From assembly GCF_004010195.1 (NCBI RefSeq), contig NC_057718.1, forward strand, positions 77,078,079-77,142,078: 64,000 nucleotides of DNA, given 5' to 3'. Shown here piece by piece: positions 1 to 64,000 of the stretch; position 1 is the stretch's first letter; the number at the start of each line of letters is the position of its first letter. The notes under the pieces were generated by a model, which was not told the origin of the DNA, did not search any database, and worked only from the letters and a program-made list of their open reading frames with translations. This DNA comes from Chiloscyllium plagiosum. Lineage: Eukaryota. Made by a program: the position numbers and the translations under genes.

Positions 1-298
1 CTTGGTGGTGATCGCGGAGGCAGTTGTCCTGGCAGCTATCACAGAGGCATATTTGGCAGTGGTCTGTGGGGTGGCGGCGGCGGAAGTGATATTATCATTG
101 CTGCAGTGGTGGTAGCTGCAGTGACCATGTGGCTAAAGGTGTCCGAGCGGTTTTGGAGGCCGGGAGAAGGTTCTGGAACAATCGAGGAATTCTGAGTTTG
201 GAGGTAAGTATATGAGAGTTTGGTGTAATTACGTTCCTTGATGTCCGATAAGCTGGAGAAAAAGCGTTTGTTGAGTGTGTGGATTCTTCTCAGGATTA
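1..298 (-). mobile_element. Probable fragment of the N-terminal ORF region of a Penelope-like element (runs off the window start)
   Basis: Minus-strand translation LILRRIHTLNKRFFSSLSDIKERNYTKL followed by low-complexity sequence resembles the region upstream of RT in chondrichthyan PLE ORFs (recalled, not searched). It abuts a different LINE at ~300. Confidence 0.4.
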
Positions 299-299
299 G

Positions 300-965
300 T
301 GCTGACAAATGGCAAGTCTCATTCATGCCATGCCCCCTGACATTCAAATGTGATACCATGACTGAATCCCCCACTATCAATATCCTGAGATTACCACTGG
401 TCAGAAACTGAACTGCGCTAGCCAGGTAAATACAGTGGCTACAAGAGCAGGTCAGAAGCTCAGAAATCTGCAGCAGATCATTCACTTTCTGATTGTCCAA
501 AGTCTGTCCATAAGGCATAAATCAGGAGTGTGATAAAACACAGCTCCAACAATAATCGAAACGCTTTCCATCATCCAAGTCAAAGCAGCCCACTTGATTG
601 GCACTATATCCACAAACATTCACACTCTCAGCACCATTGCTCTGTAGCAGCAGTATGTACCATGTACAAGATGCACCGCATAAATTCACCAAGATTTGTT
701 AGGCTGCACCCTCAAAGCCCATGGCCACTATCATCTGGAAGGACCACAGCAGTAAATATATCAGAACACCCCCACCTGCAGGTTCCCCTCTAAGCCATTC
801 TAACTTTGAAATATGTCAACATTCCTTCACTGTCACTGGGTTAACATCCTGGAACTTTCTACCTAACAGCATTGTGGGTGAAATTACACCAATAGAACTA
901 CAGGAGTTAGAGCATAGCTCACTATAACCTTCTCAAGGCCTATTGGGGCTGGGCAATATAGGCTG
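300..965 (+). mobile_element. Degenerate 3' end of an old CR1-group (L2/Crack/Daphne-like) LINE
   Basis: Recurs in the window: ...ctgaatcccccactatcaatatcctg...cagaaactgaactg...gtggctacaagagcaggtcagaag... is homologous to 29130-29740 and, in reverse, 13180-13460. No intact ORF. Confidence 0.6.
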
Positions 966-1061
966 GCCTATACTGCCATTTACATCTATTTTGCTACTGA
1001 TGAGAACAGTCAGAATCAGATGGTTCTTGTATCTGCTGTATTAGTTGTATTTACAAACATA

Positions 1062-1540
1062 CAGAGAGTCACAGGCTGCACATACGTTTCAATAAAAGTT
1101 TTCTTTGATCAACCAGCAGTGTTTGTCAGTTGGAAGGGCTTCCACTCCATTAATGTTCATTGCAATGTGACCACTAGAAGGTAGTCGTTTATGTCCAAGC
1201 AAGTTATCCTGGAGGCTGTCACAATGCCTCCATTCTATACCAGTCAGCACCATTCTGCACAGCCTTTGCAACTCCAAATAGAGCAAGTGGGTGAGTCCTT
1301 GGAAACAAGGGCTATCCTCAAGTGACATGCCTGATGACATCAAAGGTGGCTCCACCACTGATATCAGGAAAGATGCAACGGGAGCCACACAAACACAAGG
1401 TCACTCATCGAGTAAACTATTTGGTTACCTGCATAGGATATCTGTCCAGGTCTTGGGGTGCCCTTCAGAATATACCAGAAAGAATGTCCAGAGGGGATTG
1501 ACCTGCTTTCCTTTGTACAACATACTGCAGCACAGAAGAC
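1062..1540 (+). mobile_element. PIF/Harbinger (HARBI1-like) DDE transposase relic
   Basis: Ordered degenerate motifs across frameshifts: QRVTGCTYVSIK (IDCTHVAI), FVSWKGFHSINV..CDH, YPGGCHNASILYQS (PGSxHDAxIL), VLGNKGYPQVTCLMT (LGDxGYP..WLMTP), IE*TI, GALQNIPER. Confidence 0.8.
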
Positions 1541-3609
1541 GAGCTGCAGGAGGATGGTTAAGACATTTCAGTGAGGTCTTGCAAGGCTTTCTTCAATTCC
1601 ATTTAACATAGCAGACTGACTGCAAACCATTGGTGAAAGCAGGTGTGCACTCAGTTGTCTGCTGTGGCTGATGTGCTCTATCGGTGATCACTCTTTCAAT
1701 GGAAATACACAGTAGTGCAAAGGCTTGGAAAATCACGTCACTCATGTTTGAAATGATCTCGTCTTTGCAAGGGTATTTTCTCTTCCTTGTTGAACCTCCC
1801 AGTGACCTCTCTCCCTCACAGAGCACCAGTCTTCACCTCTGTTGCTGACTCCACAATCTCTCATTTCTTCACTTATCCTCACAACCGTGCTTTTCTTCAC
1901 AGTCCCTTCCCAAATCCCCAAGACACTTCCATCTCGCTTGGAGTCAGTCACCTGTGGTCTGTCTTACCACTGCCACCCCAGTGGTCAGGCTCCTACTGCT
2001 CTGCTAATCACTCACTTGTCATTCCAGTCATTAATTTTGTGAGGGTATTCAGGAGCAAATTCATCCTTCCTTAAACTCAGATTTGAGATGTGGGAGATGA
2101 GGAATTTATACTTAGATATATAATTTGCCAGATTATGAAGGAAAACGAAAGAGGGGCTAAATTCGGCCGAGACTGAAGTATGTTTAATCCACGCTGGTTG
2201 TTTGCACTGCAGGCAGCATGCTATCTTCCTGCCAACTGTCCCTTTCAATGATTTTAGTGTCTAGCCAATACTAATGATGCTTTGATTGTATCACTGCTGA
2301 TGAGTGGCTAGACTATTTAAAACTAGCCTGCATGACTCAACACTTCACCTTCTTACAGGAATGGTGTGCTGCCTTGCAGTTAGTCGAAGGTGACTGTTCT
2401 GTCGGAAACATTGAAGAATGGAACCAAACAAATCTTGGTGAAGGAGATGAATGAGGCAAGATGTCTTGTATCTCTAGATACATTCAGAAAGCAGTGGTAC
2501 GGGTACTAGTGGAGGTCATTACCAAGTGTCATATGCTGTGGACCGAGATGCAATTAAACATTTTTTAAAAATATTTCTGCTATGTCACTTTGAACAAATA
2601 TTTTAGGGATTTACCTTAGTCATCTTTTTAAATAGATTAGTTTAGATTCCTGCCTGATACCTGAGATAATTAAATAATTAAAAGCAGTTAAAATAACAGG
2701 GAAGCGACTATGTCTATGAGAAATCACTCTTAATAAATCAATGACCATGAAGGTGCAGAAATGTCTACTTAAAACTCCAGTCTTAACTCCACTATGTACA
2801 TTTCAAGGCTTCTGTCAGCCTGAATGAAATGAACATGTTTTTTTGTCAAAGTTTGAACTGAAAATGGCTTCTATATTTTGATATTTATTAAATATAAACC
2901 CTGCATTTGGTTTTGAATTGTCTGCTAATACCTTGATCTTTTAATTGTATGAATACAATTAATCTTATGTTTCATGAAGATGTCATCCACAACAATTTTT
3001 TGATTTTCAATGAAATGTTCTGCTCTGAGATTCATGGCACTAGTCCATAAAGGCTTGGAGTGACTTTTCTCATGCAGTTTTCCATTGTTCATCTCATTAA
3101 TTATGCAGTCAGCCTGGGGAATAGCTGTGTCCTGTGTGAAGTGATGCAGAATGAATATCAATGATTTTTTTTCCCCTCTGCAAGCATAAATACCACCATC
3201 ATTTCTCTGCTCACACTGACAGGACCATCAATGACTCCACTCTGCAACTGCACGTATCTCTTACCATGGTCTATTGTAAGCTTATACTCTACAACTCTCT
3301 TATGATTGCATGCATCATGTCCACTCAATGGATCTCATTCACCTGATCCTCCCAACCCTTCTGGCCCAATCTGTTTTCTACTCACTCACTGCATATATTT
3401 CACAATCTGTCACGTTTATGTATCATTCACTTCCATCAATCCCACCCTTAGTCTCATTGCAGAAAAAAAGGATCATCCCACCCCCAAAATGATCCAAATG
3501 ATGTAGTTGTGTCTCCATAGTACCCTGACTGACCTACCTGTAATCTTTAGACTGGTTGCACTTGACCTGCAGAGCTGATCCCCAGATTGTAAGGATATGG
3601 ATACTGAAA

Positions 3610-3833
3610 GGAGAAAGTGAGGACTGCAGATGCTGGAGATTAGAGCTGAAAATGTGTTGCTGGAAAAGCGCAGCAGGTCAGGCAGCATCCAAGGAGCAGG
3701 AGAATCGACGTTTCGGGCATGAGCCCTTCTTCAGGAAAGTTTCTGAAGAAGGGCTCATGCCCGAAACGTCGATTCTCCTGCTCCTTGGATGCTGCCTGAC
3801 CTGCTGTGCTTTTCCAACCAACATATTTTTAGC
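3610..3833. mobile_element. Short palindromic PLE-derived insertion (family A) with two opposed hammerhead-like motifs
   Basis: Inverted arms ~3643-3738 and ~3740-3833. Motif ctgaaga-a-gggc-tcat-gccc-gaaacgtc at 3743-3770 (+) and 3707-3734 (-). 14-bp TSD tatggatactgaaa at 3596-3609 and 3834-3847. Confidence 0.85.
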
Positions 3834-4255
3834 TATGGATACTGAAACTGTGGTAGCACCAAATATTTGACATGCCGTTGTCAAATTCCAGGACTAGAAT
3901 TGGGTGAATCGCTTCACTGACTGTGGTGGTATCCCCTGACTGACTGCAGTCTCCCTCAGCCCATGCAGGACTATTGCCCTTTGACTGTCACACATTGCTG
4001 TTTGGCTGAAGCACAGGCAGCATGTTTGCTGAATTAAACTGCTGGCAAATGCCCCAGGAATGACATTAACATCATATTGGGCCATAAAGTGTCAGGTCCA
4101 TCCGTTGATTGTTCAAAGCCTGCAAGTCATAGATGTTTCTGAACTCCACAGTAAAGTGGTTGGGGACCTACGTTGTGCATGAGTTAGTCTGATGATATGG
4201 AAAAGCTAAATTTGCAGTGAATTTGGGCATGAAGAAACACTGTTGTGAAGAAGTA

Positions 4256-5591
4256 TGGATGTAGGATTGCTCGCTGAGTTGGAAGGTTCATTTCTGCATG
4301 TTTTGTCACCCTACTAGGTAGTATCTTCATTGGACCTCCAGGCGAAGCACTGTACATGATTCCTGCTTTCTATTTATATGTTTAGGTTTCTTTGGTTGGT
4401 GATGACAAAGGTGTCATCCACGTAGCAGACCCAAAGCTTGGGTTGGATGGTTGGCAGAGCTATTTGTTCAAGTCTCTGCATTACTGCCTCTGCTAATCAA
4501 TAAACTCATCAATAAACAAAACAAATTAAAGGAAATCTTCAACACCATCAATAATACCCTTACTGGCATAAAATTCACTAAAGAGGAGGAAAGCAACAAC
4601 AAACTGCCATTCTTAGATGTCACTGCCACAGCCAATGGGCAACTTCAAACCAGCATCTACACAAAAACAGCACATACGGACTAAATATTGAACTACAGAA
4701 GCAATCATCCCAACATCCACAAACGAAGCTGCATCAGATCATTATTTCAACAGCCAACACACACTGCAGCACAGAGGAACTATGCAGAGTAGAGGAAAAT
4801 TACCCATACCATGTATTCAAAAAGAATGGATACCCAATGAACACAGTCCGCCGATTTCTCAGCAACAAACCCAAACAAGCAGACAATACACGTTCAGAAA
4901 CCCTAGCCACTCTCCCCTACATCAAAGACATCTCGGAAATGACTGCCAGACTACTCAGGCTCCTTGACATCATGGTAGCCCACAAACCCACCAACACACT
5001 AAAACAGCAGTTAATGACTTGAAAGACCCTATACAGACAACAAGCAAAATTAATGACATTTACAAAATACTTTGCAAGAACTGTAACAAATACTACATTG
5101 GACAAACAGGCAGAAAACTAGCCACCAGAATACATGAACACCAACTAGCCACAAAATGACATGATCCTCTCTCACTAGTATTCTTATATACAGATAAGGA
5201 AGGACACCACTTCGGCTGGGATAACACATCCATCTTCAGACAAGCAAAACAGAGACACGTACGAGAATTCCTAGAAGCATGGCATTCCAATCAGAAGTCT
5301 CAACAAACACATCGAGTTAGACCCCATCTACCACCCCTTGAGAAAAAGAACCGGAAACGACATCACCATAAGAAATGACATCACCACAGGAAATGGTATC
5401 ACCACAGGAAATGACATCACCAACCCAAAGAAACCCAAACATACAAATATAAAGCAGGAATCATGCACACCTGGAGGCCCACTGAAGATGTTACCTAGTA
5501 GGGTGATGAAATGTTTGGAAATGAACCTTCCAGCTCTGCGAGCAATCCTACATCCAGAACCTCAACCTGAGCGACAAATCTCAAAACTTGC
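4256..5591 (+). mobile_element. Penelope-like retroelement (family D): 5'-truncated, RT C-terminal part plus GIY-YIG endonuclease, inverted 5' segment
   Basis: Plus strand: INNTLTGIKFTKEEESNNKLPFLDV, TLPYIKDISE, IYKILCKNCNKYYIGQTGRKLATRIHEH (GIY-YIG). The inverted 5' part (4256-4455) carries the terminal repeat and LWVCYVDDTFVI on the minus strand. TSD tgaagaagta at 4246-4255 and 5592-5601. Confidence 0.9.
5353..5424 (+). repeat. 18-bp tandem repeat (~4 copies of ggaaatgacatcaccaca) in the PLE 3' region
   Basis: Directly visible; related units at 39725-39780 (-) and 40195-40227 (+). Confidence 0.8.
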
Positions 5592-6729
5592 TGAAGAAGT
5601 AGTTACATATTGGTTAGGTTTAGTGAACTGCAATTGCCAGAAGTTTTCTGCTCTTATTTACATGAGGGAATTTGAGGCCTTCTGCTTACTTGTGGAAGGA
5701 GACAAGAATTGAAAGTCCATCATAAATAAAGCAGATTGAGGCTTTAATGAAATACAAGGATGTGGAAGTAAGGACGTCACCACACAATGGCACAATTCTG
5801 AAGTCACCATTAAGGCTTGATGCAAAAGCTGGAAGTTTTTGATGTCAGTATCCTGATTTTTTTTCATTCTGTTTGTTACATTTCTTGCTATTATTCATGC
5901 TGCATCCTAGCAGGTCCACCTCCATCTCTTGCTTTGATCTGCATGTCTATTTATGTGAATCTTTGCAATGGTTTGTACTTGGGAGTGTAGCACTATTTGC
6001 ATAACTGGAATATATATTTAAAACCATGTAACCACAGAGTGGTTAGGAATAGGAAATTGACATTTGTCTTATTCTGTATGGCTTAAATGACAGAGGAAAT
6101 GAAGTTGGGATGACGCCAGCTGACTCTTATCCATATGAAGCGTTAATTTGGACTTCTTCTTAAAGGAATCTGAGACTGTTGACAATAGGATAAAAGTTGA
6201 ATTCAGAGCTTTCCTCAGCACAGATGCCCCAATACTTCTGTGGTGCTTCCGAGACATACTTCAAGGTCAATTCAGAGATGCAAGAAGAAGATTTTCTTCC
6301 CTCCAAGTTCCTTTTTTCTCTCTGCTCAGCTACACTCAGTATAGCTGATGGAAAGGGTTGACCTCTTATGAGAGATGATAGTGAAGCATGCAGCAGATTT
6401 TCATAACTCACAACATCAGTTCTACAAGTACTGCAGGGCTCATTGCTGAGCAGTCCAGCTCACTGCAACATTGTTTTAACATGTTGTGCTTATACATTTA
6501 GATTTCACACCTGGAATTATCAGCCACATTGATAGTAGACAGCATTCATGACTCATTAGCTATCTTCCAGTTCATTGCTATGGCTTAAATATTAAATTAT
6601 GGATTACAGAAGAATGAAGGTTACCAGGATATTGAGCACTGAGTTCCATGATTCCATGTCCATGGTAACACTCCAGTTGGATGTTGAGAGGGTGGAATGC
6701 CATTTAGTTCTAATATAAGGTAGGGTTGA

Positions 6730-6963
6730 AACAAACACAGAGAATGCCGGAGAAACTCAGCAGATTTGGCAGCATCTGTGGAGATAAAACCGAATTAACA
6801 TTTCGAGTGTGGTATGACTCTGCTTCTGATCCGAAGAAGAATCTTACTGGACATGAAATGTTAATTCTGTTTCGCTTTGCACAGATGTTATCAAACCTAA
6901 TGAGTTTCTCCAGCATTCTCTGTGTTTCTTTCAGATTTTCAGCATTTGCATTATTTTGCCTTT
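6730..6963. mobile_element. Degenerate palindromic PLE-derived insertion (family C)
   Basis: Inverted arms (ggagaaactcagcagatttggcagcatctgtg ... cacagatgttatcaaacctaatgagtttctcc), decayed motif ccgaagaagaatcttactggacatgaaatgttaa, imperfect TSD tataagg(t)ag.gttga. Confidence 0.65.
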
Positions 6964-7076
6964 TATAAGGAGAGTTGACATGTGGTTACTATAAAGTAAT
7001 GTGTGTGGTCAGTAAAGGTATACATCATTGAAGGTATAATATAGTTCATTGAAGTACCTGATAGACGTTCATACAA

Positions 7077-7146
7077 CCTGATGAAGGAGCAGCGCTCTGA
7101 AAGCTAGTGCTTCCAGATAACCTGGTGTTGTGTAATTTTTAACTTC
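7077..7146 (+). mobile_element. Short PLE-type terminal fragment (family B) with hammerhead-like motif
   Basis: ctgatga-a-ggagc-agc-gctct-gaaagcta-gtg. Same family at 8556-8620, 10082-10205, 19395-19815 and 28180-28694. Confidence 0.7.
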
Positions 7147-7429
7147 AATAAAGTAGGGCTCCTGTAATTCATATCAGATTTCTTGGTAAGATTTTACTTT
7201 ATGATTGATTATTTAATATTACACTTTGAAATTGCAGACTACCAAGTTGGAATAATCACATCTTCCTGATAAGACACAGCATTGCATTGAAGAAAAACAG
7301 GATCATTGTACTCCATATAACAGGTATGAACTGCATTCATGACAGAAATAAATAGCATGCAATTCAATGGTGCTTCAAGTGACTTTTTGACTTTGATGGG
7401 AAATGGTTGGAGAGTAGGACATCAAACAC

Positions 7430-7644
7430 TGGGGCGCTAGAAAAGCACAGCCAGTCAGGCAGGACGGGAGGAGCAGGAGAGTCAACATTTCGAGCATAAG
7501 CTCTTTATCAGGAATGGCCTGATGAAGAGCTTATGCTTGAACTGTCGATTCTCCAGCTCCTGGGGTGCTGCCTGACTAGCTGTGCTTTTCCAGTGCCATA
7601 ATTTTTTATTCTGATCTCGAGCATCTACAGTCTTCACTTTCTCT
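7430..7644. mobile_element. Degenerate palindromic family A insertion
   Basis: Homologous to 3610-3833; inverted arms around tcaggaatggcctgatgaagagcttatgcttga. Confidence 0.75.
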
Positions 7645-8619
7645 TGGAACGTTGGAAGTCATTGGAACAAAAGGTATTTACTTAGATTGGCAATAGGTGA
7701 CAAGTAATGCTCCCAAGGATATGTTCAACGTTTATTAATAATTTGGTTAAAAGAAAATAGAGTTTTCTATCTTAGTCTGATAATGACACTAAATTTGAAG
7801 GGAATGTAAATTGTAGTGACATGGTCAAGAAGTAACTAAATAGCAAAAAACAGATTAATCGAGGAAGCAGAGCTATGGAAAATAAAGCTTAATGTAGGCA
7901 ACGTAAGAGGCAATCTATTTTTGACCAAATAATTGTGAATTAGATTGTTTCCAACCAAAAGAAAATAATGAGCAGGAAGATTTGAGAGTTCAAGTACATT
8001 AACCATTTAAATTTTGTCAACAAGAACAACAAGCAATCAAAAAGGCAAACAGAATTTTTTTTATCTGAAGGCTAGAATATTTCAGGATGGAAGTTGTGCT
8101 GTAGTTATATAGAGCCTTATTTGGATTTTATGTGGAGTACTACTTTCAATTCATGATGCTCGGGAAGGATATATTTTCCTTGAAGGAGGTGAAACAGAGA
8201 ACCATCCCTTCACATAAGGCTATCATAGCTATGTGATAGCTGTGAATTATGATGCAATCTGGAATGTTTGGAATTAGGCACTCAATTGAATTTTAAGAAA
8301 ATAGATTGTGAGGTTTTGCATTTTGCTGTTTATGGTGTCTGGGCAAACAGTTTAGACTTGCACAGAAACAGACCACTTAGCCTCACAGTCCATGGTGGTA
8401 TTTATGCTAAATACAAGCTTCGTCCACAACTGAATTTATTGAATCTTATAAACATATGCTTCTACTCAAACCTCTCATTTGTGTCTATGTATATTTGTGG
8501 ATGTAAATTCTGATCTCACCCCTGTCCTTCTCTGTCTACCTTTTATATCTCCAAGAAGATCACTAGTGCTTCCAAATAAACCTGTTGGACTATAACCTGG
8601 TGTTATGTGACTTTTAATT

Positions 8620-10050
8620 TCATATCCTCGAAGATGTCAATCAGGTTGGCAATCTAAGTGTATTGTTACAACCTTTTTTGAACAAAGGTGTTACATGTGC
8701 TATTCTCCAGTGCTCAGGCACCACCCCAAACCTAGAAAAGATCGAAAGATTATGGCCAGTGTCTCTGCAATTTTCACACTCACTTCCTTCAATATCGTTG
8801 GATGCATCTCATCTGGTTCCAGTGTCATCAACTTTAAGTATCAATAGTCTATCCAGTACATCCACCTTATCTGTTTTAAACCCTTCTAGTGACAGAGTTT
8901 TGGTCACCTTGATCTGGGCAGCACTACTTTCTTAGTAAAGAAAGATACAAGGTATTAATTTAACACCTTAGCCATGCCCATTGCCTCTGTGTGTATATCC
9001 TCTTTGAGGTCCCTAATTAGCCCTACTCTTTATGTCCCTATAGAAAACTTCTCATATTCTTCTTTGTTAGCTTACAGTCTTTTCTCATAGTCTCTCTTTG
9101 CACTCATATTTGCTTTTAAACCTCCCCTCTGAACCTTCTTAATTATATTTTCTATCTGCCACCAGCCATTAACACATTTTATTATCTTAATCCCCTTCTC
9201 CTTTCTCATCCAGGCAGCTCTGGGCTCGTTTGACCTAACTTTCCTTTTTGTGGAAAAATGCCCCAACTTAACTTTTTGGTTGGCATCAACCATTTGAGCT
9301 GAAGGGCCTCTCTCCGTGCTGTAGGACGCTATGTGCAGGGCCAGGTGAATTGGCCATTCTAAATTGCCCGTAGTGTTAGGTAAGGGGTAGGTGTAGGGGT
9401 ATGGGTGGGTTTCGCTTCGGCGGGTCGGTGTGGACTTGTTGGGCCGAAGGGCCTGTTTCCACACTAATTAATCTAATCTAATCTAGACTCTATGTACCTG
9501 TAACACCTCTTCTTTGAGGCTATCATTGTTCAGCAAAGCTTTTCCTGCAAGTCTTTGGTTCCAGTTTATCTAGTCCAGCTCTGTTCTTGCTGTATTGAAT
9601 TCAGCTCTTCATCATTTTATTATTCTTACTCAGGATTGTGCTTTGTCTTTTTCCATTGTCGTCATAAACTTTCTGACACAAGTTTCACTGTTCTCTAGAA
9701 GCCCTCCCATCGATACTTGCTTGAATGGAGCCATTTGGTTTCTAAGATATAGGTCTATCAGTGCCTCCTTTCTGGTTTGACTGAACAAGTACTGCTATAG
9801 AAAACACTTCTGAACACAATCTAGGAGTCTATCAAGGTTGTATCTACTACCAACATCCTAATCAATATTTGGATAATTGAAGTCTCCATTATAACTACTC
9901 TGTGCTGTTTTCACCTCTCTGTAATGTCCTTGGAGATTTAATATTCCACATCCTTCCCATTAGATGGTGATCTGTAAACTATACCAAGCAATGTGATTTT
10001 ACCCTTTTTGTATCTTATTTCAAGCTAAATTGACTGTTTTCTTGAACCCT
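8620..10050 (-). mobile_element. Degenerate CR1 LINE ORF2 fragment, interrupted by a SINE
   Basis: Minus-strand translation AKRDYEKRL and an endonuclease-region relic resemble the CR1 copies at 22869-24140 and 25400-26900. Confidence 0.6.
9336..9486 (+). mobile_element. 5'-truncated HE1/V-SINE-type SINE
   Basis: ggtgaattggccattctaaattgcccgtagtg ... gggcctgtttccacact plus (taatc)n tail; near-identical to the 3' half of the full copies at 23244 and 47555. Confidence 0.85.
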
Positions 10051-10081
10051 CTGAGATATCCTCCATCTGCAGCAAGACGAT

Positions 10082-10205
10082 CACCTGATGAAGGAGCAGC
10101 GCTCCGAAAGCTGGTGCTTCCAATTAAACCTGTTGGTCTATAACCTGGTGTTCTGTGATTTTTTTACTTTGTACACCACAGTCCAACCGGCATCTTCAAA
10201 TCAGC
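10082..10205 (+). mobile_element. Family B PLE terminal fragment with hammerhead-like motif
   Basis: cac-ctgatga-a-ggagc-agc-gctcc-gaaagct-g-gtg followed by aaacctgttgg.ctataacctggtgtt. Confidence 0.75.
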
Positions 10206-10929
10206 ATTACAATGTTGTCCTTAACCAATCAATTTGTACACTGGCTTCTCCAAATCAGCATTACAATGTTCTCCTTAACCAATCAAGTTGGAAAGATAAA
10301 ACACAGATCTGCAGATGCTGGACTCTGAAACAAAAACATAAATTGCTCGAGAAACTCAGGAAGTCTGGTCGTATCTGAGGGGAGAAAGCAGAGTTAACTT
10401 TTCGAGTCCAGTGACTCTTAATCAGAATGGCCAAAAAAATGTGTTACTTGTCACTCAACTCAGTAATGTAGCAGGGGAATTTCAATGCTGGCATGACACG
10501 AGTACGCAGGCTGATGTCAAAAAATTGGCAGATCATAACAAACTGCATATCTTTAGCTATTCACAACTAGCAAGGTACTCACTGTACTCAGCTTGGTAAG
10601 CTTGCAAAACTCATAACAGTATTCACCAATGTAGTTCCACAATTACTGCATAGACTTGGGTGTGCAAGGAATCATGCTGTCAGCCAATTTACGATGGTCA
10701 GTCGGGCTTAATGTACTTGCATGTACTGAAAGCTACATGCGTCAATATACAGAGAATGTTCTTTGCTGGGCCTATCTATTTACTCTTTTGAACAAGGGTG
10801 CTGCATTTTCAGGCACCATTCCTAAGTTTAGAGAAGATGGAAAGACTATTGCTAGCACTTGTGCAATTTCCACTCTCACTTCCTTTAATATCCTTGGACA
10901 GAAAGAATATTGTGATGTTGATTCATAAT

Positions 10930-11140
10930 GGCCCTATGTTTCTTTGAAATAGTGCCCTGGGACCTTTTCCATTCAACTTTTCAAGAGGCTTAGGCCTCTG
11001 TTTAAAGTCTCATCCAAAAGCCAAAAAAGGCTTCCTTATTATTACTTGTACTTTAAGCCGAGATTTTGTGTGGAAATTACTAAAGCCATATTTGAACCCA
11101 GAACTCAGAGAGAATGCTACTAACTGAGCCATAGCTAACA
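10930..11140 (-). mobile_element. Degenerate DeuSINE (SacSINE1/AmnSINE1-like) fragment
   Basis: Reverse complement reads ...ttttggatgagactttaaacagaggcc...ccagggcactatttcaaagaa, matching the recalled Deu-domain core and the copy at 51320-51750. Confidence 0.55.
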
Positions 11141-11729
11141 AGTTGCACCAGGCCAGGACCTGGGCACAAACTTAACAAAAATATAATTTGGACAACTAAG
11201 TTAAGAATAAATAAGTGTTGCTTTAGCTCTTTCCTTCATTTTATGAATGGGGACTTCAATAAGGGTCTTGGCTAGATAACTAACATTTGGTTCAGATAAC
11301 ACCAACAGCTCAGATTTAATTTCTATTCCAGTTGGGGTAGACTAAGATCTGCATCCTCAATCTGTCCCTGAGAGTGGAAGGAAATGGCAAACTACCACTG
11401 ACTTCCTGAAACATTTTCTTGGCAGTGTAAGTCAGGATGAAGCATTAACAGGCAGTGAGCTGAAGACCTGTCTTCTAGTAGAGCAGCCATACGTCCACAA
11501 GCTGTTGGCTTCAAATTATACTGGCCCTTCCTTGCTCCAGATTCTGAAGTTTGCTTCTTCATGGTATATTGAAAATGGATGTTGGGACAGTTATAAATTG
11601 ATTATAGGGGTTGCCTAAAATAATTTGAAAATTGTAAAAAGACTGGAGAGGACCCAACTAAGCAACTGTTGAATTCAATAGTCTTATGGTATCTAAGAGC
11701 ATCATCTGAAGAACCTTATTGTCTTTAAT

Positions 11730-11759
11730 AATGATTTATTGTATTTATTTGTCTTCCAG
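11730..11759 (+). promoter_or_regulatory. Splice acceptor preceding the CCR6 coding exon
   Basis: T-rich tract tttattgtatttatttgtcttccAG ends at 11759, 18 nt before the ATG. An in-frame TGA at 11766-11768 lies between acceptor and ATG. Confidence 0.65.
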
Positions 11760-11777
11760 ACCTACTGACCCAAAACG

Positions 11778-12863
11778 ATGGATTACATTTACGATAACTA
11801 TGGTTACTTTGAATACAACAGTACTTTTGATTATAACGGCATGGAATTCTTGTGTACAATGAATGATACCAGGAAATTTACATGGGTGTTTATTCCAGTT
11901 TTGTATTCAATCATCACTGCAGCAGGCGTTATTGGCAATGGTTTGGTTGTGTTAACCTATTCCCTTTACAAGAAGGTGAAGTCTATGACTGACATGTACC
12001 TAATGAATTTGGCTATAGCCGATATACTGTTTGTAGTTACTTTACCATTCTGGGCTGCAAATGAAGCAAATGGGTGGATCTTCAAGGACATTGGATGTAA
12101 AGTTCTCAAGGGGCTGTACAGCGTCAACTTCTACAGTGGGATGTTGTTGCTAGCTGTTATTAGTATTGATCGATATATTGCTATCGTTCACGCAACTAAG
12201 TCCTTCAATTACAGAGGAAAGGCACTGATTTACAGTAAAATTATTTGTGTAGTTATCTGGCTATCTGGAATTGTTGTATCCCTGCCAACATTTGTTTTTA
12301 GTGAAATGTACAAGTTTCAAACAACTGGAGAATATATATGTGATATCAGGTACCCTAAAAACTATTCAAGTATTGGTAAAATGATTGCTCCAACAATACA
12401 ACTCACACTGGGGTTTTTTATACCTCTTTTAATCATGGTTTTCTGTTATTCATTAATAATTAACACACTTATCCAAGCCAGAAACTTCCAAAGGCATAAG
12501 GCATTTCGAGTTGTATTGGCAGTAGTGATAGCATTTGTCTTCTGCCAAGTGCCATACAATGTCATTGTACTTTATGAAACTTTAGTTAAAACAGACAAAT
12601 GTGACCTTCACAAACAAATGACCATTGTGCGTACAGTAACACAATCTTTGGCCTTTTTACATTGCTGTCTAAACCCTGTTCTCTATGCATTTATTGGTGT
12701 TAAGTTCCGGTTTTATTTTACAAAAATTATTCGAGATATCTGGTGTTTAAGCAAAAGGTACATGACATTTCGCCACAGTCCATCCAGGCGTACCAGTGAA
12801 ACATTTGTGTCAAAGCGCACTTCTGATTTTGATATTGACAACCCATCATCTTTTACGGTATGA
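11778..12863 (+). CDS. CCR6: C-C chemokine receptor type 6-like (class A GPCR), single coding exon, 361 aa
   Basis: Seven hydrophobic segments; GN (TM1), LAIAD and TLP (TM2), DRYIAIV, CQVPYN, HCCLNPVLYAFIG; Tyr/acid-rich N-terminus and conserved extracellular Cys. ATKSF, SKIIC, RHKA.RV, LAFLHCCLNPVLYAFIG.KFR and the C-terminal DNPSSFTV resemble CCR6 (human ends DNASSFTM, from memory) more than CCR7/CCR9. Confidence 0.93.
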   Translation: MDYIYDNYGYFEYNSTFDYNGMEFLCTMNDTRKFTWVFIPVLYSIITAAGVIGNGLVVLTYSLYKKVKSMTDMYLMNLAIADILFVVTLPFWAANEANGWIFKDIGCKVLKGLYSVNFYSGMLLLAVISIDRYIAIVHATKSFNYRGKALIYSKIICVVIWLSGIVVSLPTFVFSEMYKFQTTGEYICDIRYPKNYSSIGKMIAPTIQLTLGFFIPLLIMVFCYSLIINTLIQARNFQRHKAFRVVLAVVIAFVFCQVPYNVIVLYETLVKTDKCDLHKQMTIVRTVTQSLAFLHCCLNPVLYAFIGVKFRFYFTKIIRDIWCLSKRYMTFRHSPSRRTSETFVSKRTSDFDIDNPSSFTV

Positions 12864-13179
12864 TCTTCACCTTTTTACATTAACTCTTTAAATTCAAACT
12901 TCACGCCAAAGTGGGATGTTAAAATACTGTTTCACAATCTTTTCTGCTAATATATTACTGCATAGTGTATGTATAAGGAATATAAGAATAGGATTCGAGG
13001 TCTAGTATGCTCTTTCACACCACAGAATACTTTGATTTTCCCCATCTGTCACTTTGCTGAATCTCTTGTTGAAAATGATAACTCCCAAGAAAATAAACTT
13101 CCTGACAAAAGAAGCACAAGATGATAATTTCAAAATTAAATTCTTATCCATCTATATTTATAGTGGCAAGTGGAAAACA

Positions 13180-13460
13180 TTCCATCATTCTTCTGACTTG
13201 TGCCTCGTTGATGGTGAAAGGGCTTTGGTGGGCCAAAAGGCGAGTTATTCACCAATTAATAGCTAGCCTTTGATTTGCTGTTGTAGTCACAATTTATTTG
13301 GCTGGTCTAATTAGATTTGTACCCTCGAATGCCAATAGCAGGGGATTCAATAACAGCAAATGCCATGAATGTCAAGGGAAGGTGGTCAGGTTCTCTTTTA
13401 TTACAACTAGTCATTGAATGGCACTTGTGTATCATGTATGTTATTTGTCAATTTACATCA
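13180..13460 (-). mobile_element. Degenerate fragment of the same old CR1-group LINE as 300-965
   Basis: Reverse complement aligns by eye (caaggctagctat..., ccccTgctattggcattc, ccttgacattca). Confidence 0.5.
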
Positions 13461-13863
13461 CAATTCCTGTTCAGATCTTGCAGCAACTAAATTAATCATG
13501 GGTAATTTATAAGCTCAGTGTTTATTGAACTGATGATATAAGAATCTAAGAGAAAGTAGTAAGACATAGGATCATGTGGGACAGTCTGCCATTCAGTTAG
13601 ATCGGGGATGAATTTTCCACATCAACTTCACTTACCTGCCAGATCCCTGTACCCCTTAATTTCCTTAGTTCCTCACAATGTTATCTAATTCAATAAGATC
13701 ACCTCACATTCTTCAAATTCATGGATCTATTCTACTCACTCTTTTAAAAAATGATAGTGCAGGAATCCCAAGAGTGAATATAGATAACCTGTGATGCAAC
13801 CATTCTTGCTCATATCCTCTGAGATATCTTCTGAAAACTCAATGTCAGTTTTCACACTAAAAT

Positions 13864-14086
13864 AAAACAAAGAACTGTAGATCTGAAAATCTGAAACAGA
13901 AACAGAAGTATTGAAAAACTCAGCAGATCTGGCAGCATCTGTGGAGAGAAAACAGAGCTAACATTTCAAGTCCAGTGACCTTTCAATTCTGAAGAAGAGT
14001 CACTGGACTTGAAACATTAACCCTGTTTTCTCTCCTCAGATGCTGCCAGATCTGCTGAGTTTCTCCAATTTCTGTTTTTGTGTCCA
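13864..14086. mobile_element. Palindromic PLE-derived insertion (family C), ~1 kb downstream of the CCR6 stop
   Basis: Arms aaactcagcagatctggcagcatctgtggagagaaaacag and ctgttttctctcctcagatgctgccagatctgctgagttt; motif ctgaaga-a-gagtc-actg-gactt-gaaacatt-aac; imperfect TSD ttttcacac(a)taaaat at 13849-13863 and 14087-14102. Confidence 0.8.
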
Positions 14087-14279
14087 TTTTCACACATAAA
14101 ATGGCAACAACCAGTACTATTAACTCAAAACTGCTTGTCTGGCATTAGATACTGGATGAACAGAAAGTTCCCTAATCAAATATTGAACAAATGAAACCAT
14201 TGTCTTTGATTTCCCCCCAGTGACCTTCACTTCTGGCCTGTGTACTTTTGCTGGTAAGTGTCTGAGGCTGAACTAGACT

Positions 14280-14551
14280 TTAGATTCACAGAATTCCTAC
14301 AATGCGAAAAGAGGCCATTTGGCCCATCGAGTCTGCACCGACCCTCCAAAGAGAATTCCACCCTATTCTGATAACCCTGTGTTTTACCTCGGCCAATCCA
14401 CCTAACCTGCATGTCTTAGGACTGTGGGAGGACACCCATTCAGACACGGGGACACACACTCCACACAGACAGTTACCCAAAGTTGGCATTGGACGTGGGT
14501 CCCTGGCACTGAGTGGCAGCAAAGCTAACCAAAGAGCCACTGTGCTGCCCA
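14280..14551 (-). mobile_element. HE1/V-SINE-type tRNA-derived SINE
   Basis: Reverse complement starts gggcagcacagtggctctttggttagc (A box) and ends with a CR1-like tail. Confidence 0.8.
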
Positions 14552-14639
14552 CAGTCTATCATTTTCAGGAAGCGAGTTTTCAATGACATAATTGTGTTGC
14601 ACTGTCACTGATGCAACTTATTTTAGCCTTTGTAATATT

Positions 14640-15185
14640 GACCAGTTTCACCCCTGTTGAAATCTTTATCTGTGCCCTTGTCACCTCCAGGTTTCTCCAA
14701 AGTAACGCATTCCAGACTAGCTTCATATTCTAGCTGCTGTAAATTTGGGATCATACACAAATCTGTTGTTCATATTCTAACCTGCACTGAATCTTATTAA
14801 CCTTGTACTTGCTAATATATGCTGCCTTCTAGTTAAGCAACACCTTTGTTTCACAGTTTTCGTCACTTTTTCCATCCCTCTGTAATCCTCTCCCTCGCCC
14901 CAGAACCCTTTGAGATATCTACAATTTGGCATGACTGATTTTAATTGCTACACTGTTACTGACTGTGCAAATCATAAACTTTGAAATTCCCTCCAAAAAC
15001 CTTTTGTCCATACTTCTCTATTTTAAGATATTCATTAAAAATTAATTATTGTCTAAACTTTTGTTGACCCACCCTCATATCTCCTGATGTGGTTCGGTGT
15101 CATACTTTTATTTTTTAATGTTCTGTGAAACCCTCCAGGATATTTAATCATATTAAATTCACAGCATAAATTCAAGTGATTTTTG
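14640..15185 (+). mobile_element. Highly degenerate L2-type LINE 3' region
   Basis: gaaatctttatctgtgcccttgtcacctccagg resembles the L2 motif ETLIHAFVTSRLD; heavily decayed. Confidence 0.4.
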
Positions 15186-16124
15186 TTATATTTCATTCTC
15201 TTTGTAATAAAGTTTAATATATAATTCGCCTTCTTAATTGCTTCAGTACCATCATGCTAACTTACTGTGTTCTGTACAAAGACTCTCAAATCCCTCTTGT
15301 TTCCAGAAGCACAATCGAAACTTGATTTACATATTAACTGGATTTCTGTAATACAGAAATGTAGTAGTACTTTTTCAAAAAAATTCAAAAATTCAAATAT
15401 TTATATTAACTGAGTCTATTTGCTTCAATATTTCTAATTTCTTTTGTTATGATAATTTTACACAATCCATTCTAAGAAAACTATTTTTTCTTTAGTATGA
15501 AATGTACTTTTTATTATACTTGTTGGAATTTGCAGCACAGAAACAGGATATTTGTTTCAATTGTTTTCTGCCATTACTTAATCTAACCATATCAATATAA
15601 ACTTCTGTTCTTGTTTAATCTCCCCTCACCTGAATAATGAAGAATATATAAATTGTCTCCAGTTGTGAAGAGAAATCTTATATACCAGCTCTGGTGATCA
15701 GATTTATCACAAAATCAATTACATGTTGACTATTGAAAGTCAATATATATAATAACCTTACTGTTGTGGAGTACTGGGGGTGATACATTGAGATTATTAC
15801 AGCTCAGAATTAAGCACCTTTGTAGGTTATGGGACTTCTTTGCAAAAATTGCAGTATTTGTGCTACAATTTCATTTTCAAATTTCTGAGATTGATTGTAA
15901 GCTGTTATGTTGTACAAGTCGTTCTGCTATAATGCATGTTTCATCAACACGAGCTCACCGAAATGTAATTGACAGATGGGGCGCTGTTTGTAAAGCACAA
16001 ACTTTTAAAATATATGTTTGCTATAGTGTGATCGCATCACCAACACTTTGTATTACGTGATTCTTGTATAGCGGAGGGTCGCACAGGAACACGACTTTTG
16101 TGCTATAGAAGAAATGACAATCTG

Positions 16125-16402
16125 GGGTACAATTCTGGCTCAGTGGTTCGCACTGCTGCCTCACAGCACCCGGGACCTGGGTTCGATACCAACCTCGGGC
16201 GACTATTTGTGTGGAGTTTGCACATTGTCTGTGTGGGTTTCCCCCCACAATCCAAAGATGTGCAGGTCCAGTGAATTGGCCATGCTAAATTGCCCCTAGT
16301 ATTAGGTGCATTAGTCAGGGGTAAATATAGTGTAGGAGAATGGGTCTGGGTAGGTTATTCTTCGGAGGGTTGGTGTGGACATGTTGGGCTGAAGGGCCTG
16401 TT
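16125..16402 (+). mobile_element. HE1/V-SINE-type SINE
   Basis: A box tggctcagtgg, B box ggttcgatacc, core tgtgtggagtttgcacatt...gaattggccatgctaaattgccc. Confidence 0.85.
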
Positions 16403-16914
16403 GAGCTGATTAATACATGCTCATTCTTTTCAGTAAATCAGTGCTTGTTAATGTGGATTTTACATTCTTTTTACCAAATGATTAATTTTACAATTGAAAA
16501 AAGATACACATTGAATTTATTTTATATTTTGTAGAATTGTTAATATGAAAATGCAGGTTAATTTTTTTACATTGAATTCTGATACAGTACTTAACATTAC
16601 CACTGTCACGGAAACCTTTTTTTTAGGATAATGCTCAGTTTTAAGGTTGATGATTAAAAGCATTGTATTCTTGATGTATTCAATTTGTATTCTGTTTATA
16701 AATAGAAATATTTCATCAGGTCACTGTGTTTACTTAAAATTAATTTTTAATCAATTATGTGTTCAAAAACTCAAATTGAGATAGAATTCTATGTGTTGGT
16801 GAGGAATGATGTGCTATCATGATAAGAGTTCTGAAGAGTTTGACAAGGTACTACTGCTTATGCAAAAAGCTGCATAAAATACCCAAATGATAACTCTCCT
16901 TAAAGTGATACATA

Positions 16915-17640
16915 AGTTGAAACAAAACTGAATGTGCTGGAGAAACTCAGTATCTGTAGAAAAAAACAAAGTTATTGCTTTTAGTCCAGTAACCCTTTGT
17001 CAGAACTGAAAATAAGTGAGAAATGATGTTATTTATACTGATGACAGGGCTGGGGGTGGGGGGTAGAGTGAATAGGAGTACACCGAGATTGTGCCCAGCC
17101 AGAGAGAGAAAAGGGATAGACATATAATGCCTAGATTGATGATGTTAAGCTGAGATAAAAATGTTGTCAAGAAGAATAAATGGTTGAAAATGAGTTGGCT
17201 GTATTGGGAGCAACCCTACAAATTGCACCTAGTGGTGTGGGGGTAGATAATGAAGATGTAGGAGGGTTCTCGCATTCTGAAGTTATTAAACTCAATATTG
17301 ATTCCTGAAAGTTGTAAAGTGGAAGATAAGGTATTTTTCATACAGCTTATATTGATATTCAAAACAGAATTGTTGAGGAAAAGGGTCATCCAAGTGAAGG
17401 TCAGTGCGGGGTGAAAGTTGGAAGGAAACTTGACAATTTTTCCAATTCCAGATGAGAGAGGGAAGCAGCACTGATTATGTCATTGATGTACCAGAGAAAC
17501 AGTTAAGGAGAGGGACCTGAGTAGGATTGGAACAAGGCATGTTCCACATAAACCAAAAGAAACAAGCATAACTGGGGCACCAAGAGGGTACCCACATCCA
17601 CAACTACTTGAAAGTGAGAATGAAGGTGAACCCTTCCTTG
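16915..17640 (-). mobile_element. Degenerate Penelope-like element (family C terminal repeat plus RT relic)
   Basis: Minus strand across frameshifts: GT..(G)PSYAC..GYVEHALFQSYSG..LFLWYINDII (PLE RT, YIDD-like). The family C terminal sequence sits at the element 3' end (16915-17010). Confidence 0.7.
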
Positions 17641-17719
17641 TCCTTGTTCTGATCTATTACAGAATCAATAAAGACTTTTCCTTCTGTGCAGTGAGGAAGT
17701 GCAGTAAAATAAACACAAA

Positions 17720-17925
17720 AAAACTGCAGAAATCTGAAAGAAAAAGAATTCTGAGAAGCTGAGGATGTCAGTCAGCATTGTTAACAGAAAAATAGAGTTA
17801 ATGTTTGGAGTCCAGAGACCTTTTTGTGTTCTGACAAAAGGTCACTGGACGTGAAATGTTAACTTCGTTTCTCGCTCAACAGATGCTGCCAGACCTCCTG
17901 TGTTTCGTTAGCATTCAGTTTTTCG
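17720..17925. mobile_element. Degenerate palindromic family C insertion
   Basis: gagttaatgtttggagtccagagaccttt..ttctgacaaaaggtcactggacgtgaaatgttaact; same architecture as 13864-14086. Confidence 0.6.
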
Positions 17926-19394
17926 TTGAGGACACACAGCATTTTTTTATAAGGAGTGTTTACTTTGCTGACTTTAATCTCAGCTACAGTCCTGTGGAGA
18001 GTGCTAATCAGATGCCTGATAAGCTCCAAACTAAGATGGTAAGAATGTGATGAAAAAAAGAATGTGATGGAATTAAATGGCCCCTATTGGTGTTCAATTC
18101 AGATAAATACTGGTAGAAGGTACAGGAAAAGGCTTGAAAAGCTTTAGTTGTTTTAAAAGTTTATTACTGTATATTCAAATCAATCATTTAAAATAACACA
18201 AGTTGTGAATAAATGTATCCATGCTGCATGGAAGAGTTTATGATAAGATTTATGATTTTGCTTTACTGTCATGTTCTCAAATGAATGAAAGTCAATGTGT
18301 ACTGTTTATAGAAATAAATGCATAAAAGTATTCCTTGTTTATCATTTATTACTATTGTGCCATGAACAATTGTATTGTTCCAACTTGATTTCATTAACAT
18401 TATGATCTAACTAGCGGTCTGTGATAGCCAAGTTGTTCTATAGCTTAAGCAGTGGTCTGAAAACAGAGTACTGAGAGTGGAAAAAAAGGAAGTGGGAGTG
18501 TGTTTTCTTATTCTGCAGAAACCTTGCAGAAATGTAGTGATGGCTCTTGCCATTTTCGCAGGAGGCCTCCTGTCTTATCTGGTTTACAATAGCTAGTAGT
18601 GGGAAATGAGATGTGCAGATAAGACCTGGTAGGGACAGTCTATACTTTGTGGAATTGCTGGATTAGTACTCTTTTTGAGAGTTAAATTACCCTTTTGGAA
18701 GTTGTCCTGAGACACCTTTGGGGGAAGTAAGTTGCCCTTTTAGAATTGTTACAGGTAGACATGACATTGTATGCAAAGTGCTTAAACTCATTGGAATTAC
18801 CAAGCTCATTGGAACTCTCAACAAAGTAGTAAAAAGAAGATTCTAAAATGAACTGTCAATAGAGTTGTTAAAATGAATTATCAATAGAGCCATGAAAATG
18901 AGACATCAAGTTCTCAAGACATGTTTACTCTTTCTGTTTTAATATTTGGGAACAAAAATCTGCAATGTTTTTTTTAAAAAAAGCGCTGGCTATTTCACTG
19001 TATCTGTTGACATAAGCCTGAGGATTTTCATTACTAGATGAATGCTTCATGACTAATTTTACAACCCTCCATTATTATGGTGTGGTTCCACCCAATTTAC
19101 AGTTGGATTGACAGTTCTACTTGATTATAGACTCTTTGAAATAGAACTATGAATCTCAATAGGTGTTTCACAAGGCATTAAATTACTATAAATGTAGTGA
19201 AGAAGTGTCTATCAATGAAAGCTTTTTTCAAAGAGTAATTATTTTAATTTAAACAACTAATATAGTTGGGCATTCAGTGATGGTAGCACCATTGAATGTC
19301 AAGGGGTAATGATTAGATTATCTTTTATTGGAGATGGTCATTTCCTGGCAATTGCTACTAAGCCACTCTTGGTGGTGGACACTGAAATTCCTGA

Positions 19395-19815
19395 CCGAGA
19401 ATACATTTTGCTTTGGAAATAAAACCAATTTGACTCCAGGTTAGAACACAGACTGTTAACAGGACCTCACACCTAAAATGCATTGTCTAACCTGAGATGT
19501 CACCACTTGTATACACTGATAAAACTTGTAGTTATCTCGGGGCAGTGACTTGAAAGAAATTCTGGGATTTTCATTTTAATCATTCAAAATCTGCATCTCC
19601 TTTTTAACTGATTAGAGATTTAACGCAAGGGAGTCAGCCATTTTAAGTTTGTTCAATACATTCGTGTCAGTTGTATGACCTTTTGATCTTTTACTTAAAA
19701 ATTCTGTCTTTTGCATCCTCTTTCATTACACCTGATGAAAGAACAACACTCCGAAAGCTAGTGTTTTTAAATAAACCTGTTGGACTTTCACTTGGTGAGA
19801 TGTGATTTTTGACGT
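19395..19815 (+). mobile_element. Longer family B PLE-type 3' terminal segment
   Basis: Ends in cacctgatgaaagaacaacactccgaaagctagtg...aaacctgttggact; the upstream part matches 28180-28240. Confidence 0.6.
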
Positions 19816-20289
19816 TACCTTTTGCAGGAATAATCTGAGAACAAGTAAAACTTAAGTATTGGCAGCATGCTTGAAAAACACTTGTAATCAAGATCAAACA
19901 CGAGCAAGAAAAACAATTACCACCTTCATACCCAAGTCATGGCAAGAGGTGGTGGTGTTGTTTGTACTATCACTGAGTTAGAACTCCAGAATCTTAAATA
20001 ATTTCAAGTGACAAGAATTTGAATATCCCATGGCAGATTGTGAAATTTCAATGCAATAAAATCTGAAATTAAAAGCTGGCTTAAAGGAAACCATGAAATC
20101 ATTGTTGATTACCCTAAAAAAATCTAGATCTCTAATGCCCTTCAGGGAAGGAAGTATGTCATCCTTCTCCTGGAGAAGAGTCTATGGGACTCTGAATATT
20201 AACTCCTTCTTTCTCCACAGAGCCTGCGAGACCTGCTAAGTTTCTCCAGCATTCTCTGTGCTTGTTACAAATTTCCAGCCTCTGCAGTA

Positions 20290-21985
20290 CTTTGCCTTGA
20301 TTAATTGTCATTATCTTAATTGTGACTCCATATCTATAGCAATGTGAATGACTCTTAATGACCCTGTTAAATCAATTTTATCAAACCTTAAAGGAATGAA
20401 ACCCAAGCATGATACAGACATTGAAGCAACAATGGCAAATTCAACCATCTTAATCCCCAGAATATCTTCTTTTGTAATATCTGAGGGTTTCATGCCAAAA
20501 CTGGAAGAGCCGACCCACAGATAAGTCTAAAAATAACCTGACATAATCATACTCTTTGAATCATAGCTTAGAAAGTCCCAGAAACCACCATCATTTCTGG
20601 ATATATCATACACCACCAGCAAGGATAGACTGACCTGCAATGACATCATAGACATGTACGTTGAGATGAATTTGCTCTAGGAGTCCTCAACATTGCTGTC
20701 TGACTCTATGTAGTCTCATAGTATCAGGTCAAACAGGGACTGTGCTGATTATCATCCTCAGTTAATGAATCACATCCATGTTGAACATCATTAGGAGAAT
20801 GGCAAGCAATACAGAATACAGGTGGGGGATCTTCAATGTCCATTGCAAACAGTCACTCAGTAGCGTCACTACTCACTGGGCTGCCAAGTCTTGAAGAACA
20901 TAGCTGCCAGACTAGGTTTGAGGCAGACGGTGAGAGAACCAACAAAAAGGAGAAACTTATTAGATTTGACATCGCCCTTACCAATCTACCTGTCACAGAT
21001 GCAGAAAGAAAATAAAGAATTGCTGGAAATCTGAAACAAACACAGAAATTGCTCAAGAAACTCAACAGGTCTGGTAGGGTCTGTGGAGAGAAAGCAGAGT
21101 TAACATCAAATCAATAACTCTGGAAACAACATGCAAAGCGATTGTGGTTCAGAGCTAATGTCGTATTCAGTCATGAATGGTGGCAGACAATTAAATAAGT
21201 AACAGGAAGAGGAGGCTCTATAAATATTCTCCATCCTCAATGATGGTGAAGCGAAGCACATTAGTGCAAATGACAAGGCTGAAACCTTTCAAATCATCTT
21301 CAGCCGGAAGTTCCGAGTAGATGATTCATATTGGCCTCTTCCAGAGATCCCCAGCATCAGAGATGCAACTCTTCAAACAAGATGATTCATTCCAAGTGAT
21401 ATCAAGAAACAGCTGAAGGCACTGGACTTTGCAAAAGCTAATTCAGCTCTGATAACATTCTGGCAATAGTACTGCAGACTTGTGCTCAAGAACTAGGCAC
21501 ACTCGTAGCCAATTTGTGCCGGTACAACTACAACATTGGCATCTAACTGACAATATGGAAAACTGCCCAAGTAAATCTTATACACAAAAAGCAGGACAAA
21601 TCTAACCCATATAATGCTGTACTATTAGTCTGCACTTGATTATCAGTAAAGCATATGAAGGTATAATCAACTGTGTCTTAAGCAGCACTTTCTTTGTAAT
21701 TACCTGCTCACTGACACTAAGTTTGGGTTCCACCAGGGCTGTTCAACTCCTGACCTCATTAGAGCCTTGGTTCAAACATGAAAACATTTTGAGGTAAGGT
21801 TACAGTGATTGCCCTTGATAAAGGACACAGCATCAAGAAGCCTTAAAAAAACTGAATTCAATGAGAATGTGAGGGAAAATTCTCCACTTGTTCGAGTCAT
21901 ACCTAGCACAAAAAAAGATGGTTGCGGTTCTTAGAAGTCAATCGTCTCAGTCCCAGGACATTGCCACACAAGTTGCTCAGGGTAG
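20290..21985 (+). mobile_element. Degenerate CR1-group LINE ORF2 (endonuclease plus RT part), with a family C fragment at ~21003-21105
   Basis: Relics of GDFN (gggggatcttcaatgtccat), LDL..TN, WK.AQV..IHKKQDKSNP.N...ISL, FGFHQG.ST.DLI and V.QGS; many stops and frameshifts. Confidence 0.7.
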
Positions 21986-21989
21986 CTAT

Positions 21990-22868
21990 TTTCAAGTCAA
22001 ATTCAAAACAAATAAAATAAGGATGGAGGGTCAGGTGATGTGTTGTTTCTACATGATATGGGAGCTGGTGGACCCCATTGTGGTTCCCAGTGACCATGTC
22101 TGTCGTAAATATTGGTTGCTGGAAGAACTCCAGCTCAGTGACGATGAGCTGGAGTCTGAACTTCTAATACTACAACTCATTAGGGAGGGAGAGAGTTACC
22201 TGGATGCTGTATTTCAGGAGACAGTCACACCTCTTAAGCTAACTAACTCAAATTTGGTCAATGGACTGGGACAGAAGGGTGTGGCTGTGAATGAGACAGA
22301 TAGAGGAATCCAGGAGGAAGAGTTACAGGAGTCTCAGCCCTTGTCCTTGTCCAACAGGTTCAAGACTTGGACGGGAATGGGGGCTGCAGAGAGGATGAGC
22401 TGACTGACTTCACCACTGTGGTGCAGAGAGCCATTCAAATGGGGGGGTGAGAGAAATGTTGTTGTAATTTGGGATAGTATAGTTAGAGGCATAGACACTG
22501 TTCTCTGTGACCAGGATCGAGAATCCCAAATGTTGTGTTGCTTGCCTGGTGCTTGGGTCCGGGATATCTCAGCTGAGCTGTAGAGGAACTTGGAGTGGAA
22601 GGGTAACGATCTAGTGGTCATGGTCCACATAGGTGCCAATGACATAGATAAAAGTAGGGCAGAGGTTTTCTTAAGGGAGTATGAACAGCTAGGAGCTAAA
22701 TTAAAAAGCAGAAGCAAAAAGGTAATAATCTCTGGATTACTATCTGAACCATGAGCTAATTGGCACAGGGTCAATAAGATTAAGTAGATAAATATGTGGC
22801 TCAAAGATTGGTGTGGGAGAAATGGGTTTGAACTCATGAATACTTGGGAAGAAGGGACCTGTTCCAAT
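21990..22868 (+). mobile_element. CR1 LINE ORF1 region (Zn-binding N-terminus plus SGNH esterase), disrupted
   Basis: MEGQVMCCFYMIWELVD..HVCRKY.LLEELQL, LSNRF, VVVIWDSIVRGID, CCLPGA, VMVHIGAND. Confidence 0.8.
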
Positions 22869-24140
22869 AGTCAATTCTACCCAGCTTCTTCCTCATGTCT
22901 CTGTAGTTGCCTTTATTCAGCTGTGATTCTGTTACGTCTGATTCTATCTTCTCCTTCTCCAATTGCAAAGTAAATTCAATCATATTATGATCATTGCCTC
23001 TGAAGAGTTCATTCACCTTAATCTCCCTTATCAAGTCTGCCTCATTGCACGACAATAAATCCAGTGTTGCCTGTTCCTTCGTGGGGTCTGCCATAAGCTG
23101 CTCCAAAAAGCTATCTCATAGACATTGCACAACTTCCTTTTATTGCAATCCACTACCAATCTGCAGTCCACCTGCATATTAAAATCCCCCATGATCATTG
23201 TGACTTTGCTTTTCCTACACATCTTTTCTAACTCCTGGTGTATTAGATTAGATTACATTACATTACAGTGTAGAAACAGGCCCTTTGGCCCAACAAGTCC
23301 ACACCGACCCGCCGAAGCGAAACCCACCCATACCCCTACATTTACCCCTTACCTAACACTACGGGCAATTTAGCATGGCCAATTCACCTGACCCTGCACA
23401 TCTTTTGGACTGTGGGAGGAAACCGGAGCACCCGGAGGAAACCCACGCAGACACGGGGAGAACGTGCAAACTTCACACAGTCGCCTGAGGCGGGAATTGA
23501 ACCCGGGTCTCAGGCGCTGTGAGGCAGCAGTGCTAACCACTGTGCCACCGTGCCGCCCGTGTATCTTGCACCCCAGCTCCTAACTACTGTTTGAAGGCCT
23601 GTACATAACTCCAACTATGCTGTTCCTCACCTTTGCTGTTCCTCAATTCTACCCACACTGATTCTACACCATCTGATTCTACTTCGTTTCTTATTATTGA
23701 TTTAATTTAATTTCTGACTAATAAGGCAACACCACCACCTTTGCCTACCTGCCTATCTTTTGGATAGGATGTATATCCTTGAATATTCAGCTCCCAGTCC
23801 TGATCCCCTTGCAGCCACATCTCCATGATGCCCACATCTTACCTGACAATTTCGATCTGCATCACAAGCTCATTTACTTTATTCCTTATGCTGCGTGCAT
23901 TCACTTATAACACTTTCAGTCCTGTATTAGTCATCCCTCTTCTCATTGTCATTTGTTTGTCCAGCATTGATTGTTAACCCTTTCCCTACTATTTGTATTT
24001 TTTTTTAATCTTTATGGTTCCCCTGTTCTGATTTGTGTCTGTGCTGGAGATTTTAATAACCTCTCCTGAGTTCTGTGCTCTTACTTCCTCCTTTAGTTCA
24101 GATTTTCTAATTTCCCCTATAACTGAACCTGTGCAGTTAC
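22869..24140 (-). mobile_element. CR1 LINE endonuclease region in opposite orientation, containing a SINE
   Basis: Minus strand: MIMGDFNMQVD, LDLLSCNEADLIREIKV, NDHNMIEF, LNKGNYRDM. Confidence 0.8.
23244..23558 (-). mobile_element. Full-length, young HE1/V-SINE-type SINE
   Basis: Starts gggcggcacggtggcacagtggttagc, B box ggttcaattcc, (taatg/taatc)n tail; TSD gtgtat at 23238-23243 and 23559-23564. Confidence 0.92.
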
Positions 24141-24189
24141 TGCCTTTGCTTTGAATTCAAGTATCGCTGGACATTACAGTGCGTCTGGG

Positions 24190-27100
24190 AAAATTAACAG
24201 ACAGTGAAATTCACAACTGATCTTGGAGGAACCTGTTTGGGAGAAGTCACAGCACAGAGACAGATAAGTGAATAGCTTTAAGTGTGGCCTTGGGGAGTCT
24301 GCAGTAGTGAAGAGACTAAGTTCTTTCTTGATCATATATATTTTATTGAGATATGTCTCTCGATTAAACTTAAAAATATAAGCCACAAGTTAGCCTGGAG
24401 CAGTGTTTTATACAGGAATAAGATGGGGCTATTTTCTGGTTTTGCAGATTGGAAGAAACAAAAATGGCCCTTAGTAGAGTGATATGCTCTTCTTGTTGAA
24501 TATGGGAGTTTCGGGAGAGTTTATGTGTTACTGCAATAAATACCGTTGGTTGTGAATCCTATCTGATCGAATGGAACGGTTGGAACTACAGTTGGAGGCA
24601 ATGAGGAATTTATAAGAGCAAGGGGATGTGATGGATGGCAGTTATAGGAAGAGAGAAAAGTTGCAGATACAGTCATATAGATGGGTTACCTCTAGGAAGG
24701 GTAAGAGAGGTAGGCAGGTAGTGCAAGAGTCTTCTGTGGCTACCCCCATTTCAAACAAGTATGCTGTTTTGGAAAATGTCGGGGTTGATGGATTCTCAGG
24801 GGAATGTAGCAGAAACAGCCAAGTTTCTATCAAGGCAGGCTCTAATGCAATAAGGGGAATGTCGGGTTCCAAGCAATCGATTATGATAGGGGACTCCCTA
24901 GTCCGAGGCACAGTTAGACGTTTCTGTGACCAGCATGAAAAATCAGAATGGTGTGATGCTTCCCTGGTGACAGGATCAAGGATGTCTCAGAGAGGGTGCA
25001 GAATATTCTCAAGGGGAGAGGGCCCAGCAGGAGGTCATTGCACACATTGGAAGGGAAAAGGTTGAGATTCTGAAGAGAGATTACAGAGAGTTAGCCAGGA
25101 ATTTAAAAAGGAGGTCCTTGAGGGTAGTAATATCTGGATTACTCCCAGTGCTACGAGCTAGTGAGGGTAGGAATAGGAGGATGGAGGAGATGAATGCATG
25201 GCTGAGGAGCTGGTGTATGGGAGAAGAATTCACATTTTTGGATCATTTGGAATCTCTTCTGGGGTAGAAGTGACCTGTACAAGAAGGACGGATTACACCT
25301 AAATTGGAAGGGGACTAATGTGCTGGCGAGGAGATTTGCAAAAGCTGCTCTGGAGGATTTAAAATGGTAAGGACAGTCAGGGACAAAGCAGAAAACAAGG
25401 TAGGACTGATAAATTCAACAGCATTTTTTTCAACACAAGGGGCCTAACAGGGAAGGCAGATGAACTCAGGGTATGGTTCGGAACATGGGACTGGGATATC
25501 ATTGCAATTACAGAAGCATGACTCAGGGATGGACAGGACAGGCAGTTTAATGTTCCAGGATACAAATGCTACAGAAAGAACAGAAAGGGAGGCAAGAGAG
25601 GAGGGGGAGTGGCGGTTTTGATAAGGGATAGCATTACAGCTGAACTGAGGGAGGATATTCCTGGAAATACATCCAGGGAAGTTATTTGAGTGGAACTGAG
25701 AAATAAGAAAGGGATTATCACCTTATTGGGATTGTATTACAGACTCCCTTATAGTCAGAAGGAAATTGAGAACCAAATTTATAAGGAGATTACAGCTATC
25801 TATAAGAATAATAGACTGGTTATGGTAGGGGGTTTTAACTTTCCAAACATAGACTGTGACTGTTGTAGCGTTAAGGGTTTAGATGGAGAGGAATTTGTTA
25901 AGTATACAAGAAAATTTTCTGATTCAGTATGTGGATGTACCTACTAGAGAAGGTGCAAAACTTGACCTACTCTTGGGAAATAAGGCAGGGCAGGTGACTG
26001 AGGTGTCAGTGGGGCAGCACTTTAGAGCCAGTGACTGTACATCTACTAGTTTTAAAAATAGTGATAGAAAAAGATAGACCAGATCTAAAATTGGAGAAAG
26101 GAGAATTTGACAGTATTAGGCAAGAACTTTCAAAAGTTGATTGGGAGCAGATGTTCGCAAGTAAAGGGAAGGGCTGGAAAATGGGAAGCCTTCAGAAATG
26201 AAATAACGAGAGTTCAGAGACAGTATATTCCAGTTAGGGTGAAGAGAAAGGCTGGTATGTGTAGAGAATGCTGGATCACTACAGAAGTTGAGGGTTTGGT
26301 TAAGAAAACGAAGGAAGCTCATGCCCGAAACGTCAATTCTCCTGCTCCTTGGATGCTGCCTGACCTGCTGCGCTTTTCCACCAACACATTTTCAGCTCTG
26401 ATCTCCAGCATCTGCAGTCCTCATTTTCTCCAAGAAGGAAGCATATGTCAGGCATAGACAGGAGAGATCGAGTGAATCCTTAGAAGAGTAGAAGGGCAGT
26501 AGGAGTGTACTTAAGAGGGAAATCAGGAGGGCAAAAAGGGGACATGAGATAGTTTTGGCAAATAGAGTTAAGGAGAGTCCAAAGGGTTCTTACAAATGCA
26601 TTAAGTACAAAACGATAACCAGGGCGAGAGTAGGGACCCTCAAAGATCAGCAAGCTCCTGTGTGGAGCTGCAGAAAATAGGGGAGATACAAAATGAGTAT
26701 CTTGCATCAGTGTTTACTGTGGAAAAGGACATGGAAGATATAGAATTTAGGGAAATAGATGGAGACATCTTGAAAAATGTCCATATTACAGAGGAAGGAG
26801 TGCCGGATGTCTTGAGGTGCATAAAAGTGGATAAATCCCCAGGACCTGATCAGATGTACTGTAGAATTCTATGGGAAGCTAGGGAAGTGATTGCTGGGCC
26901 TTTTGCTGAGATATTTGTAAATTGATAGTCACAGGTGAGGTGCCAGAAGACTGGGGATTGGCTAACGTGGTGCCACTATTTAAGAACGGTGGTAAGGACA
27001 AGCTAGGGAACTATAGACCTGTGAGTCTGATGTCAGTGGTGGGCAAGTAGTTGGAGGGAATCCTGAGGGAGAGGATTTGCATGTATTTGGAAAGGCAAGG

Positions 27101-28178
27101 ACTGATTCGGGATAGTCAACATGGTTTTGTGCGTGGGAAATCATGTCTCACAAACTTTATTGAGGTTTTTTGAAGCAGTGACAAAGAGGATCAATGAGGG
27201 CAGAGCGGTAGACGTGATCTATTTGGACTTCAGTAAGGTGTTTGACAAGGTTCCCCATGGGAAACTGGTTAGATCTCATGGAATGCAGAGATAACTAACC
27301 ATTTGGATATAGAATTGGCTCAAAGGTAGAAGACAGAGAGTGGTGGCGGAGAGTTGTTTTTCAGACTGGAGGCCTGTGACCAGTGGAGTGCCACAAGGAT
27401 TGGTGCTGGGTCCTCTACTTTTTGTCATTTACATAAATGATTTGGATGTGAACATAAGAGGAACATAAGAGGTAACATAGTAAGTTTGCAGATGACACCA
27501 AAATTGGAGGTGTAGTGGACAGTGAAGAGGGTTACCTCAGATTACAACAGGACCTTGACCAGATGGGCCAATGGTACAGGAGTTTGGAGGTCATGTTGCG
27601 GCCGTACAGGACATTGGTTAGGCTACTGTTGAAATCTTGTGTGCAATTCTGGTCTTCTTCCTATTGGAAAGGTGTTGTGAAACTTGAAAGGGTTCAGAAA
27701 AGATTTACAAGAATGTTGCCAAGGTTGGAGGATTTGAGCTTTAAGGGAGAGGCTGGGGCTGTTTTCCCTGGAGCATTGGAGGCTGAGAGGTGACCTTATA
27801 AAGGTTTACAAAATTATGAGGGGCATGGATAGGGTAAATAGACAAAGTCTTTTCCCTGGGGTCAGGTAGTCCAGAACTAGAGGACATAGGTTTATGGTGA
27901 GAAGGGAAAGATATAAAAGAGACCTAAGGGACAACGTTTTCCATACAGAGGGTGGTACATGTATGGAATAAGCTGCCAGAGGAAGTGGCAGAGGCTGGTA
28001 CAATTGCAACATTTAAGAGGCATTTGGATGGATATATGAATAGGAAAAGTTTGGAGGGATATGGGCCAGGTGCTGGCAGGTGGAACTAGATTGGGTTGGA
28101 ATATCTGGTGGGCATGGACAGGTTGGACCGAAGGGTCTGTTTCCATGCTGTACATCTCTATGACCCTATGACTCTATA
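24190..28178 (+). mobile_element. Near full-length CR1 (HER1-like) LINE: ORF1 (Zn/esterase) plus ORF2 (APE-RT), inactivated
   Basis: ORF1 from ATG 24464 (MALSRVICSSC, SNKYAVL, IGDSLVRGT, DGLHLN). ORF2: DIIAITE, LGLYYR, GGFNFPNID, LDLLLGN, KSPGPDQ, NYRPVSL, SGVPQG, KFADDTK. Tail ctatgaccctatgactctat. Multiple stops, frameshifts and an internal deletion near 27572. The 5' boundary is approximate. Confidence 0.9.
26319..26431 (+). mobile_element. Family A PLE-derived fragment nested in CR1 ORF2
   Basis: tcatgcccgaaacgtcaattctcc...ctgcagtcctcattttctcc flanked by duplicated gaaggaagc. Confidence 0.85.
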
Positions 28179-28179
28179 T

Positions 28180-28694
28180 CGTTTCAGTTGCATGACACTG
28201 ACACTTTTTGCTATAAATTCTGTGCCTTATGATCCTGCTCCACCTGATGAAGGAGAAGCGTTCCAAAAGCTAGTACTTCCAAACAAACCTATTGGACTAT
28301 AACCTGTTTTTTTTTAGATTAGACTACCTACAGTGTGGAAACAGGCCCTTCGGCTCAACAAGTCCACACCGACCTGCCGAAGTGTAATCCACCCAGACCC
28401 ATTCTCCTACATTTACCCCTTCACCTAACACTACGGGCAATTTAGCGTGGTCAATTCACCTGACCTGCACATTTTTGGATTGTGGGTGGAAACTGGAGCA
28501 CCCGGAGGGTGCCCATACAGACACGGGGAGAATGTGCAAACTCCACACAGAGAGTTGCCTGAGGCGGGAATTGAACCCGGGTCTCTGGCGCTGCGAGGCA
28601 GCAGTGCTAACCACTGTGCCACCGTGCCGCCCATAATGGTGTTGTGTGATTTTTAACTTGTCTACCCCAGTCCAACACTGATACCTCCACATCA
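28180..28694 (+). mobile_element. Family B PLE terminal segment split by a SINE
   Basis: cacctgatgaaggagaagcgttccaaaagctag...ctataacctg | SINE | tggtgttgtgtgatttttaact... Confidence 0.75.
28306..28632 (-). mobile_element. Full-length HE1/V-SINE-type SINE
   Basis: Very similar to 23244-23558; A and B boxes intact. Confidence 0.92.
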
Positions 28695-28899
28695 TTTATT
28701 AAGCAAAAGATCCTGAGTATTATTTGAAAGAAGCTATGCCCACATCATTGAAGGACACTTATGTTTGAAGGAGATGCAAAAGGTAATATCAAGGAAGAAT
28801 TGTCGCTAAAATATTAAAGCCGGAGTCAAATTTCAAGCAAGAATTACAGCATGGGATTACTGTTGGAGGTATTCTGCAGATTTATTCATGTGCCATAAC

Positions 28900-30250
28900 C
28901 AAGCAAAACTGAAATCAATGGCATCAGGAGAGACAATTGCACTGGTTGGAAATATGCCTGGCACCCAGGAAGATGGTTTTGGTTGCTGGAGGTCAGTCAT
29001 CTAGCAGGTGCTCCTCAGGTCCAATCATCTTCAGTTGCTCTACCAATGACCTTCCCTCCAAAAGTGGCAAATAACATTCAGGCCACTCAAATGGAGGCAA
29101 TGACCATCTACAATAAGAGACAATCTAACCATTGTCCTTTGACATTCAATGGTGTTACAATTGCTGAATCCCTCACAATCAACGCCCTCAGGGAATTACC
29201 ATTGACCAGAAACTGAACATTTATCTCTCCACCCCGGAGGCTCCCTGCCTCATTCGTGATGAAGGCCTTTTGTCCGAAACATTGATTTTCCTGCTCCTCA
29301 GATGCTGCCTGACCTACTGTGCTTTTCCAGCACCACTCTAATCCAGAAACTGAACAGGACTAGCCACATAAATCTAGTGACTATGAGAGCAGGCCCGAGG
29401 CTAGGACTATTGCAGTGAGTAAGTCATCTGATTCCTCAAAGCATGTTCACCATCTAGAAGACTCAGTAAAGAGTGTGATGGAATACTGCCCACTTGCCTG
29501 GATAAGTACAGTTTCAACAACACACAACAAATTTGACATCATCCAGGACAAGGCAGATGCTTGATTGACACCATAATCACAAACATGCACTGTCTCCACT
29601 ATCACCACTCAGTAGCAGCAGTGTGTACCATCTGTAAGATGCATTGCAGAAATTCATTGAAGATCCTTAGATAGGTCCTTCCAACCCCACAACTGCTACC
29701 ATTGAAGGGACAAGTGCAGCAGATACATTGGAACACCATCACCTACAAATTCCCTTCAGTATGAAACCCAACAGTATGAAAGCAGGCCATTCAGCCCACC
29801 AAGTCTTCAGTGACCCTCCAAAGAACATCCCATCCAGTCCCACCCCATCCCCACGTCCCATGCATTTGCCATGACTAACACACCTAGCCTGCACATCCTT
29901 GGACTGTGGGATGAAACAGGAGCACCAGAGGAAACCCACACAGACATGGAATGTACAAACTCCATACAGACATTTGCCCCAGGGTGGAATCAAACCTAGG
30001 ACCTTGGTGCTGTAAGGCAGTAGTGCTAGCCACTGAGACATCTTGCTGAAATATATCACTGGAAATATTTTACTGATCCTTAAGTGTCACTGGGTCAAAA
30101 TCTTGGAATTCCCTCCTTGACAACATGATAAGTCTATGTACAGCACATAGGCTGCAATGATTTAATTGGGCGACTCACCTTTACCTTATCAAGGGCAACT
30201 ACCAACATACATTAAAATGTTGGCCCGGTTAGTGATCCCTACATCCCTCA
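28900..30250 (+). mobile_element. 3' end of old CR1-group LINE with nested family A (29220-29342) and SINE insertions
   Basis: Homologous to 300-965. The family A insert has a 14-bp TSD ccagaaactgaaca at 29206-29219 and 29343-29356. Confidence 0.7.
29760..30045 (-). mobile_element. Diverged HE1/V-SINE-type SINE
   Basis: Reverse complement: ctcagtggctagcactactgccttacagc...ggtttgattcc...tatggagtttgtacattc. Confidence 0.75.
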
Positions 30251-30799
30251 AGTGATTACACAAAAAGTGACAACCTGCATGATCTAACCATCTGATTTTC
30301 ACAAATATTTAGTTTAATGTTGGATCCCCGTATTAAGAACATTTATATATGTGTTTTTTAACAAGCAGCTATTCCTGTGAGAAATTCCAAGAATCAGGAA
30401 ACAAACTATTTACAGGTGAACTGGGAAAGGGGAAGCAATTTTCAGATTAAATTTGAGGCGGGAAGAGTTTTGATTCTAACAGTAACTACTGGTAATTCAT
30501 TAAATGTGCCGGTTAATAATAAACACGCTAACTCTCAGATTCTGTTCATAATAATCACTAATAAATCAAATATAACTGGTACAATTAGGTATAACACCCC
30601 GAAATCCTACCTATAACTAGTAATAATCCTATAACGACCTGAAAAGTCATCCAATCATCCCCCCACTCCCTCATATCGCCGTCCCATTTCCACGTCTACC
30701 TGACCATTCCCCATCTCCTCCACATTTCCACCTCAATCTCCCGCACTCACCACCTCCACTTCCAGCGCACACTCCCTCACCCCTCCCCCACTTCCACCT

Positions 30800-30934
30800 C
30801 CATCGACCGTTGCTCGAGCCAACGGACGGGCGCCGTGATTTAATCGGCGTCCCCGGTCTCCTAGCGACCGATTCGAATGTTTGGAGTGGATCGCTCGAGA
30901 GCGGTAGCCGGAGCAGTCTGAAGGAGAAGTGAGT
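30800..30934 (+). promoter_or_regulatory. CpG-rich promoter / putative non-coding first exon with RFX X-box-like motif and splice donor
   Basis: The only dense non-repeat CpG cluster in the window; GTCTCCTAGCGAC at 30856-30868; donor-like GAA|GTGAGT at 30929; followed by G/A-rich sequence typical of a first intron. Confidence 0.55.
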
Positions 30935-31045
30935 GAGTGAGGGGGAATAGAAGGGAGACGAGGGGAGTGAGCCAGTGTGGGGGAATAGAAGGGGCGGGGG
31001 AATTGAGTGAGTAGGAGGGGGCGGGGGGATTGAGGGAATGTGGGG

Positions 31046-31465
31046 NNNNNNNNNNNNNNNNNNNNNNNNNNNNNNNNNNNNNNNNNNNNNNNNNNNNNNN
31101 NNNNNNNNNNNNNNNNNNNNNNNNNNNNNNNNNNNNNNNNNNNNNNNNNNNNNNNNNNNNNNNNNNNNNNNNNNNNNNNNNNNNNNNNNNNNNNNNNNNN
31201 NNNNNNNNNNNNNNNNNNNNNNNNNNNNNNNNNNNNNNNNNNNNNNNNNNNNNNNNNNNNNNNNNNNNNNNNNNNNNNNNNNNNNNNNNNNNNNNNNNNN
31301 NNNNNNNNNNNNNNNNNNNNNNNNNNNNNNNNNNNNNNNNNNNNNNNNNNNNNNNNNNNNNNNNNNNNNNNNNNNNNNNNNNNNNNNNNNNNNNNNNNNN
31401 NNNNNNNNNNNNNNNNNNNNNNNNNNNNNNNNNNNNNNNNNNNNNNNNNNNNNNNNNNNNNNNNN
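31046..31465. other. Assembly gap (420 N) in purine-rich low-complexity sequence
   Basis: Run of n. Confidence 1.
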
Positions 31466-31839
31466 GTGGTTGAGGGAAGGGAGAGATGGTGAGCTGTAGG
31501 GACAGGGGGCTTGGAAGGGAGAAAGGGCTGACAGTAGGAAGAAGGACTGGTGGGTGAGGAAGGGGAAGAGATTGTAGGCTGAGAGGGTGAGGAGGGGTTT
31601 AGGCGGACAGGAGTTCTCAGTTTATTGGGGTGGGAGACTGTTGGCATGAATTACTCTGCAATCTTCTATTCAATATCAGTTGGTACAACTTTGACTTTCC
31701 TTCATTCAGATGTCATTACCTAAGTGAAGGAAATATCAGGGAAGTTCATGAATTACATTTTCGAAAAAAAAGTCTGCCACTGGTGTGTCAGGATCCCTTT
31801 CTGTTTTGCTGACAGTTCCCTTGTCTTGCAACCACTAGG

Positions 31840-33283
31840 TGGCTATTCCTTATTCCCAATTCCTCCGCTTCTGCCACATCTGCTCCCAAGGAGGACCAGT
31901 TCCACCACAGAACTCACCAGATGGCCTCCTTTTTTAAAGACCACAATTTCCCCTCCCATGTGGTTGATGATGCCCTTCAGCACATCTCATCCACTTCCCG
32001 CACATCTGCCCTCAAACCCCACCCCTCCAACTGCAACAAGGACAGAACAGTGTCTCCCCCCGGTCCTCACCTTCCATCCCACCAACCTCCATATACATCG
32101 CATACATCCTCTGCCATTTCTGCCACCTACAAACGGACCCCACACCCAGAGATATATTTCCCTCCCCACTCCATCCACTTTCCGTAAAGATTGTTCCCTC
32201 CGCGACTACCTCGTCAGGTTCACTCCCCCCAACAACCCACCCTCCGCTCCCAGCATCTTTCCCTGCCACCGCAGGAATTGCAAATCCTGCGCCCACACGA
32301 ACCCCCCTCACCTCCGTCCAAGGCGCCAAAGGAGCCTTCCTCATCTATCAAAGTTTCACATATGTCATTTACTGTATCCGTTGCTCCTGCTGCGGTCTCC
32401 TCTACATTGGGGAGACAGGACACCTACTCGCAGAGTGCTTCAGAGAACATCTCCGGGACACTCACACCAACCAACCCCACCGCCCTGTGGCCGAACACTT
32501 CACCTTCCCCTCCAACTCAGCCGAGGACATGCAGGTCCTGGACCTCCTCCATCGCCGCTCCCTTACCACCCATCCCTGGAGGAAGAAGGCCTCATCTTCT
32601 GCCTCGGGACCGTCCAACCCCATGGCATCAATGTGCATTTCACCATTTCGTTATTTCCCCTTCCCCACCTTACCTCAGTTCCAACCTGTTCGCTGAGCTG
32701 GGAATTTGTGTTGCAGATGTTTCGTCCCCTGTCTAGGTGACATCCTCAGTGCTTGGGACCCTCCTGTGAAGCGTTTCTGTGATGTTTCCTCCGGCATTTA
32801 TAGTGGTTTGTCTCTGCCGCTTCCGGTTGTCAGTTCCAGCTGTCTGTTGCAGTGGCTTGGTGTTCATGGATGCGGATCGTTAGCTGTCTTCGTTAGATGT
32901 TACCTAGACAGGGGACGAAACGTCTGCAACACAAATTCCCAGCTCGGCGAACAGAACCACAACAGCGAGCACCCGAGCTACAAATCTTCTCACAAACTTT
33001 GATCAGTTCCAACCTTCCGGCTCAGCACCGTCCCCATGACCTGTCCAATTTGTCCATCTTCCTTCCCACCTATCTGCATCACCCTCCCCTCTGACCTAAC
33101 ATCTTTAGCCCCACCTTCATCCACCTATTGCAGCTACCTTGCCCCCCAGCCCCACCCCCCCACCCCCATTTATCTCTCCATCCCCGGCCTCATTCCTGAT
33201 GAAGGGCTTTTGCCTGAAATGTCGATTATCCTGCTCCTTAGATGCTACCTGACCTACTGTGCGTTTCCAGCACCACACTCTTG
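31840..33283 (+). mobile_element. Penelope-like element (family A parent): 5'-truncated, GIY-YIG endonuclease, terminal hammerhead-like repeat
   Basis: AIPYSQFLRFCHICS, PLVLTFHP-like, FPCHRRNCKSC, IYCIRCSCCGLLYIGETG.LLAECFREHL. The 3' end cattcctgatgaagggcttttgcctgaaatgtcgatt matches the short family A insertions. Confidence 0.9.
32688..33002. mobile_element. Family E PLE terminal inverted insertion nested in the family A Penelope
   Basis: Inverted arms (gctgggaatttgtgttgcagatgtttcgtcccctgtctagg and cctagacaggggacgaaacgtctgcaacacaaattcccagc); 13-bp TSD tcagttccaacct at 32675-32687 and 33003-33015. Confidence 0.85.
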
Positions 33284-34517
33284 AATAACAACACTTAGAT
33301 ATATCACCCTTCCCCACCCTCCCACTCCCAAAATAATTCTGAAGTTTGAATGGAGAAAGAACAAAGAAGACAACTTGCTCACTAACTTCTTTTACATGAG
33401 CAAAATGCTACTAAAGTAAACAAAATATCAGCTTCATCCAATCAGGAATTTAGAAAATTGTGATCACTGAACATAAAAAAAACTCACTTAGACCCAGCAC
33501 TGGAGCCATGGTTAACAATTTAACTGCAGAATGGAATTTAAAGCTGCGATTAGAGACACCTAGGCATCAATACTCCAGAAAATAAATAGTTTTGTTTCTT
33601 TGGTTGATTTTCATTATTTAATTGGCCAGTAGGAGGTACTACTGTTTTTAAAAAATGCTAACTCTTAAATAATAAAATCAATTATTTTGCACTTTAACAT
33701 ATCTGGATAAAATCTAATGGAATATTAAATCTTTAATAGCTTATATTTACTGCAATTACATGGCTAGTCCTTAAGTACTATAATTATTTATAATATATGA
33801 ACAAATAAGCCAAGAATGGAATATACTAATAAATTAAAACTATTTGCTCTCTAGTGGAAACATTACCATAGTGTATTATTAAAATGTTTTTATTGTTAGC
33901 TATGTAAGTGATTAAGATGCTAATTTTGATTATCCTGAAGATTTCTATAGACAATCTTATGAAAGTTGTTAATTGTGGCCAGTGAACTTAAAAAAAATGT
34001 AGAGGAAAACTTTTTTACAAACTTCCTTACAAAAGTTTTTTTTTGTGCAACAATTTGTTACAAGCAATTCAACATGTTCCAAAGAACAAGCTTATTTTCC
34101 CAATGATCCTCACAGGCACCTGAAGCATTTGCATGTGTGGAAACCGGATGTCACTGGAACTACTTTCATCACTGTCCAAGGAAATGGGAGGATTAAAATA
34201 GTGATTAAAATAATGATCTGTTAGCAAAACAGTTTGCTCCAGTGCATTATTCTAGCATGACGAGCAGAAACTACTTTGCATTATGAGTCAAAGTAGAATT
34301 CTCTGAACCCATAGCAAAACCTGTTAACTAATCCTACCCTAACTCAAAATATTTTCAGCAGCAATCAAAGGCAGGCTTTACAAATCAGGCAGTTGCAGAT
34401 TGACAGATTCCATAATGAACTTAACCAACAATCCATAACTTACAGGAACTTGATCAGATAAATGTTGATTACTGACAAACTTTATCTCTTTAAAGTTTTC
34501 AATACAGCTATACATTT

Positions 34518-37500
34518 TGAAATAACTCCAAAGAGGCTGGTGTCCCGTCACCAAGTCATCCTTTATTTACATGGACATAGTCCTTGACACTGATGCAGCT
34601 TTCTTAGAGCCAGCAGTCAGAGTGAACAGAGTATCTGAGATTCCAGTTTATACCTGTTAGTCAGGGCTCCCTGAGTGGATCAGGTGAAAAGCCCCAATGA
34701 GGGAACTTATATTCTATGATGTCGACGTAGCTGTCCTCATTACAATCATTACATCCCTCTCCCTCTATGTCCTGGGATACAGGCCTGTTATATTTCTCAT
34801 AGTGTCTCCTGGGCTGTTTTTGCACTGGGTCTGGTTTCACTGACAAACCTGGGTGGTATGTACCAAACCCGAGGTGTGGCCCGCATGTTTCGCAGGGGGT
34901 GTCTTGGAAGAAATTTATCCTCTTCTTCAGGTATAAAGGTATTGAAGCTGTGACATCCACCATGTCCACCTCAGACTCCAAGGGTTCTTCAATGTTAGAT
35001 GGTGGTGGTGAGGGACGGGGTGCTTCTGACAGCCTTTATGTCTGTTCTGAGGGGCCAGGTAAGTTTTGCTCCTGCCCTGTTGTGTGAGGTTGCAGCTTTA
35101 ATGTGGTTCATGTACTTGTTCAAGACTGCCTTACCTACCTGAACTTTGTATGGGACCTGACCTCATGTTGACCAAGGCCATTTCTGTGGCTCTGACACCA
35201 AACTTCATCCCCTGAAGTAAAGTGTCTCTCTCGTAGACAAGTCTTGTGTCCAGCATTGGCATTCCTGATGTTATTTGATGCCCCACTATCCTCAGGTTTG
35301 GGAAGATCAGATTTAACCTGGTGCGGAGTCTTTTTCCCATTAGCAACTCTGCTGGAGTTAGCCTTGCAGTTGCATGAGGGTTAGTCAGGTAATCAAATAG
35401 GAACCGGGACAGTTTGGTGTCAAGTGAAGGTGAAAGCTGTTTCTTTAAAGTTTGCTTTCAAAGTTTGGACTGATCTTTCTGCCAGACCACTGGACAGAGG
35501 ATGGAATGCTGTTGTCCTTATATGCCAATTGCCATTTGACTTTAGGAAATACTCAAATTCTCTGTTGGTAAATGATGGCCTGTTGTCTGTGACCAACGTT
35601 TCTGGAAGCCCATGTAATGCAAAAGATGCTCGCAGCTTTACTGTCATCATCCCTGTGTTTGACAGATGAACTCTATGCATGTCCAATCACTTTGAGTGAG
35701 TGTCAAAATTGATTAAGAACATTGTTTCTATGAAAGGGCCAACATGGTTGACATATAACTGAATCCATGATTTACCTAATCATTCTCATGAATGTGGGAG
35801 ATCTGCTGGCAGTAATTTTTGTCCTTGTTGGCACTTTGGGCACTGCCTCATTAATGTGGATCCAATCTGCATCTAACCTTGGTGCCCAGACATAACTTCT
35901 CACCAACATCTTCATTTTGCACACCCCTGCATGACCAAGTGGAGTTCAGCCAGTTTCTGGCAGCAATCCTTGCTTGGGACAATCACTCTTGCTCTCCACA
36001 ATAAAATGCCAATCTCTACTGTGATCTGGTCTTGCTGGGACCAGGAAGGTTTCAGTTCTGATTGTGATATCCCTCTTGTTTCTGGCATCACCACCAGCTG
36101 TTTTAGTTTTGCCAGGAATGGATCTTTTTGCGTCCACAGTCTGATATTGTCAGTGGTGATCAGAAGGGTGTCCAGAAAGTTTAAAACCAGATTGAACTCT
36201 TCTAGTGGCAGCACCATTAGTGGTGTATCTATCAGCATGGATGGCTCACTATTTGGCCACCTGGAGGGTGGTCCACGTTGTAATTGTACAGACTTAGAAT
36301 GAGAGTCCATGGCTGAATTCGACCTGAAACTATGGGCTGGCACTGTCTCGCCCCCTTTGAATTGCCCTAGCCGTGGTTTGTGGTCTGTTACTGTTACAAA
36401 TTTGTGTTTGTATAGGTATTGGTGGAACCTTCTCATGCAAAAGATGACCGCCAAACCTTCCTTCTCTCTCAGGGTGTGTTTGCAGTCTGCATCAGCCAAA
36501 ATCTGGGAAGCATACGCTTTGGGCGTTCCCTTCCATTGGGCCATGTGTGAGGCAACAGTTCTGCAATATTGTAGGGGGAAGCATCGCATGTCAGCACCAG
36601 ATCTCATTTAGGAGCATAATGTGACAATACTTTAGATGTTGACAGCTACTTCTTCACTTCCCTAAGGACTACATTTTGATGACGAGTCCATTTCCAAGGC
36701 TGTCCATTTTTCAGCAGATATAAGGGTGCCAGGATGGAGGCCAGGTTATATACAAACGTTTTGTAATAATTCAACAATCTGAGGAAAGACTAAACTCTGA
36801 TACAGACATGGGAGCTGGGGAACCTTTAATCACTCTCACTGGCCTTGTCAACTCTGTAGCACAAGAAGATCATTTGGGGTGCCTGGAACATACATTTTTT
36901 CCTTCTAAGGCATAGGGCCATCTTGGAGAAACATCTAAGGCCTTTGTCCAAGTTTTCTAAGTGCTCTTTTTGGGTTTTTCCTGCTCTTAGTACATCATCC
37001 AGATAAATGGCAACCTTGTGTAGATCTTGTAGAATGTTCTCCATCATCCGCTGAAAAATGGCACAGGCTGATGATACCCTAAATGGCAGTCTCGTATATT
37101 GGTACAAACCCTTATGGGTATTAATTGTAGCAAACATCTGGGAATCCTCATTTACCTGCAATTGCAGGGTATGCATGGATCATGTCCAGCTTCATGAAGG
37201 ACAGTAACCCCCCTCTGCTTTGTGTGAAAGTTGTCTACGCGAGGGATTGGGTATATATCTAGTTGCGATAAGTGGCTTACCATTTGTTTAAAATTCCCAC
37301 AAAAGCGAACTAACCCGACGGTCTTCACAATCAGAATGGCCAGTACTGCCCATTCCACAAACTGTACTAGTTTGATGATTCCTTCGCTTTCTAGCCTCCT
37401 GATTTCTGCCTCTACTTCTGCACACAAAGCAAATTAAATTGGGCAGGCCTTGCAAAGTGTTGGAAGTGCTTACAGGTCAACATGCTAGATGGCCTTGACT

Positions 37501-37835
37501 CCTTTGTTAGTCCTGATAGACCTCCGAGTGTTTAGGACTTCACTCAGGCAGCCATTTTCTACTCAAAAACTGTTGAGCCAATCAAGATGAATCTTTCAAC
37601 CAATTTCACCCCATCAGGCCTGTGCTCAAGCCTTTTACTATAATCAGTGGAACTGAACCAGTGCTCCTCATATGACACCGGAATTGAAGTTGTACCCTTA
37701 ATCTGTAAAGGTTCTCTGGTCCTTGGGTTCTCAGTTTAGCCAAGATCTTATGCTACCTAAAGAGCTGGAGTCCGGATTGATTTTCTTAAAGGTTGGCTCT
37801 GCAATCACTGATGCAACCATGCCGGTATCGATCTA
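34518..37835 (-). mobile_element. Ty3/Gypsy LTR retrotransposon, 5'-truncated and decayed (PR-RT-RH-INT, polypurine tract, 3' LTR)
   Basis: Minus strand: IDTG (protease, ~37820), RFCGNFK, YQYTRLPF.VSSA.AIFQR, YLDD (RT), EKEGLAVIF..RFHQYL..VTDHKP (RNase H), VDHVGPF, GLPETLVTDN..HPLSSGLAERSVQTLK (integrase). Polypurine tract agagggagaggga (34754-34766) directly precedes a TGTAATG LTR start at 34753. Confidence 0.92.
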
Positions 37836-37869
37836 CATTAGAACTAATTTTAGTATCATCAACTAATCA

Positions 37870-38230
37870 CAGAATCACAGAAGTATACAATGGAAACAGC
37901 ATTTCTTTCTTTACCTTATCAAAACCTACCTTTGTCTTGCATACATCTATTAAATATCCCTTCAGTCTCTTTTCCTTTAAAGTAAGCAGCTTCTTGAGTT
38001 AACCTTGAAATTGAATGTCCCCAAATCTGGAACCATTTGGTTTGTCTTCTCTGCACTGATTCACGTAACCTCACTTTCTTCCTAAAGTGTGGTGACCAGA
38101 ACTGAACATAATACTTTAGTTACAACCTAACCAAAACTTTACAAAAGTTCAGCATAACTCCCCTGATGTTTGTATTTCATACCCCTTTATATGAAGCTCA
38201 AGACTGCATAAGCTTTACTAATAACATTGT
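37870..38230 (-). mobile_element. Degenerate CR1 3' fragment
   Basis: Tail cacagaatcacagaa; aaagtgtggtgaccagaactgaacataatact is the reverse of the EY.VQFWSPH motif. Confidence 0.55.
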
Positions 38231-38559
38231 CTACTTCTCTCTGGAGTGATAAAACAAGTGCATACCACCACTTGCTGTTTTGTTCTGCTGTTGAGCGAAT
38301 TATTCTGGCAAACTAACCCTCATTCCACAAAACTCAATTTTTTTAAGAAGCCTTTTAGCTGGTCCTATTTCCAATTCTTCCTTAAAATCCACTTTTGAAA
38401 CATCAGCCTTTTGCTTATTCAATCTTCTTTGTTCATCAAAAAAAAATCAGTTGGAGTAGTTGAGTACAATTAATCCATTACTCACCTTTCCAAGTGACTG
38501 AGTGTGAGCAGTTGTGGGCACCACAGTTTTATGTTAGCTATATTATCTCAGTGGGACAC

Positions 38560-38670
38560 TTCTGAAGAAGGGTCACTGAACCTTAAACATTAACTCTCAC
38601 AGATGCTACCAGAACTGCTGATCCAGCAGTTTCTGTTTTTATTTCTGATTACCAGCATCTGAAGTCTTTT
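38560..38670 (+). mobile_element. Family C fragment with hammerhead-like motif
   Basis: ttctgaagaagggtcactgaaccttaaacattaactc...cacagatgctaccag. Confidence 0.65.
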
Positions 38671-38699
38671 TTTTTGTCTTCAGTGGGATTCAGCAAATA

Positions 38700-39125
38700 T
38701 TTACTTGAATAATAACTGGACTTCAAAGATTAAATTACATGGAAAGCTTAAACAAACTGAAGTTGTATTTCATGCAAAGTAAAGATTCAGAGATATTGTT
38801 GTTGATGTTTTCAAGATATTGAAATGAACAGATTAGTATAAATTATTTTCACTATTTGGGGAATCTGGCATTAGATACATCATCAAAGAAATTGAAAGAC
38901 AAACCTTTCAGGAGTGAAATTAGGAACCATTTGTACACGCAAAGGAAGCTCAGGTCTCTTTAGAAGTTGGCAATCGATACTAGCTCAATTGTTAATTTTA
39001 AATCTGTGATACATAGATTTTTATTTACCTAAGCTATTAAAGGAATGGGGCAAAGGCAGGTTCATGGAACTATACCATGATTTCATTGAATCACACGACA
39101 GGCTCAAAGAAGTTAAAATGTTCCT
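38700..39125 (+). mobile_element. Degenerate CR1 3' end
   Basis: Resembles the CR1 3' ends at 27700-28178 and 42030-42620. Confidence 0.5.
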
Positions 39126-39545
39126 GAACCATGTTAATATAAACATGCATTAGAATCTCAAGTGCCTTCAAATGGACTCATGTTTGTTTACCTCCCTAAC
39201 ACAGAGAGCTGCTTACTCAGCTGTGTGTTACATAGACTTTTGTATTTTCCAGGTGCTGATAGTTCATTAGCATCAACAACTACCAAAAGAATGTCAAGGT
39301 TTACTTGTATAAATTTCTAAAATAAATCTATGTTTTCACTTGGCTTTGTAGTTTAGTTGACAAAAATAGCAGGCTGATTAGAAAAGTTGTAGTTTTCAAA
39401 GCAACCTTGAGGATCTGGAGCTCCACAGTTATTCTTCCAGCATCTTGTTCTGTCTTTAGGAAAATAGTGTAAATACCTGGAATTATTGGGGAGAAAGTTG
39501 CATACAACTCAGTGCTGCAAAAAAGAACTTCACACACATTACAAA

Positions 39546-40369
39546 CGAGATTTGAGGAGATTTGTAGCTCAGGTTGAGGTTTTGGATGGAGGTTTGCTCA
39601 CTGAGCTGAAAGGTTCATTTCCGGACGTTTCACTACCTTACTAAGTAATATCTTCAGTGGACCTCGTGCGAAGCAATGCTGACAATTCCTGCTTTCTATT
39701 TATACGTTTGGGTTTCTTTGAGTTGGTGATGTCATTTCCTGTGGTGATGTTATTTCCGGTGGTGAAATCACTTTCTGTTCCTTTTCTCAGGGGTGTAGAT
39801 GGGGTCTAACTCTATGTGCTTGTTGATAGAGTTCCGGTTGGAATGCTATGCTTCTAGGAATTCTCATGCGTGTCTTTGTTGGCTTGTCCTAGGATGAATG
39901 TACAAAATACCATGCAAGGACTGCAACAAACACTACATTGGACAAACTGGCAGAAAACTAGCCACCAGGATACATGAACACTAACTAGCAACAAAACGAC
40001 ATGGCCTTCTCTCATTAGTATCCTCACATATAGATGAGGAAGGACACCACTTCGACTGGGACAATACATTCATCCTAGGACAAGCTAAACAAAGACACGC
40101 ATGAGAATTCCTAGAAGTATGGCATTCCAAGCGGAACTCTATCAACAAACACATCGAGTTAGACCCCATCTACCACCCCCTGAGAAAAGGAACAGGAAGT
40201 GACTTCAACACAGGAAATAACATCACCAACCCAAAGAAACCCAAACATATAAATAGAAAGCAGGAATTTTCAGCATTGCATTGCATGAGGTCCACTGATG
40301 ATGGTACCTAGTAAGGTATTGAAACATCTGGAAAGGAACCTTTCAGCTCAGTGAGCAAACCTCCATCCA
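39546..40369. mobile_element. Family D Penelope 3' portion as a head-to-head inverted duplication
   Basis: 39546-~39900 is the 3' end on the minus strand; ~39900-40369 is the GIY-YIG (YKIPCKDCNKHYIGQTGRKLATRIHEH) plus 3' end on the plus strand. TSD acacat(t/c)acaaa at 39534-39545 and 40370-40381. Confidence 0.9.
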
Positions 40370-40461
40370 ACACATCACAAAATCACAGTTGCTTTGGCAC
40401 CAAAGGATGTCATTCAGCCTGTCATGTCTGTGTCAGTTTTCTGAAGAAGAAATGAATTTAA

Positions 40462-40762
40462 TGCTCAGTCGTTAACATTGCTGCTTTACAGTGCCAGGAA
40501 CTCAGGTTCAATTCCAGCCTTGTGTGACTGTCTTTTTGGAATTTGCATATTCTTCCTGTGGGTTACCTCCCATGGTTCAAGATGTGCGGGTGAGGTGGAC
40601 TGGCCAAGATATATGGCCCCATAGTGTCCAGGGCTGTGCAAACTAAGTGGATTAGCCATGGTAAATGCTTGGTGGGCTGTGCCTGGGTGAGATGCTCTTT
40701 AGAGGGTCATGCAGACTTGATGATCTGAATGACCTCTTTTTGCACTGTAATAATTCTATGAT
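40462..40762 (+). mobile_element. Diverged HE1/V-SINE-type SINE
   Basis: gctcagtcgttaacattgctgc..ggttcaattcc..; tail attctatgatt. Confidence 0.7.
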
Positions 40763-41054
40763 TACTGCTACTCTCCTGGCTTCTGTCCATAGTTCTGAAC
40801 ATTTTTTTTTCTTTTCAGTTGATTCAATTTCCTGTTTGAATTTTCTGTTTGAACCTGTCTCCATTGTGCACTGTGCATTTTAGAACTCAACCACTTACTG
40901 TGTAAATGGCTTTTCTTCTTGTCTCCATTATTTCTTTTGTCTTAATACTGGGACCTCCTGTTCTCAGTAATTTTATCAATGTATAACAGTTTTCTCTCCA
41001 TTGACTGTCTCTATGTCACTCATGACCTTTGATACCACGAGCAAACTTCTTTTA

Positions 41055-41371
41055 AGATTAGATTAGATTCCCTATACTGTGGAAACAGGCCCTACAGCCC
41101 AAGTCCACATCGGCCCTCTAAAGACTAACCCACCCAGACCCATTTCCCTCTGATTAATGAACCTAACACTATGGGCAATTTAGCATGACAAATTCACCTG
41201 ACCTGCACATCTTTGGATTGTGGGAGGAAACTGGAGCACCCAGAGGAAACCCACACAGGCATGGGGAGAATGTGCAAACTCCACACAGACAGTTACGCCG
41301 AAGCAGGAATTGAACCTGGGTCCAAGGTGCTGTGAGGCACCAGTGCTAACCACTGAGCCACCGTGCTGCCC
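41055..41371 (-). mobile_element. Full-length HE1/V-SINE-type SINE
   Basis: Reverse complement gggcagcacggtggctcagtggttagc ... (taatc)n. Confidence 0.9.
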
Positions 41372-41669
41372 TAGAGAAGGTTCTTTCATCTTTCTCTTCT
41401 CCAATGCAAAAATTCCACACTTCTGTCTATGTAACTGAAATTCCTCATTCCTGGAACCATCCTTATTAATTCCTTCTGCTCTGTCTCTAATGCCTTCACA
41501 CATTTACTGAAGTGTAGCACTCAGAAATAGATGCAAGGCTCCGCTTAAGGCTGAATGAGTGTTCTATGCAAGTTTAACATAACCTATTCACTTTGTTACT
41601 CCAATTTAGAATTATTACAAAAAAAATGGAAAATGTTCTCTAACACAGTATTCTCTACCATGTCACCAG

Positions 41670-41784
41670 GTACAGAACCAATAGCAGGGTCAGTCAATGA
41701 GACATCAGATGGAGCAGCTCCAACAATTGATGGAACAGCAGCAGAAACTTATCAAGTTGCTCTCACTGCCTATGGCCAACCAAG
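41670..41784 (+). CDS. Putative exon of a CENPJ/CPAP (TCP10-family)-like gene; in-frame TAG at 41682-41684, possible start at ATG 41697
   Basis: Reads VQNQ*QGQSMRHQMEQLQQLMEQQQKLIKLLSLPMANQ, which resembles the CENPJ N-terminal coiled coil [34 protein letters not shown] (human, from memory). Flanked by AG acceptors (ending 41648 or 41669) and donor AAG|GTATTG. Unique sequence between repeats. Confidence 0.5.
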
Positions 41785-41896
41785 GTATTGCTCTGTTTTG
41801 AAAATGTCTTCAAAAGATGTTCTGTCAGGTACAAAAGGCATTTTAAATGCCCTCTATTACTGAAACTTAAATGATATTGGTCAACTAAATTTAATA

Positions 41897-42027
41897 GGAG
41901 AAAGCGAGGACTGCAGATACCGGAGATCAGAGTCGAAGTGTTTGGCACTGGAAAAGCACAGGTGGTCAGGCAGCATCCGAGGAGCAGGAAAATCGACGTT
42001 TCGGGCAAAAGCCCTTCATCAGGAATC
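41897..42027 (-). mobile_element. Family A PLE terminal fragment with intact hammerhead core
   Basis: Minus strand 41995-42022: ctgatga-a-gggc-tttt-gccc-gaaacgtc. Confidence 0.85.
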
Positions 42028-42029
42028 AA

Positions 42030-42625
42030 CTGTTGCAACTGTGCAAGGCATTTGTGAGACTGCACCTAAAATATTGCATACAATTTTGGACCCCTTACTT
42101 GAGCTAGGATGTAGTTGTATTAGAAGTGGTTTAGAGGAGGTTCAGTAGATTGATTCCAGTGATGAAGGGTTTGTCTTATTAAGAGAGATTGAGCAGTTCA
42201 GACTTCTACCCTCTGGAGTTTAGAAAAATGAGAGGTGATCTGATTGACGTATATAAGATGCTATAGGGTATTGACAAGGCAGACACAGAAAGGATGTTTC
42301 TTCATGTAAAGCAGTCTAGAACAAGGGCTCACTGTTTTAGGGTAATGGGTAACAGAATTAAAACAGAGATGAAACGAAATTACTTCTCTCAAAGGTCATG
42401 AATCTGTGGAATTCACTTACCCAGAGTGCAGTTGATCCTGGGACATTGAGTAAGTTTATGAAGAGGGACATTTTTAATTAGTAGCGAGTTTAAGGGTTAT
42501 GAAGAGCGGGCAGGTAAGTGGAATTTAGGCTGAGATGAGATCAACTGTGATCATATCAAATGGCGGAGCAGGCTCGAAGGGCTGAACTTCCTACTCCTGC
42601 TCCAAGTTCTTATGTTTTATGTTCT
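42030..42625 (+). mobile_element. CR1 LINE 3' end
   Basis: Relics of L.RLHLKYC.QFW.P, LEFRKMRGDLIDVYK; tail ttcttatgttttatgttctt. Confidence 0.75.
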
Positions 42626-42701
42626 TGCATTCCTGGGAGAGCCTAGTTACATAAGAATGCAGTTACTTGTAGACGTTTGGTTAACTGTGACTGACAACTA
42701 T

Positions 42702-45700
42702 GGACAGAATTTTACTAAAAATCCACCTAATTGTCAATTTTGTGGACTTACGTGGAGGATTTCCCTCCGTAGCCCTCACGAGTTTTCTCTCAATTTCATG
42801 CTGCTCATCTCATTATTTATGTCATGACTCCATTGCACTGTAGTCACACTATCGTGTGCTCACCAGCAGCAGAACCATTTGTCATTTGGAACCTTCTGGG
42901 ATTTCTGCTGCCTATTTCAAATCCAGCTGTGCACCTGATCAATCATTGCAAGCCAGGAACTTCCCTTCACAATTGCAATGTCATAAGAACCATCCAAGAG
43001 ATGCTAGTAGAGGCAAGTTGGCATCCTGATTTGCTGATCAGGACCCAGAAGTCCTGATGGATGGTGTGGTGAAGAGTAGGGTCAACCTCTTTCCTCAGGA
43101 CTGTTAGGGACAATAATGCCACTGTTAGCCTTTTCAAAATCTGCCACTTGGATCAGTGCGATGACTGCAGTCTGAAGGAATATGCAGCAATGCAGGAAAA
43201 AGATTTTATAATCTTTTGTGCTCTGTGAGGGAAAGTGCCAGCATTTTTTCTCTATTACCACACACTCACTCTAACTCTGCTCCTGCACCCATCTCTTCAT
43301 CATTTAGCATTCTCACTCCTGGCGCAGCATCTTCTCTCACTCACTCTCACCCATCTCAACCTCCAAAACTAATAGCCTTGCATACTTTCTGTGTTGCCTA
43401 CTCAGTCACTCAGGACACCTCATCATGTTTTCACCATCCACACCACAGTTGGTCGCTTTCATTTCACTCAATCCCTGTACATGTCTAATTCCAGGAGAAA
43501 ACATCCAACAGTAGGGTGGAGAGAGCCCAGATGGATGACTGGGTACTCGATGGCTGTCTTCTCATTCTGTACAAGGGAAGAATCTTTGCCCTTGTAAGAG
43601 AAGACCATGCCTGCTAATGTGATGATGCATAGACTTCCAATCTTGTCATCCACGATTCATCATAAAGTACTGCATTGTGTAGTCTTAACATGTCCAAATT
43701 TCAACTCCTATTTATTCTATCTCCTGTCTCCTGTAGGCATCAGTGTTATCTGTATATCTCCTCTTGAAGAGACTAGCCACTCAAAACATCCTCTCCTCCT
43801 TTACCTCTGAGGAAAAAAACCATAGTTTACTTATGCAAAGCTGTCTCCTGCAATCTCCATCAGCACAGAAACCTCATTGGTATTTTAGCTGACGTGCAGT
43901 TGAGAGCATGCTTTGGTGAGCACTTCACTTCCACCTGTGCAGCTGGCACATGAAGAAATGTCCCAGATCACTGCTACTTAGACTGCTAGAGGCTAGACAC
44001 TTGCTCTGCCCCTTGTAGGAAAGGAGTCCATGGCATTGCCTTTAATAACTTCATTCAAATGGATGAGTTGACACGAGCAGCAGGCAGGTTTGTCAGAGAT
44101 ACTCGGTAAACTGAATCGAAGGTTAGAGAAGTCCGCCAACAGTAACTGTATATAAATGTCTACATGGACAGTTGGTGGTTGTCATGGACAGCCATATCAA
44201 TGATACTTAGTATATGCTGGCTACACACACACACATCTGCATCCAGGCCAGGCTAATGGTTTTCAGCCCCAATGGCAAGGCAATAGGGAGACACGGGGTC
44301 TTGACCTTGCTCTGGTTGTCCCTGCTTCGCAAGGATGGTGGTACCATCAGGCCCCCAGCTGGAGCACGAACCCCAGAAGTTTTCTCTTAGTGCCAGACCC
44401 TACACTTTTATCATGTCTGCAAAGCCCAACCCAAGTTCAAGCCCAGGAGGATGAATCTGCATCTGACCAAGATAGACTCATGATATCTGGGTCTTCTGGC
44501 CACAAGTACCACTAGGATGCTATGCAAAATTCCAAGGCTAACAGGGTCCAGTATAAGGCAAGTTCTCTTCACCCCTACTGTGGACAGTGGGACTGTACCT
44601 AGACATATTGGGAGGCAAGGGAAAAAGAAAACCTCAGGGCATAAACGTAACATGGGTGACATTTCATTGTAAATACATTAGGAATATATTTCACTTTTCA
44701 TCATCATCTGTATGAGCAAATATCATTTTAGCTGCAACTACAAGAACAAAAGTAGAGGGTCTAGTTATCCCTAACACTGCACAATGGGTGAGTGCCACTT
44801 TTTCCATAGTACCCATCCATGGAACTTTGTTATGATTAAATAAGAAAGCTTTGAATGTCATGGGAAGGCTTCCAACCATTCTTATTTAACCATTTTGTTT
44901 AAAACAGGTAGAAAGTTCAAACTATTAAGTTGCATTTGCAAATGGGATTATATAGAGGATGCTGGCCTCAGTAGCATCAAAACATTTATAATCAAGGATT
45001 ATTTCACACAACTCTGTTCCATTGAATGAGATTCACAAAGAAGACCTACCTGCTTTGGCTGGTGCTTCTGCTTTGTAGGATGCTGAAGTGCTGTTCCATC
45101 TGAAGAACATCTTCATATTCTTATTTGGCAGAAAGCTGCAGCACTCGTTAAACCTCATTGTCTATCCAAAACCTCAGTGCATTCTTCAGGGGTCCAGAGA
45201 TTTCAAAGATTGCTACTGGAAGCGCCAGATATGATTTACATGGATACCTGATGTGAAGGAACTATCTTATGGTCCTTATTGATCCCAGTGGAAGAGGGCA
45301 TTGCAAGGCAGATATGATGGACATCATGATATGACATTCTGACTGACACTTCTAGGCAGGTATTGGATCATTGCCCTTCTCTATCTGCATGATGTTCCAT
45401 GGAAGGCAAACAATGGCAACTCTTCTGCATCTTTGTTGCATCATGGCAGCATCTGTGGCTGCAAGCTCCCCAATAGGAGATGTCTCCATATTTGCTGGAG
45501 GTTAATGCTGGATCTGGGCTTCCAGGCTTATATGTGTCTCATCCATTCATGTGATAGCTCTTAGTGTAATGGCCACAGAGATGCCCACAACTTCCATGCC
45601 TGGATCCATTAAATATGGTTACAGTGAGTCTTATTGGTCAATATCAGAAGCAAAGTAGCTCCTCATTGTATAATTATTCAGTAGTCACAGAACACACAAA

Positions 45701-48229
45701 TAACATTTAAAAAACATTCTCCAAGCATTGGGACAAGGAGAGCCCTACAAAGAGACCAGTGAAATGTCTCTAAATGTAGTCTGTACATCAATACACTGAA
45801 GGTAAGGTAGGTTGCTCAAGCCTTTTTGGTGTCAGAGATTGTATAGGTGGTGGCAGTAGTGCAGACATTTCCTCTAAACCCCAACCTCCATAAAATCCAA
45901 GAAAGGCAGCATTGCATACAGTAAGATGTTGTGGAAGTTTATTAGTCCAAGGTATGAAGACAGCAGCTCCTGCAACCTGCGGAGGCTATGAAATGTGGAA
46001 GGTGATTACTACTTTAGCAACTAAGGAGATAATTTCCTGCCTACATTATATTACTTGTTCTTCACAGCTACTAATAGGATTAATTTGCAATGTTGAATGA
46101 TGTGGTCAAGATTACTTGTGGCCAGGACTTTTAGTTGACATAGTAGGCCAATGCATGAGGTTGACCTGTGATAACAGACCTTTTATTTGCACTGTGTAAG
46201 TGACTATTTAATGCTATTGCCCTTCGGAGAGTATCATATTGCAGAAAAGTAGAGCACCGTCCTTCAGCAAAATGGACATAAGTTGCGGCAGCCATTTTCT
46301 CTTTTGATTGCGCACTTATGATTTGGGTAGGTTAGAAGGCAACACAGATAACACTTCACAGAATGTGTCACAAACTCAGCCTCTCAATTTACATGATCAT
46401 CACTCCACAAACCTTCATACTCCATTCTGCCTTGCTCTTCCTGTTCACCCTATTGGCTTTGATTTTCCCCAGATTCCCATCCAACCCAGTTTTGTGACTG
46501 CTCAGCTCCCAATGTTGTTCCCTGAGCCACAGACATACAGCTTAGTCCTGCACTCTTTTTGTACCCCTTCAAAACAAGCATGGTGGTGCCTGTTTATGAT
46601 AGCACCTCCCGCAGTATATGTTGAATTTCCCCTCTTCACAATTATTGACCCCTCTGCATCTCAGCATGCTGCCTCTACAATTGAATTCCCCAGCATCCCT
46701 GCCACAACTGTCATCCCGATGATCTCCTTGACTTTTGATGGACAGACCCCTTGATTGACCAAGGCAAGCCTCCCCTAAACAACTTGGAAAGGCAGCCCTG
46801 ATCAGTGAGTGATGAGAGCTCTAACTGTTCTCTGTACAGCCTTCTGACTGACCAATTGCCAATCAGCAGACTTGTTGAACTGGACTTGACCATGGTTCAT
46901 GCCCAGGTGGCTGACTGACAACCCCCTGGTGTGAGATTGGACAATGACCTTGACTTACTGTGCCAATATCCCCTGTCTAAAAACAGTCTCTGTACACTTG
47001 TCTGAGGGCTTAACCCCTTATACTTTGAGACATGGTCCTTTGGTTGAAGCACATGCAATGTGTTCACTGGATAGACTGCAGGCACATGCTGCAGTGTGAA
47101 GTTAACGTGGGACATTACTGTACAGCTACATGTTCATCCCTTTGAGTGATCACTGTTGACAACCACGACTAGCTTATGGCTGAACTGAAGGACAAGGCGG
47201 CAAAGAGCACTGTGAGTCTGTGAGTTCTGAACAAGGTTGTCAAAGGGCAAAAAGGCAAGGCATGGTAGAGAGGCTGTGAGCATCCAAATAGGTGCAGAAT
47301 GAGTGTACATGCTGACAGAGCAAACAAAGTGCCCTGAGATGCATCCTGGTGCAATCCATGAGATGGGTACTTGTCCCTATGAGCAAAGTGGCTTGGTATT
47401 CACATTGCAATGCAAGATGTCTATGTATTGCAATGTGCAATACTGAAGTAGTGAGCTACATTCTAAGTGAGTCAGAAATGTACCATAGGGCCATAGTCAG
47501 GGTGCGTCCAATGTTAACCTATGTAGATGGGGCATGCAAGTGATCACTGCCTGTGGGCGGCATGGTGGCACAGTGGTTAGCACTGCTGCTTCACAGCATC
47601 AGAGACCCGGGTTCAATTCCCGCCTCAGGCGACTCTCTGTGTGGAGTTTGCACATTATCCCCGTATCTGCGTGGGTTTCCTCCGGGTGCTCCGGTTTCCT
47701 CCCACAATCCAAAAATGTGCAGGTTAGGTGAATTGGCCATGCTAAATTGCCGTAGTGTTAGGTAAAGGGGTAAATGTAGGGGAATGGGTCTGGGTGGGTT
47801 GCGCTTTGGCGGGTCGGTGTGGACTTGTTGGGCCGAAGGGCCTGTTTCCACGCTTGTAAGAAATCTAATCTAAGAAACATGTTGAAGACTGCTGTCCAAG
47901 ATGAAGGCCCAGAGGAGCAAACAGCAAGCAAGAGCTGCCAGATGTCCACTTTGACTTTCATGTCAGGAGTTGTCTCTGTCTCGTTTCTCAGTGTGTGGAT
48001 GAATTGGAAACTGTATAAATGAGGCGAGACTAGGTCCTAACGAGATGTAAGTAATGAAACTAGGTCTCTTGCTGCTCAAAACAGAGATTTGAGTATCTTC
48101 TTTCAAACCATGCACATAAAATGGGACTTTTTTCGCTTGATTTCAAGAATATCATTTTTTTGATCTTGCCATGTTTTCCCAACTGACTTGCTATTGCCCA
48201 CTTCATTCATGGCCTGGAAAATTCAGCCT
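42702..48229. mobile_element. Candidate degenerate PIF/Harbinger element with Myb/SANT-like ORF relic
   Basis: Imperfect 14-bp TIRs ggacagaattttac (42702-42715) and ggaaaattcagcct (48216-48229), 10/14 match, both flanked by TAT. Myb-like relic at 43021-43235 (+): AS*FADQDPEVLMDGVVKSRVNLFPQD...RNMQQCRKK. Confidence 0.5.
47555..47872 (+). mobile_element. Full-length young HE1/V-SINE-type SINE
   Basis: gggcggcatggtggcacagtggttagc...ggttcaattcc...aatctaatcta. Confidence 0.92.
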
Positions 48230-49346
48230 TATATCTGCATTATGAGGAGTGCTCCCTCTAGTGCTGTGGCATAATTAAGCATAGCGATACCATAAGGACC
48301 AGATTTGTTTTGCGATGTTGATTTGGGGGTACATATTGGTTGAGAGAGTGGGGTAATTTGCCTGCTTATTTTGGTAATAGTACTGTGGGATCATAAACAT
48401 CCACTTAATCAGTTAGTTTGAGGTTTCATAAAGACATTCAACTCCAAACTTCATTACTATATTGGTACAAATTGGTAAAAGTAATTTCCAGAGATGAGAT
48501 GACAATGACTGCCTTTTACACCTGCAGCATTTTACTCAAGAAACCATAGCAAAATTTAAGTAATTGGAAATTAGAAGGAAATTCTCTAATCTTTGGATCT
48601 GACAGTGTAAGTTGTAAGTTTACTTTGGGTAATGAAATACTTGCATAATAAATACTTCCACAGTGATCTCTTGATAATTCAGAACAAATAACTGATCACT
48701 GTAAACTTAAGAAAATTAAGCAATTGTCACTTCTAACGTGGATGGTGCACTGGAAATCAAAGTCTGCTGTTCTCAGAGTCATCACAACAATTAATGGTTT
48801 TATCAAACTCTGCAAAATACTGCAATTTACCTGTCATTGACTGAAAGCACAGACCAGGTTTTTGTACTTAACAAGAATTATTATTTATTACAAATAAAGT
48901 TTAGCTACAAGTAAACAATTATGAATCTTCAACATATGACTCAACTAGTTGAAACTCTAACTTTCTTATAAAACTCCTTCTGTACATAAATACAGACAGG
49001 CACTGACAGACTAAAAAAAAGTGGTGTTATGGGTGCAGGAAAGATTTGAGAAGGCAGATCAATAGTCCATGTCTACAAAATTCGCTGAGAGAATTCTTTT
49101 GGCTTACCAGGACTTGCTATTTCTCAATCCCTCTTCAACAAGTACTTTTGCTTCACTCTAAAACACATAAAGCGACTCATTCACAACATATAAAATCTCT
49201 GATTTATTGGTTAAAAGCAACAGCTTATAGGTGAAAGCAAATAAACTGGCTTTCTTCAAGCTTTAGGTATATTTTATTTTGAGGCAAAGAGAACACCTCC
49301 CTTGCCAGAGGTACAAAAGTTTCTGACTATATCATTTGAACTGACA

Positions 49347-49443
49347 GACTGTTCAGTTACTTGGGAACCAATCACAGAGTTGTTAGCAAGCAGAACATCA
49401 TTGCTAACAACTCTGTGATTGGTTCCCAAGTAACTGAACAGTC
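49347..49443. repeat. Perfect 43-bp inverted repeat with 11-nt spacer
   Basis: 49347-49389 is the exact reverse complement of 49401-49443 (checked base by base). Confidence 0.97.
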
Positions 49444-49719
49444 ACAACTCCACAGACTAATCAGCTATTTGTTGCTGGCTGAATCATACACACTCTCCAC
49501 TCCAATTCATTTAAAATAATCTTCCCTCATTGCTTGAACAAGCAAAAGTGTAAACAGAACTTAAAATAAAAGTTAGTAGCTTGCTTTTAAATGGTGCGAA
49601 AATACTACTACAATCCTTGGCTTTTTAAAGCAGTCCTTCTTCACTTTCAATCCACCACAAAAAAAAGCAGAAAAATAAAAGTATACATAGCATCTATATG
49701 CTAAGGAGTACTTAAATCT

Positions 49720-50225
49720 TGCTACATTGATGTCGGTGCTTGATTGGACTGCACTTAGAATACTCTATGTAATTGTTTCCTCCATATCTCAGGAAAGATA
49801 TTATTCCCATAGAGCAAGTGCACAAAGGTTTATTAGTCTTGTTCTTGGAATGTTGGGGCTGTCGTGAAGCAAGATTGGACAAACTGGACCTGTATTCTGT
49901 AGAGTTTCAAAGAATAAGAAGTGATCTAATTGAAACTTACAAAATACTTCATCCTTAAAAATAGAAGGCAGAATTTAAAAATAAGGACTTGTACTTAGGT
50001 GCAAGATGAGGAAAAATTAGTTTGTGAACCAGTGGAATTTTCCGCCACAGAGGGCTATGGAATCTCACTCTTTGAGTATGTTTAAGGTACAGTATGATAG
50101 ATTTCTGATTACAAATGACACATGTTTATAGGGATGGGGTGGGCAAAAGATATTGAAAGTTTTTGATCAAGCACGATCATTTGAATGGTGGGACAAGCTC
50201 AACAAACCGAATGGTGTACTCATGT
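49720..50225 (+). mobile_element. Degenerate CR1 3' end
   Basis: PYLRKDII.IEQV...LDLYSVEFQRIRSDLIETYKIL. Confidence 0.7.
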
Positions 50226-50344
50226 TCACAGGCTGATCACATGCTTGGGTAGATTTTATGATTGATGTTGTGAAACCAAAGTTCATCTGATGCAAGCACC
50301 TAGGAATTTGAATAAAGAACAGTTTTTCAAAGATCAAATCATAT

Positions 50345-50706
50345 TGTGATTCTGTTCACCGAGCTGGGAATTTGTGTTGCAGACGTTTCATCCCCTGTCT
50401 AGATGACATCTTCAGTGCTTGGGAGCCTCCTGTGAAGCGCTTCTGTGATCTTTCCTCTGGCATTTGTAGTGGTTTGATTCTGCCTCTTCCAGTTGTCAGT
50501 TCCGGCTGTTACTGACAACCGGAAGTGGCAGATTCAAACCACTACAAATGACGGAGGAAAGATCACAGAAGCGCTTCACAGGAGGCTCCCAAGCACTGAG
50601 GATGTCACCTAGACAGGGGACGAAATGTCTGCAACACAAATTCCCAGCTTGGCGATCAGAACTACAACAACGAGCACCCGAGCTACAAATCTTCTCACAA
50701 ACTTTG
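50345..50706. mobile_element. Family E palindromic PLE terminal insertion with opposed hammerhead-like motifs
   Basis: Inverted arms of ~145 bp. Motifs at 50382-50415 (-; gca-ctgaaga..gaaacgtc-tgc) and 50596-50629 (+). Imperfect TSD gatcaaat.at. Confidence 0.85.
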
Positions 50707-51319
50707 ATCAAATAATGTGGATTGAATTTACCACTGATTCCAGCAGGATTCATGCTTTTCATATGGTATTTCTAAAATTGCCTGTCATGTAAAAGGATGT
50801 CATTGAGCACTGACATCAATTTCTAAATCAAGGTCAAAGTATTTCAAACAATCAAAGGAATCTTATCATAATTGACTTAAGTAGTGTCCTGTCAATTCAA
50901 AATCTTGATGCAGTCTTGATACTCATTCAGTGTTTTGAACAGGATTGTTTAGACTTATCAATAACAGTCATAGTCCCAATATAAAGACAGAGCCTGGAAA
51001 CTCACAACTAAAAAAGACACAAGCACCCAATTTAGTATTTCCTTAGATGCAAGTGATTGGAAAAAGTATACCCCTAAGGGAAGAGAGTAGAATAATAATG
51101 ATGAATTACCTGAGGGTAAAGTTTAAAATTCAGAATTACTGTACTGTTGTCAAGGTTTCAAAAGATTTCAAATCCTTCCTTTGAATCTTGTGTTGCCTAT
51201 TCACAGAATGTATGGTGGCCACATTTCCATGAACTGCATACATTTTTTACCTCAGTACCCTTGCCCTCTCTCCTCTGAATTCACAATTCATTCATTAATC
51301 TCTCTGTGGTACCAAGCAT

Positions 51320-51750
51320 GGGTTGGTTGCAGGTCCCTTACCTGAGACAGCATGTTACAGTCATGGGTTCAAATTTTACTTGAGAACCTTGAGAAGAAAT
51401 TCTCAGCTGACATTTTAATGTAGTGTTGAGGGAATGCTGTACTGTCATAACTATCATCTTTCAAGTGAAACTTTAAACTAAGGCCCTCTCCGTCCTCTCC
51501 AGAGAATGGCACAATTTTGAAGAAGAGCATGTTCATTTACTTGGTGTTCTGGAGAATATTTATTCTTTTTAATTGATTTCTCTAAATTGGATTGGCTATT
51601 ATCATACTTATGCTTGTGGAATCTTGCAGAGCACAAATTAGCTGCCATATTTCTATTACAAGAGTAGTTATGTTTGAAATTCACTTCTTTAGTTGTAAGT
51701 ATTTTGAAACACCATTATATTTGAGAAGTCACTACATAAATATAGGTTCT
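51320..51750 (+). mobile_element. DeuSINE (SacSINE1/AmnSINE1-like), degenerate
   Basis: tRNA-like head (gggttcaaat), then tgagggaatgctgtactgtc..tttaaactaaggccc..atggcacaattttgaagaagagca..aatatttat..gcacaaattagctgcc, matching the recalled Deu-domain consensus. Confidence 0.7.
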
Positions 51751-52761
51751 ACTTTTTCTTCTGCTCTAAACCTGTACTTTCACATAAATGGTTCTTTACT
51801 GCTCATAATCTTCTTCTAGCTTGCCTTCTTATGGCCTCTCTATGACCTTGGTCTTCATCACAGGCATGGTCATTTTCAATTACACTCGAGTAACCCTCAC
51901 CACAAACACCCCTTTAACTACTTCCAACCTCACTTCATTCTGTGGCAACGAGTACAAAATATTCAAATTAAATCTGCATAGTTGTTGGTCTTGCTTTCTT
52001 CTCATTTGTTTCATAACAAATGATCACTCTTAGTTTAACTAAGTCAATAATCAAGTTCCTGAATCATGAATATGCAATATTTCAAAATATAGCAAATGTT
52101 TCAATTCCATAGGCAAGCCTATTTTGGATGACTGATATTAATGCATTGTCAAATTTAAGACAAAAATTTAGTGTGCCCACTACCTTCACATCACCGAAGA
52201 AATATTGGCCTTGGAGGGAATATAGTGCAGTTTCACCTGAAGATCTGAAATAATATATTAAGTCCTCCCTTAACATTAATTCTCTTAATATTTCACTTTA
52301 ATGTAGTTTATAAAATAGTATTAATATATCCATTTAAAGTTGCAATTTATTTTATCCTTGTTTGCCTCATATCCTATTCTGTGACCACTTCCACAGTGCC
52401 TCTGCTCCTGACCCTAGTTCTGAAATTCCTCTTTCTCCCAGATCCTGTCTCCACCCTCCAATCTTACTTCTAATGAACTTAGTGTTCATTGTTATCATTG
52501 GGCATATTAGCTGCTCCATTCCTTCATTTTGGCTTCAGTCCTGAACTTACACTGATGTCCTAGGCTCTATTGAATGACAGACATTGATAAATGCAGACCG
52601 TCCTAGGAGGACAATGCTATCTGCACAGAGCAACCTCTGCCATTAAATAGAACGTAGCCAACCTAAAATTATAATGGTGAACATAATTTAAAACTTATTC
52701 ACATTTACAATTTACAAAAATATTTTAACGCTAATTTCATTTTAAGGGTTATTTTATTTTT

Positions 52762-53110
52762 GAACACGGTGGCTCAGTGGTTAGCAATGCTACCTCACAG
52801 CGCCAGGAACCTGGGTTTGATTTCAGCCTTGGATGACTGTCTGTGTGGAGTTTGTACATTCTTTCCATGTCTGCGTGGGTTTCCTCTGGATGCACTAGTT
52901 TCCTCCCACCGTCTAAAGATGTGCAAGTTAGGTGGATTGGCCATGCTAAATTGCCCATAGTGTTCAGGGATGTGTAGATTAGGTGTGTTCGCCATGGGGG
53001 ATGTAGGGTTACGGCTGGGGTAGAGGGATGGGCCTGGGTGGGATGTTCATTGGAGGTTTGATGTGGACTTGTAGGACCAAATGGCCTGTTCCACACTGTG
53101 GAGATTCTAT
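52762..53110 (+). mobile_element. HE1/V-SINE-type SINE
   Basis: cacggtggctcagtggttagc...ggccatgctaaattgccc...gattctat. Confidence 0.85.
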
Positions 53111-53842
53111 AATAAATAGAATGAATGATTGAAGAATGTGCAGTTATGATCCCAGCTAATGGTAACACTAGAAAAGTGAAAATATAGAGTGAAACTTGGC
53201 TTGTTAGATTCTAACTTGATTTTCCTTTAGCCATGAAGGTCTGTTACTGAATACATTGACAAAAGGCTGCCAGTGTACTTTTAACACAACAATAGAATCT
53301 TTATCAACAAGAACACATGATCTAAATTATATTAGACAAAACAAAAGTTGAAAAGACATCTAGCAAATAGATAGTTTAGGCTAACAATTTATATAGTTGA
53401 GTTTTGCAATTGTATCACTTTTAATCATTGTTCATTGAGGTATAGCAAGTATTCTTAGCAGAAGCATAGGAACAGAAACAGGTTGGTCATTCAGCCCGTT
53501 GAGTGTGTTAAATCATTCTGTTAGACATCAGAAAACACTATTCCTTTTATCCCAACAATATACTTAAAAGTACCCAAACTTCAGTGAAAAGTTATCACTA
53601 TCCTGACATTAAAGCTCCTTTCTCACACTCAGGCTGGTACAGCTGCAATCATTTTCCTTTTGATGAATTTCTGTGCCTCACTAAATTTCATTTTCCTTCA
53701 GTCATATCTCTACCTGAGACACGTAAAACAAACCATAAACTAAACTCACTATAACCTTAACTTAATGGCAAATGCAGGAGTTCCATAAATGCAGTGTTCA
53801 GCTACCTTGCCTTTGTACTCTGGCACTAATAGTCTCATACCT

Positions 53843-54291
53843 CAGTATGTAAGTTAACTCGCTGTGCTTGAAGGTTTGTTTTCAGACGTTTTGTCACCAT
53901 ACTAGGTAACATCATCAGTGAGGGTCTCTGGTGAAGCACTGGTGGTATGTCCCGCCTCTCTATTTATAGGTCTTGTCTCTTAAGGTGGGTGATGTAATTT
54001 CCAGTTATTTTTTCCCAAGAGAAGGTAGACAGTGTCTAACTCGATGTGTTTATTGATGGAATTCTGGTTAGAATGCCATGCCTCTAAGAATTCTAATGAG
54101 TGTCCTGGTTTTGCCTGCCCTAGGATGTGTGTGTTGTTCCAGTCAAAGTGGTTTCCTTCTTTGTCTATATGTATAGAAACTAGTCATAGTGGGTCATGTC
54201 TTTTAGTGGCCAGTTGGTGTTCATGTATCCTTGTTGCAAATTTCCAGCTAGTTTGTCCAATGTAGTTTTTTTTATAGTTCTCAAAAATTGC
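53843..54291 (-). mobile_element. Penelope (family D-related) 3' fragment with GIY-YIG tail
   Basis: Minus strand YIGQTSWKFATRIHEHQLATKRHDP; 13-bp TSD tagtctcatacct at 53830-53842 and 54292-54304. Confidence 0.85.
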
Positions 54292-54932
54292 TAGTCTCAT
54301 ACCTATTGACTTTCAGGAATGCGCTGTTTCTTCTTGTCACTGATTTTTTTAATGAACAGTTCAATGGAGATACAGTTGCAAAACTCAAATATAGAAATTG
54401 TTAGTCTAAACTATCTATTTGCCAGCTATATAATGTGCTAATCCAACATTGATATGAAACTCCATTGTCTTCTATTTCAGGATATGCTTTTTTGTATGCC
54501 TTTGAATCTCCTGCTTCAGTGGCCTTCATTGGCAATGTTTAGGAAAGGGAGCCTTTCGCCTAAACTCAGTCTACCATGGAGTTGATTCCAGTTCCTTACT
54601 GTGTGGTTGACTCATTGCATTTTGAATTCGACCAGTTAGCCACATGGTTTTTATAACAACTAGTGATAGGGAGTTTTGGAATGTTGACAACTGCATTCAC
54701 ATTCTGAGAACAGTTTTTTAAGTGATACACTTGAATTCTCTGCTGCAGTCTAGATAAGTACAGTGAATAATGGAAAATATGAATGTTGAATCTTAGTGTT
54801 GTCTGATTGCCCAAATTATGGTATATCTTCTTTGCACCATTTTCAACAGAACTGCTACTAGCATTTTCTTCTATGTACATTGTCTGTGAAAACAGCATGG
54901 GTGTGTGGTCCAATCATCTATAAATTTTCTTC

Positions 54933-55170
54933 GCTGGAAATGTGTTGCTGGAAAAGCGCAGCAGGTCAGGCAGCATCCAGGGAACAGGAGAATCGACGTT
55001 TCGGGCATAAGCACTTCATCAGCCCTTCATCGGGCATCAGCCCTTCCTGATGAAGGGCTTATGCCCGAAACGTCGATTCTCCTGTTCCCTGGATGCTGCC
55101 TGACCTGCTGCGCTTTTCCAGCAACACATTTCCAGCTCTGATCTCCAGCATCTGCAGACCTCACTTTCTC
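54933..55170. mobile_element. Young palindromic family A insertion
   Basis: Near-perfect inverted arms; intact core ctgatga-a-gggc-ttat-gccc-gaaacgtc at 55047-55074; perfect 15-bp TSD ctataaattttcttc at 54918-54932 and 55171-55185. Confidence 0.92.
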
Positions 55171-55989
55171 CTATAAATTTTCTTCCACAATTTTCTGCTA
55201 TTGCTGCTTTCCAAGTAATGCTAAGCCACAAAGTGACGGTAATGGACATGAGGAGTCCTGATGTATAAAGACACTCTTGTTGCTGCTTTTTTCCCCCATT
55301 TCCTTTAGTTAATGATGAAGGTTTCACATTCCACCATGGCCTTCAATGGCCATTTAGACCAGCCCCTGGGCATTTATGGCTCTTCAAAACTCCTCACTGG
55401 CGCTACTGGTGCTGAAGGGAGATTAGATTAGATTTGATGGGCAAACAAAAACTCTATCTTACTGAAAATGTGATCTAAAGATGATTTGCAACTAATATCT
55501 ATGGTGTGGATTCATACTTCAGAAACAGTTCAAGCTAGTGTTTTTATTTTTTTAATCTGTTTTTTATAAGAAATAATGCAGAGCTAAGGTAACATAATCT
55601 TGGCTATGCTGTTGGGTGGATGCAATTAATAGGGTCCAGTAAAAGGCAGGAAAGATTGCCATGGCAGTTGATTTGGGTTGTTACTGTAAGCCTCCAATAT
55701 TTAGATGAAATATGAAAATAACCTACTTTTAGGGGAATGGTTTCTGGTTGTGTTGGAACAAAATTAAAGATTATATTTGTTCTGTATCCAATTAGATTTC
55801 AATCTTAAATAGAACAAAATAGCTGTAATAAATTATGCTTTTTGGGACTTTGGCATAACAGTAGATTGTCTGAAAACTTTTACAATTTTAGAGTAATAAA
55901 TGCTTTCCCATAATTCAGTACTCCGTGAATTGTATATACAGTATGTAGCTTTGCATCCAGTTTCTGCAACCAGCTCTGGAGATGTGCTG

Positions 55990-56600
55990 TTGCCACAGAA
56001 GGTTTCCTTCCATAGATATGCAGTTTATTTGTGACATGCTGAGTGCATGCAGATGAATGCACAATCCTGGCACCATTTATGATGCCCTCGTTCTGTTTCA
56101 CTCTACTTATCCCTCAGGATTTGAGACAAAAATAGTTATTTGGCAACAATGGCTATCATTATCCAACTGGGTCAAGACCCTGGTGCTTGACCCATGCATA
56201 TGATGGAACCAATGCTGCCACATCAGCATTATCAACAACATCAGGTACTTTGGTAATGTTGTTGACTGTCACTCGATTCAAGGATAATGCATACTCCAGC
56301 TTCTGTTTGGAGCTTCATAGGATTGAACAACCTGATTTTCGATTTGCAGATCTTTGTGAATAGGGACAGGATATCCATTGAGATAGTGGGGTCAGGACTG
56401 CAGGTTTGCTTCATTTTCTTTCCTGTTCTATCACTGTGCTGTCTCATCATTAAGGCAATAAAGCAAAATGTAGCATAGGGAGCACATTGTTGCTATTTGG
56501 AATGATTAGTTGCAAGTTTCCTCTAGTTATTAATGTCAATGCTGCCGCACTTCGCTAAAACCTTCAGTGTTTTTGAAGCATTCGATTTGTACTCCCTGGG
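55990..56600 (+). mobile_element. Second PIF/Harbinger transposase relic (possibly continuing at 58440-58650 after a CR1 insertion)
   Basis: RRFPSIDMQFICD (RKGFHSINVQLVCD), PGTIYDALVL, LFGNNGY..NWVKTP. Confidence 0.7.
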
Positions 56601-56684
56601 ACTTTGGCCATTCAGACTTGAGAAAATAGGATCTGGTGGGGGAAATGCTTTTCAAACATCTGGATATAGTCTCCTGTATATTGT

Positions 56685-58230
56685 ATAGGATCATATAGTA
56701 TAGAAGAGGACCTTTGGCTCTTCAAGTCTACGCAGATGAAATAATAACCCTAAATCTACACTAGTCCCATTCTCCAGAACTTTGCCCATAGCTTTGTATG
56801 TTACGAGATTTGAAGTGCTCATCCAATTTCTTTTTAAAGGCTGTGAGGTATCCCACCTCAACAATACTCCCAGGCAATGCATTCCACATTCCTAACATGC
56901 TCTGAGTAAAAAAACCTTTCTTAAAAATCCTGTAAACCTCCTGCCTTTCACCTTAAAATTATGCATGTTGTAATTAACCCTTCAGTTAAAGGTAATAGCT
57001 GTTCTCTAATCCTCATAATGTTATACACCTCAATCAGGACTCCCCCTCAGCCGTCTCTGCTCTAAAGAAAACAACCCAAGCTTACCTGGCCTCTCTTCAG
57101 AGCTGATCCTGGTGAATCTTTTCTGCATCCTCTCCAGTGCAGTCTCATCCTTCCAATAGTTTAGTGAACAGAATTGCAAATTACTCCAGATAAGTCTGAA
57201 CCAAATTTTGTACAGCTCCAACATAACCCCCTGTTCTTATAATCTAGTGTTCTTAGCTGCTGCCTTAAGGGATCTGCAGACAATGACCCCAAGATACATC
57301 TTCTCCTGAGCTTCCTAGTGTCCTGTTATTCTTTGAGTACTCCCTTGCCTTATTATTTATTCCAAAGTGTATCACCTTGCACTTATGAGGTTTAAATTCC
57401 ATTTGTCACCAACTCCCCCATGACCAATCTGTTTATATCCTCTTGCAACTTAAGACCTTCTTCAGCACTGTTGAATACCTGGCAAATCTTCATGTCAAAT
57501 CTTTGCAAACTTACTCATCATCTCCTCCCTCACATTTTATTCTATATCATTCATATGTATCACAAATAATAAGGGAGCCAACACTTAGTCCTCTGATACA
57601 CTTCCAGACACTGGCATCCATCATCCAATTAGCCTTCTACTACTACTGTCTGTTTCTTACCACTAAGCCAGTTTTGGATCCAACTTACCAAGTTACCCTG
57701 GAACAGGTATGCTTTTATCTTTACCAGTCTTCCACGTGGGACCTCGTCAAAGTCTTTGTTAAAATCCATATAAACTACATGAACTGCACTACCTTCATCC
57801 TCACACTTGGTCACCTCCTCAAAAAATTGTTGAAAATAATCGGTCTGTGACAAAGCCAAACTGACTATCCCTGATAAAACATTGTCTCTCTGAGTGGAGA
57901 TTAATTCTCTCCAATAGTTTCCCTACCGTTGATGTAATACTCACTGGTTTATCTCTACTACCCTTCTTGAAAATTGGAACCACATTAGCTGTCCTCTAGT
58001 CCTCTAGCACCACCTCTATAGCCAAAGAAACATTTTTGAAAAATTTTGATCACAGCCCCTGTAATTTTGTCATCTCCTATAGCAGCCTGAGATATAACTT
58101 ATCCAGACCTGTGATTAGTCTATTTAAACCTACTAAAATCTCCAATACCTCCTCATTCCTCATGGTAAACTGCTGAAGACCTTCATAGTCCCACTTCCTG
58201 GATTAATTGCCTCTATCCTCCTTCTCCAGT
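56685..58230 (-). mobile_element. CR1 LINE RT plus 3' end
   Basis: VHVVYMDFNKDFDEVPRGRL, WIQNWLS, ERMQKRFTR, LGLFSLEQRRLRG; tail at the left end. Confidence 0.85.
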
Positions 58231-59104
58231 TTGTCTACAGTATTCTTAGAGAATCACTTAACCTGCGTTATCTTTCCCAACAGCAAGTATTAGTCTTTTG
58301 TTCTGTGCTTTTTAAAAACAAGCTGCTGTTCAAAGTTGAATTTTCAATTTCATCTCAGTTACAAGTCAAAAATTAGAAAAATTAAAGAAAAATAATGATG
58401 GTCTCAATAAAAGTTATAACTTGTTAAGTATCCACTCCCTGGATTACTCTGAAGGAAGTATTCACTAAAGCATATAACATAGAAAGAGGTCATTCTCTGT
58501 CACAATTTATCATGGCCTGGACAATGTTACCATTTTTCTCAGCCTTGCCAGCTTGAATAGGTGCCAACTGAGAAAGAGGAAGAAGAAGAGAGGACTGGGA
58601 GAAGCAAAGAAGGCAGAAGGCTGGAATAATGGGATCACCTCATCTGAGTACAGTTTTATTCACGACAAGCTCATATCCCTATTCTACCCAGTAGCATACT
58701 TCACCTTTTGTCTGGTAACACTGTGCTAACACTGAAATGAAAAATGCCAAAATACAACCATTCCAAAACCATTTTATCATGGAAATCATCCAAAATATAA
58801 TATCAAAGTTCGGTAAGCACTTTTGTGCATTCCTTTGATGCATGTCCTGCAATTCCCTTTGCCTGACCTATTGCCTTTATGCAGTGTTATTCCAATAGTT
58901 GCAGTGTTGCTGCAAGAAATCTTCAGATTTTCATTGGTGGTGACAGCAGATGGCCTTGCATGCTGCTCTTGGGCAGCTTAGGCCCTCAAAGGCCTGCTTT
59001 TGAACTATACAACTTCAGCCCAGCATCAGCATTCTTCACTGAATGGCTCTCAGAAAACAGCGAGTGAATTGGTGGAATGATGCTAGTGAAAAAATGTATA
59101 CTGT

Positions 59105-59375
59105 CATCTTTGGAGCCAGAAACCCAGGTTTGATTCCAGCTTTGGGTGATTGTCTGTGTGGAGTTTGTACGTTCTCCCTGTATCTGTGTGGATTTCATCT
59201 GGGTGCTCCAGTTTCTTTCCATAATCCGAAGATGTGCAACTTAGTTGGATTGGCCATGGCCAAATAGAGGTTATAGGGATAGGGTAGCACGCTGACTCTG
59301 CGAGGGATGCTATTCGGAAGGTCATTAGGGACTCGTTTGGCCTAATGGCCTAATTCCATACATAGGAATTCTATG
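59105..59375 (+). mobile_element. Diverged HE1/V-SINE-type SINE
   Basis: ggtttgattcc, ctgtgtggagtttgtacgttctccc, tail attctatga. Confidence 0.75.
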
Positions 59376-59586
59376 AAAACTGCAGTTTAGTGCTGCGAGG
59401 GACCTCTTTGAGGTCTGGCATCTGTAGCCATGAAGGAAACAGTTTGAGCCTGTTTGGGAGGTAATTGCTTATATGGCTAAAAGGTGAGATTGGATGTCCT
59501 CAGACTGTGCTTTGACTGCAGCATTCAAAAGCTTTCTGCTGGTGTTGCAATAGATGGTGAGATATTGGTCAACATGTACTGCATCA

Positions 59587-59895
59587 TAGAATCAGAGAAT
59601 CCCTAAAGTGTGGAAATAGGCCCAACAAGTCCACACCAACCCTCCAAAGAGTATCCCACCCAAACCTATTCCCCTACCCTATTACACTACTAATGCCCCT
59701 AACCTACACATCCCTGAACACTGAGGGCAATTTAGCATCGCCAATTCACTTAACCTGCACATCTTTGGATTGTGGGAGGAAACTGGAGCACACAGAGGAA
59801 ACCCATACAGACACAGGGAGAATGTGCGAACTCCACCCAGTCACCCGAGGCTGGAATTGAACCCGGGTCCCTTGTGCTGTGAGGCAGCATTGCCA
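59587..59895 (-). mobile_element. HE1/V-SINE-type SINE
   Basis: Reverse complement gcaatgctgcctcacagc..gggttcaattcc..ggcgatgctaaattgccc. Confidence 0.85.
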
Positions 59896-60339
59896 CTCCA
59901 ATATTTGGTTGAGTTTGCAAATGTTCACATGGAGTTGGCTACCACTTTCACATTGAAAAGCATAGGGTCCAAGGTCAACCCTTTGCCAAGTCAGTGCAAA
60001 ACTTCTCCGTGCTCTTTGACAATGGAAGCAAGTTTTCTGGCAGGCATACTACTGTATATTTTTACCCTTTTTATGTATTCCAATCCATCAAAGTCCTAAT
60101 GTGCATCCTCTACAGCAGAAATTATGCACAGTCACCCCATCCTATGGAATTGGTACCTGTGTGTTTTTTTTCACCCTAGTTGTAGGTCATTCCTGTAAGT
60201 AATTCACCACACGTAGACCCTGCCCATATGTTTCTCTATCAAGAATGAACTGTTCCAGAGGAGTGGGGTATGGAAAGGTGGATACCATCATTTTCAATGT
60301 TTACAGCCCTTCCACAGGCTATGACTTCAAATAGGGCCA

Positions 60340-61120
60340 GCACTATAACCCAGGTTCACAGATGATACAACAAAGTAAGCAATGTGGAAGAGGCTGAAGA
60401 GGGATATCAATTGATAGTGAGTGGGCAAAACTATAGCAGATGGAATATAAGGGCATGTTCTATATGTATTTAACCTAATTTAAAAAGGTAAAAGAGCACA
60501 ACATGTTTTGAATGATGAGAGAGTGTCACATTTAGGAATGCCAGGTTATCCTAGTAGAGTGCCACAATATGATTGAATTCTACATTCAGTTTGAAGAAGA
60601 GCAGACTGGGTCTGCGACTGTTCTTAAAAAATGTAAGGGAAATTATGAAGACAGAGGATAGGTCAAAGAGCTGCTCTGGCAAATATTTAAGGAGATAGTT
60701 CAGAATATACAGAATAGATATGTTCCAATGAGTAAGGAAAATTCCATGCAAAGGACCTATCATCTGTGGTTAAGGAGAAATGTTAAAGATTATATCAGGC
60801 TTAAAGAAAAACATATAATTGTGCAAAAGCAGATGGTAGGTGAGAGGATTGGACAGAATATAAAACAAAGGAAAAGAATGACCTAAAACTTAATAAACAG
60901 CGAAAAAGTAGAGTACGATAGAAAACTAACAGAAATATAAAAACAAAGAATTTCTTTAAGTATTGAAAGGAGTGAACAAGGTGACTGTTGGTCCAGATTG
61001 GAGATTATCAGTAGTCAGCCGGAATATAGATTTCAGGTTATAATGGATCAGTCAAATTCTTATTGAAGCGCAGAGCTTACTCAAGAAGTAGAATGGCCTA
61101 ACCTTAGTCCTAAGAAAGAA
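60340..61120 (+). mobile_element. Rearranged, degenerate CR1 ORF2 fragments
   Basis: Relics of FADDT (ttcacagatgatacaa), SEWA..QMEY and EYDRKL. Confidence 0.5.
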
Positions 61121-63009
61121 GGTCTCATTTTTTAATCATATATGTTGTTGATATGCATTTGTCACCATTCTTGTTACTCTGATCTCTATTGGAAAATTCT
61201 GCCAGTTATATTATAGCAATGGATAGCCTCTCCCATTGCTCTTTGCCCAAGTGTAACATTAGCACTGAATAAGTCAGGCAATCTTGTCCAGTCACTTTGA
61301 ACACCTGCTGCAAAACAGATTACACTTGCCTTTAAGAGAAGGAAGCTGATATTTAGCAATGCAGCATAGCTTTAGGTGATGCCAACTTTGCAAAAACTTA
61401 GACCTTCTGCAAAGATATGCAACCTAATTCATTTTGCACTATTATGATACAAATGGGCAGGTAACACAAAGCTCCCATGCTGACTGCACTGCAACAAACA
61501 CGCACATGCTAACTATATATTATAACCCTCATCTTGTTTTCAAGTCTTATTCAATTTCTCCCCTCAAATGCCTCAAGGAATTGTAAAAAGGATGATGGAC
61601 CAGCTTTTGTCTATACTTCTTCCCTTCTGCTTTGTGTCAGGAACGGATTGTTCATCAGTTGCAAAGCACAGCATACTTAATCCCACATACCAACCTTCAT
61701 TAAGTTAATTCTGTTTGTAATATCTCTTTTTTTTCCTGTCTCAGCAACAGCCTCGGTATGTTTTGGAATTTCTGAGGTATTGGATTCACTTTGATAATCA
61801 GAAGCTAACTTTTAAATTAAGATGTGTTATACATGTAACCTGGAAGATTTCCATTTAATGTTTGAAATGGAGTCAGAGACATGTCGAGGCATGTTTTGCA
61901 CATTTCATTTAGGGAAGCACAAAGTGTAGCAATGGGGTGAAGAAGTAGTTTAAAAATTATTCCTTAAGTTTCTATGTATCTCTAGAATAGCTATCCAGGT
62001 TAGGTACTTTGAATATTCTATTGCTTGTCTTAAAATGTAACTTAATAGAGCTTTGTACTTTGAATTGCTGCACTGGCTTGTTTATTGTTCAGAAACTTTA
62101 CTGGGCTATAAGAGTGTCCAGGTTACATTTCTATGGTTACCAATTACAAACTTGTCAATGGTTAAGAAAGTCTTTTGAAAGCACAATGGTGTTTCTTGTA
62201 TTATATTTTCCACTTATGCTTATTAGAAAGATCAGGTTTGTTTTCATAACATCTTAAAATAGTTTAGTACAGAAGGAGGCCATTTGACACATTGCACCTA
62301 TACTGGGTCCTTGATAGAACTATCTAATTAGTCCTACTCCCCAAATCCTTTCCGTATAATTCTGATAATATTTCCAGATCCATGAGCTACCCTTTTGAGA
62401 GCTATTGTTGAATCTGCTTCCAGAAAACATTCAGCTACAAAATTTCAAAATTTCCAGATCCTAATAATTGACTACATAAGAAGATGCATTTCCCTTTCTG
62501 GTTCTTTTGTTAATTACTTTAAATCTATCTTTCTGGTTATCTACAACTGAGTAGTGAAGATTCTGTCTCAGGAAGTTTACAAAAGTTGACTTTCTCCATC
62601 CTGTTCAAACTGGAATCAATACAGGTACATGTAATATTGAACTTTGTAATCAGCAGTAACACTATTCCTCACAACGTCTGTGAAAGGAATCTCTTTCCCC
62701 ACAATCAGTTTGCATCTGTCACTAGGTCAAGGAGATTTAAAAGCAGTGAAGTCATTAAGCAGGTAAACCATCAGTTATATTTATGTATTCTCATGGGGAG
62801 CAACCGGAAAGTGTCACTGAAATTCTTTATCTCTACGTGAAATTTAACAGTACACTTATACATCATAGGTTTGAATATTTTGGTAGCAATATTTTGGTAG
62901 TTCTAATTAGCGATTGGAATATGGTAATTCCTAATACTATTGTTTCTTGTATAGAGAGAAATGAAGAAAACTAGGTTCATGAAATGAAAATGCAAGAGTG
63001 AATCTGAAG

Positions 63010-63112
63010 GTGTTCAGAAGAAGGTTCACTGGACTTGAAACGTTAACCGTGTTTCTCTTTCCACAGGTGTTGCCGTACTTGCTGAGTTTCTCCAGCAATT
63101 TTTGTTTTTTGT
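63010..63112 (+). mobile_element. Family C fragment
   Basis: gtt-cagaaga-a-ggttc-actg-gactt-gaaacgtt-aac...gctgagtttctccagc. Confidence 0.7.
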
Positions 63113-63294
63113 TACTGCTTTCTATTGTCGTCTTCAACCCAGTTTATGAAACTATATATCCACAAACAATAGTTGAGCAATAAGGTCCACATTACCATCA
63201 GTACCTTGAACACAGTAAAGAGGTTTTGTAACAGTGTTTCAGATACTTGATGTGATAAAGGTAGAATATTATAATTTGGAATTTAAACTTTAAA

Positions 63295-64000
63295 AAATAT
63301 ATTTTTATTAAAAATAATTTTTTTTCTTTTGAATATTACAACAAATACAAAACCAAACAATTCAAACCAGTATTAAAAACAAAACCGCTAATTGCACAAA
63401 TAAATACTAACAACTAAGCTAAAAAGGAAAATCTTAACAATAATAATGATGATAACAACTGTAACACAGCTCAGCAAGACAAAACAATAGCTCTTGATGA
63501 TCAAACGCACAAGCTTATACATATTCATATGTTCATAGTTCCTCCCCTCTGGATACCAAACCCATTACCTAGCCATTGCCATGGCTATATAAAGGCTTTT
63601 ATTAGTTTTGTAGACAAATCTGTACCCAAATAGTCCAAAAAGGGTTGCCACGTCTTATAGAAATTCTTAGTTTTATGGTGCACCTTACTCGTCAGAAAGT
63701 CCAAGGGGATGAGCTCCTTGACTAGCTTATGCCAGCCCGTCAGCCTCAGGCGATTTTCCGACACCCACCCTCAAAGAATGTTCTTTCTGGCACAAAAAGT
63801 GAGGATACTGAAAAGCCTTTTCTCGTGTGCATCTAATGAAAGAGAATTAACAAAGTCAAGAAGAAGAGATACAGGGTCCATCTCCACCTCCGTCCCCAGG
63901 CCTTTTCTATTTTGCCTACTACAGCACTCCAGTATGCCAGCAGGTGGCAAGACTGAAGACCACAAATAACCATGCCTATGCTCACTTTACATTTAGAACA
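63295..64000 (-). mobile_element. L1-clade LINE: ORF2 C-terminus and 3' UTR (runs off the window end)
   Basis: Minus strand FCARKNIL*GWVSE...WHKLVKELIPLDFL...FYKTWQPFLDYL, typical of the fish-type L1 ORF2 end; T-rich 3' UTR, with AATAAA and an A-rich tail near 63300. Confidence 0.75.

Follow-up and report, generated by a model that had tools for sequence, protein, structure and literature searches.

Minimal hammerhead-like motifs in the ends of Penelope-like retroelements of Chiloscyllium plagiosum

Minimal hammerhead ribozymes have been reported in the Neptune, Poseidon and Xena elements of fish (Cervera and De la Pena, 2014; PMC4209133); cartilaginous fish do not appear in the accessible text of that survey. 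Dimer cleavage of minimal hammerheads is ascribed to Lunse et al. in a review (PMC6765202), and non-LTR retrozymes have been reported in one cartilaginous fish (bioRxiv 10.64898/2026.07.22.740005). The minimal hammerhead at the ends of Penelope-like retroelements (PLEs) is already known, and its pLTR arrangement is already in print. A literature search for shark PLE hammerheads and for 5' ends piling up at the motif found none; subscription journals, Repbase/Dfam, bioRxiv supplements and one supplement of PMC4209133 were outside its reach.

The window analysed here is a stretch of 64,000 nucleotides of C. plagiosum (contig NC_057718.1, positions 77,078,079 to 77,142,078). Its motifs are almost certainly minimal type I hammerhead motifs in the pLTRs of five endonuclease-bearing PLE families (A to E). 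Taken as a whole, the data are best explained by PLE pLTR hammerhead motifs, mostly in dead stubs that likely derive from uncut RNA; we hold this explanation with high confidence. The stand-out features are the estimated several hundred thousand motifs per genome and the many stubs that start at the first letters of the motif, a likely RNA start.

Motif copies in the window and in the genome

The descriptor search proposed by the first-pass annotation (CUGANGA, stem II of at least 3 bp, GAAA-NN-UH) gave 14 matches in the window; 200 dinucleotide shuffles gave a mean of 0.145 and a maximum of 2. With helix I of at least 2 bp added, 12 matches were obtained versus 0.035 in shuffles. Twelve of the 14 matches belong to the 18 copies listed by that annotation, the match at 32749- is an E copy missing from the list, and the one at 17759 looks like a chance match. 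Six listed copies (10085, 19732, 28244, 38562, 63015 and 53918-) were missed by the descriptor. All 18 listed copies are nonetheless present. The figure of about 20 motifs was an undercount: family profiles detected 37 copies, 34 of them with the 5' part of the motif (A10, B4, C11, D5, E4), and none in a reversed control sequence. Minus-strand coordinates had been given as the low end of each motif; C3 actually lies at 3734-, 42022-, 39657-, 53918- and 50415-, and 40296 becomes 40295.

The five families are represented in the window mainly by dead stubs of PLE ends, 100-400 bp in length (Table 1). All core letters are kept in 15 of the 34 motif-bearing copies and four are fully intact; the other 30 failed the intactness test, in line with the initial suspicion that many copies are dead. 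Ten head-to-head pairs comprise 20 of the 34. A search of Rfam, also proposed at the outset, returned 20 matches at E<=10 and no hammerhead family among them, presumably because the motifs are devoid of helix III. The miRNA-like Rfam matches proved to be inverted pairs of motif copies.

Extrapolation from a random sample of 959 kb, a size at which the cut-site test is underpowered, gives ~0.8 million motif-bearing copies per genome, ~0.12 million of them intact. Motif density in the window is 2.3-fold over the genome average.

Table 1. Copies of PLE ends in the window
Feature	Position	Strand or motif	Remarks
Family A head-to-head pair	3609..3840	C3 3734- and 3743+	both motifs intact; 14-bp target-site duplication
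Family D inverted copy	4255..4496	-	C3 position 4330, mutated core; short RT relic 4383-4496
Poseidon-type ORF relic (thumb, endonuclease end) into family D motif 5482 and tail	4582..5590	+	
Family C head-to-head pair	6734..6925	6828-, 6831+	decayed
Family B copy	7076..7146	+	core letters intact; C11.1 to T; tail with internal deletion
Family A head-to-head pair	7431..7602	7511-, 7519+	decayed
Family B stub, tail only	8562..8624	+	starts ~3 nt 5' of predicted cut site
Family B solo stub	10078..10203	+	C3 10085; cleavage position G
Family C copy	10333..10427	-	C3 10425; decayed
Family C head-to-head pair	13885..14078	both strands	centre 13989
Family C copy	16924..17330	-	C3 17003; weak Neptune-type endonuclease-end relic upstream
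Family C head-to-head pair	17751..17916	17829-, 17831+	decayed
Family B copy	19729..19816	+	C3 19732; broken stem II
Family C copy	20170..20259	+	decayed
Family C stub, tail only	21040..21107	-	
Family A stub	26310..26416	+	5' end inside core
Family B copy	28190..28313	+	C3 28244, G12 mutated; ~60 nt of upstream pLTR including TATAAA box
Family A copy	29225..29336	+	C3 position 29256 mutated
Neptune-type ORF relic (thumb, Cys linker, GIY-YIG-like endonuclease), 3' UTR, family A motif 33196	31779..33279	+	split by family E insertion
Family E head-to-head insertion nested in A element	32685..33000	32749-, 32891+ truncated	13-bp target-site duplication
Family C copy	38560..38639	+	C3 38562; G12 mutated
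Family D inverted pair	39557..40376	39657-, 40295+	endonuclease relic 39898-40119
Family A solo stub	41899..42026	-	C3 42022; intact motif; G-ATTC at -5/-4 is the start
Family E head-to-head pair	50342..50705	50415-, 50596+	8-bp target-site duplication
Family D copy	53842..54282	-	C3 53918, G12 mutated; endonuclease relic 54079-54282
Family A head-to-head pair	54932..55172	55022- damaged, 55047+ intact	15-bp target-site duplication
Family C copy	63012..63108	+	C3 63015; U4 mutated

Motif core, families and Penelope-like ORFs

The motifs have the type I core order CUGANGA / GAAA / UH, and 13 core positions, including G10.1-C11.1, are identical across the five family majorities. Both sides of helix I change together from family to family (A UC/GA, B CAC/GUG, C AGUU/AACU, D CCA/UGG, E GCA/UGC), as judged by inspection of five families and not by a formal covariation statistic; the helix is 2-4 bp long across families and only 2 bp in most A subfamilies. 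Five distinct helix I pairings, differing stem II sequences and the 13 identical positions confirm the original description of variable stems with conserved pairing and core. The extra base between A9 and G10.1 and the G10.1-C11.1 pair occur in recurrent A, B and E haplotypes and in family majorities. In many D copies, CpG decay has left G-U at 10.1/11.1. Positions 15-16 are palindromic and carry no helix III loop (ACGU in A, C, D and E; AGCU in B). The cleavage position in family C is U.

Departures from the core were fewer than expected from base-matched tail in A (25 vs 69.7), B (11 vs 28.2) and D (6 vs 12.8), in copies collected with core-including profiles, which biases toward core matches. 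Family C showed no excess conservation (49 vs 52.1), so that the suggested comparison of core with flank came out positive for the former three families and negative for C. The excess falls mostly on A bases, with little or none on G bases. The active dimer, i.e. the double hammerhead, was the predicted minimum in none of the five families (double-hammerhead fold/predicted minimum in kcal/mol: A -13.3/-21.9; B -17.3/-26.5; C -10.9/-18.8; D -17.1/-20.0; E -5.9/-23.5). We predict with modest confidence that the intact motifs are cleavage-competent.

Elsewhere in the genome, GIY-YIG retroelement ORFs end in families A, B, C, D and E alike, family C being tied to coding sequence by the endonuclease end only. 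These links support the earlier reading, in which several PLE radiations carried minimal type I hammerheads in their pLTRs, and extend it by making B and E PLE termini as well. Within the window, coding relics run into or adjoin the A (33196) and D (5482) motifs, as had been proposed. The same proposal for C failed: the listed copies 38562, 63015 and 13989 have no convincing relic, and only the unlisted copy 17003- matches an endonuclease end, weakly and over 14 aa (E=0.002). The tails of A and C are homologous (score 56 vs shuffle maximum 28), as are those of D and E (62 vs 38); no homology was found in the remaining 8 of 10 family pairs. The flanks, initially described as unrelated, are thus related within A/C and D/E, which leaves three lineages and not five unrelated families.

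Families A, B and C are of Neptune type, and D and E are of Poseidon type. A Cys-rich linker between the RT thumb and the endonuclease, C-x4-C-x2-C, is present in A and B; homology to A would place C in Neptune/Nematis. The linker is absent in D and E, as in the Penelope/Poseidon clade. Visual inspection identified RT, GIY-YIG and CCHH motifs in A, B, D and E. Pfam RVT_1 exceeded its cut-off in one D-type ORF segment (30.6 vs 29.6 bits), with two other segments below it, and GIY-YIG reached 15.8 bits against a cut-off of 22.6 in one of four endonuclease segments (family A). None of the four PLE relics of the window itself was matched by Pfam. Long open frames in element loci turned out to be largely assembly gaps.

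The start codon of the family D ORF is part of the motif itself, and translation from the motif's ATG runs into the element ORF; an open frame through the E tail suggests the same for E. Direct pLTRs precede the ORF in 5 of 20 D loci, and a sixth locus keeps the pLTR tail only. Two family A loci (L344 and L189) have tandem pLTR-ORF junctions. Shared downstream sequence among sampled copies yielded no such junction, while targeted locus walks did. A shared upstream exon for C copies, i.e. the splice-acceptor idea, was not seen by eye. Insertion features of EN+ PLEs were present, namely direct or inverted pLTRs, the tail and variable target-site duplications; two alternative 3' ends lie ~36-44 nt apart.

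Insert ends, template and rival explanations

The inserts keep the tail past the predicted cut site and were therefore likely copied from uncut RNA. Among 174 upstream-detected copies (A20, B51, D64, E39), which include loci picked with tail-containing queries, none has its 3' end at the cut site. It is quite probable that the template was RNA uncut by the predicted ribozyme.

The 5' ends of A, B and C pile up at the 5' edge of the motif. In family A, 13 of 116 ends fall exactly at -4 and 40 of 116 between -8 and +3 (corrected p ~3e-9). This peak covers a single base, the A of an initiator-like motif, and precedes the core by 4 bases. RNA-read depth falls ~fourfold at the pile-up site, with a cluster of loose ends at -4. 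Reads at A and D loci come from both strands, 94-95% run on into unlike sequence, and depth over the ORF start is almost nil. No peak of molecule starts or ends was found on one A and one D locus in a single-cell polyA library, which is probably blind to 5' ends.

In the mechanism we propose, the element RT would prime at one of two sites in the tail 3' of the motif. In Neptune-type families it would run off a transcript whose 5' end is likely at the first bases of helix I, with a TATA-like box ~30 nt upstream and an initiator-like TCATTC/TCAGTT. Stubs would carry the motif because it sits between the priming site and the RNA start. Run-off at the RNA start has about an even chance of explaining the pile-up. 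More tentative is the complete sequence of events, in which the Neptune-type transcript starts on the first helix I bases and tail-primed RT runs off at the cap, yielding hundreds of thousands of ribozyme-headed stubs. By analogy with other species, selection may maintain the motif in active source elements; its cleavage would be weak and would take place in a dimer formed via the 4-bp palindrome, probably with assistance of protein.

The pile-up could also have arisen where the structured motif made the RT stall or the cDNA fold back, and not from a transcription start, a reading that is plausible but rather doubtful. An inverted arm is joined at the pile-up site in 32 of 68 short A copies, small hairpins are common at junctions, and D and E have no pile-up at the predicted start (0 of 21 ends in -12..+3) despite TATAAA ~50 nt upstream. 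The remaining 36 of 68 short A copies, however, have plain flank upstream, the one-base peak on the initiator-like A is found beyond stem II, not at its foot, and the preceding base shows a weak excess of G (7 of 14 non-element junctions, p=0.04). That the ribozyme cuts RNA in vivo and the products are the regular insertion template is unlikely. Slightly more 5' ends than expected fall on the cut base in A (4/179, p=0.055) and B (2/56, p=0.018), a weak hint that cut RNA sometimes serves as template, and in two A cases the 3' UTR joins exactly to the cut site; both observations speak for this reading. Such starts nevertheless make up at most 2-4% of copies and are absent from C (0/60), D and E; 3' ends are missing from the cut site, where RNA-read depth is unbroken, and insertion of an anole Poseidon in vitro is reported to be independent of cleavage (PMC11167929).

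Most copies are short and ORF-less, and the family A locus L189 contains an internally deleted direct dimer with 334-nt spacing, as might be expected of non-autonomous ribozyme elements (non-LTR retrozymes or SINE-like stubs) amplifying as units of their own. This is very improbable, and for the window largely refuted: tandem arrays are absent, direct pairs <1 kb number 11 among 226 sampled copies and 0 in the window, near-identical copies differ in their junctions, and each of the five families leads into a PLE ORF. It is likewise improbable that the motif arose by chance or is conserved for a role other than catalysis, such as promoter activity, start codon context or protein binding. Its sequence does coincide in part with promoter-like motifs, with the start codon in D/E and with the end of the ORF, folding energies disfavour the active dimer, and further functions are allowed for by Cervera and De la Pena (PMC4209133); still, three lineages with unrelated tails have the 13 catalytic letters and a covarying helix I in common, among them family A, in which the ORF starts 160-185 nt downstream. 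The shuffle counts exclude chance.

If run-off is the true reading, the hammerhead load would lie far above the 4,000-9,000 of other vertebrates in the 2014 survey, and the stubs would preserve in the genome where PLE transcripts start, with in vivo cleavage possibly recorded in a few percent of copies. The two clades have left ~10^5 intact and 10^6 decayed copies, numbers that let junction statistics test whether cut RNA ever serves as template and at which base the RNA starts. Such numbers also imply that many host transcripts carry embedded motifs on either strand.

Comparison with described systems

None of the sequence features that Cervera and De la Pena (2014; PMC4209133, accessible text) list for minimal PLE hammerheads is missing from our motifs. 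Shared with those hammerheads are the type I core without helix III, the extra base 9/10.1, G10.1-C11.1, palindromic 15/16, many families per genome with mostly single truncated copies, and opposite-strand pairs, which are 100-700 bp apart in that survey. Helix I has 2-4 bp here versus 4-5 in Schistosoma. The highest counts in the survey are ~4,000 motifs in coelacanth and ~9,000 in Xenopus, against an estimated ~0.12 million intact ones here with a different descriptor. The retrozymes described in bioRxiv 10.64898/2026.07.22.740005 also have type I hammerheads derived from PLE pLTRs, but form tandem arrays, whereas our copies are dispersed solos and inverted pairs.

The accessible accounts of EN+ PLE insertions (Craig et al., 2021, PMC8557442; Arkhipova et al., 2013, PMC3846280) agree with ours in 5' truncation, inverted pLTRs, a 30-40 bp tail, variable target-site duplication, pLTR TATA plus initiator, and the CCHH endonuclease; the Cys linker of Neptune/Nematis is also found in A and B. 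The insertions described here differ in being mostly reduced to the pLTR end and, in Neptune-type families, in 5' ends that peak at one base. Such a pile-up is not described in the accessible text on Poseidon of Anolis carolinensis (PAc; Frangieh et al., 2024, PMC11167929). Protein-assisted cleavage has been demonstrated for PAc. The layout of D and E fits PAc, in which the foot of stem II marks the ORF start, the tail is defined by two RT start sites, and insertion proceeds from uncut RNA.

Motif inventory and anatomy

All 18 motifs listed in the first-pass annotation are present in the window. A structural descriptor matched 14 times (0.145 expected from 200 shuffles), and family profiles, each made from 30 genomic copies, recovered 37 copies, 34 of which kept the 5' part of the motif; the same profiles found no copies in reversed control DNA. 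The window motifs were not recognised in an Rfam search. Ten head-to-head pairs account for 20 of the 34 motif-bearing copies. Target-site duplications of 8-15 bp were found at four of five such pairs checked and at neither of two solos checked. All core letters were retained in 15 of the 34 copies, and the full test (core, G10.1-C11.1, stem II, palindrome, and helix I) was passed by four, every one from family A.

The majority sequences of all five families share C3 U4 G5 A6 G8 A9, one extra base, G10.1, C11.1, G12 A13 A14 A15.1, and U16.1. Stem II comprises four pairs (A), five (B, C), seven (D), or three plus two (E); helix I has changed as pairs from family to family, and positions 15-16 read ACGU or AGCU. 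These traits match the four emergent features given in PMC4209133. Conservation of the core above the flank, proposed earlier as a test that could refute the reading, was seen in A, B, and D and was lacking in old family C; the test is weakened by detection bias and by the weight of A bases.

Family relationships and coding sequences

The five families had been described as having unrelated flanks. This holds for eight pairs; the tails, downstream of the predicted cut, are homologous between A and C and between D and E. Family B shows the same domain order as the A relic, as revealed by walking upstream in the genome; no B coding relic occurs within the window. Family C is preceded by an endonuclease end at two loci elsewhere (L067 and L086), and its claimed attachment to coding relics in the window reduces to one weak endonuclease-end match. 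Families D and E lie downstream of RT and endonuclease without the Cys linker, with D relics at three window loci. By the criteria in PMC8557442, A, B, and C are classified from sequence as putative Neptune/Nematis-type and D and E as Penelope/Poseidon-type elements. Pfam backing is modest: among seven segments, RVT_1 scored above cut-off once and GIY-YIG below cut-off once.

The ATG of the family D ORF consists of A9, the extra U, and G10.1, and its frame continues, with decay, into the element protein. A direct pLTR lies about 1.1 kb upstream in 5 of 20 D loci picked by RT sequence. Anole PAc has the same layout, with the ORF start in the motif. In family A, the ORF's first ATG comes 160-185 nt downstream. 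The ORF of the D/E majority (window 5275-5490) is open up to the motif. In the D majority it terminates at the TGA within the catalytic CUGA, and in one E and one D copy at a TAG in loop II, so that the motif is overlapped by stop and start codon alike. The family C tail (e.g. window 14020-14042) carries a pyrimidine tract and CAG followed by ATG, resembling a 3' splice site about 20 nt past the predicted cut; no donor was identified for it.

PLE stubs are often found inside or next to the ends of other PLEs (E within A, A within B), as at window 32685-33000 and at three other loci (L270, L293, L015), which suggests a preference for such sites or simply high density. Stubs also flank the CCR6-like ORF, the sole clear host ORF in the window, on either side within 1.5 kb.

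Features located in the window
Feature	Position	Strand	Description
Family A relic	31779-33279		Thumb, C-x4-C-x2-C linker, GIY-YIG-like endonuclease; ends in A motif
Host ORF	11769-12863	+	Intact, 364 aa; best solved-structure match CCR6 (E 1e-109)
Palindrome	49353-49437		Near-perfect, 85 bp; not related to any of the five families; miRNA-like Rfam match below threshold on both strands
LTR retroelement relic	35912-36607	-	RT/RNase H-like; Pfam RT_RNaseH
SINE-like short repeat	16112, 23404, 28430, 29951, 40464, 41192, 47554, 52770, 59116, 59669		About ten copies, detected via shared translations

Ends of stubs and predicted cleavage

The 5' ends were mapped on copies detected from sequence downstream of the cut only. 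Among 116 well-preserved A copies (left from 135 by an 88% identity filter), 13 start exactly four bases before C3, the first core base, and 40 within -8..+3. Ends within -12..+3 were found in 19/43 B and 27/57 C copies and in 0/21 D and E copies. Checked against the upstream sequence of all other copies, 114 A copies are preceded by element UTR (46), an inverted arm (32), or plain flank (36). In family A the base at -4 is the A within TCATTC, and in family C the A within TCAGTT; a TATA-like box lies about 30 nt above it. Both were read against general promoter consensus motifs. In the D/E upstream majority (window ~5380-5440), GGAAATGACATCA (D) and CCGGAAG (E), which we take to be ETS/CRE promoter element-like, are repeated upstream of TATAAA.

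The stubs are best explained by priming in the tail on uncut RNA, with RT running off at the RNA start. Of 14 non-element junctions, 7 have a G just before -4 (p=0.04), as copying of the cap would produce. A serious rival explanation is that RT stalls, or the cDNA folds back, at the motif. About three quarters of RNA read depth is lost at the site of the pile-up; these reads are read-through of genomic copies and thus confirm the junction, not the start site. The 3' ends fall at two sites, ~+82-96 and +126 in A, +84-87 and +120-123 in B, +75 and +110-115 in D, and +75 and +112 in E, which represents the PLE tail. No 3' ends occur at the cut site (0/174 copies detected from the upstream side, a set partly biased to tail-bearing loci).

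Starts at the predicted cut base are in slight excess in A (4/179, p=0.055) and B (2/56, p=0.018) and absent in C (0/60), D, and E; the excess may hint at RNA cutting. Two A copies (L316:- and L157:-) have the element's own 3' UTR joined exactly to this base, with one base of microhomology. A young, internally deleted A tandem (L189:2259-2593 -) carries two intact motifs spaced 334 nt apart and, from its sequence, is a natural candidate dimer substrate. Energy modelling places the double-hammerhead structure of all five families 3-18 kcal/mol higher than the predicted minimum. This agrees with reports from other systems that such hammerheads cleave poorly in vitro and are assisted by protein (PMC4209133, PMC11167929).

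Genome-wide abundance and comparison with known systems

A random sample of the 3.56-Gb genome, presumed from its repeats to be that of a cartilaginous fish, took in 100 stretches of 10 kb at even spacing (958,813 bases other than N). It contained 226 motif-bearing copies (bootstrap 195-258), 96 with core letters kept and 34 fully intact. Assuming 3.4 Gb, this corresponds to about 0.8 million motif-bearing, 0.34 million core-keeping, and 0.12 million fully intact copies. Density is 535 per Mb in the window versus 236 per Mb in the sample. The accessible text of PMC4209133 gives maxima of ~4,000 and 9,000 copies, a rough comparison given the different descriptor used there. The association of hammerheads with PLEs is already known, and the first-pass annotation recognised it correctly here; the present analysis extends it to five families and two clades within a single genome, where copy number is high and the junction statistics can be put to the test.
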